64,000 bases of DNA from Candidatus Levyibacteriota bacterium (GTDB taxonomy: Bacteria > Patescibacteriota > Microgenomatia > Levybacterales > UBA12049): positions 9,113 to 73,112 of the forward strand of contig DAIDHL010000002.1 in assembly GCA_027459745.1 (NCBI GenBank), in the 5' to 3' direction. Under the pieces are notes generated by a model. The model worked only from the letters and a program-made list of their open reading frames with translations. It had not been told where the DNA came from and made no database searches. Both the position numbers and the translations under genes were made by a program. Positions within the stretch are counted from its first letter, which is position 1, and every line of letters begins with the position of its first letter. Shown piece by piece: positions 1 to 64,000 of this stretch.

Positions 1-504
1 GATACAGAAAGTAAAAAGAAATAAAGCTAAAAATAATTGTCTGAGGTAAATATCCGTCTGTTACACCCGAGATAACCTCTAGACATAAGACAAAAAACAT
101 ATTGTTCCACCCAATCTTTTTATGAAAACGTAGCTTATGAAATGACTTTAACAACAAAAAAGCAATTAATGGACATATAACAAAGTCCACTAAAGAACCA
201 GGTATCATATTTAATGAATAAACACCTATTACTGACAATAACATACCGCATAATGAAGATAAGAAGAAAATTATCTGATAGAGCTCATATAAAAGTCCAT
301 CTGCAGGGAGCAAGGTACTAAATATAGTCATTAAAAATGCAAAGATTCCTAGCACATACATAATCCCTATAAATAAAGTTACCCATGGCATAAGAAAGAC
401 CAAAAATTTTTTAACAACTAATGGTAATGAAGGCATTAAATCTCTAGGTGTATATACTTTAGGCAACCTTTTCTGCTTCACTTCTATATTAAAGCACATC
501 TTTA

Positions 505-2001
505 CTAAAAGTTAATGCTTAATTGATCTGAATCCTTATCTTCATCATCAATATCAAGCCACACTTTGACCCTACCATATTCTCCGTCATAACCTGGTTG
601 AATACTAATTTCCCCTTGACGGACCTTCCCGACTGCTTTGGCCAAGTGATCTCCCCCGACTCTACTAATGTCTGACAAACTAGCATGCAATAAAACATGC
701 AATTCTGAGTGTAATTCTGAACAAAGCTTGTTATATAAATTTTGTGATTTTTGGCTATTTACTGTCGAATGCAAACTTTCCGCTGCGATTTCCAACAGAG
801 GGACTAATTTTACAAACGGTGGATGCTTCTGGCTAGGATCTGTTAACCAAACCAAACCAGCAGCATCGATTTTCTTCTCACCAACGGCCAAGTCGGTCGT
901 GCCAGCGATTTGCTGCACTCGAAACTGCACTCCTTCTGTCAATTTTCGATGACAAACCGGACAAATATTCCCTTTATCTTTAATCTCTTCCGGTCCATAA
1001 GAGACTTTACAATTTCTATGACCTGAAAAATGATATTTCCCCTCTTCTGGATAAAATTCCACCGTGTAAAGGATACGGGAGGTGTTTGAGGTACCGGATG
1101 CACCGGATGTATTTAATCCTTCCGTACCTTCGGGGCTTTTGACTCCTTTGGTACCTGTTCTCATTATTGCTTGTCTAATATTTTTATAGGTTAATTCCGC
1201 TACCTCAAACACCGTCAACTCTCTTCCCATCTTCGGTGCAGAATGTGCATCAGAAAAAGATAATATTGAACGATTTTGCAATTCAGGGATCACCCAGTTC
1301 ATTTCCGGATCACTGGAAATACCCGTTTCGATGCCATAGACATATTTTGCTAAATCGCCAAAGGCTTCTTCCAGACTGTCAAAGCCACTGGCCGAACCAT
1401 AAACGCCAAAATGCGGGGTCCAAATATGACAAGGAGTCAGAATACAACGTTCATCAATATTTAAAATCATGTCCAATAAATCATGACACGACATTCCGAT
1501 AATTGGACGGCCGTCGCTGGCAATATTGGCTCCCCTTTTAACCAACGCCTGGTTAACTTTTTCTGCTATTTCCAGGTTCGGTACAAAAACTAAATTATGA
1601 ATCCTTCTAACTTTCTCTCCTTGTTTATAAATCAAACTAATTTCTGTAGATAATAAAAAACCCACGTTCCTTCCCACGTCATTGCGAGCCTCGCCTTGGC
1701 GAGGCGTGGCAATCTCTCTCAAGATTGCTTCGTTGCTCGTTACACTCGCTCCTCGCAATGACAACTTTTCCCCAGTTTGTTTTTCGCTCTCTACCCTTTG
1801 CTTTAACTGATATATTCCTTCATTTACTTCTTCCAGTTCATTGTGTATTTCCTTAAACCACACCGGATGCGTCCAATCACCCGTGGTTAACAAATTAATG
1901 CCTTTTTGTCTGGCATAGGTAGCCATCGTTTGCAGATTCATATTGGGAGACACTGCTCGCGAAAACTTGGAGTGCAGATGCAGATCAGCAATTATTTCCA
2001 T
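505..2001 (-). CDS. PHP-domain metal-dependent phosphoesterase-like protein carrying an in-frame palindromic-element insertion
   Basis: N-terminus 'ADLHLHSKFSRA' matches PHP motif I (HxH). A CxxC...CPVCH zinc-ribbon-like segment is present. Residues ~77-106 (LSLRGASVTSNEAILREIATPRQGEARND) are encoded by the palindromic element at 1678-1762. Confidence 0.6.
   Translation of the reverse strand: MEIIADLHLHSKFSRAVSPNMNLQTMATYARQKGINLLTTGDWTHPVWFKEIHNELEEVNEGIYQLKQRVESEKQTGEKLSLRGASVTSNEAILREIATPRQGEARNDVGRNVGFLLSTEISLIYKQGEKVRRIHNLVFVPNLEIAEKVNQALVKRGANIASDGRPIIGMSCHDLLDMILNIDERCILTPCHIWTPHFGVYGSASGFDSLEEAFGDLAKYVYGIETGISSDPEMNWVIPELQNRSILSFSDAHSAPKMGRELTVFEVAELTYKNIRQAIMRTGTKGVKSPEGTEGLNTSGASGTSNTSRILYTVEFYPEEGKYHFSGHRNCKVSYGPEEIKDKGNICPVCHRKLTEGVQFRVQQIAGTTDLAVGEKKIDAAGLVWLTDPSQKHPPFVKLVPLLEIAAESLHSTVNSQKSQNLYNKLCSELHSELHVLLHASLSDISRVGGDHLAKAVGKVRQGEISIQPGYDGEYGRVKVWLDIDDEDKDSDQLSINF
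1678..1762. repeat. Nested palindromic MITE/RPE-like element, copy A, inside the PHP-domain CDS
   Basis: Terminal inverted repeat GTCATTGCGAG ... CTCGCAATGAC. Internal palindromes CCTCGCC-TT-GGCGAGG and GCAATC...GATTGC. Same architecture as copies at 11612-11688 and 23434-23526. Confidence 0.7.
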
Positions 2002-2057
2002 TCAACTATTTTAACACTTCAATTTAAGAAAATTTTGCATTACAATATTATCTCCCC

Positions 2058-2522
2058 ATGCATTCATTGGATAGCGAAAGAGGTCCCGTTTTTGGACCCC
2101 AAAAAGATAGAATAATTACTAAAGTTTTACCTTGGACTAAAGGAGTTATAACCAGTCCGTTTAGAGCTATTCAACGCAACCTCAGAGAACAAAGGATGAT
2201 TGAGACACTTGCACAAATAGGCGAAGCAAGTATGCAGACAGATAATCTGCCGTTACATCCTCTTCCCATTGAAACTTATCCCATACGTAACCCGGAAAGA
2301 AGATATCTTTTTAATCTTGCACGTCAATATATCAAGGGTTCTCAACACCCCATTCACGAAACAGTTTATAGAGCCATCCGGGCAAAGGGAATCTTAGATG
2401 CCCAAGACTTACCTGCAGGAATAGATAATCAAGGGGTAACTAAACTTTTAGGAGACGTGGTCAAAGATTCTGGGGAAACTTTGGTCTTTCAATCTTTAGT
2501 AAGATATAAAAAAACAGAATAA
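2058..2522 (+). CDS. Hypothetical protein
   Basis: 154-aa ORF with no recognisable motif. True start uncertain. Confidence 0.3.
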   Translation: MHSLDSERGPVFGPQKDRIITKVLPWTKGVITSPFRAIQRNLREQRMIETLAQIGEASMQTDNLPLHPLPIETYPIRNPERRYLFNLARQYIKGSQHPIHETVYRAIRAKGILDAQDLPAGIDNQGVTKLLGDVVKDSGETLVFQSLVRYKKTE

Positions 2523-2551
2523 TGCTATAACTACTAAGGCTAAATACTTGA

Positions 2552-3160
2552 GTGCTTATTGCAAATCTACCTGATCCATACTATAATCCATCCTATAATA
2601 TGTTCTTTTGGTATATCTTAATCATCATTATAGCCTTGTTCCTTCTAATCTACCTCTGGAGCACGTATAATGCCTTCATTCGCAGCCGTAACCAGGTCAA
2701 AACTGACTTTGCCAACGTCGATGTCCAGCTCAAGCGCCGAGCCTCACTCATAGATAATCTAGTAGAAGTCGTCAGAGAGTATTCTAAGCACGAAAAAGAC
2801 ACTTTCCAGAACGTCGCACTCGCACGTTCAGCCCTCAATCAGCCACATGGTCCCAAAGAAGCTGCTCATGTTGAAAATATGCTGGCAGATACCATGAAAA
2901 CGTTGTTTGCCGTCTCTGAAAGCTATCCCAAACTACGCGCCTCTGAAAACTATCAAAGATTACAGGGGGATTTAAAAGAAACCGAGGATAATATTGCCAA
3001 ATATCGTGAAACTTATAATCAAAGTGTTATGGCTTACAACACACTTATCCAGATCTTCCCTAACCTGCTGGTTTCAGGCTTATTTGGCTTCCCAGAAGAA
3101 GAACTTTTTCAAGCTATGGGTACTGACCGCGATAGTATAGTAATCAAACCAGGCAAATAA
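2552..3160 (+). CDS. lemA: LemA family membrane protein
   Basis: N-terminal TM helix, then the characteristic LemA C-terminal pattern (...YRETYNQSVMAYNTLIQIFPNLLVSGLFGFPEEELFQA). Confidence 0.8.
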   Translation: MLIANLPDPYYNPSYNMFFWYILIIIIALFLLIYLWSTYNAFIRSRNQVKTDFANVDVQLKRRASLIDNLVEVVREYSKHEKDTFQNVALARSALNQPHGPKEAAHVENMLADTMKTLFAVSESYPKLRASENYQRLQGDLKETEDNIAKYRETYNQSVMAYNTLIQIFPNLLVSGLFGFPEEELFQAMGTDRDSIVIKPGK

Positions 3161-3162
3161 CT

Positions 3163-3747
3163 ATGGATACACAACCAACCACACCTAGTTATCAAGTAGG
3201 CATGGGCGATGCTCTTCTTTTCCGTTCTCGGGTCATTTTTATTGTCTTTTTTCTCTTAATGCTGGGCATAATTGTGGGAGCAATATATGCCGCCAATGCG
3301 ACTGGCGATATTCAGCGTGCTCAAAAATCACTTGCTCAAGGCTGGACCGAATTTAGCAAAGCATTGAGTGACAATTCTACTAATCCCCAAGCGAATATTC
3401 CGTCCTTCACCCCTCTTAACTCCTCCACTTCGTCAGCGGAAACGACTACCACAACTACCAATTATAACTATGGTTCTTCCTCTAATGATAATATCGCCTA
3501 TCCCACCGCCGAACCAACTATCGACTATAACGCCAAATTACGTCAAGCTGGACAAGCCGCACAAGCTGAATACAACCAACAAGTACAACAAGATAATGCT
3601 GCTTTTCAACAAGGAGCACAACAAAATCAGCAACAATATAATGCTGCTAATACTCAGGCACAACAGCAAATGGATCAATTTAAGCAACAATCAGATCAAA
3701 AAACTTTGGAGTTCCAGCAGCAATACGGTATCACACCAATGCCTTAA
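3163..3747 (+). CDS. Membrane protein with Q/N-rich C-terminal tail
   Basis: One TM helix followed by S/T and Q-rich low-complexity sequence. C-terminal motif 'PTAEPTIDYNAKLRQ' is also present in the 24956..26152 protein. Confidence 0.4.
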   Translation: MDTQPTTPSYQVGMGDALLFRSRVIFIVFFLLMLGIIVGAIYAANATGDIQRAQKSLAQGWTEFSKALSDNSTNPQANIPSFTPLNSSTSSAETTTTTTNYNYGSSSNDNIAYPTAEPTIDYNAKLRQAGQAAQAEYNQQVQQDNAAFQQGAQQNQQQYNAANTQAQQQMDQFKQQSDQKTLEFQQQYGITPMP

Positions 3748-3753
3748 TTAAGA

Positions 3754-5538
3754 TTATTTCTTCTCTTGTTCATTGTACATTTCGATTAATTCTTTGACAC
3801 TAGTCGCATCTTCTGGCTTTTTATCTCTATCACGGAAAGACACTAAGCGTGGGAATCTCAAGGCATAGCCAGTTGGCCGCTCTTCTACTTTGTCTTCTTT
3901 TGCGGCTGTTTTTTCATTTTGGGACATGCCGGCTGTATGCAATGGACTACGCGTAATTTCATCCGCCAAAACTTCAATTACAATTTCAGGTCTGACCCAC
4001 ACACTGGGAATAATCAAAGAATTAACCCGCGCCGGCTTATGTTCTACTTTAATTTTATCGGCCCGTTTATGAATCTCTTGCCACTCAATATCCGTCAAGC
4101 CTGTACCAATCTTACTGACGGACACGAACTCATCATTCTTTTCATCATACACTCCCACCAATAAAGCACCCGCGCCAAAGGCCGTACGTTTGCCTTTGCC
4201 GATAATATACCCGAGAATCACACAATCTATGGTGTCATGCAATTCACCGGCTGCATGACGCTTTAATTTGACCCAGTTAAAGTTACGTCCGCCAGCTTGA
4301 TATGCTGAATCAGTTCGTTTGACTACCACCCCTTCCAAACCTTTGGAGATACTATCTTCCAACATGGTCTGCACTTCAGAGGCTTTATGCAAAACCTTGC
4401 CAGGAGCTGGAATAAGTACTTCATCTCCATGTATCGCCTTTTTTATATATTCCAAGCGCTCCAATAAAGGCGTGTCCAATAGTGATTTACCATCGTAATA
4501 CAAAATATCGAATACAAATGCACGCAAGGGCAAACTTTTGGACACTTCCTCGATATTATGTTTGCGACGACGTTTGGTAGTTTCCTGAAAAGGCAAAAAC
4601 TCTTCTGATTCAGGTTGATAGGCCAAGGCTTCTGAATCCAAAATTACTGATTTGACTTTGACTTGTTTTCTCACGCCTTCAATCAAATCAGGAAACATGT
4701 GAGTCATATCCTCCAAGTTACGCGAAAACATTTCCACTTTGTCGCCATTTTTGTGAATCTGCACGCGAAAACCATCGTATTTGGGCGTCACATGTACACC
4801 CGGATTTTTCTCGTCAACCATTTTCTCAATTACTTTGACAGGATTGGGCAAACGTTCACATAATTCAGAACGAATGGGACGGCCAACGTGCACTTGCAGT
4901 TTTTTAACCGCTTCCAAACCGCCTTCCCATAGAGTTTGCGCAATCAAACCCAAATCTGAAGTTTCGTTGTAGGCTTTCTCCAGTTGTTTTCTATTAGATT
5001 TATCTCCCAGTTTGGCCGTAGCCAACCCATCCAAAATAGTTGGATCACCTATACCAAGACGATTATTACCAAGAGGAATTCGCACTAAATGTTTGGCAGC
5101 TGTACTATCACATTGTTTTAATAATTCAGCTAAGAGTTTTTGCTTTTTATCTACTGATCCCTCTCCGCCCGTATGAGCAATCTCGGTTAAAGTATCAAAC
5201 ACTTCTTTGATCGACAACTTTGAACTCTTCACTTTAAACTTTTCACTTAGTTGCTTGGCAGCTAATCCCATATCGCCCAATTTGTTATACAGTTGCAAAA
5301 CTTTTTCTTTTTCTTCGCCACAGGCAAAGCCCAGGGCGGCCGCCACATTTTTATCAGCCATGCCAATCTCAATTGGTGCATAAAAAGGAGCTACCCTACC
5401 CTGGGAGAGATAAACTATTTTCTCGATTTCGTCTTTGTGTGCTTGTTTAAATAAATCAGATAAAATTTCGATCAAAGATAAACGAGAGGACGTTTCCTCC
5501 ATTTTCTCGAAATATGTAGTTAATTCTGCAAATGTCAT
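3754..5538 (-). CDS. lig: ATP-dependent DNA ligase
   Basis: Adenylation motif I 'KYDGFRVQIH' (KxDG.R) and motif 'EGVVVK'. Length is about 590 aa. Confidence 0.85.
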   Translation of the reverse strand: MTFAELTTYFEKMEETSSRLSLIEILSDLFKQAHKDEIEKIVYLSQGRVAPFYAPIEIGMADKNVAAALGFACGEEKEKVLQLYNKLGDMGLAAKQLSEKFKVKSSKLSIKEVFDTLTEIAHTGGEGSVDKKQKLLAELLKQCDSTAAKHLVRIPLGNNRLGIGDPTILDGLATAKLGDKSNRKQLEKAYNETSDLGLIAQTLWEGGLEAVKKLQVHVGRPIRSELCERLPNPVKVIEKMVDEKNPGVHVTPKYDGFRVQIHKNGDKVEMFSRNLEDMTHMFPDLIEGVRKQVKVKSVILDSEALAYQPESEEFLPFQETTKRRRKHNIEEVSKSLPLRAFVFDILYYDGKSLLDTPLLERLEYIKKAIHGDEVLIPAPGKVLHKASEVQTMLEDSISKGLEGVVVKRTDSAYQAGGRNFNWVKLKRHAAGELHDTIDCVILGYIIGKGKRTAFGAGALLVGVYDEKNDEFVSVSKIGTGLTDIEWQEIHKRADKIKVEHKPARVNSLIIPSVWVRPEIVIEVLADEITRSPLHTAGMSQNEKTAAKEDKVEERPTGYALRFPRLVSFRDRDKKPEDATSVKELIEMYNEQEKK

Positions 5539-5553
5539 AAAAATTATTATCCT

Positions 5554-6150
5554 TTAACTCCCTAATTTTATCCGCAAACGCTGACCTGCCATCTGTGCAC
5601 TCGATAGAGGTTTGATAACCTCTATTTTAATTCCCGTAGCTTTTTCAATTTTACCATATATATTCACTACTTCTTCTCTAGCCTCGGTAATATAGCTTTG
5701 TATACCCAGATTTCTAAGTACCTGTATCTCCTGGGTTAATAACTCGGTGCCAATCCCTTTTCTTCGCCAATCATGGCCGACACCTATTTTATCCTCTATT
5801 AGAGTAGAACCCACTTCATCTTTACGTGCAAAGGAAAAGAATGAATAACCTACAATCTGTCCTTTATCATTTTTAGCTAAAAGTAATCTAAAAGGGTTGT
5901 TAAGTTTCTTTTGTAAACTAAGATCTTTATGCGCCATAGCGTGTACACCCACATCTGACAAGCGCATACTAGCCTCATTAGACTCAGGTGGTTGTGATAA
6001 TGCAAACTTTTGAGCTGCTATCATTTCATTCGATATAAAATTGCGAAAATCTTGGACATCTTGTTCTGTAAGAGTGGTCTCATTTTTTTCAAGAAATTTT
6101 ATTTCCGGCGTAATATTTTCAGAGGTATTGGCTGGCAAAGATTCGCTCAT
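5554..6150 (-). CDS. GNAT family N-acetyltransferase
   Basis: Acetyl-CoA binding motif 'RRKGIGTELL' (R/Q-x-x-G-x-G/A). Confidence 0.6.
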   Translation of the reverse strand: MSESLPANTSENITPEIKFLEKNETTLTEQDVQDFRNFISNEMIAAQKFALSQPPESNEASMRLSDVGVHAMAHKDLSLQKKLNNPFRLLLAKNDKGQIVGYSFFSFARKDEVGSTLIEDKIGVGHDWRRKGIGTELLTQEIQVLRNLGIQSYITEAREEVVNIYGKIEKATGIKIEVIKPLSSAQMAGQRLRIKLGS

Positions 6151-6179
6151 AAAATTTTAGCTTACTTAACTTTTTAAGA

Positions 6180-7232
6180 TTAAGCCATTATATACTTTGC
6201 GGCCTTGGTTTTTCCAGTCTTTTTAACTAGTCCTGCATTTAATAACACCTTTAATTCATTTAAAACAGTGTCTTCCGAGACCATGGGAAACAAAGAACTG
6301 AAAGCGGCATTTTGCAAATACCCTGTTTCCTGAATGTACTCAATTATCTTAATTTGGCGCTCTGATAAAAGTAAAGGACGCCCACCTAATTTGGCTTTTA
6401 ATTTACTGTCCACAGAGATTTTTTCGACTTTGTCCTTAATCTTGGATAATTCACTCGCTAACCCTCGACAGAAGTATTCTAACCATTCAGTGAGATCACC
6501 GTCACGTTTTCCCACACTTTGCAAGGCCGCATAATACGCAGCTGAATCGCGATCAAAATATTCTTCCAAAGAAAAGAAACGACGGATGTCATAACCTTCT
6601 TGAAACAGAATCAATGTAGATAAAGCCCGAGCTACGCGGCCATTGCCATCAACAAAAGGATGCACCCGCACAAACTCATAATGCACAATCCCTGACTTCA
6701 AAACGGGATGTAAATCATCGGCTGAAGTAGTCTGAATAAACTCAATTAAATCTTTCATGCCTGGTTCCACCACCTCAGCCGCTGGCGGACGGAAAGACAC
6801 TTCTTTGGTCAGTGAATTACGAATGACGACTTGAGTTGTACGAAACTCCCCACTCTTTTCTTCACCTAAAATTTTATCTACCGTCATTTTATGCAGCAGC
6901 TTAATAAAATTCGCACTAATTTTGAAGCCTGAACTCTGATTAGTAGCTTCCCCGATATAATCCATCACTTTGCGGTAATTAATTACTTCCTGAATATCGC
7001 GTTCACGCGCAATAATATCCTCGCCTTCCAAGATCTTTTCTGCCTGGGTTTTATTCAGTTCATTTCCTTCAATATGTGTCCCATGATAAACCGCTCGCAC
7101 CAAAGCTTCCTGTTGAAATTTCTTTTCATAGTAGGGCAACAATGGAGCATTATCGATGATCTCTTTGCTACCTTCCACCGCCCCGATATATTTGAGAATT
7201 GAATTGGTAATAGAATATTTAGGTTGATACAT
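6180..7232 (-). CDS. Fic family protein (probable AMPylase) with C-terminal wHTH
   Basis: Canonical Fic motif 'HPFVDGNGRVARAL' (HPFx[DE]GNGR). Confidence 0.85.
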   Translation of the reverse strand: MYQPKYSITNSILKYIGAVEGSKEIIDNAPLLPYYEKKFQQEALVRAVYHGTHIEGNELNKTQAEKILEGEDIIARERDIQEVINYRKVMDYIGEATNQSSGFKISANFIKLLHKMTVDKILGEEKSGEFRTTQVVIRNSLTKEVSFRPPAAEVVEPGMKDLIEFIQTTSADDLHPVLKSGIVHYEFVRVHPFVDGNGRVARALSTLILFQEGYDIRRFFSLEEYFDRDSAAYYAALQSVGKRDGDLTEWLEYFCRGLASELSKIKDKVEKISVDSKLKAKLGGRPLLLSERQIKIIEYIQETGYLQNAAFSSLFPMVSEDTVLNELKVLLNAGLVKKTGKTKAAKYIMA

Positions 7233-7355
7233 ATCGAATCAAAAGGAGCGAGATACAAGATTTTAATAATTTTATCTTGCCACAATTCCCGAACAAAAAC
7301 AACCAGTTTGATGGCTATACTTTATACTTAATCGTGACTTTGCTATACTCCAGAT

Positions 7356-7652
7356 ATGGCTACTAAACATATAGATACTCCGGCAGAACAAAAAGCCAAA
7401 CTACATATTGAATTACTGCGACAAATGGTCACCTTGGCTACCAGTGGATTTGGCTTAGTAGCAGCACTGGCCTGGAATAGTTTAATTCAAACATTCGTAA
7501 CTACCTATATCAAGAAATGGCTGCCACAAGGGGGAGATCTAATATCACTATTAATCTATGCTCTAGTGGTCACCCTAATTGCAGTTATCGTGACTTATAA
7601 TCTTAGTGCTACGCTTAAAAGACTAGAAGCTTTACAAAATAAAGAATCATGA
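7356..7652 (+). CDS. Small two-TM membrane protein
   Basis: 98 aa with two hydrophobic helices. Its stop overlaps the next gene's start (ATGA). Confidence 0.4.
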   Translation: MATKHIDTPAEQKAKLHIELLRQMVTLATSGFGLVAALAWNSLIQTFVTTYIKKWLPQGGDLISLLIYALVVTLIAVIVTYNLSATLKRLEALQNKES

Positions 7653-8044
7653 GTTTTGTGGAAAGAACTGGAAGCTGTAAATATAAAGACCTTAGAAAAT
7701 CAACAATTAAACTCGTAGGAACATCCTTACTAGCTACCTTGGGCATATTTCTTACAAAGACAGCAATTGAACCTAATTCTACCACCCAAGTAATCTGTGC
7801 TTCTGATATTAATCCTTATTCGTGTGAAATGGTTGTTAGACCTATGAATGAATATTTAACGGCAATCGAACATCCTATATTTACTGCTTCCTCCCTGGTC
7901 TTGGCTGGAGTAGGAACTATTGCGGCAAATATTCAACTAGGTAGAACTATTAATTTGCTGGCAGAAAAAAAACCTCTTAAAACAGGAGTAACTATCAAAA
8001 ATTTATATCCCCAAATTACCCCTGAGAAATCAAAGATTGCTTAA
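7649..8044 (+). CDS. Hypothetical protein with N-terminal TM/signal
   Basis: 131-aa ORF translationally coupled to the upstream gene. Confidence 0.3.
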   Translation: MSFVERTGSCKYKDLRKSTIKLVGTSLLATLGIFLTKTAIEPNSTTQVICASDINPYSCEMVVRPMNEYLTAIEHPIFTASSLVLAGVGTIAANIQLGRTINLLAEKKPLKTGVTIKNLYPQITPEKSKIA

Positions 8045-8911
8045 CTTTTTCATAACCCCTGGTATCTCTCTAACTAAATCACTTGAATTGAAGTAGTAAC
8101 CTACCTTTTCAAATAAGCTTTCTGCAGCTTTTTTATTGATGTACGAACCCACAGCTGCACTCAAAAATAACTCGTTCTTAGTCGACAACGCAGCAATTAA
8201 CCCTGCTAAAACATCCCCGGTTCCACCCTTAGTCATGCCTGCATTACCACCTCCTATGCGCATACATTTTTCTCCTGAACAGACAAAATCCTCTTTGCCT
8301 TTCAAAACAATAATACAGTTATATTTTTGTGCCATCTTCTCTGCGTTTTCTGAATTAGCAGTTATCTCAAACACTCTCTCAAACTCCTGGTGATGTGGAG
8401 TTAAAATAACTTGGCCATTTAATTGAAACAAATCATTTAGATCCAACATCTGCAAAGCACCTGCATCAACTACCCATCTTTTCTTTGCCCACTTATGCAT
8501 TAAATATTTGGTAATAAAGTATGTTTTCTCACCTTCTGAATCGACCTTCTCTTTAATGGCTTGAATAGAATCTAAGTGTTCCAGTCCGCTAACTTTATAA
8601 TCCTCTCTCTCCATTCCAGGACCTATCAAAATAGTATCAGCTTCATAAGCATAATAATCAATATCTTCTTCCTGTACCACTATTCCGTTTTTGAATTGCT
8701 CCTTGGCTGCTTGGATAATTTGCAAATTTTCTGACACTGAAGCAAAAAATACCATATCAACAATTTTAGAAGCAATTTCTAAAGCCCAAATTGGTGATGC
8801 ATGAAATAATGGAGATCCTCCAACTAGTAATAGTTTTCCGTTTTGGCCTTTATGTGAACCTGCTGGAGGAATATAGAGATCTTTTAATAAGTCTGGATTG
8901 AATGTTTGCAT
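8030..8911 (-). CDS. nnrD: ADP/ATP-dependent NAD(P)H-hydrate dehydratase (YjeF C-terminal domain family)
   Basis: 'GGNAGMTKGGTGDVLAGLIAAL' motif and 'GPGMERED'. The ORF extends to 8971, but Met21 (MQTFNPDLL...) at 8911 is the likely start. The upstream 60 nt belong to an intergenic repeat. Confidence 0.75.
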   Translation of the reverse strand: MQTFNPDLLKDLYIPPAGSHKGQNGKLLLVGGSPLFHASPIWALEIASKIVDMVFFASVSENLQIIQAAKEQFKNGIVVQEEDIDYYAYEADTILIGPGMEREDYKVSGLEHLDSIQAIKEKVDSEGEKTYFITKYLMHKWAKKRWVVDAGALQMLDLNDLFQLNGQVILTPHHQEFERVFEITANSENAEKMAQKYNCIIVLKGKEDFVCSGEKCMRIGGGNAGMTKGGTGDVLAGLIAALSTKNELFLSAAVGSYINKKAAESLFEKVGYYFNSSDLVREIPGVMKKLSNL

Positions 8912-8934
8912 AATATTTAAATGTTCTACCTCTA

Positions 8935-9020
8935 CTCTTAGGAGAGGGTTGGGGTGAGGTTTGAAAAACAACCAAACACCTAATTTAACCTCATCCTATC
9001 CTTCTCCTTTTAGGAGAAGG
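8935..9020. repeat. Intergenic palindromic motif, copy 1 (GGAGAGGGTTGGGGTGAGGTT...AACCAAACA)
   Basis: Near-identical core to 14465-14530. Both copies lie 25-60 nt upstream of a minus-strand start codon. Confidence 0.5.
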
Positions 9021-9024
9021 CATA

Positions 9025-10113
9025 TTAGGTCATTTGTTTATTATCTCCCAATTCTATCACCTTAGCCTGTTTTAAAATATCTTTATTTACAAATTCTTCA
9101 TGTGTGGTGGTAATAATGGTTTGTTGTCCACTCACCATCTCTGAAACTAAATTAATATGTCCTTCATCTAATTCAGAAAAAATATCATCTAATAATAATA
9201 AAGGCGCTGTATCTAAGTGCTCTTTTAAATACTTAAGTTGTAATAATTTGAGTTGCAAAACCACTAAGCGCTGTTGTCCTCTACTGCCAAATGCTTTCGC
9301 CATTCTCAAGTCATTACCCGTAGTGCTTAATTCAATCGCTAGATCATCTCTCTGAGGTCCCACCAATGTCACTCCCGCACTAATCTCAGCTTCCTTATAT
9401 TTATCTAGCCGTTCTTGCGAAATAATGCTGTGATCATACAGGAGATGACAATCAATAATGACTTTTGTTTGCTGGTTAACATAATCGATAAATTGCTGTC
9501 TTATTTTATGTAAATACTGGCCGTGTTTAATTAGAATCTCATCCCAGTAACTAAATTCCCGCTCACTGCGCACTCCCGTATCACGGACTTTGTCGATCAG
9601 AGCATTGCGTTGTCTCAGTGCTTTGCCGTACTGAGTCAGGCTAAGCTTATAATCCATGTCTGTTTGTTCCAATACCTGATCAAGGAAACTGCGGCGGTAA
9701 CTAGGGCCATCACTGATAATTTCTAAATCGATGGGCGTAAAAAGCAAAATGGGCAAAAAACTACTAAATTCCACTCTGCGCTTAGCGGTATCATTCACCA
9801 AAAAACGCTTGCCTGCTCGATGTTGGGCAGATTCGGCTGTAATTAAGACCTCTAAAATATTTTTCTCTTCCTTACCCTCAGACAGATCTTTAACTAAACC
9901 TTTCACCCGAGCAAAATCTTCACCAAAACGTATTAATTCTTCTTCTTTGTCTGTAAGAAAACTTTTGCCAGTTGCCAACAGATGAATTCCATCTAAAAGA
10001 TTGGTTTTACCGGCTGTATTGCGCCCTACAATCACCGTGGTCTGATCATTAAATGAAAAATTATCTAAGTGGTAATTGCGAAATTGTTGTAGTGCAATGG
10101 AAGCTAAAATCAT
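9025..10113 (-). CDS. recF: DNA replication and repair protein RecF
   Basis: 'FRNY' N-terminus, Walker A 'GRNTAGKTNLLD', signature and 'LLLDDIFSELD' Walker B. The ORF extends to 10185. Met25 (MILASIALQQFRNY) matches canonical RecF N-termini. Confidence 0.8.
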   Translation of the reverse strand: MILASIALQQFRNYHLDNFSFNDQTTVIVGRNTAGKTNLLDGIHLLATGKSFLTDKEEELIRFGEDFARVKGLVKDLSEGKEEKNILEVLITAESAQHRAGKRFLVNDTAKRRVEFSSFLPILLFTPIDLEIISDGPSYRRSFLDQVLEQTDMDYKLSLTQYGKALRQRNALIDKVRDTGVRSEREFSYWDEILIKHGQYLHKIRQQFIDYVNQQTKVIIDCHLLYDHSIISQERLDKYKEAEISAGVTLVGPQRDDLAIELSTTGNDLRMAKAFGSRGQQRLVVLQLKLLQLKYLKEHLDTAPLLLLDDIFSELDEGHINLVSEMVSGQQTIITTTHEEFVNKDILKQAKVIELGDNKQMT

Positions 10114-10221
10114 GGAGATTAATGGGCGAGATATAAGAATTTTCCTTATTACGTACTTTCTCTGGAGAATATATTTCCAGATCAATGTTAAGAAAAAAAC
10201 TTCGTATCGAGCGATTACTGA

Positions 10222-10926
10222 TTATTCTATCACTGTTCCGACAAAATCTTTATTCTCAAAAAAATTATTCAGATTATCAAAATCCTTGCCCATAACTACC
10301 ACCTTAATACCAAATTCTTGAGCTCTTTTAGCGGCAATTGGATCAAACGGAGCATTCATACCTGGACTCCATTTATCCCCAATTAATTCTCGAAAATCAG
10401 CCCAGGAAATGCTATTAATTGGCTTGGCATCTGGAACCTTTTTGGGATCTTTATCATAGACCTGGCTAATATTACTCATATTGATAACCGTCTTGATATG
10501 ATAATCTTCACATAATAAAGTAGCACAGTAATCGGTTGACCAGCCTGGTTTCCATCCAGCAGCAACGACCACTTGTTCAGGAACTTTGCGTATGATTTCA
10601 TAATGTTTGATAAGGTTGGGATGAGCAATATCGCGGAAAATTGTGCGGACGAGCTGGGCATTTAAACGAGTGGCATGAATCCCTAGCCAATCCATATCAT
10701 CTTCAGTCAGGTCATGACCCACTACTTCTCTACCTGCATCACGATAATGTCTGGCCGTGGTTCCTCCTCCTATAACCAAAAAAAACTGGCGGTCTTGATG
10801 ATTCGCCAGTTGATTACGCACAAAAGTATTTAAACGTTTTAAAAATTCAGTATCAATGCCACCATTGGGAACTACTAAAGAGCCACCCACCGATATAATC
10901 ACCTTATCAGAATAATTACTACCCAT
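10222..10926 (-). CDS. pyrH: UMP kinase, archaeal type (amino-acid kinase fold)
   Basis: 'ISVGGSLV', 'VIGGGTTAR', 'AGWKPGWSTD' (GGT.PG.TTD-like), 'ISQVYDKDP' and 'FDPIAA...GTVIE' match the archaeal UMPK pattern. Confidence 0.7.
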   Translation of the reverse strand: MGSNYSDKVIISVGGSLVVPNGGIDTEFLKRLNTFVRNQLANHQDRQFFLVIGGGTTARHYRDAGREVVGHDLTEDDMDWLGIHATRLNAQLVRTIFRDIAHPNLIKHYEIIRKVPEQVVVAAGWKPGWSTDYCATLLCEDYHIKTVINMSNISQVYDKDPKKVPDAKPINSISWADFRELIGDKWSPGMNAPFDPIAAKRAQEFGIKVVVMGKDFDNLNNFFENKDFVGTVIE

Positions 10927-11089
10927 AAAAAAGGCACTTTTGATGTAGCGCCACCAAAGATAGTAGCATAACGCTTAAAAAAAGACAAATCTGTTGAGTA
11001 TTTATAACTTATTTTGAATTTAGAATCTAAAATTCATAATTCAGAGTTCTGTCTTTATTTCTATTTTTTAAACCATTCTGCATCCTAAA

Positions 11090-12070
11090 TTAGCTTTGGC
11101 AGGCGGGGCAATAGAAAGTTCCCCTACCTCCCACCACTTCCCTTAAAATCTTGGCACCACATCTTGGACAATTCTTACCAACCTGTCCATATACTAAAAA
11201 ATGTTTTTGGTATTGTCCTTCTTGGCCAAGTGCATTTACAAAATTAGTCTCGCTCGCCCCACCCAAAGAAATACTTTTTTGTAAAACTGATTCGATGGCC
11301 TCAAATAAACTTCTGCTTTCAGTTTCACTTAAACTATTAGCACTTCGCTTGGGATTAATACGAGCTAACCATAACGCATCATTGGCATAAATATTACCTA
11401 TCCCACCAATCTTTTTTTGTTCCATTAATAATGGTTTGATAGAGCCTTTGTTGGGTTTAATAATTTGCTTAAACGTAGCTAAATCTAAATCTTTTAATGG
11501 TTCTGGACCGAGATCGCGGAAAAAAGATAAAGTTTTGAGTTCAGAAGTCTTTATAACTTTCAGCCAGCCAAATTGTCTGATGTCATTATAGAACAAAGTG
11601 GCTTCAAAACTGTCATTGCCAGGATTCATAGAAGCCGTGGCAATCTTACCTTTACTACTAGATTGCTTCGCTTTCGCTCGCAATGACGCAACATATTTCT
11701 CCCCAACTTTTAACTTTTGATTTTTAACTTTTAACTTAAATATTACGTGTGTATATTTATTTGGCAACTTCCCCATTACTTTCTTTGAATGCTCCACCTT
11801 TGACCCTTCTGTCTCCTTTGTCACCTGTGACCCCTCAAAAATGAGCTGTCCCGTCATCTTCACATGAATCGCCAAAGAATACTCATTATTGAAATGAATT
11901 ACTAACCCTTTACCAAACCGCTCGACCTGGATTATCTCGGCATCTAAAATATCTGCTTTATCACCAAAAAATAAGCGCGGCAAACGCACGTCGATCTCCG
12001 TGATAGTTAAACCGACTAAATGTTTCTCCAACCCTCTTCTAATGGTTTCAACTTCTGGTAATTCAGGCAT
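11090..12070 (-). CDS. fpg: Formamidopyrimidine-DNA glycosylase (Fpg/MutM) with an internal in-frame insertion
   Basis: N-terminus MPELPEVE (catalytic Pro2). C-terminal zinc finger CPRCG...CPACQ. At 326 aa it is about 50 aa longer than typical Fpg, and the palindromic element (copy C) is embedded in-frame. Confidence 0.85.
   Translation of the reverse strand: MPELPEVETIRRGLEKHLVGLTITEIDVRLPRLFFGDKADILDAEIIQVERFGKGLVIHFNNEYSLAIHVKMTGQLIFEGSQVTKETEGSKVEHSKKVMGKLPNKYTHVIFKLKVKNQKLKVGEKYVASLRAKAKQSSSKGKIATASMNPGNDSFEATLFYNDIRQFGWLKVIKTSELKTLSFFRDLGPEPLKDLDLATFKQIIKPNKGSIKPLLMEQKKIGGIGNIYANDALWLARINPKRSANSLSETESRSLFEAIESVLQKSISLGGASETNFVNALGQEGQYQKHFLVYGQVGKNCPRCGAKILREVVGGRGTFYCPACQS
11612..11688. 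repeat. Nested palindromic MITE/RPE-like element, copy C, in-frame inside fpg
   Basis: GTCATTGCCAG ... CTCGCAATGACG termini. Internal GGCAATC...GATTGCTTCG palindrome. Encodes the '...VASLRAKAKQSS...' segment of Fpg. Confidence 0.65.
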
Positions 12071-12205
12071 AATTCTTTCCTTTCATCTTGTTCCTTGCCC
12101 CGTAAACACGCCCTTGCGAGGCGAGGATGTAAACCTCGCGAGCAAGTAAGTGCTCTATGGGGTCAACCTCTGGTAATTCTGGCACTATTTTCTCCTTTTT
12201 GTAGG

Positions 12206-13225
12206 CTAAGCAGCTCTTAAGGCATCTAAACTAGCTTTGTCTGTCACAGAGTATACATATATTACTTCTGGCACCTTCTTCCCATCTTTCACCATATGTT
12301 CATGCGTTTGTTTGACTGTACTCTCCAAAAATTTACTGGCTGCTAGCTCGACAAAAGTATCCTGACCTTTTTGCAGCATTCCGCCTACAAAATTAGACCA
12401 ACGTACAGGTTTACATAAAGCAGAAGAAAGTTCACGACGAATATCATCAGATGTTTTCAATCTCTTTAGTTGTGTATTAGCATAAACTGGTATCTCAGGT
12501 CCATCTATCACAATTGATTTTAAGTCTTCATATAGATTGCTAGCTGCTTGTTTAATCAAGCGTGTATGAGAAACACCCACTATTCCTTCCAGAGTCCGAG
12601 CTAATGATGCTCCTCTTGTCTTAGCTAAACGCAAGGCTTCTTTGACTATATCTTCATCAATGCCTGATAAAACAAATTGTATGGGCGAATTATCATTGGA
12701 AATTCCCAACATGTTTGATAAAGGCGGGAGCTTGTCGCTAATTCTTTGAGTATTAACTTTATCTTTCATGTCTTTAATAATTCCAACAATTGAATCTAAT
12801 TGTAATCCCATCACTATACCCATCTTACCTGGAAAAGATCTGGAGGCTTCTGCCATATGTTGTGCACGCTTGGTCACAATAGTATTCAAGGTTGGTAAAT
12901 CATACGCACCAGCTGCATATAGAGCAATTGGTAAACCTAAACTATGGCCTGAAAAAGCTACCGGTTTTTTATGACCCATATCTGTAGTTTGAGTAAAGGC
13001 ATCATACAAAGCAGCTTCATAATACATGATTCTTGATTGTCGGCGGACTGATTCGACTACGGGGTTTTCACTCGGAGCAGCTGCAGTTTCTAACATAGAG
13101 TTAACAATCTGTGGTACTCTTCCCACTTGAGGCAATGATACGACTTTAGACTCTAATCCTTCCCGGAATACTCCTTGTCCTCCCACACCGATAATATATG
13201 GTCTACGATCAACCGATATTGGCAT
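12206..13225 (-). CDS. FabD-like acyltransferase (malonyl-CoA:ACP transacylase family)
   Basis: 'IIGVGGQG' resembles FPGQGSQ. 'FSGHSLGL' is the GHSLG nucleophile elbow. 'NSPIQFVLSG' and 'PVRW...FVELA' resemble conserved FabD blocks. The Glu after GHSLG is replaced by Leu. Confidence 0.55.
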   Translation of the reverse strand: MPISVDRRPYIIGVGGQGVFREGLESKVVSLPQVGRVPQIVNSMLETAAAPSENPVVESVRRQSRIMYYEAALYDAFTQTTDMGHKKPVAFSGHSLGLPIALYAAGAYDLPTLNTIVTKRAQHMAEASRSFPGKMGIVMGLQLDSIVGIIKDMKDKVNTQRISDKLPPLSNMLGISNDNSPIQFVLSGIDEDIVKEALRLAKTRGASLARTLEGIVGVSHTRLIKQAASNLYEDLKSIVIDGPEIPVYANTQLKRLKTSDDIRRELSSALCKPVRWSNFVGGMLQKGQDTFVELAASKFLESTVKQTHEHMVKDGKKVPEVIYVYSVTDKASLDALRAA

Positions 13226-13243
13226 ATTTCATTAGCGTCCTTT

Positions 13244-14434
13244 CTACTTACTACCAACTACTATCTTTTTTATTTCCTTCATAAATCTTTCTTTACTAAA
13301 CTTCTCAGCACGTTTCTCACATTCTTTAGGATCAAACTTCATTTTTTCAAACTTCTCCATGGCCTCAATAAGACTCTGTACACTTAAACCATCAAAGAAA
13401 AGTCCGGTTTTGCCTTCCACTACTGTTTCTTGTACTCCACCACTTCTATGGGCAATTACGGGCGTTCCAGCCGCCATACTTTCGACTGGCATGATACCAA
13501 AATCTTCATCCTCAGACGCAAACAAGTAAGCTTTTGCACCCCGATACAACTCCCACTTCTCTTCTTCTGTTACTTCCCCTAAAAACTCTATTAAACTGTC
13601 ATTCCGGACTTGATCCGGAATCTTCTGAGATCCTGAAACAAGTTCAGGATGACTACGTGCTATATCCTCCAGCTCGCTTCCATACCCGGCAAATGATTTA
13701 CCAAAAATCTTAAGCGGTTTATGCAGATCAATACACGCACGAATAATTAAATCTATATGTTTAGCTCTCGCTAATCTACCGCCAGCCAAATAGTATCCAG
13801 TATCTGGTATTTTGTATTTAATATTTTTGTGTTCCTTAATACTTGATGCTTGATACTTAATACCAATATCAACGGGTGGATATATCACAACCGCCTCTTT
13901 ACGATAGAATTTTTTAATACGTTTGGCCACTTCTTCTGAATTCGCAATATATTGATCCACATTTTGCGCTGCCACAAAATCTTGCATTCTTAATAAGTGA
14001 TTTGCTACATGAGCAGTAGCATTTAACCAAGGGTTTTTCTTCCAATTCCGCGCCGTAGCATATCCATATAGGTACCTAGGTGGTGTATGGCAGTAACAAA
14101 ATAACTTACCACTTTTTTTGTTCAATGTGTTGGGAATATAAGCCCCTGTGGACGAGGAGATAATCACATCAAATCCGGAGAAATCAAAATTTTTGAATAC
14201 TGATGATGATAAAAGTCGAAAAGGGCTGATCAATTTATGTTTAAAGGGAATGTTCTGCAAATAGGATGTCCTGATATCCCAATTGGCAAATCTTTGACGA
14301 TGCGGTCCCAAAAATTGCGGCAAATAAACTGAAGTGAACACGGGTGCATCCGGAAAAACCTCATGCAAAGCTTCCAATACTTTTTCTGCACCTCCGTATT
14401 CTTTGATATAATCATGTACTAATGCAACCTTCAT
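13244..14434 (-). CDS. Glycosyltransferase family 4 (GT-B fold)
   Basis: 'EDFGIMPVESMAAGTPVIAHRSGGVQETVVEGKTGLFFD' is the classical GT4 E-x7-E region. Confidence 0.8.
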   Translation of the reverse strand: MKVALVHDYIKEYGGAEKVLEALHEVFPDAPVFTSVYLPQFLGPHRQRFANWDIRTSYLQNIPFKHKLISPFRLLSSSVFKNFDFSGFDVIISSSTGAYIPNTLNKKSGKLFCYCHTPPRYLYGYATARNWKKNPWLNATAHVANHLLRMQDFVAAQNVDQYIANSEEVAKRIKKFYRKEAVVIYPPVDIGIKYQASSIKEHKNIKYKIPDTGYYLAGGRLARAKHIDLIIRACIDLHKPLKIFGKSFAGYGSELEDIARSHPELVSGSQKIPDQVRNDSLIEFLGEVTEEEKWELYRGAKAYLFASEDEDFGIMPVESMAAGTPVIAHRSGGVQETVVEGKTGLFFDGLSVQSLIEAMEKFEKMKFDPKECEKRAEKFSKERFMKEIKKIVVGSK

Positions 14435-14464
14435 AGTTTAATATATTCAATTGCTATATCACTA

Positions 14465-14530
14465 TCCCCTCTCCTAAGAGGAGAGGGTTAGGGTGAGGTT
14501 AATAATATAACCAAACAACAATTTAATAAT
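14465..14530. repeat. Intergenic palindromic motif, copy 2 (GGAGAGGGTTAGGGTGAGGTT...AACCAAACA)
   Basis: Matches copy 1 at 8935-9020. Contains hairpin CCCTCTCC-TAAG-AGGAGAGGG. Located upstream of the GT4 gene start. Confidence 0.5.
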
Positions 14531-15472
14531 CTACAATAACTCCATCTGCCCATTACCCTTTTCTCTTTTAGATGGAATGCACTCAGGAAAGGTCAGGAGC
14601 AATCTCTTTTGCAGTGTCCGCGACCCTAATTTAACAAACTCCTTTTGCAGAGCCGCAATATCAAACTTGGCTACCGCACACTTGGCTAGGTCAAATTGTA
14701 GGGGTACATCTCGCATAATGGTAGCAAGTTTTTTCGCTAAGGCCGCTTGTTCGGCGTCAGTGGCAAGTTGTAAGCTTTGTTTTTGGGATAATTCACCTAA
14801 ATTCTGATATAGATTTTCGAAGGTTTTAAATTTTTGCAACAAACTAGCCGCAGTTTTAGGACCTATACCCGTAACGCCAGGATAACCGTCAGATTGATCT
14901 CCAATCAATGCTTTATAATCAATAAATTGCGCGGGTGTCACCCCATATTTTTCTTCCACTGCCCCTGCATCAAACAAAGCCGTCTTGGTCATACCCGTGA
15001 TTAACATTAAGACTTTGGTATGTTCATTCACTAACTGCAACAAATCTCTATCTCCCGTAACAATAATTGTTTCAATATTTTTTTTTGCATCAATATTGGA
15101 AATTGTACCGATCAAATCATCAGCCTCAAATCCATCCAAACCAAATATAGGTACACGCATTTGCTCTAAAATATGCTGCACCCTAGGAAATTGAGGCACA
15201 AAATCATTAGCCAACGGGGGCCTATGTTCATGGTAGCCAACATATAACTCTTGTCGAAACGTCGGCTTGCCTCGATCAAAACATACAGCCAAGTAATCAG
15301 GCTTTTGATCTGCCAGCATATTCAGTAACATCGAAAAGAAGCCATACACTGCATTAACTACCACACCCTCTGGATCAGTCAGCGGAGGCAATGCATGGTA
15401 AGCCCGATGCATAATCGCATTACCATCAATCACGACTAGTTTCTTTGTCCTGAGCTGCGCCGTAGGATTCAT
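14531..15472 (-). CDS. 5'-3' exonuclease / flap endonuclease (Pol I N-terminal domain-like)
   Basis: 'LVVIDGNAIMHRAYHA', 'GDRDLLQLV' and 'GIGPKTAASLL' H3TH motifs. Confidence 0.8.
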   Translation of the reverse strand: MNPTAQLRTKKLVVIDGNAIMHRAYHALPPLTDPEGVVVNAVYGFFSMLLNMLADQKPDYLAVCFDRGKPTFRQELYVGYHEHRPPLANDFVPQFPRVQHILEQMRVPIFGLDGFEADDLIGTISNIDAKKNIETIIVTGDRDLLQLVNEHTKVLMLITGMTKTALFDAGAVEEKYGVTPAQFIDYKALIGDQSDGYPGVTGIGPKTAASLLQKFKTFENLYQNLGELSQKQSLQLATDAEQAALAKKLATIMRDVPLQFDLAKCAVAKFDIAALQKEFVKLGSRTLQKRLLLTFPECIPSKREKGNGQMELL

Positions 15473-15516
15473 AGGCTAATTGTAGCAAATTTAAACCTTT
15501 TTAACTTCCTCATCCT

Positions 15517-16110
15517 CTATCTCAGTTTTGTTTTCAGAAAGTCTACTAACTCCTGCGATCTCAAGCCTTGTCTAATATTAGTCAGATGATTAAAGGGATT
15601 AAAAACTAAAGCTGGGTATTGAATATTGGTTGCCCCGTCTAAATTAGTAGTGCTAGGTGGAACCAACCTATCATGAGTTCCTCTCATAGTCATTATATGT
15701 TCTCTTCGCTGTGCCGTCAGATAAGGCAAAATCTGCGCTTCCACATGCACTACTGCATCATAAAAAGCAGAACTTTGACTGGCCGCCTGTTCTAAGGTCG
15801 GATAAACATTTTCCCCTCTTCTTAAACGTCCAGACACATTAACCATGGCCTCAATCTCAGCCAAATCAGCGGCTGCTGAAAAGACTAAACTAGCACCAGC
15901 ACTTACACCAATAACTGCTTTAATGTCACGAAAACGGAGTTCTTTTCTCACTCGTCTTATTTTCTGTGCCAGAGATTCCTCTTTACTACGCCAATTACCC
16001 GACATCACTCTTATCTCAAAACCAGCCTGTTCTAAGCCTTCGCTTGTTTTTTTCATGGTCTGCACATTGTCACTTAAGCCTGGAATTAATAATATTTTAG
16101 GTCTTTCCAT
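15517..16110 (-). CDS. Alpha/beta hydrolase fold protein
   Basis: 'KILLIPG' N-terminus and nucleophile-elbow-like 'GVSAGAS'. Confidence 0.5.
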   Translation of the reverse strand: MERPKILLIPGLSDNVQTMKKTSEGLEQAGFEIRVMSGNWRSKEESLAQKIRRVRKELRFRDIKAVIGVSAGASLVFSAAADLAEIEAMVNVSGRLRRGENVYPTLEQAASQSSAFYDAVVHVEAQILPYLTAQRREHIMTMRGTHDRLVPPSTTNLDGATNIQYPALVFNPFNHLTNIRQGLRSQELVDFLKTKLR

Positions 16111-16130
16111 CGATGCATTTTAGCAGATTG

Positions 16131-16961
16131 CTAGCCAAGGGCCACTTTATCTGTTTGTGCCAGCGTTACTGTAGGCAATAAATATTCTCCATAGCTGGCT
16201 TCTATTTCTGTTGCAAATCCATTCTCCACCAAACGCATCAACTCACCTCTTACCACTCCTCTAAACTCTACAGCTGCCTCTGGGGATAATAATCCCAGTA
16301 AAGGTGGCACATATGACATCATCTTATCCAAAGCGCCCATGTGTCTCTGTCTCAGCTCTGGAGTAATCAACTGACCATGTCTTTTTGAATTATAAACATA
16401 CTCCACCCCAGTTCGGCTAATCGAATGCACTTTATCTATAAAATTAGTTAAGAGAGCTTCTTTATCGGTAACTGGTTGGTCACTTTGCAAAACGTGCTTC
16501 ACATTTTCATAACGGTAGTATGCTTCTAAAACTGCTTGACGTTGTTCTTTTCGTACATACTTATTAACCATTAACCTAGTAATCAATGACTCTGCTCTTT
16601 TTTTTCTTCTTCCTTCCCTTGAGTCCCGATAAACTCCTACCGCTGGCACGTCTCCTGTGATTATTTCTGCTGCATCATGTACTATAATCATTCGTTGCAT
16701 TGCTGGAAAATTAATCTCAGCTGATAAGTGTGGATTGTAAGTCGCTATGTCTTGTGCAATCGAACCTAACGCAAAGATATGATCCATATCATACTCATGT
16801 AAACCTTCAACTAGATGTTTTATTGGTTCATCCTGCCACCTAAGAATGTGTCGCATAGATCTTTCATAAGCTCGACGATTTTTTCGATTTAAACTTGCTT
16901 TATAAAACTCTTTTGTTTTGAGAGAAAATACATTCGACTTAAGGATTGTTTCAACTGCCAT
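16131..16961 (-). CDS. HD-domain phosphohydrolase
   Basis: 'HDAAEIITGDVP' H-D...E...GD metal-binding signature. Confidence 0.55.
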   Translation of the reverse strand: MAVETILKSNVFSLKTKEFYKASLNRKNRRAYERSMRHILRWQDEPIKHLVEGLHEYDMDHIFALGSIAQDIATYNPHLSAEINFPAMQRMIIVHDAAEIITGDVPAVGVYRDSREGRRKKRAESLITRLMVNKYVRKEQRQAVLEAYYRYENVKHVLQSDQPVTDKEALLTNFIDKVHSISRTGVEYVYNSKRHGQLITPELRQRHMGALDKMMSYVPPLLGLLSPEAAVEFRGVVRGELMRLVENGFATEIEASYGEYLLPTVTLAQTDKVALG

Positions 16962-16979
16962 AAATTGTATGTGTAAAAC

Positions 16980-18872
16980 TTAGGCTTTAGCCATAGCAGG
17001 GGTAACTTTGGGGCCAATTAATTTTACAAATTCATCTGCATCCATCGTTTCTTTCTTAAGCAACTCTTCAGCTAACAAATCTAATTTGGAGCGCAGTTTT
17101 TTCAAAATATCCAGTGCTTGTTTGTAGGCTTTATCAGTCATTTTCTTAACTTCCTCATCTACCCTAGCTGCCATTTCTGGCGACAATTCTGATTGCTCAT
17201 AAATATTCTGCCTGTCACCTTCAAAATCAATTGGCCCCAAGCTACTCATACCAAATTTCATAACCATAGCCCGAGCTACGTGGGTAGCTTTTTCAATATC
17301 TGAACCAGCACCAGTAGTCATTTCGTCAAAGACAATTTGTTCCGCAGCCCGTCCTCCTAACATGGCGACAATTTGTTCTAATAAATGAGTCTTAGTTTCA
17401 TGAGTCCTTTCAATGGGTTCCATCATGGTATGTCCCAGAGCCATACCTCGGCGCACAATAGAGATACGATGTACGGGTTCCAAATGAGGCAATTCCCACA
17501 TTACTAGAGCATGTCCAGCTTCATGATAAGCAGTCATACGACGATCGTCTTCTGATTGTAATTGTTTTTTCTCTGGTCCCAACTTAACTTTAGTGGCAGC
17601 TTCTTCTAAATCAGTCATATCGATAGCTTTTTTATTTAAACGTGCCGCCAAAATTGCCGACTCATTTAACATATTCTCCAAATCAGCCCCAGAAAAACCA
17701 ACTGTACGGCGAGAAACCTTATCCCAATCGACTTCTGGTGTAAATGGTTTACCTTTGGCATGAATAGCCAAAATGGCTTTGCGCCCTTCTACATCCGGCA
17801 AGTCAAGTGTTACTCGACGATCAAAACGTCCTGGACGAACTAAAGCTGGATCAAGAACATCGGGCCTATTTGTTGCAGCCATAACCACAATCTGTTCATT
17901 GGGATTAAATCCATCCATCTCGACTAAAATTTGATTCAAAGTTTGCTCTCGTTCATCATGTCCGCCCATTAGACCCGCACCACGTTGTCGACCAATAGCA
18001 TCAATTTCATCGATAAAGATAATGGCAGGTTGGCTCTTTTTGGCGGTATTAAATAAATCACGTACGCGACTTGCACCTACTCCCACCAACATTTCCATAA
18101 ATTCAGATCCAGCCATTGAGAAAAATGCCACGTTAGCCTCACCAGCTGTTGCCCGAGCCAAAAGTGTTTTACCCGTACCTGCTGGTCCAACCATCAAAAC
18201 ACCTTTGGGTGTACGTGCACCCATCGATTTATATTTACCTGGGTTTTTCAAGAAATCGACGATTTCCGTCAATTCTTGCTTGGCTTCATCGACACCTGCC
18301 ACGTTTGCAAAAGTTGTACGTGGATTATCTTTGTTAAATAATTTGGCACGTGATTGTCCAAAAGAAAAAATATTTTCTTGTGTTCCCCTAGCTTGACGGA
18401 ACATGAAATACAAGAATCCGATTAACAAAACTACTGGGATTACTCCGCCTAAAAAGTTAAGCCAATTAGCCAAAGAATTATCCGTCACCACATTGACCTT
18501 CACTGAATCAGGGATAGAAGCACCTGCATTTTTGAAAAAAGTATAAACGTCAGTTCCGGGATCCCGATTTGCAGAAATAACTGCTCCATTTTTTTCAGTC
18601 GCAGTAAATTTATCCGTCGTAACTGTCATTGATTTCACTTTACCAGCCTTTATATCGTTTACAATTTGCGATACACTGACGCTTTTACTGTTATCTACTG
18701 GCACACTTAGCGCAGCGAAAATAAATAATAAGAAGATAAACAAAAATCCATAAATTATTGCTGATTTCCAGGAAAATTTTTTACTAAATTTTGCATTGAG
18801 TTGTTTAGGTAATTTACTTCCGTTTGTTTTTTTATTTGTAGAGTTATTAGAGGCTGCCATAAGTATGAGCAA
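16980..18872 (-). CDS. ftsH: ATP-dependent zinc metalloprotease FtsH
   Basis: Two N-terminal TM helices. AAA Walker A '[13 protein letters not shown]'. SRH, and zinc site 'HEAGHAL'. Confidence 0.9.
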
Positions 18873-18960
18873 TTATAGCAGAAAAGCAAAGTTTTTGCCA
18901 GTAAAAGATTTTCTCTCAATTGAAAAATTCGAGGCTAAAAAACTATTTCTTGCACTTCCC

Positions 18961-19806
18961 TTACATACTTTTAAGCTTAAAACTAACTACCAGGGGCAAA
19001 TGATCCGATCCAGTCACCTCTATCCTTCTTGCACTAGTAAAATCTAAATTTTTTTCCCAGATATAGTCTAATTTTTGCCGAAAATGCAGTCTTAGACCCT
19101 TCACTATTTTTTCTACCCACAATCCATCTCGTACAAAATTAGATTGATAAATATCATGACTCCAATCTATCTCCTTAGTTGTATCCTTAAAGCCATATTC
19201 TGAAAACATTCTTTGTAAGTGGCCTCGTTCTTTATTCTTATACACAATATTAATCGTATTAAAATCACCCGCAATTATTGTTTGCGCCACTGAAGACAAT
19301 TTTTGTAAGTTCTCAAGTAAAAATCTGACCTGCTGTCGGCGATGCTGCGCTCCACCCAATACGTCAGCATGCACACAACATACACGAAGTTTTTCTTGTT
19401 GGTAAGAGAAGTCGACTACTAACCCCCGACGCGTAATGGGTTTACCGCTAAACCCGATCATGCGAGAGAATATTTTTTCATGCGGCCTAGGTGCTCTTCT
19501 TTTAGGTAAAATTATATTGTAGGAGTCTACTTTTTTAAATTCTTTTTGCTTCCAAACAATCGCATTTCCAAAAGAAAAATTTCCGGAATTATTTTCAACT
19601 GCCCATTCTGCTTGCCAGTCTTTACCTAATTGCTTTAGTAACTTGTTCATAATGAATTGCTCCTTCTCCCTTAAAGTGACTTCCTGTAAACAAAATATAC
19701 TTACGCCATTGTTGGCCATATCACAGATATTTTTAATCAATTTTTCTGGTCGGCGCGAAACTTCTAGATTATAAGTGGCAATTTTGAAAACTGGTTGCTG
19801 TGTCAT
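18961..19806 (-). CDS. Endonuclease/exonuclease/phosphatase (EEP) family protein
   Basis: 'IATYNL...FCLQEV', 'GDFNT' and C-terminal 'VTGSDHLPLV' motifs. Confidence 0.6.
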   Translation of the reverse strand: MTQQPVFKIATYNLEVSRRPEKLIKNICDMANNGVSIFCLQEVTLREKEQFIMNKLLKQLGKDWQAEWAVENNSGNFSFGNAIVWKQKEFKKVDSYNIILPKRRAPRPHEKIFSRMIGFSGKPITRRGLVVDFSYQQEKLRVCCVHADVLGGAQHRRQQVRFLLENLQKLSSVAQTIIAGDFNTINIVYKNKERGHLQRMFSEYGFKDTTKEIDWSHDIYQSNFVRDGLWVEKIVKGLRLHFRQKLDYIWEKNLDFTSARRIEVTGSDHLPLVVSFKLKSM

Positions 19807-19837
19807 CTTTGTATTCTAACACAGCCACAAAAGAAGA

Positions 19838-20884
19838 TTAACTAAGACCCATTTTGCTTTTTACTTCCTGCATAGTAGTTCTGGCACGGGCCAAACATTT
19901 CTCTCGACTCTCCGCTATAATTGCATCTACTTCAGCTGGATGTTCTTCAAAGTATTTTCTTTTTTCTTGCAAGGGTTGTAATTCTTTAAAAATAGCCTCG
20001 GCTAATTCCTCTTTTAATTCTTTATATCTAAGTCCAGTTGTCAAATACTTACTTTCATACTCCTCTCTTTTCTCTTTTCCTTCAAATAATTCAACAAATT
20101 CCATTAAAGCAGCAACTCCAAGCTGAGAATTAGTATGTGATTTATTATATTTTTCAACATTTTCAATACTTATTGGATCATTCTGAAATTGATTAATACT
20201 TGCTCCGACACCTCCTCCATTATCAGTTGGTACTTTAGCAATTTTTTGTTTAATTGTTTCCAGGTCATCAGTCAAATTAATGTATGAACCCTCCACTGAT
20301 TTACTCATCTTCCCTTGTCCTAACAGAGATGGTACATACTCTCCACTTGTAGCAAATCGATGTGGCTCTGGGAATGTATCTCCAAACATACTGTTAAACT
20401 TGCGGACAATTTCGCGTGTAACTTCAATATGCGGTTCTTGATCGATGCCTACTGGAACCAATTCACCTTTATATAGCATGATATCAGCGGCCATTAATAC
20501 GGGATAAAACAATAATCCCATATTTACATATTTAGGATATTGCGCTTTCTTATCTTTGTAGGTTGGCAAATCCTCCAAACGTGACACTGGATAAACAGTT
20601 GATAACAAGTATGCTAATTCTGTATGTTCTGGGACTTGTGATTGGATTTCCAACAAACATTTTTTAGGGTTCAAGCCAGCCGCTAAATAATCGATAATAA
20701 TTTCCCTTACATTGGCTTGTAAAATTTTGAGATCATAAGGTGTGGTTATGGCATGTAAATCCACTACCGAAAAAATACAATCATAGTCATCTTGCAATGC
20801 TAACATCCCCTTTACTGCACCTAAATAATTGCCGATATGTAATCGGTTGGTAGCACGGATTCCTGAATAAACTTTCTTTTTCAT
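19838..20884 (-). CDS. trpS: Tryptophan--tRNA ligase
   Basis: 'HIGN' (HIGH-class) and 'KMSKSV' motifs. Size is about 348 aa. The ORF extends to 20929, but Met16 (MKKKVYSGIRATNRLHIGNY) matches the canonical TrpRS N-terminus. Confidence 0.8.
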   Translation of the reverse strand: MKKKVYSGIRATNRLHIGNYLGAVKGMLALQDDYDCIFSVVDLHAITTPYDLKILQANVREIIIDYLAAGLNPKKCLLEIQSQVPEHTELAYLLSTVYPVSRLEDLPTYKDKKAQYPKYVNMGLLFYPVLMAADIMLYKGELVPVGIDQEPHIEVTREIVRKFNSMFGDTFPEPHRFATSGEYVPSLLGQGKMSKSVEGSYINLTDDLETIKQKIAKVPTDNGGGVGASINQFQNDPISIENVEKYNKSHTNSQLGVAALMEFVELFEGKEKREEYESKYLTTGLRYKELKEELAEAIFKELQPLQEKRKYFEEHPAEVDAIIAESREKCLARARTTMQEVKSKMGLS

Positions 20885-20961
20885 ATCTTGTATTGTATGA
20901 CAATCACCCTGCTTGTGCAATAAACTCATACTTAATAGCGGCCGCTATATTCAGTTATATT

Positions 20962-21237
20962 TTAGTCAGTATATAAACCTGACTTAATTATTAACTGTTG
21001 TTGTTTTCTAACTCGTCTCTCAGTCATTTTATGCATTATACTTACGACTTCATTTAATTGTCTTTCTGTATAAGCTGAATTCCCTACGTAAGACTCATCT
21101 GGCTTTCTAGCTGATACCACAACTAGTTTTCCATTAACCCTTGTAATATCTTTATTCAACCCTACTCGAGGAGCAACCTCACCAGGTCGCAATTTAGGAG
21201 CAAAACCTTGCCTATTTTCTAATGTCATTATTGTCAC
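20962..21237 (-). CDS. Hypothetical protein
   Basis: 91-aa ORF overlapping the 3' end of the upstream ORF by 26 nt. Confidence 0.3.
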   Translation of the reverse strand: MTIMTLENRQGFAPKLRPGEVAPRVGLNKDITRVNGKLVVVSARKPDESYVGNSAYTERQLNEVVSIMHKMTERRVRKQQQLIIKSGLYTD

Positions 21238-21580
21238 CCCCTTTCAACAGTGGAACCACTGTTATTTCACTATGTTTAAATATTCTTTTTCTTATCCGAG
21301 TAATGCGAAAAATTGCCTTACAGTTAGGATCAGGACAAGCCACATCCGGATCAGTTGTCATGCAATCATTGGGATCAGTTATTCGCTGTTTAGCTGGCAA
21401 TAATGCCAACAAAGATCCCAAGGCATAAATCGTAAAAGTCTGACCTGACGGCATCGATAGATTTTCACCACTCAATTCAAAATAATCCCCGACTTTGTGA
21501 TTACAAACGAATTTGCTTTGCTCGCCAACAACTTCAATTTTTAAATCGTATAAAGTAAAATTTTCGTTTTGTTTTTTCAT
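21212..21580 (-). CDS. Hypothetical Cys-rich protein
   Basis: 122-aa ORF. A hairpin plus GGAGG lie upstream. Confidence 0.35.
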   Translation of the reverse strand: MKKQNENFTLYDLKIEVVGEQSKFVCNHKVGDYFELSGENLSMPSGQTFTIYALGSLLALLPAKQRITDPNDCMTTDPDVACPDPNCKAIFRITRIRKRIFKHSEITVVPLLKGGDNNDIRK

Positions 21581-21801
21581 ATTTCTTGCATTAAAAACCT
21601 CCTATTTAGGAGGTTCATTTATAGTGAAAAATGTGTTTTTCGCGACAAATCAGCCTCCACGTTGAGAGGTTCGCCAAGTAACTAAAGTGTCATGCTGAAC
21701 TTGATTCAGCATCTTAGAAGATTCTGAAATAAGTTCAAGACGACGAATTACCAAATGATTAAAATTATGATTCATATACTTATTTACCCCTTAGTTCTTT
21801 G

Positions 21802-22056
21802 CTAATTAATATTTTTAAAATTGCCTTTTTGAATTTCTTTGGAACCGCGAGTAACTGTTGCCACTCCTACTCCCAATTTTTCTGCAATTTCGTGTTGACT
21901 TACTCCTTCTTTGAGCATTTTTACTATTTCAATTCGACGAACAAATTCGTCGATTTCTGCGAATGTAAATAATCCAGCCAAGAAATTTTCCATCTCTTTC
22001 TTATCGCGAATTTCAGAAAAATGTTTAATAAGAATTTGCAAAGATTTAGCTTTCAT
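21802..22056 (-). CDS. TrpR-like YerC/YecD family DNA-binding protein
   Basis: About 84 aa. '...VSQHEIAEKLGVGVATVTRGSKEI' HTH typical of the YerC/YecD (TrpR-related) family. Confidence 0.6.
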   Translation of the reverse strand: MKAKSLQILIKHFSEIRDKKEMENFLAGLFTFAEIDEFVRRIEIVKMLKEGVSQHEIAEKLGVGVATVTRGSKEIQKGNFKNIN

Positions 22057-22158
22057 TTCATACTATTATACTAGTATATTAGTACGTTGTCAATAGGGAT
22101 AGTTACTTTATTATTTAAATCATTTTTGATCTTTGAACTTTGATTTTTGATCTTTATA

Positions 22159-23421
22159 CTACCCTAGCCATTCTTTCTTCATATCCTCAAACCTATCTTC
22201 TAAAATCGCTTCTCTAATCTGATCTACAAGATGAACTATGAAGTAAATATTATGAATTGAACCGAGTCGCTGAGACAATAATTCTTTGGCCATAAATAAA
22301 TGATGTAAATAAGCCCTGCTAAAATTCTGACAAGTAAAACACTCACAACCCGGATCCAGAGGGTTGGGATCTAATTGATATTGCGCATTGCTAATCTGCA
22401 TGGTGAAATTGCGTTCTTTTCTCCCACCATTCTGCGGATGTAAATATAAATTACCATGTCTACCCCTTCTAGTGGGCGCTACGCAATCAAAAAAGTCCAT
22501 GCCCCGACTGATGCCTTCAAATAAATCCTGCACTTCGCCAATACCGAGCATATGACGAGGTTTGTCTTCTTGAAAATAAGGCACACACCAATCCATCACT
22601 TGATATAAAACGTCTTTGGAAGTATATGATCCACCAATGGAAACAGCGGGAAAATATTTGTCCGTAAAACCAGCGGAAAACTTGCGCAGATCTTCATACA
22701 TTCCACCATGCACTACGCCATACATTAATTGGTCATTACGTTTTTGTGCTTGCAAACTAGCCACTCCCCAACGGCTCGTCCTTTCTAAGGATAATTTAGT
22801 TAATTCATAATCCCACAACGGCGATTCATGATCATCAAAAGCCACGATTAAATCTGCTCCCATTTGTTCCTGCAATTTGATAGAAACTTCTGAATCAAAC
22901 CACAATTTATTACCATCCAAATGCGAGTAAAACCAGACACCATCATCATGTACTCTGGCCGCTTTCAGCTTACTTAGTTCTTTATCAATTCTGGTCTTGG
23001 TAAATGATGGCAGTTGTAAACTTAAGTCAGCTGGTTCTATAAAAACCGACTTAGAGAACTTACTCATTTTTCGTCCATGTACATCTTTCAATACTACTTC
23101 TTTTTGCGCAATTCCTAATGAGAAAACTTGGAAACCGCCACTGTCGGTCATGGTAGGCTTATCCCATGACATGAACTTACCCAACCCCCCCATTTTGGCA
23201 ATAACTTCTGCTCCCGGACGGAGTCCAAGATGGTAAGTGTTAGAGAGTATAATTTGTGCTCCAATATCTTTTAAATCTTGTGCTGTCAATGTTTTAACAG
23301 TTGCCTGTGTTCCGACCGGATTGAAGTTTGGCGTCATAATTACACCATGTGGGGTAACCAGTCTTCCCACTCTAGCTTTTGAAGTTTTATCTCTTTTTTC
23401 GATGGTAAATTTAAAATTCAT
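22159..23421 (-). CDS. tgt: Queuine tRNA-ribosyltransferase
   Basis: 'DSGGFQV' and zinc site 'CECFTCQNFSRAYLHHL'. Met15 (MNFKFTIEK) is the likely start. The longer ORF to 23463 runs into palindromic element copy D. Confidence 0.85.
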   Translation of the reverse strand: MNFKFTIEKRDKTSKARVGRLVTPHGVIMTPNFNPVGTQATVKTLTAQDLKDIGAQIILSNTYHLGLRPGAEVIAKMGGLGKFMSWDKPTMTDSGGFQVFSLGIAQKEVVLKDVHGRKMSKFSKSVFIEPADLSLQLPSFTKTRIDKELSKLKAARVHDDGVWFYSHLDGNKLWFDSEVSIKLQEQMGADLIVAFDDHESPLWDYELTKLSLERTSRWGVASLQAQKRNDQLMYGVVHGGMYEDLRKFSAGFTDKYFPAVSIGGSYTSKDVLYQVMDWCVPYFQEDKPRHMLGIGEVQDLFEGISRGMDFFDCVAPTRRGRHGNLYLHPQNGGRKERNFTMQISNAQYQLDPNPLDPGCECFTCQNFSRAYLHHLFMAKELLSQRLGSIHNIYFIVHLVDQIREAILEDRFEDMKKEWLG

Positions 23422-23433
23422 ATAATAAAAAAC

Positions 23434-23526
23434 GTCATTGCGAGAACTGAAAGGACGAAGCAATCTATAAAAACCTACTAGATTGCTTCACTCACTCCGC
23501 CAGCTGGCGGATTTGTTCGCAATGAC
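23434..23526. repeat. Nested palindromic MITE/RPE-like element, copy D, intergenic between tgt and murD
   Basis: GTCATTGCGAG ... TTCGCAATGAC termini. Internal GAAGCAATC...GATTGCTTC and CCGCCAGCTGGCGG palindromes. Confidence 0.7.
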
Positions 23527-23530
23527 GAAA

Positions 23531-24910
23531 TTATAAGCCATTAACCTCTTGCGTAAACTGTTCTCCTCTCACCTTGTAGTTTTTAAACATCCCGAAACTT
23601 GCGCAAGCTGGGGATAACAGCACAACGTCTCCTGGTCTTGCAATCACATTGGCCGCTTTGATGATCTGCTCCATATTTTGTGCACCTTCAATTAAAAGTA
23701 TCTCTTCTCCATTTTCTCTTCTCAGATCTCCGATTTGCTCTTTTATTCTTTCCCACTCAATTCCGATACCAATAATTGCCTTAATATTTTTTGCCAAACG
23801 AATTGTCTTACCTAGCTCAGTAAAATCGCTATTTTTACTTGAACCACCCAGAATCAATATTTCAGGCTGATTGAATGCTTCAATGGCGGCAATCGCCGTT
23901 TCTGGTGTAGTAGAAAATGAATCATCATAATATCTAACTCCATTTAATTCTCTTATCAGTTGTAACCTATGTTCAAGACCTTTGAACCCTTTCAAAACAG
24001 TCGCAATATTATGCCTTTTCACTCCAGCCAGTGTCGCTGCCATCACTGCAGCACAAACATTTTCAAGATTATGTTTTCCCGGCAGTAAAATATGTTCTAT
24101 TTTAATTACCTCCTCATCTATGCCCATTCCTACCACATGTATTGTTTTGTTCTTTATAAAACAGCCGACTGTGCCATCACGTTCTGTGCTTACCGGAAAA
24201 ACTTGGGCTTCGGTGTAAATATCTGATTCATTTGAGGCAATATAATCACGATTTATGACTGCATAATCATCGGCTTGCTGATAACGCAAAATATTTCTTT
24301 TAGCAGCGATGTATTCATAGACATCTTGATGATAATCTAAGTGTTCACTGGTAATCATTAATAATACGGCAATTTGTGGGCTTTTAGTTAGATCAATCAA
24401 CTGAAAACTAGACAGTTCTAGTACTACTTTTGATCGAGCATTTAAACTATCCAAAAATTCCAACGGGGGCTTTCCAATATTGCCACCAATATACACATCA
24501 AAACCTTGTTTTTTACACATTTCATAGATCAAAGTCGAGGTAGTACCTTTACCTTTTGTACCGGTAACGCCAATCACCTGACAAGGACAATTGTCTAAAA
24601 AAAATTGTGTATGAGAAGTGATAATTACCCCCTGCTCTTTGGCATCTAATAACTTTTCTTTCAACGGAGAAATTCCCGGTGTGCGAAAAACAATTTCAAA
24701 ATCTTTTAATTTTTGGAGTACATCCTTACCAACATGAACTTCAACACCTTGTTGTTTTAAATTTTTAATTTCGTCACTATCCTCTAGAAGTTTCTCATCC
24801 AGCACCACAAACTTTATTTGATGTTGACTAAGGTAATCAATAGTAGCCATTCCTTCTACCCCTAGGCCCAGCACTGCAACTTTTTTATTTTTTAAATCAG
24901 TGATATTCAT
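23531..24910 (-). CDS. murD: UDP-N-acetylmuramoylalanine--D-glutamate ligase
   Basis: N-terminal 'VAVLGLGVEG' Rossmann segment. Mur ligase P-loop 'GVTGTKGKGTT'. Confidence 0.85.
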   Translation of the reverse strand: MNITDLKNKKVAVLGLGVEGMATIDYLSQHQIKFVVLDEKLLEDSDEIKNLKQQGVEVHVGKDVLQKLKDFEIVFRTPGISPLKEKLLDAKEQGVIITSHTQFFLDNCPCQVIGVTGTKGKGTTSTLIYEMCKKQGFDVYIGGNIGKPPLEFLDSLNARSKVVLELSSFQLIDLTKSPQIAVLLMITSEHLDYHQDVYEYIAAKRNILRYQQADDYAVINRDYIASNESDIYTEAQVFPVSTERDGTVGCFIKNKTIHVVGMGIDEEVIKIEHILLPGKHNLENVCAAVMAATLAGVKRHNIATVLKGFKGLEHRLQLIRELNGVRYYDDSFSTTPETAIAAIEAFNQPEILILGGSSKNSDFTELGKTIRLAKNIKAIIGIGIEWERIKEQIGDLRRENGEEILLIEGAQNMEQIIKAANVIARPGDVVLLSPACASFGMFKNYKVRGEQFTQEVNGL

Positions 24911-25006
24911 ATATTCTCCTTTCAGTTCAATCTTTCTACCTTTCAGGTAGCTAACTTGTTGCTCCTATTATACCTTTCCCCCTTGACAAAGGCAAAAAAA
25001 CATTTC

Positions 25007-26152
25007 ATGATACATTCAGCTGTAATTCAAAATATGCAAAATACCACGAATAAATTTCCTAGTATTGGTAGTTTATTTTCCGATAGCTGGAATTTGTTCG
25101 TTAGTCGTCTTGGTAGATTCTTTCTGCTAGCCATTACCTCCTTTTTTTTTAATGCCTTAATTATTGTAATAGGTTTAATTCTAGCCTTTGTGATTGTTTT
25201 TGTTACAAACCTCGGCTCTGCCTTAGCTACCGGACATACAGCAAATATTAATGCCTCAGCTGTTACTGGCGTAATAGGTCTGTTAATTTTAATTTTTCTG
25301 GTAGTAAGCATTATTGTTAATTCAGTTTATAGTGCCTGGCTCCTACTCGCACTCAATGAACCTAAAGAAACTGGCTTTGGAACTATATTTGGTAAAGGTT
25401 TTGGATTTATTCTCCCTCTTTTTTTAATCGGCTTAATTAGTTTCTTTTTCTCAATCGGAGGCTTATTCTTCTTTATCATTCCAGTATTCTTGTTCGCCTA
25501 TTTCTTTGCCTTTAGTGCCTATGAGGTAATCTGTGATTCTCAACGAGGAATTAATGCTTTCAAACGAAGTTATGCCATTACTACCAGCAATTTTGGAGAA
25601 ATTTTTGTTCGTGCGCTCTTAATTATCATTATAAATGTAGTTGCTTCTTCTTTGGCTGGACAGCTTATTCATTACTCTGCTGCTTTCGCATTTATATGGA
25701 TAATTGTTGCTATTCTCTTTAGCTGGTATCAAATCACCTATTTCTTTACTCTTTATCAGCAAGCTAAAGCACATACAGATTTTTCCAAACCAGTTTCACT
25801 TCTCTGGGTATGGATAATAAGTATTTTAGGCTGGTTAATCTTTATATTTGTTATGTTTAGTTTGATCACCGGATTAAGCAGCTTGATTAAGTCAGGAGAA
25901 TTACAAAAGATACTTAATTCCTACGCTCATTCTACCCCAACTCCTACTCCAGTAATAGAAAATAATGTAAATATTAATTATGTTTCTCCTGCAGCTGGAG
26001 CTAATAACACCTATACCTATCCTACTACTGCACCGACAATTGATTACAATGCCAAGCTACAACAAGAAGAGAAACAGGCGCAACAAATGCAGCAACAAAT
26101 GCTACAACAGTATAACCAAACTACTCAGCAACATACTCAACCAACTCCATAA
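25007..26152 (+). CDS. Polytopic membrane protein with Q-rich C-terminal tail (paralog 1)
   Basis: About 7 TM helices. Shares 'FPSIGSLFSDSW', 'ILFSWYQITYFFTLYQQAKAHTD' blocks with the downstream paralog. The ORF may start at 24956. Confidence 0.5.
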   Translation: MIHSAVIQNMQNTTNKFPSIGSLFSDSWNLFVSRLGRFFLLAITSFFFNALIIVIGLILAFVIVFVTNLGSALATGHTANINASAVTGVIGLLILIFLVVSIIVNSVYSAWLLLALNEPKETGFGTIFGKGFGFILPLFLIGLISFFFSIGGLFFFIIPVFLFAYFFAFSAYEVICDSQRGINAFKRSYAITTSNFGEIFVRALLIIIINVVASSLAGQLIHYSAAFAFIWIIVAILFSWYQITYFFTLYQQAKAHTDFSKPVSLLWVWIISILGWLIFIFVMFSLITGLSSLIKSGELQKILNSYAHSTPTPTPVIENNVNINYVSPAAGANNTYTYPTTAPTIDYNAKLQQEEKQAQQMQQQMLQQYNQTTQQHTQPTP

Positions 26153-26258
26153 TAGATAGTCTAGTCTCTATTGTTCTCTATTTGGTCTTTTCTTGTTATA
26201 ATTGCTTAGTAGCTTGACATTGAGCTATAGATTCCCAGTATATAGGGAGTTAAATAAC

Positions 26259-27293
26259 ATGCAATTAAACCATCATACACATAGTATAAAAAACGACAAG
26301 TCGGTTATGTTTCCCTCTATTAGTACTCTATTTAGTGATAGTTGGTATCTTTTCGCCAGTCGTTTGAATCGTTTTTTTCTTTTTACACTCATAAATTTCG
26401 CTATCTTGATAGTCTTTTATCTGGCCTTCTTTACCTTGGTAGCAGCCGTCATCAGACCAATTTTAAATCCACTCTTACAGTCTCACTCTACGATTTCCCC
26501 AATTCAGTTGTTGCCTACCTTAATCCCTGGTGCCATTATACTTTTTCTCGTCTTGATCATCGGCTTAATCGTTATAGGAGCAGTAAATATAACATGGCTG
26601 TTGCTCTCTATTAAAGAAGATGAAGGAATTCCTTTTAAAAAAATCCTTTATGAGAGTCCTGCCTATTTAAAATCAGCGATCCCCACAGCTCTATTACTTA
26701 CAATTTTGAATATGGGATTGTTTATTTTCTTCGTTTTACCATCAATAGCTTCGGGAATCGTTTTCTTCTTATCGGTTTTTTTCGTTTTTTCGTTTTCTGA
26801 GTTAATCTTTTTAGGCAAAAGGAACCTATCCGCTATCCAACGGAGCTATGTGGTAGTTATCAGTCATTTTAAAGCGGTAGCTTTACGTATGGGAAGCTTG
26901 CTATTTGCCTATGTTGTACTAATCTTGGTTCTTAATACCTTACAGATTATCCAATCTCCTGTGGTAAATTGGATATCTGCTATTTTTGAAATACTGTTCT
27001 CATGGTACGCTATTTGTTATATTTATTTACTTTATCAACAAGCAGCTCAACATACCGATGAAGAAAAAACAATTTCTAAATTGTGGTTGTGGAGTATTGC
27101 TATTGTAGGATGGATTTTGACAATATTATTGATTGTCTTAATCAGCTTTGGAGTCTCTTATTCAATTAAGACCGGCGCCTTCCAAAAAGCTATAGATCAA
27201 TTAGCTTTTCCAACTACACAGACCGACAAAACTAAAGCACCCAATATTAAACCATCTATGACTCCCCAAGTTAAAACGATGAATAAAAATTAG
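26259..27293 (+). CDS. Polytopic membrane protein (paralog 2)
   Basis: Tandem paralog of the preceding gene. The ORF may start at 26202. Confidence 0.5.
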   Translation: MQLNHHTHSIKNDKSVMFPSISTLFSDSWYLFASRLNRFFLFTLINFAILIVFYLAFFTLVAAVIRPILNPLLQSHSTISPIQLLPTLIPGAIILFLVLIIGLIVIGAVNITWLLLSIKEDEGIPFKKILYESPAYLKSAIPTALLLTILNMGLFIFFVLPSIASGIVFFLSVFFVFSFSELIFLGKRNLSAIQRSYVVVISHFKAVALRMGSLLFAYVVLILVLNTLQIIQSPVVNWISAIFEILFSWYAICYIYLLYQQAAQHTDEEKTISKLWLWSIAIVGWILTILLIVLISFGVSYSIKTGAFQKAIDQLAFPTTQTDKTKAPNIKPSMTPQVKTMNKN

Positions 27294-27345
27294 TTTAAAT
27301 AACTTACACAACTTCAAACTTCTTACTTTGACTTTTAAACCAATT

Positions 27346-27420
27346 AGTACCAGGGATGAGATTCGAACCCATGACCGCTGCGTTATGAATGCAGTGCTCT
27401 AACCACTGAGCTACCCTGGC
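27346..27420 (-). tRNA. tRNA-Met (anticodon CAT), elongator or Ile2-type
   Basis: Cloverleaf on the minus strand: GCCAGGG acceptor, GCTC/GAGC D-stem, anticodon loop TTCATAA, T-loop TTCGAAT. Confidence 0.8.
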
Positions 27421-27535
27421 AGGTTTTTCAGTATCAAGTATAAAGTATTATGCATTAAGTATAAAGAGATTCTTCTTGTAGCTTTACTTTTCTTATACAA
27501 TTTCGTGCTTCTTAATCGGAATAAAGTATATCAGG

Positions 27536-27565
27536 TTGACCACGATCAAAGCAAACTGTTATAAT
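27536..27565 (+). promoter_or_regulatory. Sigma70-like promoter (TTGACC-18 nt-TATAAT) upstream of the initiator-like tRNA
   Basis: Near-consensus -35/-10 hexamers about 30 nt upstream of the tRNA 5' end at 27594. Confidence 0.45.
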
Positions 27566-27593
27566 GGTTATCGCGCACAAGCGCCATTCAACA

Positions 27594-27661
27594 TGCGGGG
27601 TAATGTACGGTGCATAAAGGGCTCATAATCCTTTTGGTCAGGTTCAACTCCTGACCCCGCA
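27594..27661 (+). tRNA. Initiator-like tRNA-Met (CAT) with reduced D-arm
   Basis: Acceptor TGCGGGG/CCCCGCA plus A73 is the same as the E. coli tRNA-fMet acceptor/3' end. GGG-containing anticodon stem and loop CTCATAA. Perfect T-arm TCAGG-TTCAACT-CCTGA. Only 16 nt lie between the acceptor and anticodon stems (3-bp D stem). Confidence 0.5.
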
Positions 27662-27664
27662 ACA

Positions 27665-28018
27665 CTAGTTATTAAAGAAGTAGTTCCACCATTGTTTCCA
27701 GTTAGGTTGTTGTAATTGAATTTGATCTGGTTGACTTGCATCTACTGAATTCAAAGTTCCACTTGGAATTAACACCAAATTCTCTCCTGGTTTGACTAAT
27801 AACAGTTTATCCCGGGCTTGTTCCTGTACAAATTGTGATTGGGAAACTTGCTTTAATTGTTCCGTTAGTTGATCATGTTTCTTTTGTTCTTGCTTGAGAC
27901 TGGTTTGTGCTTCAATTAAATATCGTCTCTCTTCCCAGGTGGTAATAATAGAATGGGCTAAATTATTTATAATTATTAAACAAATAATTATTGTGGTAAA
28001 AATTATGATATTTTTCAT
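27665..28018 (-). CDS. Septum formation initiator family protein (FtsB/DivIC-like)
   Basis: N-terminal TM, coiled coil, then 'ARDKLLLVKPGENLVLI', typical of FtsB/DivIC. Confidence 0.6.
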   Translation of the reverse strand: MKNIIIFTTIIICLIIINNLAHSIITTWEERRYLIEAQTSLKQEQKKHDQLTEQLKQVSQSQFVQEQARDKLLLVKPGENLVLIPSGTLNSVDASQPDQIQLQQPNWKQWWNYFFNN

Positions 28019-28087
28019 GAGTTATTAATAATCATACTTTTCATGCTTGACTTACGCTCAGAATATTGATATTATGGGCTTCACAAT

Positions 28088-28948
28088 ATGAAGCAAGTTA
28101 GCGTACGTGACGCACATAAAGAATTTACGGACTTCCTGCGTGAAAAAAAACATTCCAGTGCTACCATTTTAGCATACGGCAAAGACATCGATCAGTTAGC
28201 TAGTTTTCTCGGAGAAATGCAAAAACATCAAGTACATGAGATCAATAAGGATGATCTTCAAGCATTTCTCGCCAAGATGACAGAAAAAGGCTATACTCCC
28301 AAATCTGTATCTAGAAAATTAAATTCTACACGTACTTTTTATCGTTTTCTGAAAGTCAATGAATATATTACCGATGATCCTTCCCTCTTAGTTTCTCATC
28401 CACACTATGAGTTAGCCGCTCCCCGCATTTTAAAGCCAACTGAATATCGAGCCTTAAGAGATGCTTCCAAAAATGATCCGCGCATGTATGCCGTAATTGA
28501 GTTATTGTTGCAAACAGGCATTCGCATTGGAGAGTTAGCTATGTTGAAGTTAGAGGATATGCGTGATGATGGATTATTAATTAGACCTTTTGAGAAGCAC
28601 GAAGAACGCGTAGTTCCACTTAACAAACCAGCTCGTGAAGCCTTAAATCGTTATTTAAAAGTCCGCCCACAAGTAGAGAATAATCATATTTTTATTACAA
28701 AATCGGGTAAGCCTTTCTTGGTTCGCAATATCCGCACGGCAATTGAGCGCTATTTCCGTTTGGCGGGAATTGAAGATGCCAAAGTAAATGATTTGCGTCA
28801 TACATTCGTAGTTCATCACTTAAAACATGGTGTTTCTTTGGTTTTATTGTCTAAAATTCTTGGTCACAAGAGACTCTCTACTACTGAAAGATATTTAGAA
28901 TATGTTACAGATCGCGGTAAGGATACTTCTGTGTTAAGTGAACTTTAA
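28088..28948 (+). CDS. Tyrosine recombinase, XerC/XerD-like
   Basis: N-terminal core-binding (SAM-like) domain. Catalytic 'R...GIRIGEL', 'RHTFVVHHL', 'LGHKRLSTTERYLEY' (R-H-R-Y). Confidence 0.8.
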   Translation: MKQVSVRDAHKEFTDFLREKKHSSATILAYGKDIDQLASFLGEMQKHQVHEINKDDLQAFLAKMTEKGYTPKSVSRKLNSTRTFYRFLKVNEYITDDPSLLVSHPHYELAAPRILKPTEYRALRDASKNDPRMYAVIELLLQTGIRIGELAMLKLEDMRDDGLLIRPFEKHEERVVPLNKPAREALNRYLKVRPQVENNHIFITKSGKPFLVRNIRTAIERYFRLAGIEDAKVNDLRHTFVVHHLKHGVSLVLLSKILGHKRLSTTERYLEYVTDRGKDTSVLSEL

Positions 28949-29140
28949 TCCATAATCGTTTATAACGTTAAAAGTCATAATGTTATAAAGCAATTCTATT
29001 TTATAACTTTAAAAACTTTATAGACTTTATAACGAACCTCTGTTGCACCCCAAGGCTATTTCATAGTACAATTCTTCATTAGTAGTAAGGTTTAAGCGAA
29101 TTTCCCTTATTCCTGTCTACTATTACCTTTAAACTAACTT

Positions 29141-29225
29141 GGAGAGGTCGCATAGTGGTCGAGTGCAGCGGTTTACTAAACCGCCGATCCGCAAGGGTTC
29201 GGGGGTTCGAATCCCCCCCTCTCCG
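29141..29225 (+). tRNA. tRNA-Ser (type II). Anticodon reads ACT as folded
   Basis: GGAGAGG acceptor, G73 discriminator, long variable arm, T-arm GGGGG-TTCGAAT-CCCCC. Anticodon stem GCGGT/ACCGC with loop TTACTAA. Confidence 0.7.
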
Positions 29226-29240
29226 CTTTCACCCGCCGAA

Positions 29241-29289
29241 GCTACGTTCATGTACCTGAACGTAGCGAAGGAGGGCGTCATCCTCCTTC
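29241..29289 (+). terminator. Two consecutive perfect hairpins downstream of tRNA-Ser
   Basis: GCTACGTTCA-TGTACC-TGAACGTAGC (10-bp stem) immediately followed by GAAGGAGG-GCGTCAT-CCTCCTTC (8-bp stem). Confidence 0.45.
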
Positions 29290-29428
29290 AGTTCGGATTG
29301 GTTTGAGCGGACATTGTCCGATGAAAATCACTAGTGTGACATTAAACGTCTCGCCTTCATTCTACAATCTACCTCCTAGATCCTACTTATTTGACAACTT
29401 TCCCCGCTTACTCTACGATAAATTTAAT

Positions 29429-29980
29429 ATGCCCAAGAACTGTCTGGTATCCATTTTCGTCCTTACACTATTTATATCTATCTTAATTTTGGCCAAACCT
29501 ACGATGGCACTAGCTGACAACTGTACTAACATTTCCCCCTCTAGCGCTCCAAATTTATTTCAGATCAAACGTGCCAGTGCTTCGGCTCAACTTTTTTTCT
29601 CACCTTTGCCTACGGATCAAACCATTAGTGGATATACTATTTCCTATGGCTTTACCCCCGGGGATGAACGATATGCCACCTCTTTTGCCTATGGAAGTTC
29701 AACCGGTGTAGTTGCCTACACCATAAATAGTTTAGACTATAAAGAAGGCTATGTTTTCAAGGTCAGAGCGGATAATGGCTGTGCCCCAGGTCCCTGGAGT
29801 AATTATCGATCAGATGGCATTCATCCAGCCACTACAACCACTAATACAAAGGCTGGTTTGCCCGTCACTGGCAGTACCGATAATACAATTTATGCTTTGT
29901 ACGTTCTGGTTAGTTTGGTACTAGCTGGAAGCTTTATTTTCTTTAATCCCCACAAAATTTTGTTTAAAGTGAACAAATAA
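29429..29980 (+). CDS. LPXTG-anchored surface protein with FN3-like domain
   Basis: Signal peptide (MPKNCLVSIFVLTLFISILILAKPTMALA), Ig/FN3-like middle region, then C-terminal 'LPVTG' plus hydrophobic helix plus short tail. The ORF could start upstream at 29303. Confidence 0.55.
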   Translation: MPKNCLVSIFVLTLFISILILAKPTMALADNCTNISPSSAPNLFQIKRASASAQLFFSPLPTDQTISGYTISYGFTPGDERYATSFAYGSSTGVVAYTINSLDYKEGYVFKVRADNGCAPGPWSNYRSDGIHPATTTTNTKAGLPVTGSTDNTIYALYVLVSLVLAGSFIFFNPHKILFKVNK

Positions 29981-29997
29981 AGTAAAATATAGTCGCT

Positions 29998-31791
29998 ATG
30001 CAACGGTATTTACCTATTTTTAAGGCTTTTAGAGAGCCGCTGATCGTTTTGGGCACTATCTTGCTCTACGGCCTACTCTTTTTTTTCCAGGCGTATTTAT
30101 GGGCGCTAGGCCTTATCTTAATCGGTATATTGGTAGGAAGCTATCGGCTGTTTGCTGATCTCTACGAATCTTTGCGCAAAGGCCAGTATGCTTTGGATTA
30201 TATTGCCGCTTTGGCTATTCTAGTGTCCTTTATTACGGGCCAATTTCTGGTTTGTGCAGTTATCGCGTTGATGATCTCTACTGGCAGGAATCTGGAAGAT
30301 TATGGAGTCTCACAGGCCAAAAAATCACTTTCATTATTAGCTAAGCGTATACCCCAGGATGTAACACTTTATGAAAAGAATAAACCTGGAGAAAAAATAA
30401 GATTAAACAAAGTTACGGTAGGACAAAAAATTATTATCCGCAAAGGTGAAGTTATACCTTTGGATGGCAACTTGGAGTCCAACAATGGGCAACTTGATGA
30501 GTCGTCTCTCACTGGTGAGCCGTATTTCATTGATAAAATAAAAGGCGATATTATTCGCTCCGGAACACTTAATGTCGGTGAACCCATCGTTATTAACGTC
30601 ACGAAAGTGGAGAAAGATTCTACCTATCGCAAGATTATTGAAATGGTACAGGCTGCGCAAAATGAAAAAGCACCTCTAGTACGTTTAGCAGATAAATATA
30701 GTACCTATTTTACGCTTATTACTCTCGTCATTGCTGCCATTGGTTTTAATCTTTCTGGTGGGCTAACTGGAGCATTGGCGGTGTTGGTCATCGCTACTCC
30801 TTGCCCGTTGATACTAGCTACTCCCATTGCCTTACTCGGCGGTATGAATGCCGCAGCCAAACAACGTATTATTATCAAAAAACTATCCAGCTTAGAGAGC
30901 TTATCACGAGCCACAGCTATGGTTTTTGATAAAACAGGTACAATTACCATTGGTAAACCTCAAGTTACGAAAATAACTCTCAAAAATTCTGCCTATAAAA
31001 TTCCTGATTTACTCTCCATTGCTGCCGCCATCGAAAGAAATTCACTTCACCCTATTGCTAAAGCCATTGTTAATTATGCCACTGAGCAAAAAGCCAAACA
31101 GCTTACGGCTAGTGACGTCAAAGAAATCATTGGTAAAGGCATCAGTGCGAAGGTCAACAATCGACAATACGTACTTAATCGAGCCAAGAACAATACAACT
31201 GTAGGCATTGCGATAGATCTATTGGAAAACAATAAATTAATTGCGGTCATTTTGTTAGAGGATGAGATTAAGGAGTCTTCCCGTGTCAGTATCAAACAAT
31301 TAGCGAAAAAACTAGATTTATATATTTTTACCGGTGATAAACAATCTGAAGCCCAAAGAATTGCCAACATCCTTGATTCGACGGTCAAAGTGCAAGCTGA
31401 AATGACACCCGCAGATAAACAACAAGGAATTGAAAAACTGCAAGCAGAAGGAAAAGTGGTAGCCATGCTGGGAGATGGGATTAATGATGCTCCGGCTTTA
31501 GCTAAAGCTGACATCGGGATGGTATTTAGTAACGAAGAACAAACAGCCGCCTCAGAAGCTGCCGACATTGTTTTATTAGGTGGGAATTTTCAGCTCGCCC
31601 AAACTACCATTAACATTTCTAAAAAAACCGTGGCGATTGCTTTGCAAAGTATTCGTTGGGGCATTGGTCTAAGTATCTTGGGCATGATTATTGCCGCCTT
31701 TGGTTTTATTCCCCCTATTTTGGGTGCTGGTTTACAAGAAGCTATTGACGTAGCAGTTATCCTCAATGCTCTCCGCGCCAGCCGCAGCTGA
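29998..31791 (+). CDS. P1B-type (heavy-metal) P-type ATPase lacking N-terminal metal-binding domain
   Basis: 'TGEP' actuator motif, 'CPL' in TM6 (ATPCPLILATP), 'DKTGTIT' phosphorylation site, 'GDGINDAPALAKADIG' hinge. Confidence 0.8.
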   Translation: MQRYLPIFKAFREPLIVLGTILLYGLLFFFQAYLWALGLILIGILVGSYRLFADLYESLRKGQYALDYIAALAILVSFITGQFLVCAVIALMISTGRNLEDYGVSQAKKSLSLLAKRIPQDVTLYEKNKPGEKIRLNKVTVGQKIIIRKGEVIPLDGNLESNNGQLDESSLTGEPYFIDKIKGDIIRSGTLNVGEPIVINVTKVEKDSTYRKIIEMVQAAQNEKAPLVRLADKYSTYFTLITLVIAAIGFNLSGGLTGALAVLVIATPCPLILATPIALLGGMNAAAKQRIIIKKLSSLESLSRATAMVFDKTGTITIGKPQVTKITLKNSAYKIPDLLSIAAAIERNSLHPIAKAIVNYATEQKAKQLTASDVKEIIGKGISAKVNNRQYVLNRAKNNTTVGIAIDLLENNKLIAVILLEDEIKESSRVSIKQLAKKLDLYIFTGDKQSEAQRIANILDSTVKVQAEMTPADKQQGIEKLQAEGKVVAMLGDGINDAPALAKADIGMVFSNEEQTAASEAADIVLLGGNFQLAQTTINISKKTVAIALQSIRWGIGLSILGMIIAAFGFIPPILGAGLQEAIDVAVILNALRASRS

Positions 31792-32039
31792 ATTAGTTGA
31801 AAGTCCATAGAGTTTATAAAGTAATTTTGCTTTATGAACCTTATAACTAATTTCCTATTGACAAACAATTGGCACTAATGATATAACTATTGCTAGCACT
31901 GGGTTGAGATTGATTGCTAAATATACTATTCACCTATTGCTTGCGAAGTTTGTTAATTATTTTAAAGATGTATAAGTAAAATTGAGGTATCTTTCATTCT
32001 ACTTATACTTAATTCTAAACGAAAGGAGGCGAGAAATAA

Positions 32040-32456
32040 ATGGCATTTGATATTACACCACGTTCATTTTGGACATTTCCAACGATGCGTTCACTCATGG
32101 ATGAGGTAGACGACTTAGTCGTTTCCCCTACTTCCACCAGTGGATTGTCCGTATCTGAAGATGACCACAACGTTTATGTTAAAGCTGCCGTGCCAGGTAT
32201 TGATCCTAAAGATGTCGAAATAACTTTCGACAAGGGTGTACTCTGGATTAAAGCTGAGAGTAAACAAGAAGAAAAAGACGCCAAACAGAAAGTCTATAAA
32301 CAAATGGCAAGTTCTTTTTCTTATCGTGTCGTAGTTCCAGGTGAGTTAGATCAGGCCAAAGAACCTGAAGCTACTTACAAACATGGAATCATGACGGTTG
32401 CATTTGCAAAATTACCGCAAAGCCAGCCGAAAAAAATTGCAGTTAAGTCTGCTTAA
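32040..32456 (+). CDS. Hsp20/alpha-crystallin family small heat-shock protein
   Basis: Alpha-crystallin domain ('VYVKAAVPGIDPKDVEITFDKGVLWIKAE...HGIMTVAFAK'). Confidence 0.85.
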   Translation: MAFDITPRSFWTFPTMRSLMDEVDDLVVSPTSTSGLSVSEDDHNVYVKAAVPGIDPKDVEITFDKGVLWIKAESKQEEKDAKQKVYKQMASSFSYRVVVPGELDQAKEPEATYKHGIMTVAFAKLPQSQPKKIAVKSA

Positions 32457-32480
32457 AAGAGCAATGCTCCTAGAAGGTAA

Positions 32481-32510
32481 AAGAGGGCTCCACTTATGTG
32501 GAGCCCTCTT
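32481..32510. terminator. Bidirectional rho-independent terminator hairpin
   Basis: Perfect 13-bp stem AAGAGGGCTCCAC-TTAT-GTGGAGCCCTCTT flanked by T-rich runs. Lies between the sHSP gene (+) and tRNA-Ser (-). Confidence 0.7.
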
Positions 32511-32514
32511 ATTG

Positions 32515-32601
32515 CGGAGGAGGGGGGATTCGAACCCCCGGTCATCTCGCGACGACAAACGCTTTCCAAGCGTTCGCACTAGACCACTATGCGACCCCTC
32601 C
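32515..32601 (-). tRNA. tRNA-Ser (GGA)
   Basis: GGAGGGG acceptor, anticodon stem AACGC/GCGTT with loop TTGGAAA, long variable arm, T-arm GGGGG-TTCGAAT-CCCCC, G73. Confidence 0.8.
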
Positions 32602-32623
32602 AGGATAGTTAAAAGGCACCTTT

Positions 32624-33064
32624 CTACTTATTTAAATACTTTCTTGCTTCTTCCCACACCTTTTTATCAGCGGGGAAAGTTAAACGATTTTCTACTTCCT
32701 CTACTGGCAGCCATTCGACATTTTCCATCTCAAAATCATGTTTAGTAATATCTCCACCCACAAATTCCATGATAAAATAATAAACTGTTTTTTTAATCTT
32801 CTGTCCCTCAAAGTGATACCAGTATGTTTCCGGCGTCAATGATTGTAAAATCTTTCCTTTAGCGCCAGTTTCTTCTTCAACTTCTCTTAAAGCTGTTTCT
32901 TCTTTACTCTCCCCCTTTTTATGATCTCCAATCAATCCTTTAGGAAAGACCCAACCATGATGTTGTGAATGCTGTGCGACCAAAATAAGTATCTTATTTT
33001 GTCCTGAGCTTGTCGAAGGATCTTTTTTATACACCACACCGCCGGCAGAAAATTCGAATTTCAT
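32624..33064 (-). CDS. NUDIX hydrolase
   Basis: Nudix box 'GESKEETALREVEEETG'. Confidence 0.8.
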   Translation of the reverse strand: MKFEFSAGGVVYKKDPSTSSGQNKILILVAQHSQHHGWVFPKGLIGDHKKGESKEETALREVEEETGAKGKILQSLTPETYWYHFEGQKIKKTVYYFIMEFVGGDITKHDFEMENVEWLPVEEVENRLTFPADKKVWEEARKYLNK

Positions 33065-33162
33065 TGGAGCTTATTATAGCGCATTTTGCACAAGATGAGA
33101 ATTATTTCACAACTTATTTCGTAAATTTTGATTTTTGAAGTTTAAATTTTAAACTTAGGTAG

Positions 33163-33234
33163 TACCCCCGGCGGGAGTTGAACCCACATATTAGGATCCG
33201 GAATCCTATGGTCTATCCATTAGCCTACGAGGGC
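33163..33234 (-). tRNA. tRNA-Arg (CCG)
   Basis: GCCCTCG acceptor (two G-U pairs), anticodon stem TAGGA/TCCTA with loop TTCCGGA, T-arm GTGGG-TTCAACT-CCCGC. The D-stem has one mismatch. Confidence 0.6.
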
Positions 33235-33251
33235 AAAATTATTTTTATGAG

Positions 33252-33343
33252 TGGCGGAGAGGGGGAGATTCGGACTCCCGGTCAGGAAAAATCCCAACAG
33301 CGGTTTTCGAAACCACCGCACTAGACCACTATGCGACCTCTCC
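33252..33343 (-). tRNA. tRNA-Ser (CGA) with encoded CCA
   Basis: GGAGAGG acceptor, anticodon loop TTCGAAA, long variable arm, T-arm GGGAG-TCCGAAT-CTCCC, G73 then CCA. Confidence 0.85.
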
Positions 33344-33359
33344 CTATTATCTAATTTAG

Positions 33360-33433
33360 TACACCCGGGTGGATTCGAACCACTGACCTCAACGTCCGCA
33401 ACGTTGCGCTCTATCCAGCTGAGCTACGGGTGC
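33360..33433 (-). tRNA. tRNA-Arg with apparent GCG anticodon
   Basis: GCACCCG acceptor. D-arm GCTCAGCTGGATAGAGC is characteristic of tRNA-Arg(ACG). Anticodon stem CAACG/CGTTG with loop TTGCGGA. Confidence 0.65.
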
Positions 33434-33500
33434 ATATGGAAGGACAACACATATTTTAGCCTATAAAGAGTTCAGAGGCAAATGATAAAGCTCTAAGAAT

Positions 33501-34262
33501 CTATTTTGTGGTCGAGGGAACCTTATCCAGAGGAAAAGTGCGCGTAAGCCAATTCCCTGATTTTTCCATAAATGATAAAGGCACCACTTCACGATATGGC
33601 AAATAATTTATCAATAACGACTTGATATATTCTTTGGGGATGTCTCCCAAAAGTACTGTTATATCGCTTGCATATTCATCCTTGGTACGAATATGCAAGA
33701 TATCTTCCCCATTAATATGTTTGAAATAAAAATCATATAACTCTTGCCAGAGATAAAAATAATCATCAATAGCAATTCCTTCAGTGCTTATTCGATAATT
33801 GACGGTGTGAGGAGGTACTACGGCCAAGGCGAAAACCACAAATAGCATAGAAATAATTACAAGCATCAGAACATATTGAGAAAACAAAAATAACAATACT
33901 TCAAAAATCAGCACGATTAGAGATGCATTGATGTAATATTCCTTACCATGATTTCTAAATGGTCTACCATTGCCTTTCCAAGAAAGAAGAGTTTTGATGG
34001 GATGTGAAGCATAATCTGGGTCATAATCATCAGCAAAATAAGGATCGGTAGCGAGGTCATCATTTACAAACTGCTGTTCCTGATTATTGGTGTACATCTG
34101 CTCTGGCTGTTCGTTGGATTCAGTTGGTAATGCTTCGGGCGGGGGTAAGTTAGCCGAAGGTTGTTCCACCGGATTATCATAACTAGATGTTAAATCTGTA
34201 GGTGGCATTGGGTTGATCGGTTGATTAGAGGTCGACGGTACGACAGGATTCTCGTCTGGCAT
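33501..34262 (-). CDS. Hypothetical membrane protein with Pro/Gln-rich N-terminal region
   Basis: Low-complexity N-terminus and two central TM helices. Confidence 0.4.
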   Translation of the reverse strand: MPDENPVVPSTSNQPINPMPPTDLTSSYDNPVEQPSANLPPPEALPTESNEQPEQMYTNNQEQQFVNDDLATDPYFADDYDPDYASHPIKTLLSWKGNGRPFRNHGKEYYINASLIVLIFEVLLFLFSQYVLMLVIISMLFVVFALAVVPPHTVNYRISTEGIAIDDYFYLWQELYDFYFKHINGEDILHIRTKDEYASDITVLLGDIPKEYIKSLLINYLPYREVVPLSFMEKSGNWLTRTFPLDKVPSTTK

Positions 34263-34428
34263 AGCTCTATGCTACTCTAAATTCGTCTATCCAGTCAAGT
34301 TGTGGAAGTTTGCATCGTAAGGTAGATTCATAGTAAAATCTGGGGACTAGAGTCTGGAAAATCTAAGGTGGCTTATAAAGTTAAGATTAGACATGAAAGT
34401 TAAAACAATAAAATGTAAGGTTCAATTT

Positions 34429-34518
34429 GGAGAGGTCGCATAGTGGTCTAGTGCGGTGGTCTTGAAAACCACTGTGGGAGCAATCTCACCGCGAGTTCGA
34501 ATCTCGCCCTCTCCGCCA
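34429..34518 (+). tRNA. tRNA-Ser (TGA) with encoded CCA
   Basis: GGAGAGG acceptor, anticodon stem GTGGT/ACCAC with loop CTTGAAA, long variable arm, T-arm GCGAG-TTCGAAT-CTCGC, G73 plus CCA. Confidence 0.85.
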
Positions 34519-34569
34519 GATCGATTATTGACAAAAAGCACCAGGGAGAGTTAAATAATATAATCATCT

Positions 34570-34917
34570 ATGACCTTTACAGTTGGAAAACAAGAAAAAC
34601 ATACAGTAGCATTCGCTTATAGTACTTTTACAGGCTCAGCTAAAATTTTAGTTGATGGGAAAGAATATAGCTCATCAAGGATCATGATTGTAGGTCATAC
34701 ACCATTTAATCTGCGCGTAGGTGATAAAGAGAAACATAGTGTGCGTATTGAATTAGATAATCCTGTTGGTTTTGCATTTCGAGGCTCTCATGTTAAAGTT
34801 TTTGTTGATGACGACCTTGTACAGGAATCACATGTTGGCAATAGTATGCCAACGTTTATTGCAATAGCAGTTGTTATAATTTTTCTGTTCGTATATTTCA
34901 TGTTGTTTCTTCGCTAG
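34570..34917 (+). CDS. Hypothetical protein with C-terminal TM anchor
   Basis: 115-aa ORF ending in a hydrophobic helix. Confidence 0.35.
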   Translation: MTFTVGKQEKHTVAFAYSTFTGSAKILVDGKEYSSSRIMIVGHTPFNLRVGDKEKHSVRIELDNPVGFAFRGSHVKVFVDDDLVQESHVGNSMPTFIAIAVVIIFLFVYFMLFLR

Positions 34918-35008
34918 GTATTCCTAGGTTTACATAGCCTGCGTAGAGAAAAGTTCCAGGAATCTCATCCTTCCCTCGTTCACGTATAAGCATATGCTGA
35001 GTTGTTCT

Positions 35009-35065
35009 GATTATTCATAAGCATCTCTTCGTAATACGTTCCAACGTAGTCAATCAGCCCCCGCA
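35009..35065. repeat. Direct repeat copy 1 (perfect 34-bp core TAATACGTTCCAACGTAGTCAATCAGCCCCCGCA)
   Basis: Identical 34-mer plus about 20 bp of imperfect upstream match with 37066-37122. Overlaps the 3' end (...TCGG*) of the small minus-strand ORF. Confidence 0.7.
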
Positions 35066-35251
35066 GGTCAGGAAGTATCCATCAAGCTCTGACTCAAGAC
35101 ATGCTGATTCATAGTGTCCTTCTCCAGATGAGCACTTCAAATAAGTGTAGGATTTTTGAGTAGATTTATTGATCTGTTTAATAATTTGCTTCTGCGTTAG
35201 GGTGAATTGAGGTCTTTTCTTTGTAACTCGTTTAATCATTGGCATTGTCAT
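35054..35251 (-). CDS. Small hypothetical protein
   Basis: 65-aa ORF whose C-terminus and stop lie within direct repeat copy 1. Confidence 0.3.
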   Translation of the reverse strand: MTMPMIKRVTKKRPQFTLTQKQIIKQINKSTQKSYTYLKCSSGEGHYESACLESELDGYFLTCGG

Positions 35252-35427
35252 ATCAGTCTAAATGTTATGTTTGATTAGGTTAATATAACCGTAGCAGGAA
35301 CACTACCTAACCAAAATTTGGTGTTTCTGTAAGGATTGATACGAACGCTTATACGGATTTTTTTTGTGAGTATAAATTAATTTATACTCCGCATTGCAAT
35401 CCCAAACTAAATTAGAAATAATGATAC

Positions 35428-37035
35428 TTGATGAGGTTATTTGTTACATCACTATTCACACTTGCTGTTTTATCTTCATTTGTATACGTCGTAGTAATAC
35501 TATTTTTACTTTCTGGCGGAGCGATTAATCTTAGTCTTGCGATTGCATTAACTATTGGTATTAATATACTACTTTGGCTCATCGGTCCAAAAATAACAGA
35601 GTTGATGACTAAATGGTTCTACCATTGTAAATACTTATCAAAATCAGAAGTTGAACAATCTTATCCAGAAGTTGCAGAAATCATAAATCAAGTAGCCTCT
35701 ACATATCACTTCCCATCTCCTAAGGTAGGTATTATTCCTGATAAGAATCCTACAGCTTTCTCGTATGGTTCTGGTAGATTTAATGCAAGAATCGTTTTAA
35801 CAGACGGGATCTTCCAGTTCCTTTCACCACAAGAAGTTAAATCCGTAGTTGCGCATGAACTTGGACATATTAAGAACAGAGATTTTATTGTAATGATGAT
35901 TGCGAGTACCCTCGTGCAAGTTCTCTACGAAATCTATGCAGTATTTATTCGTACGAGAGGAAGAGGGTCAGGTAATCTCAAACTAATTGCCTTGGTAGCA
36001 TACGCTCTTTATATTGTTGGAACATATATATTACTTTTTTTAAGCAGAACGAGAGAGTATTTGGCTGATGAGTTCTCGTCGCAAGTAACCTCCTCTGAAG
36101 ATCTTGCAACCAGTCTGATAAAGATTGCGTATGGAATCGTTACAACTGTTGAAGATAGTGCGGATAAACACTTACTTCATAGTACAAGACATCTCGGTAT
36201 TATAGATATAGAACACGCAAAACAGATAGGCGTCGTTTCGTATGTTACCAACCATGACCACAATGTTTTAGCAGAAGTAATGGTGTTTGATAAAGTAAGT
36301 CCATGGGCGAAATTAGCAGAGTTGAATTCTACTCATCCTCTTACTGGTAAGCGAATCGAAAGATTGAGTAGGCTCTCAAAGAATCAAAGCAAGCCATTTG
36401 TATTTGATATTGAAGCAGCCAAAAATCGTCTACAAGTCAATAATTCTAAACTGTATGAGAACTTTCTGCTTGGAATCATAATCTATTTACTTCCATACGT
36501 GCTCAGTGTTGTCTTGATTCTCTTAGGGTCTATCATGTGGGCAGCGTTTGCATTTGTGGCTGGATTAATTATTCAGATTCTTTATAGATTTCCATCCACG
36601 AATACTATTGAGAGTAATATACTTGACGAAATGCGCAATCCATACGCTTCACCAATGAGAGGCAAACCAGTATTATTCTCTGGTTCTGTGATTGGACGAG
36701 GAGTGCCAGGGTATGTATTTAGTGCTGACATGATGTATCAGGATAAAACAGGTTTGATATTTATGGCTTATCATTCCTTTTTTGGATTTATTGGCAATCT
36801 ATTTTTTGCGCTGGGAAAAATTAAAACAGTATTTGGAGTACCAAGCACTGCTGAAGGATGGTTTTTTAGAGGTATGGAGTCTGCGCTTACTCTCAAATAT
36901 ATCAAAACTGATGAAGGAACTGTTAGAAGTCATCCTCTTTTATGGGCGTTCTTCTCGCCAATTGTTATTATGTTTGTGGTTATAATTATTGCTCTATATC
37001 TTTCTCTTCTGCTTCATATTCTTATCAACCATTAA
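35428..37035 (+). CDS. M48 family zinc metallopeptidase (HtpX-like) with long C-terminal membrane extension
   Basis: Multiple TM helices. 'HELGHIKNRD' HExxH zinc motif in HtpX context. About 535 aa versus about 290 for HtpX. Confidence 0.7.
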   Translation: MMRLFVTSLFTLAVLSSFVYVVVILFLLSGGAINLSLAIALTIGINILLWLIGPKITELMTKWFYHCKYLSKSEVEQSYPEVAEIINQVASTYHFPSPKVGIIPDKNPTAFSYGSGRFNARIVLTDGIFQFLSPQEVKSVVAHELGHIKNRDFIVMMIASTLVQVLYEIYAVFIRTRGRGSGNLKLIALVAYALYIVGTYILLFLSRTREYLADEFSSQVTSSEDLATSLIKIAYGIVTTVEDSADKHLLHSTRHLGIIDIEHAKQIGVVSYVTNHDHNVLAEVMVFDKVSPWAKLAELNSTHPLTGKRIERLSRLSKNQSKPFVFDIEAAKNRLQVNNSKLYENFLLGIIIYLLPYVLSVVLILLGSIMWAAFAFVAGLIIQILYRFPSTNTIESNILDEMRNPYASPMRGKPVLFSGSVIGRGVPGYVFSADMMYQDKTGLIFMAYHSFFGFIGNLFFALGKIKTVFGVPSTAEGWFFRGMESALTLKYIKTDEGTVRSHPLLWAFFSPIVIMFVVIIIALYLSLLLHILINH

Positions 37036-37065
37036 TTATTAATTAAATATAAGCGAAATTAGATT

Positions 37066-37122
37066 GATTATTCATTAGTTGCTCGGCATAATACGTTCCA
37101 ACGTAGTCAATCAGCCCCCGCA
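37066..37122. repeat. Direct repeat copy 2
   Basis: See copy 1. Lies immediately upstream of the T4SS-like locus. Confidence 0.7.
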
Positions 37123-37190
37123 CAAAAAATTAGATTTCTTCCTGATTCTTAGCTTGACAGTGAATCAAAAATAAAGCAAACTAGAATTAT

Positions 37191-39431
37191 ATGTTCTCCT
37201 CTGTCCGGAAATTTTTTTTCCTAGTAATCTTGCTAGGACTACTTTTTTTAGCTCCAAAATTAGCTTTTGCTCAAACTGTAAATAATTCAACCTCTTATTC
37301 TAATCAATCTACACAATCCACTGCTATGGTACAACATGACAAAGTTCAACAGTTGATGATTGACGTCCTAAGTGCTTTTAGCTGCCAGTTAGCGGGATAT
37401 GATGCAGCTTTTCCTAATCAACCCTGCGTAACCACAAATACAAAAACTAACACATATGGAACAAGTAATGTTAAAAACTTTGGTTTAATAGGCCTAGAAG
37501 TGCAAGGAATGCTATTAACTTTCACCCCAGTTGCTCATACCGGAACATACATACAAGATATGACTAGTAACTTTGGCCTTGTTAAACACGCCGATGCAGC
37601 TACTGATCCTTGTGCAACTGGTGGGACTTTTGGACAAGGTGTAGGTTACTGTCAACTATACCCTCTCCTACAAATTTGGTCTGTGATGAGAAATCTGGCC
37701 TATCTGGGATTTGTTTTTGTTTTTATCTTAATTGGTTTTGCTATTATGCTTCGCTTGAAGCTAAATCCGAATACAGTTGTCAGCATACAGAATACTATTC
37801 CAAAAATTATAATTGCTTTGGTGTTAATTACCTTCTCTTACGCTATAGCTGGTTTTTTGGTAGATATGATGTATGTATCTATTGGTGTAGTTATTAAACT
37901 AGGAACTCAGGTTGATCCTTTAAGTACCAATAATGCTAATGTCACCATCCCATCTATAATGGGAGACTTGCAGGGAGATAATCCTATAAGCTACGCCAAC
38001 CAAATGATGGGACTTTATGGTACATCTAATACAGCAGCCCAAGCTTTAGGTAATGCAGCTGGCGATATAATAGCCTCTTTTGGAGATGCAGGAAGGATAA
38101 TGGCAGCATTAGTAGGAGGAATCGTGGGAGCTAAGGCAGGAGCAGCTGCAGGAGGATTTTTACAAATTGCAGGAAGTGTTATTGGAGGAGTAGCAGGAAC
38201 ATTTGTTGAGCCAGGAGGTGGATCCGCAGCAGGAGCTGCATTAGGAGGAGGATTAGCAACCGCGCTTGGAACTGCATTAGGATTTGTAGCTGGTGCAGTA
38301 GCTCCAGGTCAAACTATAGCGTTTATGGGTGAGATAATTGGTACCATAGTTCTCTTCATTGCTATATTTATCTCACTCGCTCAACTCTGGCTTGTGTTAC
38401 TTAAAGCATATATCACCATACTTATTGATGTGGTATTCGCACCATTTTGGATTTTGTTGGCCATTGTACCTAAATCAAAATTTACTTTTGGTTCCTGGGT
38501 AAAGGATATGCTGGCCAACCTAGCTGTCTTCCCTATGGTCATCGGCATTTTTGAAATTGGGAAAATCTTTATTGATGCATTTCGCCAACATTATGACTCA
38601 GGCAGATTATTTGCTCCTCCATTAGTAGGCTTAAATACAGGTGGAGAAGGAGCTACTGCACTACAAGCAGTCATAGGCTTAGGTTTTATTTTCCTTGCTC
38701 CTTCTGCTCTAGGCTTAGCCCGTTCCATCTTTGGGGCGCCAAAGTCAAGTCTAATTCAAAATTCTATTCAAGGCTTACAACTTGGAGCTAGCAGAGCAGG
38801 AGCACTATGGGGACAAACAGGTGGCCGCCTAGTAGGAGTAGATAAAAATGGCAATCCTAAACCTTTTACTTCTATACTAGCTGAGAGAAAACGCGAAGCC
38901 GCAGAAGTACGTAATGAGAGATATGCGCAACTACAACATCTTGCATCTAAGCCTGGTGAGAAACTTAGTCTAGGGCAGAAACTACAAATGGGTTACTATC
39001 AAAAGCGCCAGGGATTTGCTAGTAAATTTTCAGAGCCCTTTAAAACATCTCAGCGGATGCTTAAGTTTAATGATACAGTTTTATCTATCATTCACGACAT
39101 TGAACATGATCCAAAACTTGGCCGAGAAGCTTTAAATCGGGGAGATGCATTTGAGACACTTATAATTCCCAGAATCACTGCAAAATTACGTCATGAGACA
39201 AATAATTCACGCCTCGAGCTTGATGATCGAGCCATACTACAAGCGGCTAGAGTATCTATGACAGAAAAGGGTCAGCCTATGAGACAAGATCAAATTAATG
39301 TGCTAAAGAAGAGAATTGAAAGTAAAATTGAGGCAAGAGACCATAAGGGTGCCAATGTTGAAATTGACCTAACCCAGGCAGATAGTAATTTTACTCCACA
39401 GCCAGTCTCCCCAGGTCAGCCTAAGCCTTAA
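37191..39431 (+). CDS. VirB6/TrbL-like polytopic membrane protein with Gly/Ala-rich segment
   Basis: Signal peptide, at least 6 TM helices, G/A-rich linker (GAKAGAAAGG...GGGSAAGAALGGG), then a charged C-terminal domain. The context includes VirB4 and pilins. Confidence 0.45.
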   Translation: MFSSVRKFFFLVILLGLLFLAPKLAFAQTVNNSTSYSNQSTQSTAMVQHDKVQQLMIDVLSAFSCQLAGYDAAFPNQPCVTTNTKTNTYGTSNVKNFGLIGLEVQGMLLTFTPVAHTGTYIQDMTSNFGLVKHADAATDPCATGGTFGQGVGYCQLYPLLQIWSVMRNLAYLGFVFVFILIGFAIMLRLKLNPNTVVSIQNTIPKIIIALVLITFSYAIAGFLVDMMYVSIGVVIKLGTQVDPLSTNNANVTIPSIMGDLQGDNPISYANQMMGLYGTSNTAAQALGNAAGDIIASFGDAGRIMAALVGGIVGAKAGAAAGGFLQIAGSVIGGVAGTFVEPGGGSAAGAALGGGLATALGTALGFVAGAVAPGQTIAFMGEIIGTIVLFIAIFISLAQLWLVLLKAYITILIDVVFAPFWILLAIVPKSKFTFGSWVKDMLANLAVFPMVIGIFEIGKIFIDAFRQHYDSGRLFAPPLVGLNTGGEGATALQAVIGLGFIFLAPSALGLARSIFGAPKSSLIQNSIQGLQLGASRAGALWGQTGGRLVGVDKNGNPKPFTSILAERKREAAEVRNERYAQLQHLASKPGEKLSLGQKLQMGYYQKRQGFASKFSEPFKTSQRMLKFNDTVLSIIHDIEHDPKLGREALNRGDAFETLIIPRITAKLRHETNNSRLELDDRAILQAARVSMTEKGQPMRQDQINVLKKRIESKIEARDHKGANVEIDLTQADSNFTPQPVSPGQPKP

Positions 39432-39436
39432 TAAAC

Positions 39437-42430
39437 TCAAGCAGCCAGGTATCTTTGGGTAGACTTCACAATAGGATTAAACTCATTAATTACTTCTTTA
39501 GCCTTTCCTGGTCTTCTTAACTCTCTCATCAAATCTAGACTAAATAGATGCAATTCCGTGATACGTGCTTTGCGACGTAACCAACGTATATGTTCAGTAT
39601 TAAAGGCATTTCCTGAAGGTCTGTTGTTCTGCAAATTATCTGGATCTCTAAATTCCCCCTCTGGTATCGCTCGTAAAGCAGTAATTACAGAACGATAAAA
39701 TTTAGACCCATATCTATGATCAATTCCATATTTAATACGATGGTTAAAAACCTGCCCAGCCACAATATTGAGAAAGATACTCTTTACTAATTCCTTTCTT
39801 TCCTTCTGCACTTTTTTAACGTCGATTTCATGCTCACCAAACATATTATAGACAGGTACTTCCTTCATTTTTCCAGTCAACCTATCATATTTTTCTTCCA
39901 TTTTCCAAAAAGGTTTGACATCCAATACTTCTCGTCCAAACATTGCCACTGCTAAAGGAACCTCCACATAGTAGAAAAAAGTATCATATTCCACGTGCCC
40001 TTCTTCATTTTTTACTATATTTCCATCGGCATCACGCTTGGGATAGCTTATCTCTTGCTGCATCTTATACTTCTGGGTAAAATCAGTTTTACCCCACGTA
40101 CTGTACATATTGTAGATTTTCTTCAGAATGTCATTTTGTACCTGTTCACCAAATTCTTTTTCTTTCAAGGTGAACTGTTTATCTCTATCATCGAAATGAG
40201 TATAGTCATCCCATTTTATCTCTTTTCCAGAACTGACAATGTCAAACACAGCAGCGGCATTTTTCAAATGATCACGAATATACTGTGTTTGTTCATTACG
40301 ACCGAAACTAAGATTTTCTGTTTGTTTTTTATAGTCTCGCTGAGCTTTCTCCTCCATTTTTCTCTTATCCTCTTCAGTTAAATTTTTATTGTCCTTACTC
40401 TTTTTTAATTTCCTCGTTGTTACATCAGCCGCCTCACGCAGGTGAAAAAATTCTTCTGCGATACTCGTACCACCATCTGTCGAAGAGGCCCAGAAGAAAG
40501 GCGTTGCAGTTTCGTTGAAAACATTTAGTGTGGTAATTGCTCCGGAATAACGCATACGTCCTCGTAATTCTCGTAACCGATTGCGTAAGGTACGAAACAT
40601 TTTGGAGCCACTGAAATTTCTCGATTCCACATCTAACATAGCCACAATCCCGGTCGTATAGGCAAAATTTTCAGCCATTAAAAAAGCAAAGCTTAAGTTG
40701 TCAGAATCAACGATATTTTTCTTTTGACCATTTTCAACGACATCTACCGTCAAATCATATCTTTTAGCTACCATTTCATTGATAATGTTACGTACAGCGG
40801 TAAAGATAATGTTATTTTTCTGAGGCGTGTTATATAGATTTACTAGATCTATCATATAACGATCGGGATTTTTCTTTGCATTTTTCCATTGACCATCAGT
40901 CTTTTCTAAATTTGCCAAAACTTTTTGTGGATCCTGATGCCTGGAGTCTTTTCTGACTACATTTATCACTTCTTTTTCCAGTTCAGAAAAATTAAGCAGC
41001 CTGCATCCTTCAGGATAAAGTGCTTCAAGACTCTGCCTATCACCCAGTGACATAATTGTTTCTACCATCAACAAAAATGCATAACCCATCTTATTATCAG
41101 ATTTCCTACGCACGATTCCTGTCTCAGGATCTTTATCAACTGCTGTTGTATAATTTTGGGGAAGAGTAGCTAAAAACTGCATTAAGCTGGTATCCTCGTC
41201 ATAAAAAGGATCTGTCAAACGATTTTCTGCATAATGCTTAGCTAACAATTCTACATATTGAGCGGGATCTCCACCCCCATTTTGGCGTATATCTACACCG
41301 TAGGTACGTATCAAAGTAGCTGCAAATAACTCCTTGGCAATTGCATTTCCCAGGCGGAACAGGCGATCATCCTCCTTGCCATTAACTCTCTTTTTTCCAA
41401 ACAATTTACCTTGTTTGATAACAGTTTCCACATATAGATTAACCTGACGTGCCCCAACCTGGAAAGAAAGCTTGTCGGGGAAACTCACTTGCGCAGTATA
41501 TGGAGATTCACTTGCATAAAAGTTTATACGCTCACGTACAAAACGCATCACGTTCTCCTCATTCACAGTAACATCGACTTCTTTACTATTGCCCTTTTTT
41601 CTTCTCGGTCGTTTAGATCCATCTCTGGCTATTTCCCACGAATTGACAGTTACTAAAGGGAATGTACCTTCTATATTTTCGTCATTTAAACCTTTACCAT
41701 TAGACCCCTTAGTTCCATCCTTGGCTCCCCATTTATATACATCTACACCTGTAGATAAGTAGTAAAATAACTCCTCGGCACTATCAAATGATTGCATTTT
41801 TTCCTGAGCCTTTAATTGACCTTCTACAATATCTGACTCATTATGCTCTGCTAATGGTATAGTTCCCTGAGATTGATTTTGATCTTTTTGCTGTCTAGCC
41901 CTTCGTCGTTGGGTTAATTCATCCACAGGCTCTGAAGGAGTTGAGGTCTCATCTACTTCAGCTGCAGATCCACCTCGACTCGTTAACCGACGTAGCAAGC
42001 CTGCAAAAGCTGTCTTGGCTTTTTGCAACTTCTCAACATTCTTACGTCTTCCTGCCCGTTCTTCATCACTTAGTTTTTCCTCAACCTTGGCTAGTAGCGG
42101 TTCGATGTCTGAAATCTGTACTTTATCTCTGCTGAGTGCTTTGATACGAATTTTATCAGCCTTTTCTTGAAAATCAATTGGTACCAGATCGGAAAGATCA
42201 TCTACACCACCTATGCGAAAAAACTCGCTTAAATCAGAATAGCTGATATTTTCTTCTTCCCGCCGGCTACGACGTCTGCGTAAAGTATCAATATCTACTA
42301 CTTGTCCATTTTGATCATTATCATCCATAAGTTTTCTCTCATTTCCAGCATAACCTACTAGAGAAGAGGGTGTCAAACCGTTTATGATCTCACTTTGTTC
42401 TAAAATATACTTTTCTACCATACTAGCCAA
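39437..42430 (-). CDS. Large (997 aa) hydrophilic hypothetical protein
   Basis: No TM or recognisable catalytic motif. Highly charged. Confidence 0.5.
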   Translation of the reverse strand: MASMVEKYILEQSEIINGLTPSSLVGYAGNERKLMDDNDQNGQVVDIDTLRRRRSRREEENISYSDLSEFFRIGGVDDLSDLVPIDFQEKADKIRIKALSRDKVQISDIEPLLAKVEEKLSDEERAGRRKNVEKLQKAKTAFAGLLRRLTSRGGSAAEVDETSTPSEPVDELTQRRRARQQKDQNQSQGTIPLAEHNESDIVEGQLKAQEKMQSFDSAEELFYYLSTGVDVYKWGAKDGTKGSNGKGLNDENIEGTFPLVTVNSWEIARDGSKRPRRKKGNSKEVDVTVNEENVMRFVRERINFYASESPYTAQVSFPDKLSFQVGARQVNLYVETVIKQGKLFGKKRVNGKEDDRLFRLGNAIAKELFAATLIRTYGVDIRQNGGGDPAQYVELLAKHYAENRLTDPFYDEDTSLMQFLATLPQNYTTAVDKDPETGIVRRKSDNKMGYAFLLMVETIMSLGDRQSLEALYPEGCRLLNFSELEKEVINVVRKDSRHQDPQKVLANLEKTDGQWKNAKKNPDRYMIDLVNLYNTPQKNNIIFTAVRNIINEMVAKRYDLTVDVVENGQKKNIVDSDNLSFAFLMAENFAYTTGIVAMLDVESRNFSGSKMFRTLRNRLRELRGRMRYSGAITTLNVFNETATPFFWASSTDGGTSIAEEFFHLREAADVTTRKLKKSKDNKNLTEEDKRKMEEKAQRDYKKQTENLSFGRNEQTQYIRDHLKNAAAVFDIVSSGKEIKWDDYTHFDDRDKQFTLKEKEFGEQVQNDILKKIYNMYSTWGKTDFTQKYKMQQEISYPKRDADGNIVKNEEGHVEYDTFFYYVEVPLAVAMFGREVLDVKPFWKMEEKYDRLTGKMKEVPVYNMFGEHEIDVKKVQKERKELVKSIFLNIVAGQVFNHRIKYGIDHRYGSKFYRSVITALRAIPEGEFRDPDNLQNNRPSGNAFNTEHIRWLRRKARITELHLFSLDLMRELRRPGKAKEVINEFNPIVKSTQRYLAA

Positions 42431-42572
42431 ATTTTAGGTTTGAAAAATAAGTGAAACTTGATATTCAAGTAACAAGAAGTTATCAGTAGGCTAACAATTG
42501 TGTAAATTGCCCAATTAAAAAAGATGTTAATCTATAACAAGTTTGAAGTTTAGTTTTCTAATCTATATCTAT

Positions 42573-43913
42573 TCAAGGAGTAAACTTAAAGCCCCTACCT
42601 TTCATGGTCATAATGTGAGTAGGCTGACTGGGATTATCTTCAATTTTTTTACGCAACCTGAGTATTAATTGATCCAAAGCTTGCTCTGTAACTCCTGATA
42701 TAGATTTGTTTTCTCCCCATACCACCTCAATAATTTTTTCTCTATCCACAATTTGTTCGGGATTTAACAAGAAGTATTTAAGTAATCGCAATTCGGATGC
42801 CGTTAAATCATCAGATAGAATTAAACTCCCCTTATGAATTATATTCTTATCAATATCCAATTCTATTTGATCTTTGCTGGCAATTAAAATATTAGAATTT
42901 TTACTTAAAAACTCACTAAAAAGCGGTATGGTTAATTTATTTTCTCTAACTAAGCCTATTTTCTCCAAGTACCGTTCAATATTTTGATTTTCCTCATTTC
43001 TATTTTTACCCAGTATCCACATTTGTTCCGATGGGCTAAAAACATTCCACAGTTCTTTCAACCCCCCTCTTATAGATGTCTGCTCAAGTAAAAAACTTAG
43101 CATTTGGGATTCTTTAAATTGCTCTTCCTTCACTAAATATGCTTCTGCCGCTAAACGGGTCAGCTTGCCATGCCCACTAGTTAAGCCAATAATTTCTTGG
43201 CGTACTTTGGAGGGGATGGTTTTCCCGGTAGCTCGTTCGATATAATCTAGGCGGAATTGTAATCCTGAAATATCTTTTAGATTTAAATATACTAGATGAC
43301 CAGCCAGAAACTCGTGGAAGTCGGAAAAAGTAACTGGCTCTATAAGCTCTTCCAGCGATTTGTTTAAGGAAAAAACTACGGAGAAACGATATTTAGCTCT
43401 ATTACGTAAAATACGCAGATTGGCAAAAAAAGCTGAAGTTAAATTAGGAATATAATCTTCAAAACGATCGAATAGGAACACAATTGTCATCTCTTCATCA
43501 ATAGCTAGATAATCAATTGCATGTTTTAAACCCTGAAAGAGTACCATTTCATCATTAAATGACAAACTTTCTTTGAATAGATTATTCACTTCCTCATAAA
43601 CATCCTCCATTTTACGCTGACGCAAAGATTCAAGTAGACTGAGAAACAAAAGTTTGGTAACTGAGAAAAGATTTTTTCCACGTAATTCAGAAAAATCAAC
43701 TAATACAAAATTAAACCATTTTTGGTTATCACCTAAATGACGTAGACGAACAAAGCGATTATACACTAATAAATGCAAGACTGTGCTCCTGCCTGCGCCT
43801 GGCAAACCTATAAGCTGACAGGAATTACCTTCTTTAATAAAAGAAAGGATTTTCTTGATTTCTTCAAATCTAGTTTCTTCCGGATAAAGCGATTCGAAGT
43901 GGGCAAGTTCCAT
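42573..43913 (-). CDS. Putative regulator: degenerate P-loop NTPase domain plus C-terminal OmpR/PhoB-type winged helix
   Basis: N-terminal 'IGLPGAGRST' (Walker-A-like with Arg in place of Lys) and 'IVFLFDRFEDY' (Walker-B-like). C-terminal 'LTASELRLLKYFLLNPEQIVDREKIIEVVWG...LRLRKKI...TMKGRGFKF' matches the Trans_reg_C wHTH. Confidence 0.6.
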   Translation of the reverse strand: MELAHFESLYPEETRFEEIKKILSFIKEGNSCQLIGLPGAGRSTVLHLLVYNRFVRLRHLGDNQKWFNFVLVDFSELRGKNLFSVTKLLFLSLLESLRQRKMEDVYEEVNNLFKESLSFNDEMVLFQGLKHAIDYLAIDEEMTIVFLFDRFEDYIPNLTSAFFANLRILRNRAKYRFSVVFSLNKSLEELIEPVTFSDFHEFLAGHLVYLNLKDISGLQFRLDYIERATGKTIPSKVRQEIIGLTSGHGKLTRLAAEAYLVKEEQFKESQMLSFLLEQTSIRGGLKELWNVFSPSEQMWILGKNRNEENQNIERYLEKIGLVRENKLTIPLFSEFLSKNSNILIASKDQIELDIDKNIIHKGSLILSDDLTASELRLLKYFLLNPEQIVDREKIIEVVWGENKSISGVTEQALDQLILRLRKKIEDNPSQPTHIMTMKGRGFKFTP

Positions 43914-44003
43914 ACTAAGATAAGTATATATGATCTCATAATTGGAAGCTAGTAGTTACATATGGACTTGCAATATTAAAAGCGTTTAGTCTACGATGAA
44001 TAT

Positions 44004-46478
44004 ATGAGAAAGTCCCTTTTAAATATTCCTTCTATACTTATTTTCTTTAGCTTGTTAGTTTTAATTCTTATATTGCAAATTCTGCCTATAAAAACCGCGC
44101 AGGCTGCAAGCGGCTCTTATGACTATATACCTGCAGGATGCCCTCAAGATCAATGGCATTATGATTCAAGTAAGAAAACCTGGACTAACGACAAAAGTAA
44201 TAATACAAATATGCCTGATACTTGTTATAGCTATGGATTACAGACACCAGATGAAGGCGGACAGATATGGCCACAAGATGGGAGCAAGCTACCAGATAAT
44301 ACAAGCCTGAATAGAGTAAATGGCACAGTCAATGCTAATGACAGGTATGTGAAAATTATAATTCACGGAAATTTTGTTTTAGGAGATCCCAAAAATGGTC
44401 AGTACGAAAGCTCTCTGAACGGTGCTTTCCATAACTTAAATAATGATTATTACTATTCCTTTGCTGTTGAAGATTCTAATGGAGGCATCCAACAAAATAT
44501 AATCTCCTTATTAAAATTCTGTGCTCCTAACTCTAACTCGGAAACTCTGGTAGATCTCTGTCTATATCACAATCATGGCGTTTCATATAGTGAAGATGGT
44601 ACCTATCCAGCTGATAATTCCTTTGGACAGCCAATATCAATTGACAAACAAATCCCAGATATCGGTACTGTAGTAAATCTAGTATCAAGTGCAGGCTATA
44701 AAACTAATGAACTTGTCTTTTACATACCAATTAAGAGCTCTAATTCCGATCTTACACTGAAAACTGTTCAATTTGCTGTTTGGCAAGGTAGTGACCCCTT
44801 AAAAAATATAGATGTATGGTGGAATAATATAATTGCACAAGGAAGTTTTGTAGTTGGAGCACAAGGTAGCGCAAGATTAGGTAGCCCAGGTATAGTTATA
44901 CAACCACGCGGAGGTGCGGCAACAGGTACTGAATATACTTATCAAACAGGTCAACCTATTACAGTTAATTTAACCAATGTAGATAATTCAGTAGGGTACA
45001 CACTTGGACTATACGATATTAGTGATCCCAATAATACTCAACATCTAGAAGACTTATGGAGTAATCAAAAATTAGACCAGAATATTAATATATCTAATAA
45101 TGATAGTACTCTTAGTAGTGGCGGTAAGAGCACGTATAACTCAACTAATCATACTGAAACATTTACTCTTACAGCAAATAACAATTTTACCCAAAACCCT
45201 GTAATGTTATGTCTCTTTCAACCAATAAATGGGAGTAGTGATGTGGGTTGTACTACCACTACAAATTTTAATAGTGCTAACGGCACATCTGGTGAAGGTT
45301 TTGCAACAAGCCATGGTTTTATTGTAACTACATTATCGCCCGATAAGGTCCAGTCTCCCACCCGAGCTGCCGGTGCGTCCGGAGATGTAAAATGGACTCC
45401 CCTGACTACTGCTGTTGGTATGTTCTTACCTTGCAACAATGACCCCAGTCTTTCTGCCGCAAATGCTCCTTCTGTTAAAAACCTCGGCACTAAAGGCGTT
45501 GACTCAAATCAATTTCTCTTTTCCGATGCCTGGAGTAATTTCCTTGCGGCAGCAAATTTCTTCTTTACCGGCCAATCGACCACACCACCTAACACAAATA
45601 GTAATCAACAGCTAGCTTATAACTCAACATCTTCACCTGAGTTTGCTTTGCAACCAGGCTCGGGAGTCAGTGGAAATGGAGGATTACAAGTCTATCCTAA
45701 TTCAGTTAAATATATGCAAGATTCATTGACTTTATATTTCACGACACCAACAAATGGAGTCAACGGAACATATAATATAAAAATAGAAAGAAATTCCGAT
45801 GCTGCATCAGTAGTAGACACCACAGTTAAGGCTTGTTCTAATCTAAAAGTTGGAGATACCTGCAGTATCCAAATACCAGTTAGTGATTTCCACAACATTG
45901 TAATTCCATACAATCAAAATGTTCCTTTTATAGTCAACATATTAGATAGTCAAATTGGTTTTGCTCAGTCTTTTCCAATTACAATGACCGGATATATTGC
46001 TTGTAATTACCCAGCAAGTACTTCTGACACACAAAATTTAAAATGTTATAACGGACAAACATGTGTAGATAATGTCTCCGGAAGTAGTCAAGGACATACC
46101 ACCGCAACATCAAGTTGTTCAAGCCCTGCTGCACCTAAATCCCCAGTAGGGACAAATCCTACAATCACTCCCACTATTGGTCCATTAGCTCCTTGTGTTG
46201 CTGTAGATACAGCTATGGGGAATATCAACACAGACCCAGTTGGGTTTATTCAGAGTTTATTTGGTATTTTGCTTAGCTTGAGTGGTGGAATAGCACTGTT
46301 GATTATCATCTACAATGGTTATCGTCTCATGATTTCCCGCGGCAACCCAGACGCCATCAAAAAAGCGCGTGAAGGTATTACCTCTGGTATCATAGGTATT
46401 ATCTTTGCTATCCTATCTATAGCCATATTACAAACCATTGGAGTCGATATTTTACATTTACCAGGATTTGGAAACTAA
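44004..46478 (+). CDS. Large secreted surface protein fused to a C-terminal VirB2/TrbC-like pilin module
   Basis: Signal peptide. About 720 aa S/T/N-rich extracellular region with Cys pairs. C-terminal '...LSLSGGIALLIIIYNGYRLMISRGNPDAIKKAREGITSGIIGIIFAILSIAIL' matches the two-helix pilin module of the three small pilin-like genes. Confidence 0.6.
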   Translation: MRKSLLNIPSILIFFSLLVLILILQILPIKTAQAASGSYDYIPAGCPQDQWHYDSSKKTWTNDKSNNTNMPDTCYSYGLQTPDEGGQIWPQDGSKLPDNTSLNRVNGTVNANDRYVKIIIHGNFVLGDPKNGQYESSLNGAFHNLNNDYYYSFAVEDSNGGIQQNIISLLKFCAPNSNSETLVDLCLYHNHGVSYSEDGTYPADNSFGQPISIDKQIPDIGTVVNLVSSAGYKTNELVFYIPIKSSNSDLTLKTVQFAVWQGSDPLKNIDVWWNNIIAQGSFVVGAQGSARLGSPGIVIQPRGGAATGTEYTYQTGQPITVNLTNVDNSVGYTLGLYDISDPNNTQHLEDLWSNQKLDQNINISNNDSTLSSGGKSTYNSTNHTETFTLTANNNFTQNPVMLCLFQPINGSSDVGCTTTTNFNSANGTSGEGFATSHGFIVTTLSPDKVQSPTRAAGASGDVKWTPLTTAVGMFLPCNNDPSLSAANAPSVKNLGTKGVDSNQFLFSDAWSNFLAAANFFFTGQSTTPPNTNSNQQLAYNSTSSPEFALQPGSGVSGNGGLQVYPNSVKYMQDSLTLYFTTPTNGVNGTYNIKIERNSDAASVVDTTVKACSNLKVGDTCSIQIPVSDFHNIVIPYNQNVPFIVNILDSQIGFAQSFPITMTGYIACNYPASTSDTQNLKCYNGQTCVDNVSGSSQGHTTATSSCSSPAAPKSPVGTNPTITPTIGPLAPCVAVDTAMGNINTDPVGFIQSLFGILLSLSGGIALLIIIYNGYRLMISRGNPDAIKKAREGITSGIIGIIFAILSIAILQTIGVDILHLPGFGN

Positions 46479-46481
46479 CAT

Positions 46482-46847
46482 ATGTTAAAAGATACCTTGC
46501 TAGCCCTTACTATTCCCGGCCCCAATAGCGGCACTACTAATATTACCCTACCCAATGCTGTAAGTTGCGGCAGCAATGGCTGTTTTAACACCATCATGCA
46601 AGGTATTGTTCAATGGCTGTTTGTCTTTGCAATTATACTTTGCCTAGCTTATTTAATCTGGGGAGGTATAGATTGGACCATGTCCTATGGGGATAAAACT
46701 AAAATACAGAAAGCTCGATTAAAACTTGTGTATGCCATCATAGGTTTATTTATTGTTTTCTTGTCATTCTTCATTATCAACCTAAGTGGTAAATTATTGG
46801 GGCTACCTCTCACCAATGTCAGCACACAAATAAATACTGCCCCATAA
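46482..46847 (+). CDS. VirB2/TrbC-like T4SS pilin-module protein
   Basis: Hydrophobic helix - 'LIWGGIDWTMSYGDKTKIQKARLKLVYAIIGLFIVFLSF' - second helix. Start is 4 nt after the preceding stop. Confidence 0.55.
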   Translation: MLKDTLLALTIPGPNSGTTNITLPNAVSCGSNGCFNTIMQGIVQWLFVFAIILCLAYLIWGGIDWTMSYGDKTKIQKARLKLVYAIIGLFIVFLSFFIINLSGKLLGLPLTNVSTQINTAP

Positions 46848-46868
46848 TTTCCTATATAATATGCCTGT

Positions 46869-48098
46869 ATGAGCAAATCATTATTTTACTGGTTAAGCGG
46901 GTCTATCTTGTTTATTTTGGCTGTAATTGCAATTATCGGACCCCGTACTCTCTTTGTCGATGTCAGTGAATATCACTGTTATGCGAGTTTATTTTGGACA
47001 GGGCATCTACAAAACAACCACCTCGAACAACAATACTGCAGACTTGACATCACCCACCTTCAACTGCACAAATACTCATTACCCCAAGAATATCCTTTCT
47101 TGAGTTTGGTGATTTTCTCGCTTCCTTTGCTTTCACCATTGGGTTACAGTCTTAGTTTTAGATTGCTGATGTTATTCTTTTTATTAACCATTTGGTGGTA
47201 TTTTTACAAAACCAAACAGTTTACTTCCGGTATAATTTTACTGCTATTTATTACGCTTGGTTTGAGCTCTGTGGCATTCAATCGTTATGACTTAGTTGCT
47301 TCGAGTCTAACATTTTTTGCCTTAATCCTGGCGAGTAAGAAAAAGTTTTGGTTAAGCTACATATTACTAGCATTGTCTACTTTCCTGAAAATTTATCCTT
47401 TATTTTTTATCCCTTTGGTTTTCATTTTGGAATGGCATAGCTTTAAGTCAAGCAGATTGCAATTAAAAAAATATTATCCTCTCTTATCAGGTCTTGTCGT
47501 TTTAACTATCCTTTTTCTGATATCTTTCAACATTAACGGTCCTCAAACTCTATCACCGTTAGCTTATCAGGTAGTACGGCCATTACAAATCGAGTCCACT
47601 CCTGCTTCAATATTCTTGTTATTTAGCGCAGGTAAAGTCTGTCTTAATCAATCTTTTGGCTCAATAAACCTAATGTCAGTTACTAACGGCCAGTGTCTGC
47701 CTAATTTGCTTAGCAAAAATCTAGAATTTTTTTTTAGTGGGTTAATGTTTATAAGTATCATCACTGTTTATATATCATGGTTTAAACGAAAAGTTATTTT
47801 TTGGCAAGCATGTATTCTACTACTCATAAGCTTAATTGTATTCAACAAAGTCTTAAGCCCACAATACTTTCTCTGGCTCGTACCATTCTTGGCCTTAAAC
47901 CGCAAAGGTTTTTCGTTAAACATATTTGTCTGGCTATTATTGCTTGGTTTGAGTTATATAATTTATCCTGTACTTTATTCTAGTCCACAGTTCCCACTTA
48001 GTTATATATTCTCTGTAATATTAATACGGAATATTTTATTATTTTCTCTCTATGTGTATACTTGGAAAGAAGCGGTTAGCACGCATAATAGTAAATAG
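46869..48098 (+). CDS. Polytopic membrane protein, possible GT-C / O-antigen-ligase-like glycosyltransferase
   Basis: 10-12 predicted TM helices with no soluble domain. Embedded between pilin genes. Confidence 0.4.
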   Translation: MSKSLFYWLSGSILFILAVIAIIGPRTLFVDVSEYHCYASLFWTGHLQNNHLEQQYCRLDITHLQLHKYSLPQEYPFLSLVIFSLPLLSPLGYSLSFRLLMLFFLLTIWWYFYKTKQFTSGIILLLFITLGLSSVAFNRYDLVASSLTFFALILASKKKFWLSYILLALSTFLKIYPLFFIPLVFILEWHSFKSSRLQLKKYYPLLSGLVVLTILFLISFNINGPQTLSPLAYQVVRPLQIESTPASIFLLFSAGKVCLNQSFGSINLMSVTNGQCLPNLLSKNLEFFFSGLMFISIITVYISWFKRKVIFWQACILLLISLIVFNKVLSPQYFLWLVPFLALNRKGFSLNIFVWLLLLGLSYIIYPVLYSSPQFPLSYIFSVILIRNILLFSLYVYTWKEAVSTHNSK

Positions 48099-48146
48099 AT
48101 AAATAAAATATAATTTACACTTAAATCTTATTCATAATTAGACTCT

Positions 48147-49670
48147 ATGCCAATTATTTTATTCTTTAAAAAGCATTTATATTTTTTATTACTTTTCATT
48201 TTTTTTCTTTTATATACCTGCGAAGGAATTTATCTGCTCGATCCTGATTTTGGTTGGCATTTGCGTTTTGGTGAGATAGTACTACAGGCTCACCGCATAC
48301 CATTCAAAGATATTTTTTCCTATACGATGCCTACTTATAATTTTATCAATCATGAGTGGCTTTCTGATGTCATTATTGCCTCGATTTACTCTTTAGCTGG
48401 CTTAGTCGGAGTAGCTATCCTTTTTGCTTTATTTGTCACAGCTGGTTTGGTATTTGCAGTTAAAATTGCCCGTGCTAAAGATCAACTGGGATTTTGGTTG
48501 TCACTGTTAACTATGTTGGCCATAACCACGGTGCAGTTTGCCGGTATTCGCCCCCAGGCCTTGAGCTGGACTTTTTTTATCGTCGTCTGGTATTTGCTTG
48601 ATGTAGTAAAAAACAGATCGCGTTTTATAATCTTGCCCTTAATCTTTCTATTCTGGGCTAATATGCACGCTGCTTTTGCCCTGGGACTATTTCTCTTTTT
48701 TGTCAGTGTCGTCAATGCATTAATTAAGCGTGATAAAGATAGCTGGTACTTTTTTCTATCGTTTCTGGTTGCTACAGGAGTTACTTTAATAAATCCCTAC
48801 GGAATTAAATTATGGCAGGAAGTTATTCTGACTTCCGCATCACCACAAATTTCCCAGGTAGAAGAGTGGACGCCTAGTTTTACGCACATAATATTCCCCA
48901 TGTGGCTATTTGTTGATTTTTCTTTAATCTTACTTTGGTTTAATCGTGCAGATATATCAAAAAAAAACATTTTCTTAATGGCAGTACTAGGTATACTTTT
49001 TGTTACCGGTATTCGCCAAGCTCCCCTATTCATGCTGTTTTTGTTACCTCTTACTATTGAAGCGGTAAAAACATTTATCGATCAGGCAAGAAAGTACCAG
49101 TTTGCTCTTAAGCGCTTGCGAATAGCTTCGGTGGTGATAGCCATCATTACTGTTATTTTTTGCATAGTTAGCCTATGGCCTTTGGAGTCCAGTATTTGGC
49201 AAAGTCGCTTAAACATCTCAAGAAGCATCAGCTTAATATATCCTTCTGGAGCTGTGGCATATCTCCGATCCCATCCTTTTTTAGGAAATTACTACTCTAT
49301 TTATAACTGGGGAGGTTACTTAATTTGGCAATTACCAAACAAAAAGGACTTCATCGACGGACGAATGCCTACCTGGATTAATCCTAATGCACCAAAAAAT
49401 GAGAGTCAGAATGCGTTAAAAGATTTTCTTAAAATTAATAATCCTTCTTCTCTGAATGCAATAATACATAAATATGATATAACCACCTTAATAATATCTC
49501 CTTTAAAATTAACTCCTCCTTCATGTTGGTTATTACAAAAGTGGTGCAACCAAGTTGTTGCACAAAAAAATAAACAAAATCTGCCCTTAATCCATTATCT
49601 GCGGGTCAATGGCTGGCATCAAGTGACCCATGATAAGGTTTCAATAGTTTTTCAGAAAAAGGACATATAG
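48147..49670 (+). CDS. Polytopic membrane protein, GT-C-like glycosyltransferase candidate
   Basis: Over 10 TM helices. First loop 'DPDFGWHLRFGE' resembles acidic loop motifs of GT-C enzymes. C-terminal soluble domain. Confidence 0.4.
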   Translation: MPIILFFKKHLYFLLLFIFFLLYTCEGIYLLDPDFGWHLRFGEIVLQAHRIPFKDIFSYTMPTYNFINHEWLSDVIIASIYSLAGLVGVAILFALFVTAGLVFAVKIARAKDQLGFWLSLLTMLAITTVQFAGIRPQALSWTFFIVVWYLLDVVKNRSRFIILPLIFLFWANMHAAFALGLFLFFVSVVNALIKRDKDSWYFFLSFLVATGVTLINPYGIKLWQEVILTSASPQISQVEEWTPSFTHIIFPMWLFVDFSLILLWFNRADISKKNIFLMAVLGILFVTGIRQAPLFMLFLLPLTIEAVKTFIDQARKYQFALKRLRIASVVIAIITVIFCIVSLWPLESSIWQSRLNISRSISLIYPSGAVAYLRSHPFLGNYYSIYNWGGYLIWQLPNKKDFIDGRMPTWINPNAPKNESQNALKDFLKINNPSSLNAIIHKYDITTLIISPLKLTPPSCWLLQKWCNQVVAQKNKQNLPLIHYLRVNGWHQVTHDKVSIVFQKKDI

Positions 49671-49725
49671 TCATAGATTTACCCCTTGACAAGTAAGTAT
49701 AATTTTAACTAGAGTATAAATAGAT

Positions 49726-50151
49726 ATGAAATTTGATTTAAGAAAACCGTTTATTTTCGCATCTACCACTGCCGTTATGGGCGCAGCTGCTACATTACCA
49801 GCTTTTGCAGGTAATAGTAATTATGTTGGAATCTGTCCAACAGGATCATTTGCAGGAGTATGTAATCCGAATATAAGCACTCTATTGGGCAGTGTTATCA
49901 ATGTAGTCTTCGTTATAGCTATTCTTATTGCCTTGTTCTTCCTTATCTATGGTGGTATTCGTTGGATCATTTCTCAGGGTAATAAAGAAAAGGTCAATGG
50001 AGCTCGAGATATGTTAATAGCTGCTTTGATTGGATTAATTGTCGTCTTCTTATCATATTTTTTGCTTGGTTTGGTTATACAATTATTATTCGGACAATCG
50101 ACACAGAATTTGATTAATTCAGTAACTTCTAATGGTATTTTTAATCATTAA
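49726..50151 (+). CDS. VirB2/TrbC-like T4SS pilin-module protein
   Basis: Signal peptide (cleavage near AFA-GNS). '...LIYGGIRWIISQGNKEKVNGARDMLIAALIGLIVVFLSYF' two-helix module. Confidence 0.6.
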   Translation: MKFDLRKPFIFASTTAVMGAAATLPAFAGNSNYVGICPTGSFAGVCNPNISTLLGSVINVVFVIAILIALFFLIYGGIRWIISQGNKEKVNGARDMLIAALIGLIVVFLSYFLLGLVIQLLFGQSTQNLINSVTSNGIFNH

Positions 50152-50300
50152 TCTCTAGAAATTTATCCAAATTTCAACAGATAAACGCCAATTTTGTTTA
50201 TATGTCCCTAACTCTAATTGGTTTGTAAATAAAATCTTGTGTTTTCCCTCAAATAAACCCTTCAATTGCATTTGTAGACAAAATCAGCTAGATTATTGCT

Positions 50301-50654
50301 ATGGATTGGAATAATTGTTTGCAAAATATCACCAATAATGGCAATACGGTCGGACAAGCGGCTACATTAGGCTGTATTCCGGTACTTTTTTCTAACTTAG
50401 TAAACTCTGCCTTTATTTTTGCGGGTAGTATTGCTGTTATCTTTATCATCTGGTCAGGCATCCAATATATTATGTCCGGTGGAGACCCAAAAAAGGCCGA
50501 GACAGCACGTAAAACCATGACTTGGGCTATCATCGGGCTTTTACTTATTATCTTCTCTGTGGCGATTATAACCATCCTGGGATATATTACAGGAGCTCAT
50601 TGCATAACTTCTTTCGGTTTTACCAACTGTCAGACAAATATCACAGGTAATTAA
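50301..50654 (+). CDS. VirB2/TrbC-like T4SS pilin-module protein
   Basis: 'IIWSGIQYIMSGGDPKKAETARKTMTWAIIGLLLIIFSVAI' module. Confidence 0.55.
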   Translation: MDWNNCLQNITNNGNTVGQAATLGCIPVLFSNLVNSAFIFAGSIAVIFIIWSGIQYIMSGGDPKKAETARKTMTWAIIGLLLIIFSVAIITILGYITGAHCITSFGFTNCQTNITGN

Positions 50655-50691
50655 AAACTCAACGTTCTTGGTAGAAAACCATCATTAGATC

Positions 50692-51063
50692 TTAATTCTG
50701 GTTGGTGGAGTCAGCTTTTTCATTCTGCAGTACTTCTTCTAACTTCTGCCGGGTTTCTTTCAACTCCTCCTGATCCAAATCCGCGGGTTTCAATTGTTGC
50801 ATTTCTGCTTCTGTCTTATTTTTTATTCTGATGTAGAAATCTTGATCAATCTTCTCGCCGTTTTCGCTTTCGTCGTCCAAAGCTTTTTGGATATTTCTGT
50901 CCAGTCTCAACTTGTACAAAGCATAATAAGCATCCCAAATCAATTCATCCAACTCTGATTTTTTATCCGAAGATATGATATCAATTTGTTCAAGTAATAG
51001 CTTCTTGAAATCCTCCGCTATGGGTAATAGTCTAATTAGGTTTTTAGTTGAGAAATCTTTCAT
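50692..51063 (-). CDS. Acidic coiled-coil hypothetical protein
   Basis: 123 aa, E/D/K-rich. Downstream of the 981-aa gene on the same strand. Confidence 0.35.
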   Translation of the reverse strand: MKDFSTKNLIRLLPIAEDFKKLLLEQIDIISSDKKSELDELIWDAYYALYKLRLDRNIQKALDDESENGEKIDQDFYIRIKNKTEAEMQQLKPADLDQEELKETRQKLEEVLQNEKADSTNQN

Positions 51064-51069
51064 TATTTT

Positions 51070-54015
51070 CTATAAAGGATCTGCCAATTCTCTAATCTCT
51101 TTAATAATACTAGCACTCGCTTGGGCAAAATCATATGAAGAAATTACGTGGTTGTTTAACGCAGTGTAAACTTCAGTTAAAGTAGCGGTTAAATTAGGCG
51201 GAGTTCTGAAACCTCTAGGATGAGATAAAACAAAGTTATCTAACAAGTCGCAAAGCACATCAGGTGTTAAAGTTCTTGAAAGTAATCTAAAGCTTTCATT
51301 GGTATTTTCTCCTCGATATTGAAATAGCATATTCATAACTTCCAAGTAACCATAGGTATAAGCGGGATTGGCTTTTTCACTCGCCGATAATCTGGGATCA
51401 TCAGCATTTATAACCCCATTATTATCAAAATACTTTTCAGGGTGGATTTCTGAATCCTGACAAGCAATTCTCGCTTTTTCGAATTTACCTCCCAGGTTAA
51501 GAGATAACTTAAGAACATCTAATTCATCTTTACTAATTTGAGGCTCTTCAGACATATTAGCGGCTAATTCCTTTACCTCATTAACTTCATCCTGCACCAA
51601 CTCTCGTCTATTCCTCAGCCGAGCTTGATGCCGAGATCTAGCTTCATCTATAGCAAGAGCCAACCTTGGATCAGGCCCAGGAGCCGGCCATCGACCCTCT
51701 GCGACCATCATATCGTTTAATTCTGTCGCATCACGGGTTCTCAACATACGCTGACTTACTCCGAATCCCGTTAGATCTCGCAAAGCATCTTCGCGTGCTG
51801 TTCTGACAGCAGCTGGTCTTGTTGCTTCTTCTCTTCTGGCCTTGGCTTCGTTCATTAAATTTATTACCAGCAAACGGTGAGCAGCTGTATTGTTATCACC
51901 CTGAGACCACCCCACATTGGGATCCAAATTATGAGCCTCATTTATTCTCGCCAAAATCTGATTAACATTTTCCGATGCTAAGTGAGCCAAGTCTAACTGC
52001 ACTGCCGGATTTGCGGCTACTGCCCAACCTGTTATTTCCGTAAATTGTCTGCCCATATTATTCATCTGTCTGTCCCCATTCACATTAGCTCCGACTTTAT
52101 GCATTTCTCTCTCTTTTTCCTCGATTTCCAATTGAATTTGCTGAATATCAGTTATTTCTTTAGCTCGGTCTTTAGCTAATTGATTAATTTCAGCTAATCT
52201 ATCATTTAGCAACCCTTTATACATATCAATTATGCTCTTCGTTGTTTCGGCCCGAGCAGTAATAACTGAATCTGGTGTCCCAAGAGGAGGAGCAACATCC
52301 AATCCCAAATTATGTAAGGTAGTATCCCTTCTGGTATCATTATCTGTCCGAGCAGCTGCACGTTCAGCATCAAGAGCAGCCGGCTGATTTAAGGCCTCTC
52401 TCGTGGCAATAGCGGCAGCAATACCAGCTCTGCCTCCAGCTACCATATATGGATGAGCTGATAATTTTCTTATTGCTGCATCGACAGCGGCTTGAGCTTT
52501 ATCATATTCATCAAACTGTTTCTCTTCATCAGCTAAAATCCCTCCTTCTTTCATTAAATCCTCTTTTTGTGTTTGCAATTTTTTCTTTTCCGCCTCATAC
52601 ACCTTACCGCCTGCTTCTCTATCAGCTATTTTTTGCTTAATAACATCATCTCGTGAAATCTCTTCCTTATTTAAGACATCTATTGCCATCTCCGTTAAAT
52701 CATCCACCATACTTCGTTCTCTAGCTTGCTCCCATCGTTCTTTATTAACTATAAGATCTCCAGCATCTCCTCCTAAACGGTTAAACCAAGTCAAAACCTC
52801 TTCATCCATTTTTGTAGAAAGTTGTTGAATGGACGTTTCTGATCTACCAAAAAGTCCACCTCTTCTACGTCTAGTGTAAGCAGTTCCTCCTTGCAAATAT
52901 TGTTCTGGTAAGGCTGCAATATCTTTCGGTGGAATCCCTAATTTTTGTAAGGTTTGGAAGCGGGTCAATAAATATTCTACCGTTTGATTTTTTAGATTCT
53001 CAGGACTTACTACACTTTCGGCATCTCTGCCTCGTACACGTCTTAACGTTCCCCCTGCTATTCCAAAGTCATCCATGTCCAACCCAGTCATTTGTTTTAT
53101 AAACTGTCTTTCTATGGCCTTATGTTGCTGAACATCTACTGGATCCGTATCACGGTGCGCAAGACTTTCAAATCCGTTCACACAACTTTCCAAACTGATA
53201 GTCAAACCTTTTTTGCGTAAAGAATTAATAGCAGCTCCTAATCCAACCACACCGACACCGGCCGCACCACCCGCCGCGGCCGACCATGGAAAAGCAAGTG
53301 GCAAAACTTTACTTCCAATTAGAGCTCCGATGCCTCCTCCTGCACCCGTGATACCTGCTCTACCAATAACTTTGCCAATAGAACCAAGATTTGGCTCTAT
53401 TTTGTCATGCCAAACTTTATTTAGGACACCTTGATCAACCCCTAAATGAATGTTTTCATTTTGAACCACCTCGTTGCGCCTGAGTTCAGGATTACTTACA
53501 ACTTGCATACCCAAGGCAAAAAGCCTACGGGCAATATCCTGTTCCATTAACTTCATAGTTAATTTCCAACCTTTAGGATCCTTTAAAAACTCTCTTATCT
53601 TATTTTGGTCCGGCTTATACCCTATAATTTGATTGCTATTGCTGCTATCAATAATTGGAGAGCCTAATAGCTCAAATAGCTTTCTATCCGTGGTATGATA
53701 ATCACTGCGAAGCAGATCGTAATAGGTTCTGCCAGAACCTCTAGTTGGATCGAGTGAATTGGGAATTTCTGTCTTAGCTAAATCACTTAGTCTGGTAAGG
53801 TAATTTTCTAAAAAGGCGGCATGCTCATTAGTTAACTCCGTGCCAAAGTCCACTTCTCTACTACCTTTTATTGAAGGATTTATAAGGAATTCTGTTAATT
53901 GAAATGTCTGACCGCTTTTTACTTCACCTTTTGATTCCGCAGAACTATTTTTTTTCTCACCCTTTTTGGCTTCTTTCCCTTCTTCTCCTGTGTGAACTTC
54001 AGCTAAATCCGGCAT
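51070..54015 (-). CDS. Large (981 aa) hypothetical protein with one Gly/Ala-rich hydrophobic segment and long coiled-coil/Ala-rich region
   Basis: Segment 'GRAGITGAGGGIGALIGSKVLPLAFPWSAAAGGAAGVGVVGLGAAI' is membrane-like. The remainder is charged and helical. Confidence 0.5.
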   Translation of the reverse strand: MPDLAEVHTGEEGKEAKKGEKKNSSAESKGEVKSGQTFQLTEFLINPSIKGSREVDFGTELTNEHAAFLENYLTRLSDLAKTEIPNSLDPTRGSGRTYYDLLRSDYHTTDRKLFELLGSPIIDSSNSNQIIGYKPDQNKIREFLKDPKGWKLTMKLMEQDIARRLFALGMQVVSNPELRRNEVVQNENIHLGVDQGVLNKVWHDKIEPNLGSIGKVIGRAGITGAGGGIGALIGSKVLPLAFPWSAAAGGAAGVGVVGLGAAINSLRKKGLTISLESCVNGFESLAHRDTDPVDVQQHKAIERQFIKQMTGLDMDDFGIAGGTLRRVRGRDAESVVSPENLKNQTVEYLLTRFQTLQKLGIPPKDIAALPEQYLQGGTAYTRRRRGGLFGRSETSIQQLSTKMDEEVLTWFNRLGGDAGDLIVNKERWEQARERSMVDDLTEMAIDVLNKEEISRDDVIKQKIADREAGGKVYEAEKKKLQTQKEDLMKEGGILADEEKQFDEYDKAQAAVDAAIRKLSAHPYMVAGGRAGIAAAIATREALNQPAALDAERAAARTDNDTRRDTTLHNLGLDVAPPLGTPDSVITARAETTKSIIDMYKGLLNDRLAEINQLAKDRAKEITDIQQIQLEIEEKEREMHKVGANVNGDRQMNNMGRQFTEITGWAVAANPAVQLDLAHLASENVNQILARINEAHNLDPNVGWSQGDNNTAAHRLLVINLMNEAKARREEATRPAAVRTAREDALRDLTGFGVSQRMLRTRDATELNDMMVAEGRWPAPGPDPRLALAIDEARSRHQARLRNRRELVQDEVNEVKELAANMSEEPQISKDELDVLKLSLNLGGKFEKARIACQDSEIHPEKYFDNNGVINADDPRLSASEKANPAYTYGYLEVMNMLFQYRGENTNESFRLLSRTLTPDVLCDLLDNFVLSHPRGFRTPPNLTATLTEVYTALNNHVISSYDFAQASASIIKEIRELADPL

Positions 54016-54070
54016 ACACTTAATTATTACTTGATTATCTTCTAATAATCAAGTAAGCTTTAGCTATAAT

Positions 54071-55405
54071 ATGCCTGAAGCAGTAGATACACCACTAACC
54101 TCCCTGACTCCAGATACTGTCTTAACCCCAACAGAGCAAACTGTGATACCTTCGTTAGAGCCAGAAGACAGTGATACGGGCTCTTTAGTAAAACCTGCTA
54201 CAGAAGCCAGCAACATATCTGCCATAGACATCGCAAAAGAGATTGTCCATACTCCAACTAAAGAAAGTATAGGAGCTGATTTAAACACTGTGGCTAATGC
54301 CTTAATCAATCGAGCAGCAAGAAAAGCTCAAAAAGATTATCTGAGTACTGAAGACAAAATGGACTTGCCGGAAGGAGAAAGACTCTTGTATTTAATAAAT
54401 AAGACGTCTGAATTATGTGCTAATGCTAAGGATAAAATTTCTTATGCTGATGATCCAATAACTGACGTCACTTTAAGCACTATTGAACTAATTGACCCAG
54501 CAACTAAAGAAAAGGGTCATATTGTTGGAATAATAGAAGTTTCTCCCAAGACGGAGGATTCTCCTCAAAACCTACAACTAGAAATTAAAACAGCAAAGGG
54601 AACAACTATTACCATTACATTAACACCTGATGAATTACGTCAACAAATTTTTAAAGAACATGCAGCGAGTATTATAGAATACATGTCTGATTCTGATGAC
54701 TCAAAATCAATACTAGAAATCTATGGTCAACAATTGCATGATGGGAAAATGCCCGACAAGTTACCAGATAAATTAGCTGATACATTGGAAAATAAAGCAG
54801 GGGAAATGGGTTTAGTCATGGCTTCGAGGGCAAGAGAGATTCTGGAACCTATTTTACACAATAAAGATATTCCTATAACCGAGAAGGATTCTATTATTAG
54901 AGTTTTGAATGACATTGGTGGAAGAAAAGTAATTGATAAAGATACTATGACTGCAATAGCTGATGTTTTATTTAATCAACGCCTCAAACTCCTGTCCTCA
55001 AATCACAATGCACTTCTTGATAGTGGTGAATATGAGAAGGCTGAAAGACTGAATAGAGAAATGGAGGTATGTCGTCAAGTATTAGACAAGGGCGAAAATA
55101 GCCTGATTTCTCGTTTTTTCACTAAAGTAGAACAAGGAGACGTACCCGAGGAAGCGTTAGCGGTTATGAACCAGATGCTGGAAACAAATAATCCCCGGGG
55201 GTTTATTCAAAACTTAATTTCACAAATCCAACATGATCCTGATTTGAGCCCAGAAGAAAAAGAGGAAAAAATAGCTGCACTTAAGAGTATTCCTTTCTCT
55301 GTGGGACCTGGAATATTTGATACACTTTTTGCGGTGGTACTGGGGATAGGCTCAGAAGTTATCCTCAATGGAGTATTGGCGAAAGGCTCACATATTGCTG
55401 ATTAA
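54071..55405 (+). CDS. Hypothetical protein (444 aa)
   Basis: Hydrophilic with a C-terminal hydrophobic stretch. No motif recognised. Confidence 0.4.
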   Translation: MPEAVDTPLTSLTPDTVLTPTEQTVIPSLEPEDSDTGSLVKPATEASNISAIDIAKEIVHTPTKESIGADLNTVANALINRAARKAQKDYLSTEDKMDLPEGERLLYLINKTSELCANAKDKISYADDPITDVTLSTIELIDPATKEKGHIVGIIEVSPKTEDSPQNLQLEIKTAKGTTITITLTPDELRQQIFKEHAASIIEYMSDSDDSKSILEIYGQQLHDGKMPDKLPDKLADTLENKAGEMGLVMASRAREILEPILHNKDIPITEKDSIIRVLNDIGGRKVIDKDTMTAIADVLFNQRLKLLSSNHNALLDSGEYEKAERLNREMEVCRQVLDKGENSLISRFFTKVEQGDVPEEALAVMNQMLETNNPRGFIQNLISQIQHDPDLSPEEKEEKIAALKSIPFSVGPGIFDTLFAVVLGIGSEVILNGVLAKGSHIAD

Positions 55406-55509
55406 AACTTTTCACAAAATCGGCACCACTTAGGCCTATATTTGACCCACTTTGATAATCTTGAACACAGATTTTTCACGTTATACACTTTTTGTAGGAG
55501 TGAGATACT

Positions 55510-57051
55510 ATGGAAAGCAATCATCCCATACCACAAGACGTCACAGGATTTCAGTTTAAATTAATCGGCGCTATGACCGTCAAGCAGTTTTTGTATTTGG
55601 CTGTGCCCTCAGTTGTGGCCTGGGTACTCTATTCCGCACCGTTCTTGCCCTGGTTTATCAAATTCCCCTTGATTATTATTTTGGCAGTATCAGCTGTAGT
55701 CATGGCTTTTTTACCCATTGAAGGAAGACCGGCCGATGTAATGTTAAAGCATTTTTTTGAAGCGTTATTCGCTCCCAATCAGTTTATATATCAAAAAACA
55801 GGACAAAAGTTGGCATTTACAACCATTTCACCCCCCCCAATCTCTCAAAAACCAATGGTTAATCCAATTCTGCAGGCAGAACAAATAAAAACTCGGCAGT
55901 TGCAGGCTTTGTTGCAATCTTCTCAACATGAAAATATGATGGATGATCGTGAATCGTCTTTTATGCAAAAAGTTTCTTCTCTTATGCCTACACCTACAGT
56001 GGTTAACCAAACTGCTACTAGCCCTAGTAGTAAAGGTATTCTGTCCTTTCATCTTCCACAAATTTTTTCTAAACCGTTAGCCTCCAAACCAGTGCTTTCT
56101 AACTTCAAAATGGTTGATTTGGGAGACCAATCAGAGCCAGACATGAAACCTGAGGTAAAAGACCAACCTAAAGAGGCAGATTTAGTAACCCCGGTTACAA
56201 CCCTTCCTCCCGCCCCCGTTATGACCTCTCCAGTGCAGACAACCTCAACTACGAGCATTCCTGCTGTACCTCAAACTATCAACAATCCAATTGCTTCAGT
56301 AGGAGAATCTATTTCTGTGCCTATTACTACACCTGTCACACCTCCTTACCCCAAACCGATGACCTCGTCGCCATCTATTCCTCAGCCTACCCCAAATTAC
56401 GATGCGCAGTTACAACAACTGCAGGCTGAGAAAGAACGTATGGAAAAAGAATTAGCGGAGTTGAAAAAACAAAAAATACAATCTGTTGCGTCTGAACCGC
56501 AAATAATAACCCAAGCAGTAAATACCCCTGTAACAAGCAAGCAGCCTGTGATAAGTTCTCCGGCTACTACAGTTGATCCATTGCCAACACCATCAACCAC
56601 GCCACCAATTAACCAATCCACCCAACAAAGCTCCTCGTCGAATAATTCAACCTCTATCCTTCCTCAAACCTCAGATGGTGTTCAATCACCACATGTGGCA
56701 AAGATTCCAGCGGCTATGGCTAAAAATATGGGGCTACCATCAATTCCTGATTCTCCTAACTTAATTACAGGGATTGTGCGTGATCCACGGGGAAATATTC
56801 TTCCCAACATTCTGGTTGAAGTTAAAGATAAAGAAGGCAATCCAGTCCGTGCTTTTAAGACCAATCAGCTGGGTCAATTTGCCTCAGCCACTCCGCTACT
56901 CAATGGCACGTATACTATAAATTTTGAAGATCTTACAGGTCAGCATAAATTTGATGTTATTGAAATTGTAGCCAAGGGCACAGTCTTATTGCCGATTGGC
57001 ATAGTCTCTCATGATGCTCGAGAAGAATTACGCAAAGCATTGTTTACTTAA
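55510..57051 (+). CDS. PrgI-family (VirB3-like) membrane domain fused to S/T/P-rich linker and transthyretin/carboxypeptidase-regulatory-like domain
   Basis: N-terminal 'FQFKLIGAMTVKQFLYLAVPSVVAWVLY...IILAVSAVVMAFLPIEGRPADVMLKHFFEALFAPNQFIY' resembles PrgI family proteins found upstream of VirB4 in Gram-positive T4SS. C-terminal 'ITGIVRDPRGNILPNILVEVKDKEGNPV...NGTYTINFE' is beta-sandwich-like. Confidence 0.45.
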   Translation: MESNHPIPQDVTGFQFKLIGAMTVKQFLYLAVPSVVAWVLYSAPFLPWFIKFPLIIILAVSAVVMAFLPIEGRPADVMLKHFFEALFAPNQFIYQKTGQKLAFTTISPPPISQKPMVNPILQAEQIKTRQLQALLQSSQHENMMDDRESSFMQKVSSLMPTPTVVNQTATSPSSKGILSFHLPQIFSKPLASKPVLSNFKMVDLGDQSEPDMKPEVKDQPKEADLVTPVTTLPPAPVMTSPVQTTSTTSIPAVPQTINNPIASVGESISVPITTPVTPPYPKPMTSSPSIPQPTPNYDAQLQQLQAEKERMEKELAELKKQKIQSVASEPQIITQAVNTPVTSKQPVISSPATTVDPLPTPSTTPPINQSTQQSSSSNNSTSILPQTSDGVQSPHVAKIPAAMAKNMGLPSIPDSPNLITGIVRDPRGNILPNILVEVKDKEGNPVRAFKTNQLGQFASATPLLNGTYTINFEDLTGQHKFDVIEIVAKGTVLLPIGIVSHDAREELRKALFT

Positions 57052-57056
57052 AAACC

Positions 57057-57707
57057 ATGGCTGCCCAAAAAATTCATTCATCAACACAAAAATTTACCGA
57101 AATTGTCGATATAGTCGATAACATTGTGGTACTGGAGGGCGGCTATGCTTGTGTGGTTATTGAACTCACAGCTACTAATTTTGCCTTATTGTCTCGACAG
57201 GAACAGGATGCCAAGATCTATGCCTATGCGGGTTTACTTAACTCGTTAAATTTCCCTATACAAATTTTAGTACGTAACAAAAGGGTAGATATTACTTCTT
57301 ATATTAATCAACTTGAAGATGCAGAAAAACGCACAACCAACAATCAGTTAAAAGATCAAATCGAGCAATACAAGAGTTTTGTTAATGAAATGGTGACAGT
57401 AAACGTAGTCTTAAATAAGCAGTTTTACATCGTTATTTCATACTCGTCACTTGAAGGCGGTATTGGAGCTATTGCACCAGGTAAAGGCAGTCAGAAAGAT
57501 GCTTTTGTAGCTGCGGCCAGCAAAACCTTATTAACTAAAGCGGAATCTATTCATGGTCAGCTTAATCAGCTGGCGAGCACGGCAAAACTTCTGGAACGAG
57601 AAGAATTAATTAAATTATTTTATGATATTTATAACAACGATATTGTGGAACCAAACCAAATAGTTACAGATATTACAACGCCGATAATTCAGTCGGCAAG
57701 TAAGTAG
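57057..57707 (+). CDS. Hypothetical protein immediately upstream of virB4
   Basis: 216 aa with no TM helix. Confidence 0.4.
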   Translation: MAAQKIHSSTQKFTEIVDIVDNIVVLEGGYACVVIELTATNFALLSRQEQDAKIYAYAGLLNSLNFPIQILVRNKRVDITSYINQLEDAEKRTTNNQLKDQIEQYKSFVNEMVTVNVVLNKQFYIVISYSSLEGGIGAIAPGKGSQKDAFVAAASKTLLTKAESIHGQLNQLASTAKLLEREELIKLFYDIYNNDIVEPNQIVTDITTPIIQSASK

Positions 57708-57759
57708 TAGTAAGGTTATTTACTTTTACCCAACTAGGGAAGTCTGAATTAATTTAAAT

Positions 57760-59889
57760 ATGGCTTTATTTAACAAAAAAAGAAATCAAAAGACGGAGAA
57801 CTCTCCGATGGCGGCTGCTCAAGCAGCCGGAGACAAAGCAGTGCAGCAATTGCAAAAAGGCATGGTCTCACTGGTTGATATTATCGCCCCTTCATCGATT
57901 GAAGTAGATTTTAAATATATTCGTATCGGCGAGACCTACTATACGACACTATTTGTAGTTGGCTATCCACGCTTTGTTTCCACCAACTGGCTACAACCTC
58001 TGGTCGATTTTGATCATACTTTGGATATTTCTATGTTTGCCTATCCAACCTCGGGCGCGGACGTATTGGGAGATTTGAAACGTAAAATTGCGGAGATGGA
58101 AGCCACTATTTCTTCGGATATAGAACGTGGCAAACCGGCTGACCCAACCGTTCAGGCAGCCTTGGAAGATGCTCTAGCTTTACAGGAAGAATTGGCCAAG
58201 GGTATTGAAAGATTTTTCCAATTTAGCTTTTATATCACTATTTCTGCTGAGAGTTTACCTGATCTAGTTGATACAGAAAAAAGACTGAAAACCACGCTGG
58301 CCTCAGTCTTGTTAAGCGCCAAGTCCGCGACATTGCAAATGGAAGATGGCTTTAAAACCACCTTACCGATCGCTCAAGACCGCTTGGCTATCACTCGCAA
58401 TATGGACACCACCTCTTTGGCTTCCACCTTTCCTTTTACATCGGCTGTATTAACGCAAAACAAAGGAGTATTGTATGGATTAAATCGACAAAATGGCTCA
58501 TTAATTATCTTTGATCGCTTCTCCTTAGAAAATGCCAATGAAGTCGTATTGGGTAAATCCGGCTCTGGAAAATCTTATACTATCAAACTGGAAATTATGC
58601 GCCAGTTTATGTTAGGCGCCGAAGTAATTGTCATTGATCCAGAAGGAGAATATGAGACCCTTACCCAGGCTATGGGAGGAGAAGTTGTCAGTTTCTCTGC
58701 CAATGATCCCATTAAGATTAATCCTTTTGACTTATCTGAATTATATGAAGAAGGTGAAAACGAGCTAGGACTAAAAATATTATCTTTGCATGGTCTGTTA
58801 AAAATCATCATGGGAAATATTGACGCCGAACATGAGGCTATATTAGATAAGGCCCTGGTTGAGACCTACCGCCAAAAGGGCATTACCCCTGACCCTGCTA
58901 CACAAAAGAAAGATCCTCCCCTAATGGAAGATTTGTATAAAGTTTTATTGGGTTATGAAAATGCAGCTGCACGAGAATTGGCTTATCGTTTGGAAAAGTT
59001 TATCAAGGGCTCAGCTGCTGGGATTTTCAACCAGAAATCAAACTTTGATTTAAAGAACCCTTTAACCGTTTTTAATATCAAACAACTAGAAGAAGACTTA
59101 CGTCCGATTGCCATGCATATCATTCTGGATTTTGTCTGGACGAAAGTTAAAAAGAGCTTAAAGAAACGTGTTTTAGTATTAGATGAAGCCTGGTACATGA
59201 TGAAGTACCAAGATTCAGCCTCATTTGTTTACTCAATCGCCAAACGTGCAAGAAAGTATTACTTAGGCATGACGACTGCCACTCAGGATGTAGAAGATTT
59301 TCTTTCCACTGACTACGGAAAAGCCGTTTTGACCAATTCTTCTATTCAAGTTTTACTCAAGCAGGGCACGGCAGAAGTTGATATGGTTTCGGAAACTTTT
59401 TACCTTACAGAAGGTGAAAAAGAACTACTAGTGTCTGCTGATATCGGGGAAGGATTATTTTTTGCCGGACAGAACCATGTTGCAATCAAAATTATTGCAG
59501 CGCCTTACGAGAATGATATGATTACTTCCAACCCAGCCGAATTACTTAAACAACAACAAGACATGCAAGAACAAGCCGCAGTAGAAGATGCAATCGCACA
59601 ACCTCCTGTAGAGACGACGAATAGTTATGCTAAAAAGACTGATGATTTAATTGGATCTTTAGATGAAAGGGCAAAACAAATTGCAAATCAATTTGCACAA
59701 CCAACTTCTGCTGCTGTTCCCAATATTTCTCCTATAATAAATACTGAAAATATAACGTCTACACCTATATCTGTTAGCGCTCAGCCGGCACAAACCAACC
59801 TTACTGCTCCAGTCCAATCTTTTCAGCCTCCAATACCAACAGCCATACCTACTCAACCAACACCCGCGGATCCCGCCAAACCGTTTTAG
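57760..59889 (+). CDS. virB4: VirB4/TrbE/CagE-family T4SS ATPase
   Basis: Walker A 'GKSGSGKSYT', Walker B 'VLVLDEAWYMM'. Size about 700 aa. Typical VirB4 C-terminal blocks. Confidence 0.85.
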   Translation: MALFNKKRNQKTENSPMAAAQAAGDKAVQQLQKGMVSLVDIIAPSSIEVDFKYIRIGETYYTTLFVVGYPRFVSTNWLQPLVDFDHTLDISMFAYPTSGADVLGDLKRKIAEMEATISSDIERGKPADPTVQAALEDALALQEELAKGIERFFQFSFYITISAESLPDLVDTEKRLKTTLASVLLSAKSATLQMEDGFKTTLPIAQDRLAITRNMDTTSLASTFPFTSAVLTQNKGVLYGLNRQNGSLIIFDRFSLENANEVVLGKSGSGKSYTIKLEIMRQFMLGAEVIVIDPEGEYETLTQAMGGEVVSFSANDPIKINPFDLSELYEEGENELGLKILSLHGLLKIIMGNIDAEHEAILDKALVETYRQKGITPDPATQKKDPPLMEDLYKVLLGYENAAARELAYRLEKFIKGSAAGIFNQKSNFDLKNPLTVFNIKQLEEDLRPIAMHIILDFVWTKVKKSLKKRVLVLDEAWYMMKYQDSASFVYSIAKRARKYYLGMTTATQDVEDFLSTDYGKAVLTNSSIQVLLKQGTAEVDMVSETFYLTEGEKELLVSADIGEGLFFAGQNHVAIKIIAAPYENDMITSNPAELLKQQQDMQEQAAVEDAIAQPPVETTNSYAKKTDDLIGSLDERAKQIANQFAQPTSAAVPNISPIINTENITSTPISVSAQPAQTNLTAPVQSFQPPIPTAIPTQPTPADPAKPF

Positions 59890-59928
59890 ACGATTAACAC
59901 TCTTCAGACTGTATAGTATACTGAGAAT

Positions 59929-62900
59929 ATGGCTGCCCTTAATTCGCCCCCCGCATCTAAATTTAGCCTGCTAAGATCTCGTGTAATCTCTGGGATTAGG
60001 CATCCTTTTGGACGCCACAATATTGGCAACCCATATCGCAATAATGATTCAAACAACTCCCGCTCCAAAACAACATCTTTGTTTTTAAGTCGAGAAGAGT
60101 CAGAGCAACGTAGATTCCAAACCGAAAGAGCTATATCTGATTTACAAAACTTCTTTAGAGAGAACATACCCACGAAAAGAGACTTACAAAATTCTAAGGC
60201 ATTTTCTTTATGGTTAAGCTCTAATGGTTTGCTTCCGCAATTTAAAAAATTATGGCACGAGAAGATTATTTTTGAAAAAACTTATCATACCTCCTCTTCT
60301 CGGTTGTTATCAAATTATTCAAGTGATGACTCCAGGAATATTTTTTCTAGATTCGCTCCGAGATATTTTCAATTGAGATCTAAATACATACAAAAAACTG
60401 TTGAATCATTAGCCAATGTTGACATGTTGCTTCCATTACTTAGACAACAATTAAATGCTGTAAATCCAAGTAATAATTCAATTAGTACTAAAACGCCTTC
60501 CTCCTCGTTTAGTCTGGATCCAGCGAGTTTAAGATCGACCTTAATGTCTATTGCTACAGCTACAGATCAGATGAGGCCCAACCCAGGCGCCTCATCGCCC
60601 ACATTAGAGAAGCACCAAGAGACAGCCTCATTAGGAAATGACAGTAAAAAAGCAGAGGTTGTTATGCACCAGGAAGCAGTTAAGAAAGTAGACGAACAAG
60701 AGTCAGATAAAAAAAATGATGCGGATAAAACAGACAACCACAAAAAGGATCTTCAGATTCAAGATTTAATAACTCCCGCTCCTTCCGCCAACAATACCAG
60801 TGGCTCTCTGACTCACTCAATCAATCCTAAACCATCTATGGGGTTTGAAAAACAATCATTTACCTTTATAGTTCCGCCCCAACCGTCTCTTAAAGAAGAG
60901 ACTAAGGAAACTCTTCCTACTAAAAAATATTGGTCAAGAGTTTCGAAAAAGTTTTCTGAATTCCCTTTTTTAAGAAGAACTGCTGCCCCAAATCCACTAC
61001 GACAGCAAGTTGATGCAGTCAGGTGGATTAAATACGCCAACACTTCCTTAAATAACTTACCCGATGCACAATTAGCCCAACATGATCCTAATTTCCCCCG
61101 CTATAGAGCGGCTTACAAACAACAAGAAGCTTTTCTGAAGCAAAGAGGATTAAGTAGGTGGAGATCGCCCTCCATGTCAAGCAATCCTAGTATTTCCCAA
61201 CAGAGAGAAATCAGTTTGCCACCAGAAACTTTACCATTCGCAAAAGAAGCAACCACTGGAAGCGCAATATCTGTAAATCTTCAAGATCGGATTACAAATC
61301 CAACTATTATTCCAACCACAGAACCTCTCCACATGCAAGCAAAAAGAGACGCAGCTACTTTGTATAGACAAGCTGGCGAAGTGCCAAATGAATTGTCTTC
61401 TAGTGTAAGACAGGCTCTTGTTGCACGAAATTTATCACAACTTAAACAACCATTTTCAAGTTTACAAGGCCAATTACCAAACATCACTTTTGCACAGATT
61501 CACCAGGGAGAAATAGAAATTGCCAGATTGCAAGCTAAAATTCAATCCCAAAGGCCAGTTACTAAATTATCGACATTAATTACTCCCACACCTCCATTAA
61601 GTTCTGGCCCACAAGATCCCATCAGGCTCACAGTTACACCAACATCTATCACCCCATCTCCTGTTCAGGATGGAAGTAGAATTGACAACACTAATATAAC
61701 TAAAAAAACAAATGTTCCAACTACAATAACGCAGCCAGGTTTTAATGCAACTTTTAACCTTAATATCCCTAGCAGACAGATTCCAGAAAGTGCTTCATTC
61801 AATATTACACATCAGACTAAACCATCCACAATCAAATTTTCCTTTAAGTCTGGGATCCCCGCTTCTAGCAGAAGATCGTTGAGACGGGAAGAAGAAGGTG
61901 AAGATTATTCTTATTTGCCAGAAAGAGATAATCCGTCTTTTACTGACAACTATTCTACTCCCAACGATGAACAAGATACTCTAAATTCAACAACCACAGC
62001 CACTGAGGAGGATCAGTCTGATCCGCAGAAAAAAAATCGTGGCTTGCTCGATACAAGAAGTTTTATTTCAAAGTATAGACTCGCTATCGGAGTTTCAGGT
62101 GGAGCTGTAATGATTTTTTTGCTGGTGTTTGTATTAGGATTGAATGGGGTAGATGCTGGTCCAAGTACTGATAACGGAAGTGGAACAAACGGTGGAGGAT
62201 CTACTTATAATCAGCAAAATGTAGTCTTACAAAAAACAGTTGACAATACAACTGGAAACTCTATTAAGTCGGGTTCTAAATTAACGTACACGATCACTGT
62301 CAATGTGGAAAACGATCCAGTCCAAGAGATTGATGTGACGGACCCAATAACATTTAGCATTAAAGGAGCACCCACCCAGGTAACGGCTCCCTATAGTTAT
62401 GAAGCTTCAAGTAAGACTTTATCATGGAAGTTGACCAATCCTCCTCAGCCAGGTGGATCCACCACGTTAAGCTTTACAGTAAGTCCAACAGATAATAATA
62501 CTTCAATTTATAACATAGCTTACGCCAATGTGATAGGTAGTCAATCCGGAACTGGTAGTTTAGTGGGTAGCACTATTCCTTCCAACACCTCCAACTGCAA
62601 TAATAGGTGGAATATCACCTCAGGGTACCATGATGGAGTAAATTTTGGTGACCCAGCCTGCGTCTTGGCAAAATCGGCTCTAGTACAAAACTATCCAGGT
62701 GCACAAAACTACCCCACATGGGAGAACAACCCAGCATGGCCGAAATCGCCAGAACAGGCGTTAGTTGATTTAGTAAATCAAGACGATCCAGCTAATGCAG
62801 ATTATTGGCTAGGCATATCTGCTTGTGAATCTCAATATGATCCAAATACAGTAGCATCTAACGGTCCGGTCGGTCTTTTCCAAATGGGTCACCCTGGTGT

Positions 62901-63048
62901 GACAGTAACCAATGGTCAGTATGATAATGGCTACGTACAGTGGCAACAACAAGTAGCAAATGCAGTCATTTATGAAAAAAACCTAAAAACGCTCGGAGCT
63001 GCTTGGAAATATTGGGCTTGCGCAAGAGATGTTTTTGGCTTATGGTAA
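59929..63048 (+). CDS. Large membrane-anchored protein with C-terminal lytic transglycosylase (SLT, VirB1-like) domain
   Basis: About 700-aa hydrophilic N-terminal part, single TM (LAIGVSGGAVMIFLLVFVLGL), Ig-like surface repeat, then 'ISACESQYDPNTVASNGPVGLFQMG' SLT catalytic-Glu/GLxQ motif. Confidence 0.6.
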   Translation: MAALNSPPASKFSLLRSRVISGIRHPFGRHNIGNPYRNNDSNNSRSKTTSLFLSREESEQRRFQTERAISDLQNFFRENIPTKRDLQNSKAFSLWLSSNGLLPQFKKLWHEKIIFEKTYHTSSSRLLSNYSSDDSRNIFSRFAPRYFQLRSKYIQKTVESLANVDMLLPLLRQQLNAVNPSNNSISTKTPSSSFSLDPASLRSTLMSIATATDQMRPNPGASSPTLEKHQETASLGNDSKKAEVVMHQEAVKKVDEQESDKKNDADKTDNHKKDLQIQDLITPAPSANNTSGSLTHSINPKPSMGFEKQSFTFIVPPQPSLKEETKETLPTKKYWSRVSKKFSEFPFLRRTAAPNPLRQQVDAVRWIKYANTSLNNLPDAQLAQHDPNFPRYRAAYKQQEAFLKQRGLSRWRSPSMSSNPSISQQREISLPPETLPFAKEATTGSAISVNLQDRITNPTIIPTTEPLHMQAKRDAATLYRQAGEVPNELSSSVRQALVARNLSQLKQPFSSLQGQLPNITFAQIHQGEIEIARLQAKIQSQRPVTKLSTLITPTPPLSSGPQDPIRLTVTPTSITPSPVQDGSRIDNTNITKKTNVPTTITQPGFNATFNLNIPSRQIPESASFNITHQTKPSTIKFSFKSGIPASSRRSLRREEEGEDYSYLPERDNPSFTDNYSTPNDEQDTLNSTTTATEEDQSDPQKKNRGLLDTRSFISKYRLAIGVSGGAVMIFLLVFVLGLNGVDAGPSTDNGSGTNGGGSTYNQQNVVLQKTVDNTTGNSIKSGSKLTYTITVNVENDPVQEIDVTDPITFSIKGAPTQVTAPYSYEASSKTLSWKLTNPPQPGGSTTLSFTVSPTDNNTSIYNIAYANVIGSQSGTGSLVGSTIPSNTSNCNNRWNITSGYHDGVNFGDPACVLAKSALVQNYPGAQNYPTWENNPAWPKSPEQALVDLVNQDDPANADYWLGISACESQYDPNTVASNGPVGLFQMGHPGVTVTNGQYDNGYVQWQQQVANAVIYEKNLKTLGAAWKYWACARDVFGLW

Positions 63049-63577
63049 ACTTATGAGTACAAAGTTAAAAGTATTATATACTCTAATATTCTTATCGGTA
63101 TTAATAATGATTGCTATAATTGTTGGCATGTTAGCCTCATATAACAATAAAGACTTATCTAATATTACCCCCCCACCTCTTCCTTCGCCGGTTATATCTA
63201 TGACTACACCAACACTCCCTCCTCAACAATCAATAGAATCATTGGTTAATAGAGTAAACAATAAAAAGCCACTCGACACGTCTGATGACACGATTAGGAA
63301 AAGTTTAATTACTAAAGCCAATCAAAATGGGCTTGTTATACATACTAACGATTACAATATTAATTACTCCAAAGACGCAAATGTTTTTCAAATAGAACTA
63401 TTAACACAAGATATTACTCCTGCCATAACTAAGGCTATCTCCTGGTTTAGAGACTTAGGTATGAGTAATCAAGGAATGTGCAATCTGCCACTCATAATAT
63501 ATAGAGATCCAAAGGCATTTAATCCAAATCTTAAGGCAGGAATGGAATTCTATTCATTACCCTTTACGTGTCAATAA
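63029..63577 (+). CDS. Hypothetical single-TM protein
   Basis: 182 aa with an N-terminal TM helix. Overlaps the upstream stop. Confidence 0.35.
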   Translation: MFLAYGKLMSTKLKVLYTLIFLSVLIMIAIIVGMLASYNNKDLSNITPPPLPSPVISMTTPTLPPQQSIESLVNRVNNKKPLDTSDDTIRKSLITKANQNGLVIHTNDYNINYSKDANVFQIELLTQDITPAITKAISWFRDLGMSNQGMCNLPLIIYRDPKAFNPNLKAGMEFYSLPFTCQ

Positions 63578-63582
63578 ATCTT

Positions 63583-64000
63583 ATGAAAAGAATACTTTTA
63601 TTTTTATTATCTTTTACATTTATTTTTATTTCATCAGGATTAGTTTTCGCGCAAGACTCTAACAGCAATTGTGTTATTACCAATATTGGCACTGGTAATC
63701 CAAATGCTATACCTCCAAATTGTTCACAGAACTCTAGTAGTGGTACATCAAATATGGCTAGTACGGCCATGGCATTATTCGACGCAGGCAGCCCATGTGG
63801 TGACATAAATAAAAGCACGTATAATTGTATGATAAGAAATATTAAATACTCTTCAATGCCATACCCTGAAGCAGCCGCAAGCAACATATCAAATGGGGTA
63901 AACAATGTGGTAGATCCTTATCAGTGCATCAACTTTGTAGAATCAACAGTTGCAGGAACTTACGGAAATATCTGGGACTCATGGAACAACGCCAACTGGT
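63583..64000 (+). CDS. Secreted CHAP-domain-like peptidoglycan hydrolase (partial, continues past window end)
   Basis: Clear signal peptide (MKRILLFLLSFTFIFISSGLVFAQD). '...DPYQCINFVESTVAG' resembles the CHAP catalytic Cys block. Open to the window edge. Confidence 0.45.
   Translation, partial: MKRILLFLLSFTFIFISSGLVFAQDSNSNCVITNIGTGNPNAIPPNCSQNSSSGTSNMASTAMALFDAGSPCGDINKSTYNCMIRNIKYSSMPYPEAAASNISNGVNNVVDPYQCINFVESTVAGTYGNIWDSWNNANW

Follow-up and report, generated by a model that had tools for sequence, protein, structure and literature searches.

The repeats that punctuate a 64,000-nt stretch of a Candidatus Levyibacteriota genome (GCA_027459745.1, contig DAIDHL010000002.1, positions 9,113–73,112 of the forward strand; hereafter the window) are probably CGTC-tagged REP elements, palindromic and non-autonomous, that form inverted, REPIN-like dimers; they would have spread as single-stranded hairpins, and their in-frame copies within genes would be survivors. 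The elements are real, they resemble Rickettsia palindromic elements (RPEs), and they are a further member of an already described class, the CGTC-tagged REP superfamily (Di Nocera, De Gregorio & Rocco 2013, BMC Genomics 14:522; PMC3733652). The window holds five dimers in total: three copies of an ATTGC...GCAAT family (c1, c2 and c3) and two copies, at 13597–13653 and 21688–21745, of a second, CGTC-2-like family.

Anatomy of the dimers

The first copy, c1, occupies 1677–1763 within an endonuclease Q (EndoQ) gene, with units at 1677–1716 (+) and 1721–1763 (-) (E-values 2e-7 and 3e-6). Copy c2 lies at 11611–11688 within fpg (units 11611–11647 (+) and 11659–11688 (-); E-values 4e-4 and 1.6e-6), and c3 lies at 23433–23527 in the murD–tgt spacer (units 23433–23467 (+) and 23479–23527 (-); E-values 1.2e-8 and 2e-4). 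Only 4 nt separate c3 from the murD stop codon, and it ends ~12 nt ahead of the likely tgt start (ATG at 23421), which can be mis-called as a TTG extension running through the element. The preliminary description had placed these copies at 1678–1762, 11612–11688 and 23434–23526, and its positions, its peptides and its contexts (PHP/EndoQ gene, fpg and murD–tgt spacer) were correct.

Searching the window for the terminus GTCATTGCGAG with at most one mismatch returned six sites, which are the six ends of c1–c3; shuffled sequences gave a mean of 0.58 matches, and none of 100 shuffles reached six. Two of these sites depart from it at one position, the left end of c2 (GTCATTGCCAG) and the right end of c3 (TTCGCAATGAC). 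Of the inner palindrome first ascribed to all copies, GAAGCAATC...GATTGCTTC, only c3 has an exact version; in both c1 and c2 one arm reads GTGGCAATC. All three copies fold far more stably than their shuffles (z -3.7 to -6.9). A covariance model of the half-element, trained on 90 units from other genomes, scored six units in the window as significant (E 1e-8 to 4e-4), and these are precisely the units of c1–c3. Their tags are CGTC in four units and TGTC in two, and their tails are CTC, CTT or CTA. The copies are internally divergent, with a mean column identity of 55% in alignment, which is unlike a recent burst from one master copy.

A fourth copy had been proposed as a degenerate relative at 12076–12140, in the spacer upstream of fpg. 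This local palindrome lacks the termini, has no covariance-model match at E<=10 and folds at z -2.3, and we do not retain it as a family member. By eye, its palindrome CTTGC-GAG-GCGAGG...CCTCGC-GA-GCAAG loosely resembles one unit.

The second family had been missed. Its dimer at 13597–13653, in frame within a glycosyltransferase gene, has 8-bp stems (ATTCCGGA and ATCCTGAA) and 5-nt loops (CTTGA and CTTGT). The intergenic dimer at 21688–21745 reads TGTC ATGCTGAA CTTGA TTCAGCAT and continues into a degenerate partner unit. Both match the published CGTC-2 dimensions of an 8-bp stem and a 5-nt loop.

Across genomes, a unit of the ATTGC...GCAAT family consists of an unpaired (C/T)GTC tag, a 5-bp basal stem (ATTGC/GCAAT), an internal loop (GA opposite GAA, or GTG/GCG), a variable distal hairpin and a short tail. 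The basal stem is invariant in all 90 aligned units, and in 227 dimers (454 units) the interior begins with GAG without exception and ends with CGAA in 317. Tails read CCA in 253 of these units, CTC in 100 and CCC in 28, with CTN in the window. The distal helix shows 52 cells changed on both sides, compared with 13.3 in shuffles (0 of 500 reached 52), and its pairing, at 83.9%, falls to 20–54% if the partner columns are shifted; compensatory changes preserve the hairpin. Each of the five dimers in the window is inverted and has its tags pointing outward, and spacers in the ATTGC...GCAAT family span 2–51 nt, mostly 24–28.

The tag is part of the element. Of 125 copies, 119 are flanked on the left by C or T (C precedes GTC in 84 and T in 35) and 122 on the right by G or A. 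No target-site duplication was found in these copies, direct repeats of 1–8 nt occurring at chance level.

In-frame copies and their host genes

Three of the five dimers lie inside genes on the minus strand that are otherwise complete. The EndoQ family gene (505–2001; 498 aa) is intact, with a PHP domain and a zinc ribbon; the gene for the Fpg/MutM DNA glycosylase (11090–12070; 326 aa) is intact and retains its N-terminal PELPEVE and C-terminal zinc finger; and the third gene (13244–14434; 396 aa) is assigned to the family-4 glycosyltransferases, with the Pfam families of its orthologue in the nearest relative as evidence. Read on the minus strand, c1 corresponds to the peptide LSLRGASVTSNEAILREIATPRQGEARND and c2 to ASLRAKAKQSSSKGKIATASMNPGND, and the glycosyltransferase insert is 19 codons long with the peptide SHPELVSGSQKIPDQVRND. 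As first described, c1 and c2 are in frame and read through without stop codons, from which we infer that the inserts are translated. The GTC...GAC cores of c1 and c2 measure 85 and 76 nt, neither a multiple of three, so the frame is kept only together with adjoining bases. A net insert 2 nt longer than the core, considered at first, was given up on a recount of the glycosyltransferase copy, whose core is 56 nt and whose net insert is 57 nt. All genic copies in the window end in ...AAT GAC, giving (R/G)ND, where the other frame (...CAA TGA) would give a stop.

The corresponding genes of the nearest relative, GCA_027459725.1, lack these segments. The two genomes are syntenic. Neither family is represented in the 20.9 kb of the relative that was compared, where the matching part of the window carries five dimers; as a comparison with one relative, this fits both a gain in the window genome and a loss in the relative. 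The nearest orthologues of EndoQ (P0002, 74% identical in alignment) and Fpg (P0122, 73%), both from this relative, are insert-free, in agreement with the preliminary description, which had taken the segments for insertions; the DNA at these two sites is too diverged from the relative's to give exact insertion boundaries. The glycosyltransferase orthologue (80% identical) is missing exactly 19 codons at the site of 13597–13653, and the relative's murD–tgt spacer is without c3. All three window genes display the RPE-type combination of an in-frame palindromic insertion, an intact gene and absence from orthologues.

AlphaFold models place the c1 and c2 inserts in low-confidence loops between confident strands. 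Mean AF2 pLDDT is 85.4 for EndoQ and 90.5 for Fpg; it is 47–57 at EndoQ residues 71–110, between strands 63–66 and 114–127, and 53–63 at Fpg residues ~116–155, between strands 107–115 and 156–163. Solved homologues, which for EndoQ are PfuEndoQ 5ZB8 and 7K30, align on both flanks of the inserts and not across them. These models suggest that the inserts form disordered surface loops in otherwise intact enzymes.

Both insert sites are loops of variable length among CPR orthologues, and at the Fpg site 42 of 119 orthologues have a minimal 9-residue loop. This variability would suit ordinary, vertically inherited, lineage-specific loops that are palindromic by chance, a reading we find barely credible: at the DNA level both segments are hits of the covariance model, whose training units came from other genomes, the same element stands between genes as c3, and the nearest orthologues are without the segments. 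In addition, the same peptide types (VIAS...PRND and SLR...RND) recur in unrelated proteins. By our reading of the loop listing, ATTGC...GCAAT-family copies are in frame at two loops of other EndoQ orthologues (~17 of 120), and several REP-like families occupy the Fpg loop in ~9 of 119 orthologues. Independent in-frame copies of the family occur in UvrA from an unrelated metagenome-assembled genome (MAG), in GuaA and in two viral-contig ORFs resembling phage portal proteins.

Occurrence across genomes and mode of spread

The termini GTCATTGCGAG/CTCGCAATGAC occur in at least 120 loci of other genomes from many phyla, and also on viral and metagenome contigs, so that the recurrence first supposed extends well beyond the window. 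Elements are 70–97 bp long, and their termini are identical across phyla of very different GC content. In low-GC loci, 58 of 63 family copies are intergenic and 5 lie inside long ORFs; with most copies elsewhere intergenic, the in-frame copies look like survivors rather than the product of a preference. The preliminary description had left open whether the element tolerates or selects for in-frame insertion, and at 5 of 63 copies 'tolerates' is the right word and 'selects' is not supported.

Gene callers place spurious ORFs of 30–80 aa over the element, and copies on plasmids are present without a listed feature. A profile of the VIAS...PRND peptide, run against 5.8 billion proteins, matched ORFs of 32–83 aa only, with no Pfam domain and with almost all of them unnamed or labelled 'hypothetical protein'. 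When metagenomes were scanned for the low-GC 'CT-tail' variant, the yield was mostly high-GC contigs, in which a long frame free of stops says nothing; in high-GC genomes, ORFs running from stop to stop through copies were judged by eye to be mostly spurious antisense frames and were set aside.

Around the elements, no gene family recurred as a neighbour in 240 loci. Clustering of neighbours within 600 bp recovered only the element's own translations, and clustering over whole loci recovered ORF families of the viral set that resemble phage or GTA structural proteins, with no transposase. In the window, a crude motif scan gave no ORF with an HUH motif. These results bear on the possibility that the elements are classical MITEs, that is, deletion derivatives of a DDE-transposase IS moved by cut-and-paste through their 11–13-bp terminal inverted repeats. 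Clear terminal inverted repeats, small size and many dispersed copies would all be expected of a MITE, but we regard this origin as very improbable. The 125 copies lack target-site duplications of any length, the 240 loci lack a recurrent transposase, the termini are unchanged across phyla that differ widely in GC content, and each half of the element is by itself a hairpin that is conserved, covaries and bears a 4-nt tag, a REP-like construction not expected of a MITE.

We instead favour a CGTC-tagged REP dimer that would spread as single-stranded hairpin DNA, on the model of the supposed movement of GTAG REPs and REPINs by RAYT (Y1/HUH) transposases. A trans-acting enzyme encoded away from the copies would cleave the DNA next to the tag and join it again, with no duplication of the target site. 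The usual landing place would be just past the 3' ends of genes, and in a gene-dense CPR genome some landings would fall inside genes. Such a genic copy would persist only at a surface-loop site, with a net length in frame and with the frame left open by the conserved termini; the outcome would be a translated, disordered and presumably neutral loop of 19–29 residues in an otherwise intact enzyme. The best reading of the in-frame copies is that they survived purifying selection. Because no mobilising enzyme was found in the 240 loci, in the window or in the 2013 paper, the single-strand mechanism is an analogy rather than a result.

A further explanation dispenses with ongoing mobility: the repeat might be chiefly a motif selected by its host, either an RNA hairpin at 3' ends acting in termination or stabilisation or a site for a DNA-structuring protein, and the genic copies would then be accidental. 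The predominance of intergenic copies in low-GC loci, the position of c3 just behind murD and the structure kept by covariation all point this way, as does the published class, described as lying mainly <=20 bp from 3' ends, between convergent or co-directional genes (PMC3733652). We nevertheless consider it unlikely as the main explanation, as it leaves unexplained the dispersal of near-identical termini over dozens of phyla and on viral contigs, the presence/absence differences at four orthologous sites relative to the close relative, and the copies in coding loops. A terminator scan, whose loop limit the element exceeds, did not flag c3 as a whole. A host-selected function is compatible with a mobile CGTC-tagged REP as a secondary role.

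Relation to known palindromic repeats and significance

CGTC REPs are described as having a terminal CGTC tag (variants TGTC and CCTC), a stem of 8–9 bp whose positions 1 and 2 are complementary A-T residues, a loop of 4–5 nt and a tail that is mostly CCA; they form mostly head-to-head dimers, spaced by 20–100 bp in most cases (PMC3733652). The window elements share with them the tag, the A-T/T-A first pairs, the short tail and inverted dimers foldable into one long hairpin. Stems begin A-T in the ATTGC family and likewise in the second family (ATTCCGGA, ATCCTGAA and ATGCTGAA). Both groups lie just past 3' gene ends, with some copies in frame in genes, several of them for DNA repair. The paper reports no dedicated transposase for CGTC REPs, and no candidate was seen next to the present elements in the 240 loci or the window. 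The ATTGC family departs from the published 8–9-bp continuous stem and 4–5-nt loop: its stem is interrupted, with a GA/GAA internal loop between the 5 basal bp and a variable 2–8 distal bp, and its loops measure 3–9 nt. Compared by description only, it may be equivalent to 'Bradyrhizobium CGTC-1 with loops of different length' (PMC3733652).

The peptides VIAS.., SLRG.., ..PRND and ..LAMT have no counterpart among the REP-encoded peptides in the tables of that paper, and they differ from the rickettsial CGTC peptides given there, which are of the VIPAKAGI/SFPRKRES/DSRFRGND or VIPWLDHGI type; the second-family peptide SHPELVSGS resembles the Sulfurovum CGTC-2 peptide RHSELVSGS (PMC3733652). Its phylum list places CGTC repeats in five phyla, with Patescibacteria/CPR, Chloroflexi, Planctomycetes and Cyanobacteria not among them, and we found no literature report of such repeats in Patescibacteria. 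Exact-sequence literature queries with the termini and the consensus returned unrelated primers only. Rfam at gathering thresholds annotated six tRNAs in the window and holds no family for the ATTGC...GCAAT element.

Rickettsia palindromic elements were reportedly described by Ogata and colleagues in 2000 and 2002. RPE-1 is longer than the window elements, at about 100–150 bp. RPEs and the window copies have in common in-frame palindromes in intact genes, a small gene-dense genome and short stop-free peptide segments; they differ in host phylum and sequence family, and the likeness is one of description rather than of consensus sequence. It nonetheless goes beyond the analogy first drawn. The intragenic members of CGTC-1 and CGTC-4 in R. 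conorii are equated with RPE-4 and RPE-6 (PMC3733652), which places these RPEs in the same superfamily as the window elements, with the same architecture. REPINs (Bertels & Rainey 2011, PMC3116915; Nunvar et al. 2010, PMC2817692) likewise consist of two inverted hairpins that, across a short spacer, form one long hairpin, and they too are non-autonomous and make no target duplication. They differ in their GTAG tag and in a single-copy RAYT gene flanked by REPs, where the present elements have a CGTC/TGTC tag and no RAYT-like neighbour in 240 loci.

Intragenic CGTC REPs have been noted in UvrABCD, RecBCD, PolA and DnaE2 (PMC3733652), and this repair pattern recurs in another phylum and in other enzymes, with EndoQ and Fpg in the window and UvrA in an unrelated MAG. 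Such repeats may conceivably be drawn to, or kept in, DNA-repair enzymes that interact with the element's hairpin or cruciform, the inserts tuning repair for the persistence of the family; we hold this to be rather improbable.

A single unannotated repeat family, defined by the termini GTCATTGCGAG/CTCGCAATGAC, spans many bacterial phyla and viral contigs, and recognising it in annotation avoids mis-called starts and false 'novel domains'. With the window copies, the Candidate Phyla Radiation joins Rickettsia and a few other bacteria as a host of 'protein-coding palindromes'. CPR proteins often carry unexplained insertions, and the window repeats are one concrete source of them. A tiny genome with several families, whose relative is copy-free in the syntenic region, is a tractable setting in which to look for the enzyme that mobilises CGTC REPs. 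If true, the pairing of a ~1 Mb CPR genome carrying an expanded family with a close relative that has none would narrow that search to a few differential genes.

Inverted dimers in the window and their absence from a close relative

The three main palindromic elements of the preliminary description lie at the positions it gave: within the gene for an endonuclease Q (EndoQ) family protein (c1, ~1678-1762), within fpg (c2, 11612-11688) and in the murD-tgt spacer (c3, 23434-23526). Their shared terminal repeat, GTCATTGCGAG, has six matches with at most one mismatch across the 64 kb of the window, namely at both ends of c1, c2 and c3 (mean 0.58 in dinucleotide shuffles; 0 of 100 shuffles reached six); c2 and c3 each have a single mismatch in one arm. 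Whichever strand is taken, each copy also folds far more stably than its own shuffled sequences (z −3.7 to −6.9). The common inner palindrome held exactly in c3 only; in each of c1 and c2 one arm is GTGGCAATC instead. A covariance model of the half-element hairpin, or unit, matched the window at exactly six units, all from c1-c3 (E 1e-8 to 4e-4); in its alignment, the c1 unit at 1677-1716 has the interior GCCTCGCC-TT-GGCGAGGC. The three copies align with only ~55% similarity overall and are thus unlike the products of a recent burst from a single master copy. A fourth, degenerate copy proposed at 12076-12140 was not borne out: it has neither terminus, its folding is marginal against chance (z −2.3) and 12076-12150 gave no covariance-model match. 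Upstream of fpg, the palindrome CTTGC-GAG-GCGAGG-atgtaaa-CCTCGC-GA-GCAAG (12105-12152) mimics the layout of one unit and matches CGTCATTGCGAG at 10 of 12 bases but fails the covariance model; a decayed singleton and a chance resemblance are both possible.

Both host ORFs, EndoQ (505..2001, minus strand, 498 amino acids; solved homologues PfuEndoQ 5ZB8 and 7K30) and Fpg/MutM (11090..12070, minus strand, 326 amino acids), are full length and keep their family's invariant residues. As proposed, the genic copies are read in frame and free of stops, c1 as LSLRGASVTSNEAILREIATPRQGEARND and c2 as ASLRAKAKQSSSKGKIATASMNPGND. Alignments showed both segments to be absent from the nearest orthologues (P0002 for EndoQ, 74% identity; P0122 for Fpg, 73%), which are encoded on one 37-kb contig of the nearest relative, GCA_027459725.1, syntenic with window positions ~500-24900. 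The murD-tgt spacer of this relative lacks c3, and 20.9 kb of its DNA contained no unit of this family or of the second family described below. In AlphaFold2 models built with ~120 orthologues, confidence dropped from 90.5 overall to 53-63 within the insert of Fpg, and from 85.4 to 47-57 within that of EndoQ. The inserts lie between strands 107-115 and 156-163 of Fpg and between 63-66 and 114-127 of EndoQ. Because confidence is low between strands, and because alignments with PDB homologues flank the inserts on both sides and never span them, the inserts are predicted to be extruded loops.

A scan of the window for GTCAT followed by a hairpin returned 5 matches against 0.8 in shuffles, revealing a second family. 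One dimer (13597-13653; TGTC-ATTCCGGA-CTTGA-TCCGGAAT-CT...ATCCTGAA-ACAAG-TTCAGGAT-GAC, with 8-bp stems and 5-nt loops) lies within a glycosyltransferase ORF (13244..14434, minus strand), in frame as SHPELVSGSQKIPDQVRND. The orthologue in GCA_027459725.1 (80% identity) is shorter here by exactly 19 codons (57 nt), and no other insertion boundary in the window is as clean. A sister dimer (21688-21745) is intergenic, within ~1.2 kb (~20930-22160) holding three small ORFs (84, 122 and 91 amino acids) between tgt and a tRNA synthetase gene; the same spacer in the relative (positions 1421-1567 of the syntenic DNA, L241) is 145 bp only. Just upstream of the 84-amino-acid ORF (21802..22056) is a perfect sigma-70-like promoter match (22093-22065, minus strand; TTGACA, 17 nt, TATAAT; 12/12).

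Unit anatomy and membership of the CGTC class

We aligned the window copies in both orientations, then 267 further copies from public sequence. The element is an inverted pair of hairpin units, more than terminal repeats around an inner palindrome. Each unit reads (C/T)GTC, ATTGC, GA, a G-variable hairpin-C, GAA (or GTG/GCG), GCAAT and a 3-nt tail. Among 454 units, the interior starts with GAG in all and ends with CGAA in 317; 253 have a CCA tail and 100 a CTC tail. GCGAAGC, a motif described as a DNA mini-hairpin of unusual stability, is present in both of the commonest interiors, GAGCGAAGCGAA and GAGGAGCGAAGCGACGAA; some copies have instead an unrelated GC-rich hairpin, for example GGCTCGCC-GCA-GGCGAGCC. 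Across 90 distinct aligned units the basal helix is invariant, while the distal helix covaries: 52 cells changed on both sides versus 13.3 in shuffles (0 of 500 reached this), with 83.9% pairing versus 20-54% when partner columns were slid. Just outside GTC, 119 of 125 copies have C or T, and at the mirror position 122 of 125 have G or A, so the tag is part of the element. No target-site duplication of any length was found among these 125 copies, whose lengths (70-97 nt) show no multiple-of-three bias (44/44/37). At L081 553-635, L002 4343-4426 and L106 6210-6296, public loci carrying copies, the flanks extend the palindrome 6-11 bp past the tags, as though a hairpin had already been present where the element lies; similar 'target palindromes' are described for other REP families (PMC3733652).

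Di Nocera, De Gregorio and Rocco (2013; PMC3733652) distinguished two REP superfamilies according to whether the unpaired terminus is GTAG or CGTC. As described there, CGTC repeats have 8-9 bp stems beginning with A-T pairs, 4-5 nt loops and a CCA-like tail, are mostly head-to-head dimers within ~20 bp of 3' gene ends, and have no dedicated transposase; intragenic copies are occasional, and 'many' fall in genes for replication and repair. The family of c1-c3, here the ATTGC family, follows these rules of tag, A-T start, tail and dimer but differs in its interrupted stem. The REP-encoded peptide table of that paper gives VIPAKAGI/SFPRKRES/DSRLRGND for CGTC-1, RHSELVSGS for CGTC-2, VIPGLDPGIH/DGRVKPGHD for CGTC-3 and VIPWLDHGI for CGTC-4, with no VIAS/SLRG...PRND/LAMT type; the second family of the window fits CGTC-2. 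Compared by text description, the ATTGC family may already be included there as 'Bradyrhizobium CGTC-1 with loops of different length'. The five phyla which that paper names as hosts do not include CPR (PMC3733652), and our literature search gave no report of these repeats from Patescibacteria.

Broad distribution and recurrent loops in repair proteins

Recurrence beyond this genome proved extensive. The pattern GTCATTGCGAG-N45-75-CTCGCAATGAC, expected by chance about once in 596 Gb (31 gap lengths x 596e9 / 4^22, assuming equal base frequencies), matched at least 120 loci in species-representative genomes and at least 120 in viral contigs, and a related pattern at least 120 in metagenomes. 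Hosts among the matches listed include Alpha-, Beta-, Gamma- and Deltaproteobacteria (many Bradyrhizobium and sphingomonads, a Rickettsiales MAG, Micavibrio), Bacteroidota (Mucilaginibacter, Pedobacter, Flavobacterium), Chloroflexi, Planctomycetota, a cyanobacterium and Patescibacteria including Berkelbacteria. One Novosphingobium replicon has 38 places, none with a listed feature. Rfam holds no family for the element; its only matches in the window are six tRNA genes, clustered at 27348-34515.

In loci with GC <47%, used because open frames are informative there, 5 of 63 copies among the matches listed lie inside long ORFs. Convincing cases in UvrA (L045 2835-2921, 87 nt, VIASKAKQSHSTGSANNGIATSPLAPRND) and GuaA (L039 4466-4543, 78 nt), hosts named from reading of the ORFs, and, within a wider set of loci, in two viral-contig ORFs resembling phage portal proteins (L211 5727-5810, 84 nt; L235 941-1015, 75 nt) all read VIA...PRND and all have multiple-of-three lengths. 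The elements also seed spurious gene calls: mechanical calling runs tgt from a TTG codon through c3 (LLRPFSSRND..., 23421-23463), and an element-peptide profile matched only ORFs of 32-83 amino acids (P0241-P0327) without a Pfam domain, from many metagenomes and almost all unnamed or 'hypothetical protein'.

We read the listed loop sequences of the 120 closest EndoQ and 119 Fpg orthologues. At the c1 loop, one of the 120 (P0006) has PSLRVEAKQSTAKNEIAASPSAPRND, and VIAS/VIAR...PRND occurs at a second EndoQ loop in ~16; the EndoQ orthologues with REP-type peptides include P0006, P0004, P0009, P0010, P0042, P0073, P0078, P0084, P0108 and P0114. The Fpg loop has 9 residues in 42 of 119 orthologues and up to 49 in others; ~9 of the 119 carry peptides typical of other CGTC-REP families (RHSG...ARMT, VIPSE...GRDD, SLRRK...AQHDN; P0139, P0155, P0216, P0172, P0203, P0124 and P0140 among the REP-type cases). 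The presence of several REP families at the same loops across CPR lineages suggests either that these loops are insertion hot spots or that sites of old insertion underwent replacement repeatedly. Beside c2, an A-rich short-period repeat (aagttaaaagttaaaaatcaaaagttaaaagtt, 11689-11730) encodes KLKVKNQKLKV, and K/S/Q/N-rich stretches (KLKSQKSKVK..NSKVKN, SEIRNPKSETNSNFQN) occur in the same loops of many CPR orthologues in the Fpg and EndoQ alignments; loop expansion may thus have a second source of another kind.

Proposed mobilization, reading frames and significance

RAYT Y1 transposases are believed to mobilize GTAG REPs and REPINs by acting on single-stranded DNA. Because the ATTGC element parallels them in its tag beside a hairpin, covarying stems, inverted dimers and missing target duplication, we favour, by analogy, single-strand mobilization by an enzyme that would act in trans; no candidate enzyme was found near copies at 240 loci or in the window. 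The left terminus is open in all three frames (VIA, SLR, HCE) and the right in two (RND, LAMT), the third ending in TGA; the (R/G)ND frame closes every convincing genic copy, whether in the window or beyond it. The preliminary description held that the element tolerates or selects for in-frame insertion. Since most members of the family lie between genes, the genic ones are best understood as having survived selection rather than as the product of targeting.

The observation is real and its original interpretation essentially right, although the element, as a member of a described class, is not of a new kind. What is new is the host group (CPR), an ATTGC sequence family for which we found no description, the very broad, unannotated distribution of this family, and further cases of an unexplained association with DNA-repair genes.

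Follow-up and report, generated by a model that had tools for sequence, protein, structure and literature searches.

The locus described here is very likely a chromosomal, vertically inherited type IV secretion system (T4SS) of the Patescibacteria clade, derived from monoderm MPF_FATA conjugation machinery, that kept its channel and pilus-biogenesis genes and lost those for DNA processing and substrate recruitment. The whole stretch of DNA that was analysed, hereafter the window, comprises 64,000 nt of a Candidatus Levyibacteriota genome (Microgenomatia; Levybacterales; UBA12049; GCA_027459745.1, contig DAIDHL010000002.1, forward strand, positions 9,113–73,112), of which the locus takes up window positions 37191–64000, ∼27 kb that run to the window edge. 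An earlier note had read this region as a T4SS-like pilus or secretion locus of CPR/monoderm style, with VirB2-like pilins, serving as a non-conjugative filament, uptake or host-interaction machine. Each of its coordinates corresponds to an open reading frame (ORF), component profiles and synteny over 80 related patescibacterial loci (81 in counts of family presence) agree on a real cluster, and the wider reading is in accordance with our data and with published work (PMC10633639, PMC12102498). The genes are:

37191–39431, plus strand: VirB6/TrbL-like polytopic membrane protein (746 aa; family- or fold-level evidence)
39437–42430, minus strand: big997, a conserved ∼1000-aa hydrophilic protein with no transmembrane (TM) segment and no recognisable domain
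42573–43913, minus strand: putative transcription regulator with an N-terminal AAA_22-like P-loop and a C-terminal OmpR/PhoB-type winged helix
44004–46478, plus strand: large fusion protein with a pilin domain (824 aa; PF18895 33.6 bits, gathering score 26.6)
46482–46847, plus strand: VirB2-like pilin (121 aa, two hydrophobic helices; PF18895 36.6 bits)
46869–48098, plus strand: polytopic membrane protein, borderline GT87 (409 aa, ∼10 TM; PF09594 24.6 bits)
48147–49670, plus strand: polytopic membrane protein inside the pilin array (507 aa, ∼10 TM)
49726–50151, plus strand: VirB2-like pilin (141 aa, signal-like N-terminal segment; PF18895 36.4 bits)
50301–50654, plus strand: VirB2-like pilin (117 aa; PF18895 43.0 bits, NF045849 E 3.5e-7)
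50692–51063, minus strand: s123, a small acidic helical accessory protein (123 aa), downstream partner of big981
51070–54015, minus strand: big981, a hydrophilic accessory protein (981 aa) with a Gly-rich hydrophobic stretch at aa 210–285
54071–55405, plus strand: p444, an accessory protein (444 aa) with a hydrophobic segment at its C-terminus
55510–57051, plus strand: PrgI/VirB3-like fusion protein (PrgI aa 6–93, two TM; CarboxypepD_reg-type beta-sandwich aa 419–474)
57057–57707, plus strand: TrsD-like protein (216 aa; hhalign, phmmer, NCBIfam)
57760–59889, plus strand: VirB4-family ATPase, MPF_FATA type (709 aa; Pfam, NCBIfam, hhalign, phmmer)
59929–63048, plus strand: protein in the VirB1 position with a C-terminal lysozyme-like domain (1039 aa; family-level evidence)
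63029–63577, plus strand: p182, a small membrane-anchored protein (182 aa: TM, Pro-rich linker, ∼110-aa domain, two invariant Cys)
63583–64000, plus strand: CHAP-hydrolase-family secreted protein, N-terminal 139 aa, with the catalytic domain mostly past the window edge

The ATPase at 57760–59889 is a VirB4, as the earlier note had it. It matches P-loop_TraG (1e-29), DUF87 and AAA_10 in Pfam, and in NCBIfam it scores 390.9 bits against NF045971, ‘VirB4-like conjugal transfer ATPase, CD1110 family’, where the cut-off is 325. Comparison with pSK41 TrsE by hhalign gives 99.9%, and pCF10 PrgJ as a phmmer query finds the protein at 1.2e-42. At least 8000 homologues exist (Levybacteria, Shapirobacteria, Microgenomates, Paceibacterota; the best 57–89% identical), and the nearest of these, by which the protein was placed, suggest membership of the Patescibacteria clade. 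Adjoining virB4 is a gene whose family aligns with pSK41 TrsD over 174 columns (hhalign probability 92%, E 6.4e-7); a TrsD query has phmmer matches in 40 loci and finds the window protein at E 5.9e-4. In NCBIfam the same protein matches positions 102–235 of the Mycoplasma ICE VirB4 model NF045975 (E 1.2e-8) and TrsD itself (NF041427, E 1.5e-3). All of these matches fall under the curated full-length cut-offs, yet they are mutually consistent, and we count the protein as a TrsD and read it as what may be a free-standing copy of the N-terminal-type domain of VirB4. Its family occurs in 76 of 81 loci. This gene was absent from the earlier note's list.

The second gene upstream of VirB4, likewise present in 76 of 81 loci, encodes a PrgI/VirB3-like domain and, at the C-terminus, a CarboxypepD_reg-type beta-sandwich, the two joined by ∼300 aa of linker rich in Pro, Ser and Thr. 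The PrgI assignment, already proposed from the sequence, is borne out by PF12666 (31.1 bits, gathering score 27) and by PrgI matches in all 72 family members; CarboxypepD_reg scores 29.4 bits here and is matched in 71 of the 72. If the PrgI part consists of two TM segments with its N-terminus inside, the beta-sandwich would be cytoplasmic.

Four T4SS_pilin domains (PF18895) pass the gathering score, which confirms the four VirB2-like pilin-module genes counted previously. They are 28–31% identical among themselves (31% between the pilins at 46482–46847 and 50301–50654), and the match of the former to TrbC/VirB2 (PF04956) is weak. Pilin arrays hold 1–7 genes per locus, with a median of three (51 loci). 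At the head of the window array is the fusion protein, which consists of a signal/TM segment, a Ser/Thr/Asn-rich N-terminal region of ∼700 aa without any detected domain, and a VirB2-like domain confined to the C-terminus (aa 746–810) that also matches the Mycoplasma-ICE pilin-like model NF045849 (E 4.6e-6, NCBIfam). Members of the pilin family that reach 190 aa or more are found in 24 loci, in 22 of which they head the array; the window copy is the longest.

In the window the cluster is enlarged to more than 27 kb by a pair of polytopic membrane proteins and an accessory block of three genes. The membrane protein at 46869–48098 falls just under the gathering score of 25 for GT87, a GT-C-type glycosyltransferase family (E 2.5e-5) and has no match in PDB sequences or NCBIfam; none of the 80 loci carries a homologue less than 10 kb from VirB4. 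Sitting inside the pilin array, it is lineage-specific. Its neighbour at 48147–49670 has no match in Pfam, NCBIfam or PDB; homologues adjoin pilin genes in the related loci L001, L014, L019, L028 and L040. Between the pilins and PrgI there is a variable slot, here filled by big981, whose family, itself variable, occurs in six loci, has only a weak YidB-like match in Pfam and is accompanied in six loci by s123; p444 belongs to a family of six loci. Neither s123 nor p444 has a domain match in Pfam or NCBIfam. By hhalign, big981 is unrelated to the similarly long big997.

Upstream of the pilins, the protein at 37191–39431 carries a signal peptide and conserved TM helices (∼aa 160–240 and 373–515), as well as a loop rich in Gly and Ala, and ends in a long hydrophilic tail. 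It had been called VirB6/TrbL-like, which holds at the level of family or fold and only there; at that level we count a VirB6-like polytopic channel protein as present in the cluster. On the opposite strand, big997 is constant in position, with the VirB6-like gene on one side and the regulator on the other. It has no match in Pfam, NCBIfam or PDB sequences, and a word-index search returned only itself and one relative (49% identity); hhalign shows its two families, f15 and f36, to be homologous (100%), and they jointly occur in 18 loci. The regulator, transcribed divergently from the pilin array, matches Trans_reg_C (2.2e-19) and AAA_22 (6.6e-4) in Pfam, with NCBIfam matches confined to the DNA-binding domains of response regulators, and its family is found in 27 loci at ∼48% identity.

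Two putative cell-wall hydrolases are encoded downstream of VirB4. The protein at 59929–63048 has a long N-terminal region with a weak match to the Ig-like DUF7927, one TM segment (aa 716–746) and, confined to the last ∼140 aa, a domain of the SLT/C-type lysozyme superfamily. The SLT domain claimed for it did not stand directly, at 14.8 bits under the Pfam gathering score of 21.3, and was recovered through its relatives: SLT is matched in six of 21 (best 3e-5), and the family profile matches C-type lysozymes at E 5.5e-4 across the invariant Glu. The family directly follows VirB4 in 43 loci, and in nine others the slot holds a protein with a Peptidase_M23 C-terminus instead. Similarly, the CHAP-like hydrolase proposed from 63583 onward is not supported by the 139-aa fragment itself, which ends before most of the CHAP domain and has no direct match in Pfam or NCBIfam, and is supported by its family of 10 loci (f17). 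One member (L001 16826–17686), which the fragment matches over the N-terminal region at E 8e-9 (BLASTP), scores 30.5 bits for CHAP against a gathering score of 26; another (L022 8795–9538) scores 20.3. Between the two lies p182, which relatives often carry in two or three tandem copies and which has 432 cluster representatives among 1.8 billion proteins. It was considered as a VirB8-like candidate, and hhalign gave no match to PrgL, Orf13 or TrsH, none was found among PDB sequences, and a weak single-sequence AF2 model (pLDDT 62) retrieved nothing in Foldseek, VirB8 included; no VirB8-like component (PrgL/TcpC/TraM) was found in the cluster.

Across the 80 loci the compact gene order is VirB6-like, big997, regulator, pilins, PrgI, TrsD, VirB4, lysozyme-like, p182 and then dnaN-dnaA. 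In the 48 loci with at least 8 kb of sequence past the cluster, dnaN-dnaA follows in all 48, at a median of 3.4 kb and a maximum of 6.3 kb past VirB4, and is itself followed in these loci by rnpA-yidC-jag. Both dnaN and dnaA lie outside the window, at whose end cumulative GC skew continues to fall. From these relatives, and from the closest of them (L001), which has both genes beside the cluster, we predict that the window cluster is also close to dnaA and dnaN.

Nearby genes for DNA transfer are missing, as the earlier note had remarked of VirD4 and the relaxase. Four relaxase queries (Nes, MobV, PcfG, MobT) had no phmmer match in any window ORF or within 10 kb in the 80 loci, three coupling-protein queries (TrsK, PcfC, Orf21) had none in the window ORFs or in 79 of the 80 loci, and Pfam found no relaxase domain in the window ORFs tested and only housekeeping genes among the large ORFs upstream of the cluster. 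The exception among relatives is L071, with TrwB_AAD_bind and TraG-D_C domains. Because dnaN-dnaA follows in 48 of 48 relatives and a relaxase in none of 80, a conjugative module immediately beyond the window edge, which would have made this an ordinary mobile element, is effectively excluded. A phylum-wide survey counted 5,713 coupling-protein (T4CP) homologues in 2,918 Patescibacteria genomes, rarely adjoining virB4 (PMC12102498), so that a coupling protein may be encoded elsewhere in the present genome too, and the window system may export protein or DNA.

The closest described system is the Patescibacteria-clade T4SS, with Ca. Southlakia epibionticum ML1 (SEML1_0006-0019) and TM7x as reference (Wang et al. 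2023, PMC10633639; Quinonero-Coronel et al. 2025, PMC12102498). Common to it and the window are an MPF_FATA-type VirB4, an adjoining TrsD, PrgI/VirB3, a divergent VirB2-like pilin array (28–31% identity here, ∼25% reported on average), downstream peptidoglycan hydrolases and the lack of any relaxase or coupling protein close by; the dnaA-near chromosomal site, typical of Microgenomatia and Paceibacteria, is for the window predicted from relatives. In contrast, Levybacteria have PrgI fused to a linker and beta-sandwich (71 of 72), a large fusion protein as first pilin gene, and a conserved ATPase–wHTH regulator and ∼1000-aa protein; VirB6 homologues are scarce in Microgenomatia (PMC12102498), whereas the window lineage has a divergent VirB6-like family. 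Since the system was described for the phylum in 2023–2025, the window is a good further example and not a discovery. It refines the survey by offering a candidate VirB6 for Microgenomatia, the PrgI–beta-sandwich fusion, a TrsD that may be a detached VirB4 N-terminal-type domain, the conserved regulator and ∼1000-aa protein, a hydrolase slot alternating between lysozyme-like and M23, and a VirB4 that diverges more slowly than DnaA. The overall picture is unaltered by these refinements and the organism is uncultivated, and thus the question of cargo and direction becomes no more testable through the window.

Among conjugation systems, the order in the Trs region of Staphylococcus aureus pGO1/pSK41, of the MPF_FATA subclass with TrsD, is TrsB (CagC/VirB2-like), TrsC (VirB3), TrsD, TrsE (VirB4), (TrsF) and TrsG (SLT+CHAP), which the window parallels as pilins, PrgI, TrsD-like, VirB4, lysozyme-like and, further on, CHAP, with significant homology for TrsD and TrsE. 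The two hydrolase domains form one protein in pSK41 and two genes in the window, where the pilins are multiplied. pSK41 is a plasmid with an oriT and with genes for the coupling protein TrsK, the relaxase Nes, a topoisomerase and SSB, and of these genes the window cluster has none. The Mycoplasma ICE (Mbov_0395 pilin-like, Mbov_0397 VirB4), which is mobile and transfers DNA, supplies the best NCBIfam match of the four pilin domains (E 3.5e-7 to 1.3e-3, under the cut-off); the N-terminal extension of its VirB4 model corresponds to the window TrsD-like protein and the remainder to the window VirB4, all under curated cut-offs, so that a segment of VirB4 there is a separate gene here. Helicobacter ComB (DNA uptake), Bordetella Ptl and Brucella VirB are, like the window, VirB4 machines without VirD4 and non-conjugative (PMC12102498, PMC12857230). 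Unlike it they belong to diderms and have an outer-membrane core of VirB7/9/10, with periplasmic substrate loading in Ptl and Brucella. Their sequence relation to the window is limited to the VirB4, B2, B3 and B6 superfamilies, and the functional likeness would be one of analogy.

In Gram-negative T4SSs, pilus biogenesis needs VirB4, VirB2, VirB3 and VirB6 and does not need VirD4. In the window system, the separately encoded TrsD-like protein would work with the VirB4 ATPase, which would be anchored by the PrgI/VirB3 fusion protein and seated on the VirB6-like channel. VirB4 would extract the VirB2-like pilins from the membrane for polymerisation into a conjugative-type pilus or tube, while the lysozyme-like enzyme and the CHAP hydrolase would open the cell wall, whether of the cell itself, of its host or of both. 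The three small pilin paralogues and the large pilin fusion could give rise to filament variants or to a tip or base adhesin, and the ATPase–winged-helix regulator probably controls the pilin operon. Host-cell contact may be made or maintained by the filament, which may double as a conduit. In Ca. Southlakia epibionticum, a homologous cluster that includes the pilin array and is without recognisable coupling or relaxase proteins is essential for epibiotic growth (PMC10633639), the phylum-wide survey reached the same conclusions (PMC12102498), and tubular structures, possibly T4SS pili, have been described at a parasite–host interface (bioRxiv 10.64898/2026.06.21.733656). The Patescibacteria T4SS is one of a handful of machines with demonstrated essentiality for an epibiotic lifestyle, and the reliance of CPR bacteria on such machines for episymbiosis, which the earlier note assumed, stands for this one Saccharibacterium and not for Levybacteria.

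An import machine like Helicobacter ComB or Sulfolobales Ced, through which auxotrophic cells take up host DNA, RNA or nucleotides, is unlikely in our estimate, and it overlaps with the retained pilus-and-channel system that we prefer, differing in cargo and direction only. Import would account for the missing relaxase and coupling protein and for the essential-gene-like conservation; there is precedent in ComB-type uptake systems without VirD4 (cited in PMC11665869), comEC of S. epibionticum is dispensable and its T4SS essential (PMC11665869, PMC12857230), and a preprint of 2026 proposes that RNA is acquired from the host and that tubular structures penetrate it (bioRxiv 10.64898/2026.06.21.733656). 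The window VirB4 also matches the DNA-import ATPases CedB (E 4.9e-15) and CedD (1.8e-8) in NCBIfam, but weakly, far under the cut-offs and as expected of shared VirB4/HerA ATPase ancestry, and Pfam and NCBIfam revealed neither a nuclease nor a DNA-binding protein nor a ComEC-like channel in the cluster.

A low probability also attaches to a translocator of effectors or toxins into the host bacterium, with recruitment by a distal coupling protein or by some novel factor and with big997, big981 and its small partner as substrates. The cluster does contain two ∼1000-aa proteins without TM segment, signal peptide or domain, one of them conserved in 18 loci and the other, with its Gly-zipper-like segment, paired with s123 in the variable slot; effector delivery is a common speculation in the literature (PMC11665869, PMC10633639), and T4CP homologues lie elsewhere in many Patescibacteria genomes (PMC12102498). 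However, 79 of 80 loci have no T4CP nearby, the distal t4cp of S. epibionticum is non-essential where the T4SS genes are essential (PMC12102498), Pfam and NCBIfam detect no toxin, immunity or secretion-signal domain, and the proposed substrates are pure conjecture. More doubtful still is a T4SS cut down to a pilus and channel core that would import host cytoplasmic nucleic acids, with big997, the PrgI-linked beta-sandwich and the Cys-containing p182 in place of VirB8 and the coupling protein, and with GT-C-like proteins glycosylating the pilus; if true, this would be a new functional class of T4SS and more than a decayed conjugation system.

It is extremely improbable that the cluster is the transfer module of an intact or decayed ICE whose relaxase, coupling protein and oriT lie outside the window: VirB4 does clear the cut-off of a conjugative-transposon family (CD1110), the gene order is like that of pSK41 and pCF10, and a tyrosine recombinase (28088–28948) and a tRNA cluster lie 3–9 kb upstream, but the mobile-element context is largely refuted by the constant site beside dnaN-dnaA near oriC, the missing relaxase and coupling protein, a uniform GC content equal to that of the flanks, without compositional anomaly, and the lack of any att-like direct repeat of tRNA 3′ ends in 27–64 kb, and the recombinase has an ordinary XerC/D architecture (Pfam). 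The published VirB4 phylogeny likewise consists of class-specific clades with rare inter-class transfer (PMC12102498). In the same 50 genomes, VirB4 divergence tracks that of DnaA and DnaN (Spearman 0.75–0.79), with median pairwise identities of 62.9% for VirB4, 48.4% for DnaA and 40.5% for DnaN; VirB4 is conserved in the manner of a housekeeping gene and diverges more slowly than DnaA.

[quoted passage not shown] 2023 (PMC10633639) and Quinonero-Coronel et al. 2025 (PMC12102498), and since both papers describe this same system, the earlier note's reading of it as a non-conjugative, CPR-style T4SS is correct and already published. The feature is real: an ordinary and all but complete example of a kind of T4SS described only recently. 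Ca. Southlakia epibionticum cannot grow epibiotically without the system, which is similar to the conjugative systems of Gram-positive bacteria, includes essential pilin genes and has no recognisable coupling or relaxase proteins (PMC10633639). In the phylum-wide survey of 2025 the Patescibacteria VirB4 proteins form a monophyletic clade within MPF_FATA, the monoderm conjugation machinery type, with TrsD as the commonest virB4 neighbour, VirB2 arrays particularly frequent in Microgenomatia, relaxases almost absent, T4CPs seldom adjacent and the cluster near dnaA (PMC12102498); in a 2025 review the Patescibacteria system is listed among T4SSs as a type that is new (PMC12857230). To the survey our analysis makes small additions: a VirB6 candidate, the frequency of PrgI and a hint concerning VirB2-like proteins of MPF_FATA. 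ORF calling gave 18 non-overlapping ORFs within the cluster, whose GC content (0.35–0.41) equals that of the remainder of the window. The genes discussed below are:

37191–39431 (+), VirB6-like protein
39437–42430 (−), big997, a hydrophilic protein of ~1000 aa
42573–43913 (−), putative regulator, an AAA_22-like ATPase domain joined to a winged helix of the OmpR/PhoB type
44004–46478, 824-aa protein with a C-terminal PF18895 pilin domain
46482–46847, small PF18895 pilin
46869–48098 (+), polytopic membrane protein
48147–49670 (+), polytopic membrane protein
49726–50151, small PF18895 pilin
50301–50654, small PF18895 pilin
50692–51063 (−), s123, accessory block
51070–54015 (−), big981, accessory block
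54071–55405 (+), p444, accessory block
55510–57051, PrgI fusion protein
57057–57707, TrsD-like protein
57760–59889, VirB4
59929–63048, 1039-aa protein with a lysozyme-like C-terminal region
63029–63577 (+), p182
63583 onward, CHAP-family gene

The VirB4 call holds on the window protein itself, which matches Pfam P-loop_TraG (1e-29), DUF87 and AAA_10, and scores 390.9 bits against a curated cut-off of 325 for NCBIfam NF045971, which models the VirB4 proteins of the CD1110 family from monoderm conjugative elements. Among the matches listed, the named relatives are Patescibacteria, chiefly Candidatus Levybacteria, and the nearest species representative shares 89% identity. Directly upstream lies a TrsD-like protein, absent from the earlier list, whose family aligns to pSK41 TrsD with 92% hhalign probability (E 6e-7, 174 columns); TrsD as a phmmer query matches 40 of the 80 related loci. 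Since the TrsD-like protein and the window VirB4 align to successive parts of one NCBIfam model, the Mycoplasma ICE VirB4 (positions 102–235 and 277–893, respectively), the best reading of TrsD is that of a VirB4 N-terminal-type domain that has become detached. Pairwise BLASTP gave no match between the TrsD-like protein and VirB4, and an hhalign match between the two families (96.8% probability) was set aside for its odd register and low diversity.

The pilin and VirB3 calls were likewise confirmed at the level of the window proteins. All four PF18895 T4SS_pilin domains, three in small proteins and one at the end of the 824-aa protein, exceed the gathering score; they share 28–31% mutual identity and the VirB2 helix-loop-helix layout. 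The best NCBIfam match of each is a sub-threshold Mycoplasma ICE pilin-like protein, and pSK41 TrsB is annotated as CagC/VirB2-like, which together hint that small VirB2-like proteins may be native to the MPF_FATA lineage. The PrgI/VirB3 domain occupies aa 6–93 of its protein (31.1 bits, gathering score 27) and is followed by ~300 aa of linker rich in Pro, Ser and Thr and then by a beta-sandwich of the CarboxypepD_reg type, a fusion that had been overlooked and that recurs in 71 of 72 orthologues. Of 81 loci, 76 have a PrgI-family gene two genes ahead of VirB4, whereas the survey found few virB4-associated VirB3 genes in Microgenomatia (PMC12102498).

The survey also found few VirB6 homologues in Microgenomatia and suggested that they have diverged to an extreme degree (PMC12102498), and the family of the VirB6-like protein is a good candidate for the missing component. 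This protein carries a Gly/Ala-rich loop whose coding sequence consists of imperfect short repeats (window 38123–38282). No VirB8-like protein was found in the cluster, and a single-sequence structure model of p182 is too weak to speak for or against a VirB8 fold. PDB sequence-profile searches returned no match for the VirB6-like family, p182, the two polytopic proteins or big997, in which no domain was detected. When the window families were compared by hhalign with single proteins of pSK41, pCF10 and Tn916, TrsD and VirB4 alone were recovered; we treat the failure to recover VirB3, VirB6, VirB8, VirB1 and the pilins as low sensitivity of the comparison, not as counter-evidence.

The wall hydrolases proposed downstream of VirB4 stand at the level of their families, not of the window sequences. 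The SLT region makes up the last ~140 aa only of the 1039-aa protein, and the window sequence falls below threshold (14.8 bits against 21.3), but the catalytic Glu is invariant over 21 orthologues, six of these 21 match SLT, and the family profile matches C-type lysozymes (E 5.5e-4). In nine other loci the protein in this slot ends instead in a Peptidase_M23 domain (e.g. L066 11761–14457); the replacement, in the long protein directly after VirB4, belongs to one sub-lineage. Such a swap of domains in an unchanged slot points to a VirB1-like, wall-cutting role for this protein. The window edge cuts the gene from 63583 before most of its CHAP domain, but its family spans 10 loci and the member in the closest relative reaches 30.5 bits for CHAP against a threshold of 26.

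In a comparison of 80 loci taken from around VirB4 homologues, the cluster in its compact form spans ~15 kb and runs VirB6-like, big997 (−), regulator, an optional large pilin fusion, pilins, PrgI fusion, TrsD-like, VirB4, lysozyme-like protein, p182 in one to three copies and, optionally, CHAP and Ig-like genes, followed by dnaN (−) and dnaA (−), then rnpA, yidC and jag. From pilin through VirB3, TrsD and VirB4 to hydrolase, the genes stand in the same order as in the trs operon of pSK41/pGO1. The window holds an expanded form, with the polytopic pair, one of which has a borderline GT87 match, inside the pilin array and the three-gene accessory block (s123, big981, p444) between pilins and PrgI; most of these insertions recur in the closest relative (L001). 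Two conserved genes had been missed: the AAA_22–winged-helix gene, a neighbour of the pilin array in 27 loci and in the window parted from it by a divergent region of 90 bp (43914–44003), and big997, conserved in 18 loci, for which a homology search returned two proteins. At aa 210–285 of big981 there is a Gly-zipper-like hydrophobic stretch with a weak YidB-like match.

The cluster thus described keeps the channel and pilus parts (VirB2, VirB3, VirB4 with TrsD, VirB6 and wall hydrolases) and lacks those for DNA processing and recruitment. In Gram-negative T4SSs, VirD4 is dispensable for pilus biogenesis. For these reasons, and given the identity of the system, the output is probably a VirB2-type filament or tube, which VirB4 would assemble and which would serve host contact; the several pilin paralogues, together with the large fusion, might vary the surface or supply an adhesin at the tip or base. 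Two more specific roles have been proposed in the literature and fit the data: a conduit importing host nucleic acids, which we consider unlikely, and one exporting effectors, which seems to us just as doubtful; nothing in the window's content decides between them.

A conjugative module just past the window edge, the case that would have overturned the host-contact filament reading, is very unlikely, since dnaN lies downstream of VirB4 in each of the 48 loci whose sequence extends at least 8 kb on that side, at a median distance of 3.4 kb and a maximum of 6.3 kb. The window stops 4.1 kb past VirB4, within the CHAP-family gene, and in L022 and L001 a single Ig-like gene separates this gene from dnaN-dnaA. 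In agreement with the earlier note, no VirD4 or relaxase was found in the window: phmmer searches of all ORFs, both in the window and in the 80 loci, found no relaxase (queries Nes, MobV, PcfG and MobT) and a coupling protein (queries TrsK, PcfC and Tn916 Orf21) in L071 only, with which Pfam agrees. That protein (L071 5016–7343, −) carries TrwB_AAD_bind and TraG-D_C above gathering scores; in none of the other 79 loci was a coupling protein found within 10 kb of VirB4. A scan for repeats revealed nothing resembling an att site or an oriT, and no repeats pointing to an integrated element between 27 and 64 kb, near the XerC/D recombinase. Over 50 genomes, median identity is 62.9% for VirB4, 48.4% for DnaA and 40.5% for DnaN, and VirB4 divergence follows that of DnaA and DnaN (Spearman 0.75–0.79, a descriptive value since the pairs are phylogenetically non-independent); descriptively, VirB4 appears to behave as a vertically inherited core gene. 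Directly beyond dnaA in L001 lies an rve/Mu-type transposase fragment (21473–22114, −).

Housekeeping genes fill the first 34 kb of the window:

ATP-dependent DNA ligase, FtsH, Tgt and RecF
GT4 glycosyltransferase, P-type ATPase, Fic protein and XerC/D-type recombinase
eight tRNAs

The tRNAs were the sole matches of an Rfam scan, and promoter and terminator scans gave counts at or below shuffle expectation. An M48 peptidase gene (35428–37035) was rejected as part of the system, with a homologue near VirB4 in 0 of 80 loci. It is bracketed by a 79-nt direct repeat (34987–35065 and 37044–37122, 78% identity, the last ~45 nt almost the same), whose second copy stops 70 nt upstream of the VirB6-like gene; the repeat may be a scar left by an insertion, or else a regulatory or terminator element that the two sites share. 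Three membrane proteins have no Pfam match (3163–3747, 24956–26152 and 26202–27293): the first two share a similar C-terminal Gln-rich tail with 'PTIDYNAKL', and the last two are neighbouring, polytopic and paralogue-like. The recombinase (28088–28948, +) has tRNA genes on either side (27347–27663 and 29141–29226). The latter, a tRNA-Ser (+; Rfam 55.5 bits), has a long variable arm and the anticodon loop TTACTAA, giving the anticodon ACT (A34) in place of the usual GCT; the remaining Ser tRNAs of the window have the anticodons GGA, CGA and TGA.

Follow-up and report, generated by a model that had tools for sequence, protein, structure and literature searches.

The minus-strand gene at 39437..42430 belongs to an undescribed, Patescibacteria-restricted protein family that we take to be an invariable accessory component of one CPR T4SS subtype. 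Its members always lie between a regulator gene and a VirB6-like gene, and the family is therefore a candidate for a missing part of the secretion machine. At a probability of roughly 0.4, our preferred reading makes the protein a cytoplasmic T4SS subunit or adaptor that lies close to the membrane and docks on the VirB6-like protein. All coordinates refer to the window, i.e. the whole 64,000-nt stretch of DNA that was analysed.

Reading frame and promoters

The frame on the minus strand is uninterrupted, running to 997 codons when counted from a TTG at 42430, and it is a real gene. The original prediction had started the protein at that TTG; the frame stands, but the start is unlikely, lying 3 codons beyond the ATG at 42421 (M1) from which NCBI calls a product of 994 aa (database protein P0001; 39437..42421, with a TGA stop at 39439-39437). 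The probable form is shorter still, a 963-aa product from the ATG at 42328 (M32; 39437..42328). M32 is kept in 88% of full-length family members, and members without the upstream extension begin at its position, as M-[P/S/A]-[E/D]. We consider this start likely because what reads as an N-terminal peptide motif is a sigma-70 promoter inside the called ORF.

This promoter, P2 (42347..42376, minus strand), is the top promoter-like site of the window region. It comprises a -35 element TTGACA (42376-42371), an 18-nt spacer and a -10 element TATGCT (42352-42347), after which come the SD-like GAGAGAAAA (42340-42332) and the ATG at 42328. P2 reads in frame as 'LT......YA', and LT-x6-YA...M was considered as a docking or secretion peptide motif and rejected on codon analysis. 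The Leu codon is always TTG, the Tyr codon always TAT and the next codon always NNT though its amino acid varies; since the codons are fixed while the amino acid changes, the constraint acts on the DNA, as expected of a promoter. The pattern TTGAC[N]-N18-TAT..T stands directly 5' of the conserved Met in 17 of the 18 related loci with upstream DNA; the copy in L006 has a 17-nt spacer and is out of frame, N18 being found in the other 16 related loci and in the window. The presence of a promoter inside the ORF shows that gene-calling programs systematically extend these genes too far upstream.

Upstream of M1 lies another promoter-like region, P1 (42431..42475, minus strand), with TTGTTA at 42475-42470, N6, a box, N19, and a -10-like TAAAAT at 42436-42431 that is 9 nt from the ATG at 42421. 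The box is ATATCAAGT within AATATCAAGTT (42465-42455), part of the palindrome ACTTGAATATCAAGT (42470-42456). Conservation extends to the box, the -10 element and the ATG, with a fixed spacing of 19 nt. P1 has no canonical -35 and is therefore a candidate activator-dependent promoter; its box may be the binding site of the adjacent wHTH regulator, with TTGTTA-N6-TATCAAGT as the candidate site layout. Within the window AATATCAAGTT occurs only as the P1 copy and as one 1-mismatch site inside a gene, which is the chance level, and a looser 8-mer of the box is too common to inform. The promoter finding within the ORF also offers candidate cis-elements for the locus regulator.

Family, core and variable ends

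The protein is large and hydrophilic (GRAVY -0.75), highly charged (KR 16.2% and DE 15.7%, 32% charged residues in all) and without a TM segment (maximum 19-residue Kyte-Doolittle mean 1.35), just as originally described. The accompanying remark that it shows no recognisable catalytic motif also agrees with our motif scan, in which Walker A, HExxH, HUH, DEAD, CxxC and GxSxG were all absent. Its description as an orphan, on the other hand, holds only for curated libraries and a k-mer search. Exhaustive HMMER returned 82 cluster representatives (50% clustering) at E<=1e-3 and 57 at E<=1e-10, with an alignment spanning residues ~275-990; the closest representative is P0002 (E=7.5e-291), and every named member comes from Patescibacteria or Levybacteria and is annotated "hypothetical protein". 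Pfam, NCBIfam, PHROGs and PADLOC gave no match to the target. Searching 49 members against Pfam at E<=1 brought up no recurrent family and no AAA/P-loop, six long members (1500-1890 aa) had no Pfam match, and PDB sequence and profile searches produced only noise. A confident match to a housekeeping family was looked for and none was found. The k-mer-prefiltered homologue search, run with the full protein and also with alignment A1, returned the query alone in both cases, probably because low-complexity words saturated the prefilter; the same search succeeded with a trimmed near-consensus core as query. No relative appeared in a scan of genome contigs with the window protein, or in a scan of viral contigs. 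Alignment A1 was too divergent for search patterns; the genome-contig scan succeeded with alignment A3.

Common to the representatives, and alignable by HMMER, is a core of ~700 aa (residues ~275-975; 39497..41599, minus strand), an alpha/beta body predicted by AlphaFold to be a single rigid unit. Three residues, G446, G627 and H894, do not vary across the family, and N290, D442, D461, N528, D597 and R615 are nearly invariant. The window protein ranks among the most divergent members, with 13 of 52 family-conserved residues lost (including R588, N596, D604, N628 and R770) and synteny retained. At the family-consensus Tyr positions 378, 456, 614 and 771 it carries I, I, N and N. The consensus HRDxH-type and RND...D motifs have degenerated in its subclade, and DxD strings in the window protein fall at non-conserved positions only. 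Cysteines are few throughout the family, at 0–3 per ~1000 aa.

Two independent AlphaFold models were confident (pLDDT 80 and 86, pTM 0.74 and 0.84). Foldseek matched neither to the PDB at E<=1e-3, and a search of BFVD at the same threshold was equally empty; CagA chains in the Foldseek lists were non-significant (E 2.7–4.2). Taking "no known fold" to mean no match within PDB and BFVD, the models suggest that the family fold is without a recognisable relative in these two collections. Relaxase HUH, TOPRIM, primase and nuclease folds, for which such a comparison had been proposed, were all without a match. The models contain recurring beta-hairpin-plus-helix units, which were considered as internal repeats and rejected, hhalign among eight segments giving probabilities of <=1.4%.

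The two ends differ in character from the core. From M32 on, the N-terminal region (41795..42328, minus strand) is lineage-variable and ranges from about 100 to 1100 aa across the family; in the target, residues 32–56 and 150–209 are predicted to be disordered and are charged, while residues 60–148 form a confident helical module found in close relatives only. The last 45 aa (39440..39574, minus strand) make an amphipathic, basic tail in the window protein, net +4 over the final 30 aa and with a hydrophobicity rank of 0.067. Family-wide, the most hydrophobic 15-mer falls in the last 45 residues in 54/66 members; the tail resembles a tail anchor or TM segment in some, with 63/66 members lacking a TM-grade segment. 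The closest relatives, P0002 and P0003, share the weak amphipathic tail of the window protein.

The triad and its T4SS locus

As the original prediction placed it, the target lies between a regulator and a VirB6-like gene. The regulator (42573..43913, minus strand, 446 aa) joins an N-terminal P-loop NTPase, weakly matched by AAA_22/AAA_16/AAA_35/NPHP3_N/ORC3_N and thus STAND/ORC-like, to a C-terminal OmpR/PhoB-type winged helix (Trans_reg_C, E=2e-19). On the other side is a divergent VirB6/TrbL-like candidate (37191..39431, plus strand), a polytopic membrane protein of 746 aa with about 7 TM segments and a hydrophilic C-terminus of ~230 aa; its homologues gave weak TrbL/VirB6 Pfam matches (E~1e-3 in 2/5). 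This gene is convergent with the target, their stops 5 bp apart, and the two overlap in L007, L015 and L020. The triad of regulator, target and convergent VirB6-like gene was present in 22/22 related loci, that is, in every related locus with enough DNA, and the target is single-copy there. In most loci the regulator gene lies immediately upstream of the target in the same orientation; it is flipped in L016-L019 and L021. The target to VirB6-like arrangement is invariable. Median identity over the same genome pairs was 47% for the regulator, the most conserved of the three, 33% for the VirB6-like protein and 26% for the target, the fastest-evolving.

The T4SS-like character assigned to the locus was confirmed by three T4SS_pilin genes, PrgI and a VirB4-type ATPase around the target. 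The remainder of the block (44004..59889, plus strand) encodes a pilin-fusion protein (44004-46478), VirB2-like pilins (46482-46847 and 49726-50151), polytopic proteins (46869-48098 and 48147-49670), PrgI/VirB3-like (55510-57051), TrsD/TraC-like (57057-57707) and the VirB4-type ATPase (57760-59889), with minus-strand genes interspersed at 50692-54015. Related loci L006, L008, L009, L016-L018 and L020 have PrgI and TrsD/TraC-like genes within 10 kb and pilin genes alongside; VirB4 is also within 10 kb in all of these except L020. Some 8–14 kb from the target are a tyrosine recombinase and a cluster of tRNA genes. The target had been paired with a second large protein, the 981-aa product of 51070-54015, and might with it define the function of the locus. 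The pairing is not supported: the two lack similarity (BLASTP E=0.53), and a homologue of the second protein was not detected in the 22 related loci. That the target itself helps to define the function of the locus is probable, given the retention of the triad.

Role of the protein and comparison with known systems

Under the adaptor reading, the protein, lacking a signal peptide and TM segments, would stay in the cytoplasm. It would sit at the inner membrane face, held by the C-terminal hydrophobic or amphipathic tail and by contact with the adjacent VirB6-like channel protein on its cytoplasmic side. The rigid ~700-aa alpha/beta core may serve the translocon as a platform or adaptor without enzymatic activity, filling the position taken in canonical systems by a coupling protein or substrate receptor, which these loci lack. 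The variable, disordered and charged N-terminal arm could then reach lineage-specific partners or cargo. Expression would come from two promoters. P1 appears to need an activator and is probably controlled by the neighbouring P-loop/wHTH regulator; P2 is a consensus sigma-70 promoter lying within the 5' end of the long reading frame. Against an adaptor it counts that convergent genes, such as those for the target and the VirB6-like protein, are not co-transcribed, and that the tails of the window protein, P0002 and P0003 are weakly amphipathic.

The roles originally listed for the protein can be narrowed, relaxase, primase and nuclease being disfavoured, without settling between a substrate and a structural component. 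As a substrate or effector it would be the main cargo encoded in the locus, recruited by its termini, unfolded and delivered, with the core acting in the host bacterium. Large T4SS substrates encoded in the secretion locus exist, CagA being the precedent. The target is likewise large, hydrophilic and TM-free with few Cys, its C-terminal 30 aa are net-positive in 49/66 members, its N-terminal region is disordered and hypervariable, and it evolves faster than its triad partners; the fast evolution, the long disordered arm and the scarcity of Cys would also fit a translocated, host-facing substrate. The literature further describes a T4SS without a relaxase and speculates on protein export (PMC10633639, PMC11665869). 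Yet a single-copy gene in strict position across deep divergence, like a rigid core with pTM 0.74–0.84, is more typical of machine parts, no coupling-protein or chaperone gene adjoins the target, and many members have a strongly hydrophobic, TM-like tail, unlike the hydrophilic or basic signals known for T4SS. Judged from sequence, the hydrophobic tail of most members would favour a machine component over a secreted effector, and we hold the substrate role to be rather unlikely.

Less likely again is a regulatory partner, a sensor or anti-activator informing the STAND-like regulator of host contact or of the state of the machine, as in T3SS and flagella. Control by protein partners is common among STAND/ORC-like NTPase regulators; here the regulator is unusually conserved, adjoins the target in every locus, mostly directly upstream on the same strand, and the conserved box at the -35 position of P1 suggests a regulatory loop. 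Against this, the regulator flips in five loci while the target to VirB6-like arrangement is constant, and a rigid protein of ~1000 aa is very large for an anti-activator. It is very improbable that the target is a cryptic nucleic-acid enzyme, such as a primase, a nuclease or the 'very different relaxase', working with the DNA-binding ATPase next door. One survey reports relaxases missing from most CPR T4SS clusters and leaves room for very different ones (PMC12102498). The neighbour does carry a DNA-binding wHTH, and H894, D442, D461, D597 and R615 are invariant or near-invariant. An enzymatic role is nonetheless disfavoured because HUH, catalytic-Tyr, TOPRIM-type, Walker (P-loop) and nuclease motifs are absent, neither model matches a relaxase, primase or nuclease fold, and consensus polar residues are lost, with the four consensus Tyr not kept in the window protein and the HRDxH-type and RND...D motifs degenerate in its subclade. 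A defence or mobile-element gene that merely happens to be located here is the least credible of these explanations, with hardly any chance of being right: a STAND-like NTPase beside a large unknown protein does resemble some defence operons, the regulator has a weak PADLOC match (mad8, E=3e-4), and the recombinase and tRNA cluster are near, but the target is embedded among T4SS genes in 22/22 loci and has no PADLOC match, PHROG match or relative on viral contigs.

A bolder version, possible but doubtful, is that the family forms the functional centre so far missing from a major Patescibacteria T4SS subtype, either a substrate-receptor or coupling module replacing VirD4 or the principal translocated protein acting on hosts, expressed in two isoforms, one from a regulator-dependent promoter and the other from a constitutive one embedded in the ORF. 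According to the literature, CPR T4SSs are chromosomal, lack a relaxase, usually have no coupling protein nearby and are essential in Southlakia (PMC12102498, PMC10633639, PMC11665869, PMC12857230). Published accounts also describe Patescibacteria T4SSs as widespread, essential for epibiotic growth in one species tested, and of a role that is 'completely unknown' (PMC11665869, PMC12102498, PMC10633639). The missing relaxase or coupling protein would have told what these systems move. A structurally novel protein with a ~700-aa core between the VirB6-like protein and the regulator is a concrete, testable handle on them, for pull-downs, localisation, translocation assays and assignment of cryo-ET densities, and the family is a T4SS subtype marker missed by current HMM sets.

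Set against known T4SS proteins, the target resembles conjugative relaxases (MOB) and T4SS primases in being a cytoplasmic protein of roughly 1000 aa in a T4SS locus beside a DNA-binding neighbour, and differs in lacking HUH, Tyr and TOPRIM signatures and a fold match. It has no relaxase match in Pfam or NCBIfam and no N-terminal catalytic Tyr, its N-terminus being variable and disordered; for TOPRIM, with its conserved E and DxD, Pfam and Foldseek gave no match. It also lacks the P-loop Walker A/B domain of the T4SS ATPases (VirB4, VirD4/T4CP, VirB11), as well as the at least 5 TM helices of VirB6/TrbL, a role filled by the neighbour at 37191-39431. With CagA (H. pylori cag island) and VirE2 it shares large size, hydrophilicity, disordered regions, a lineage-specific fold, encoding within the locus and quick evolution; unlike them it has strict synteny and a conserved rigid core, most members of its family carry a hydrophobic tail, and no chaperone adjoins it. 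Type IV coupling proteins (VirD4/PcfC/TcpA) are, like the target, cytoplasmic, membrane-tethered (proposed for the target) T4SS accessories of several hundred residues encoded with the machine, and we propose for the target a similar place at the channel entrance. The target, however, is without Walker A/B, an FtsK/HerA-type fold, or similarity in sequence or structure to coupling proteins, and the hydrophobic segment of its family is C-terminal whereas their TM anchor is N-terminal.

Among Patescibacteria, the Saccharimonadia T4SS locus (Southlakia SEML1_0006-0019) has no obvious target counterpart in its published gene table, so the target is not universal to CPR T4SSs; what the table lists in its place are large membrane proteins bearing ARM-like domains, and Trans_reg_C genes are absent from it. 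Neither the target family nor its regulator partner is mentioned in the portions covered here of two published Patescibacteria T4SS accounts (Quinonero-Coronel 2025; Wang 2023). The set given there consists of VirB4, TrsD, PrgI/VirB3, VirB6 and VirB2 arrays, and the window locus has the same core: a pilin array, PrgI, TrsD/TraC-like, VirB4 and the divergent VirB6-like protein.

The gene, its family and its predicted fold

The target gene is real. Its ORF runs uninterrupted on the minus strand from 39437 to 42430, 997 codons when counted from a TTG; the original prediction, which named no strand, had the frame right, but the TTG start was probably mis-set. The database entry (NCBI P0001, on a 256-kb contig) begins at ATG 42421, three codons inside the TTG, and is 994 aa long. 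As had been described, the product is large, highly charged (K+R 16.2%, D+E 15.7%, GRAVY -0.75) and free of TM-grade hydrophobic segments; it has one Cys. A motif scan found no Walker A, HExxH, HUH, DEAD, CxxC or GxSxG, in agreement with the earlier remark that no catalytic motif could be recognised.

Curated libraries and a k-mer-prefiltered homologue search returned only the query itself. When 1.84 billion cluster representatives were scanned exhaustively with HMMER, 82 family members emerged at E≤1e-3, 57 of them at E≤1e-10, and the protein is therefore no orphan. Identity to the target is 51% over the full length for the homologue P0002, 33% for P0003 and mostly 21–30% for the remainder, whose alignments cover target residues ~275–990. 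G446, G627 and H894 are invariant in the family alignments, and N290, D442, D461, N528, D597, R615, F828 and G829 nearly so. The N-terminal ~100–1100 aa are length-variable and unalignable, and total lengths run from 829 to 1890 aa. Divergence is greatest in the window protein, P0002 and P0003, with 42–48% consensus match at conserved columns versus 70–82% for most others; 13 of 52 strongly conserved residues are replaced in the window protein. All source-named members are a 'hypothetical protein' of 'Patescibacteria group bacterium' or 'Candidatus Levybacteria', and no Pfam domain occurs in any of them. When 49 members were scanned against Pfam at E≤1, no weak family recurred, and PADLOC and viral-contig searches for the target were negative. 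The family appears undescribed and restricted to Patescibacteria.

AlphaFold2 modeled the window protein from a 24-sequence alignment with mean pLDDT 80 and pTM 0.74: residues 1–56 and 150–209 are disordered, a helical module at 60–148 is confident, and residues from ~250 on form a large alpha/beta body that reaches the C-terminus. For the near-consensus member P0004, a second model built from 56 sequences had pLDDT 85.8 and pTM 0.84, with the core mostly >90. Foldseek matched neither model to the PDB at E≤1e-3 (best E 0.55 and 0.21, TM ≤0.13), nor was there a match in the BFVD viral library (best E 0.013, TM 0.09). At the sensitivity of these searches the fold predicted for the core has no solved relative, and we are confident that the family core is large, rigid and of an unrecognised fold. 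Hairpin-helix units recur in the models; internal repeats were rejected, since profile-profile tests detected none.

Of the 66 full-length members, 54 have the most hydrophobic 15-mer of the protein (top 2%) in their final 45 residues. Roughly a dozen tails resemble genuine tail anchors, e.g. GIGLLLALSLAMKGII and IGFVAFLAALGFFIRAI, and many other members end in ...SFSIIxxAIFRGY. The tail of the window protein (…EVINEFNPIVKSTQRYLAA) is amphipathic and basic only, and has neither a TM-grade C-terminus nor the ...AIFRGY ending. The C-termini noted in this respect are those of P0006, P0012, P0022, P0032, P0033, P0038, P0048, P0053, P0058 and P0059: one subset of the family finishes in a hydrophobic stretch of TM grade (15-residue Kyte-Doolittle mean 1.7–2.3), another in the conserved ...AIFRGY motif.

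The locus and its relatives

The window has low GC (~38%), with the housekeeping genes MurD, TGT, class I aaRS and FtsH upstream and a T4SS block of the Patescibacteria/CPR kind from ~37 kb onward. Between them, 27348–34515 holds six tRNA genes, a XerC/D-type tyrosine recombinase (28088–28948) and a heavy-metal P-type ATPase (29998–31791), and may be a boundary or integration hotspot. Convergent on the target is a 746-aa VirB6-like polytopic membrane protein (37191–39431), whose homologues show weak TrbL/VirB6 matches (E~1e-3 in two of five). On the target's other side is the regulator (446 aa, 42573–43913, minus strand), with a weak AAA_22 P-loop and Trans_reg_C at E=2e-19; weak AAA_16/22/35, NPHP3_N and ORC3_N matches among its homologues give it the look of a STAND/ORC-like P-loop NTPase joined to an OmpR-type winged helix. 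An 824-aa pilin-fusion protein follows (44004–46478, plus strand), composed of an N-terminal signal/TM segment, a ~700-aa hydrophilic region and a C-terminal VirB2-like T4SS_pilin domain; its homologues are the first gene of the pilin operon in most related loci. The block also includes two small VirB2-like pilins, a PrgI/VirB3-like protein, a 216-aa protein whose L006 homologue matches Pfam TraC-like, and a VirB4-type ATPase (P-loop_TraG/DUF87).

Related loci carrying target homologues were collected by exact-protein lookup (L001–L007, L003 duplicating L002) and by pattern scan of GTDB species genomes (L008–L022), and the window's locus proteins served as queries against all of them. Wherever a locus has sequence on the relevant side, it carries a regulator homologue (E 1e-76 to 1e-213) and a VirB6-like homologue (E 1e-49 to 1e-202), the latter always convergent on the target, with the two stops a few bp apart or overlapping. 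The placement between VirB6-like gene and regulator in a T4SS-like locus, as originally described, is thus seen in the window and in its relatives, and a conservation check across related genomes, proposed at the same time, finds the triad neighbours throughout. Regulator orientation is reversed in L016–L019 and L021; the target/VirB6-like junction is constant. The pilin array is divergent from the regulator-target side in related loci. In L006, L008, L009, L016–L018 and L020, PrgI and TrsD/TraC-like genes are found no more than 10 kb away, as is VirB4 except in L020. Over 66 genome pairs the regulator had a median identity of 47%, the VirB6-like protein 33% and the target 26%. The regulator, at ~1 bit per residue, is the block's most conserved gene, unusually tight for a transcription factor of a CPR genome. 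We conclude with confidence that the family belongs integrally, and at a fixed position, to one CPR T4SS subtype, together with the P-loop/wHTH regulator and the divergent VirB6-like protein.

Some carrier MAGs (among L008–L010, L013 and L016–L020) are labelled 'uncultured Gammaproteobacteria', 'Limnocylindrales' or 'Lysobacterales', and some contigs are 0.8–1.3 Mb. These labels are probably placeholders or errors, because pilin genes and further components of the CPR-type gene set are present in these loci.

Two polytopic membrane proteins among the pilin genes (46869–49670, plus strand), of 409 aa (weak GT87 glycosyltransferase match) and 507 aa, are both kept in the closest relative, L001 (2655–5433), indicating that the window/L001 subclade has extra genes between pilins and PrgI; the 507-aa protein also has a homologue in L021 (2325–3818). 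Involvement in the glycosylation of pilins or the envelope is possible. A 253-aa single-TM acidic protein (33501–34262, minus strand), without Pfam matches, has homologues within a few kb past the VirB6-like gene in L001, L009, L011, L014, L015 and L020 (E 1e-56 to 1e-120), and may be a further unrecognised member of the block. On the minus strand at 50692–54015, a very acidic 123-aa protein (D+E 23.6%) comes after a second large hydrophilic protein (981 aa). The layout is reminiscent of effector-chaperone pairs, and the acidic protein has homologues in L001 and L012. The 981-aa protein (51070–54015), proposed as the target's pair, went undetected in the other related loci. The original observation is partly confirmed: the gene is real, but its start was probably mis-set, it is not an orphan, and this pairing is not supported.

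Putative promoters and probable translation start

An N-terminal peptide, LT-x6-Y[A/N/T/D/P]-x(2-7)-M, seems to be common to many members. The DNA beneath it never departs from TTGAC[N]-N18-TAT[N][N]T: Leu is encoded by TTG and Tyr by TAT without exception, and the codon that follows is NNT throughout although its amino acid varies. We rejected a conserved protein motif, as this codon pattern places the constraint on the DNA; judged by its sequence, the element is a near-consensus sigma-70 -35/-10 pair. It lies 6–18 nt upstream of the Met common to 88% of the family (M32 in the window), with SD-like GGAGG or GAGAG in between in several loci. In the window this putative promoter, P2 (42347–42376, minus strand), reads TTGACA (42376–42371), N18, TATGCT (42352–42347), GAGAGAAAA and ATG 42328; it is in frame as 'LT......YA' inside the called ORF, and is the best-scoring promoter-like site of the 5-kb region. 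It recurs at the matching position in 17 of 18 related loci with upstream DNA (seen in L001–L009, L011, L012 and L014–L020; 17-nt spacer in L006). Gene callers, reading a promoter as in-frame peptide, would over-extend many family members.

Further upstream a second region, P1 (42431–42475, minus strand, with homologous positions in related loci), consists of conserved TTGTAA, N6, (A)TAT[C/A]AAGT (ATATCAAGT), N19, a TAnAAT-like -10, N6–9 and the first ATG (M1). A canonical -35 is absent from P1, its position being occupied by the conserved box, with two T(T/A)(G/T)(T/C)AA half-sites 12 bp apart; in the window the box falls inside the palindrome ACTTGAATATCAAGT. In 16 of 18 arrangements, those of the window and 17 related loci, M1 shares its frame with the promoter and long ORF; the TTG is in frame with the long ORF in 17. 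P1 looks like a candidate activator-dependent, leaderless-type promoter, and its box is plausibly a binding site of the adjacent OmpR-type winged-helix regulator. Given these conserved signals, the target would have its own transcription signals, making co-transcription with the regulator unnecessary; a 963-aa product starting at M32 is likely, and a second, longer isoform starting at M1 possible.

Possible roles and known systems

We favor, at a probability of roughly 40%, a non-enzymatic, membrane-proximal cytoplasmic subunit or adaptor that would dock on the VirB6-like protein at the cytoplasmic side of the membrane. This is suggested by the strict junction with the VirB6-like gene, the lack of export signals and catalytic motifs, the window subclade's tolerance for loss of consensus polar residues, and the hydrophobic C-terminal tail. 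Fast evolution (the fastest within the triad), a disordered and hypervariable arm, scarcity of Cys and a secretion system without a relaxase point instead to a translocated substrate of the T4SS, which we consider unlikely though quite conceivable. The original interpretation is supported in part: machine part and substrate, both named there, stay plausible; its relaxase/primase suggestion is disfavoured. Motif, conservation and fold tests all count against a cryptic relaxase, primase or nuclease, including the fold check then proposed, in which the two models drew no PDB match at the Foldseek cutoff, and such an enzyme is highly improbable. That the target serves as the regulator's partner or sensor is conceivable though rather unlikely, and it is very improbable that it is a passenger or defence gene. 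A docked adaptor or subunit is thus our tentative preference.

A 2025 survey of Patescibacteria T4SS (PMC12102498) covers VirB4, TrsD, VirB3/PrgI, VirB6, VirB8, VirB1, VirB2 arrays, T4CP and relaxases, with pilin arrays particularly abundant in Microgenomatia and VirB6 hard to detect there, 'suggesting extreme sequence divergence'; the sections consulted make no mention of the target family or a Trans_reg_C regulator. Reviews hold the role of CPR T4SS to be unknown (PMC11665869, PMC12857230). The Southlakia Tn-seq and structure-annotation tables for SEML1_0006–0019 (PMC10633639) list neither a hydrophilic counterpart nor a Trans_reg_C-type regulator. Within a system of an already known kind, the family therefore appears to be undescribed. 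The CPR T4SS itself was already known; what appears to be new is an accessory family and its fold.
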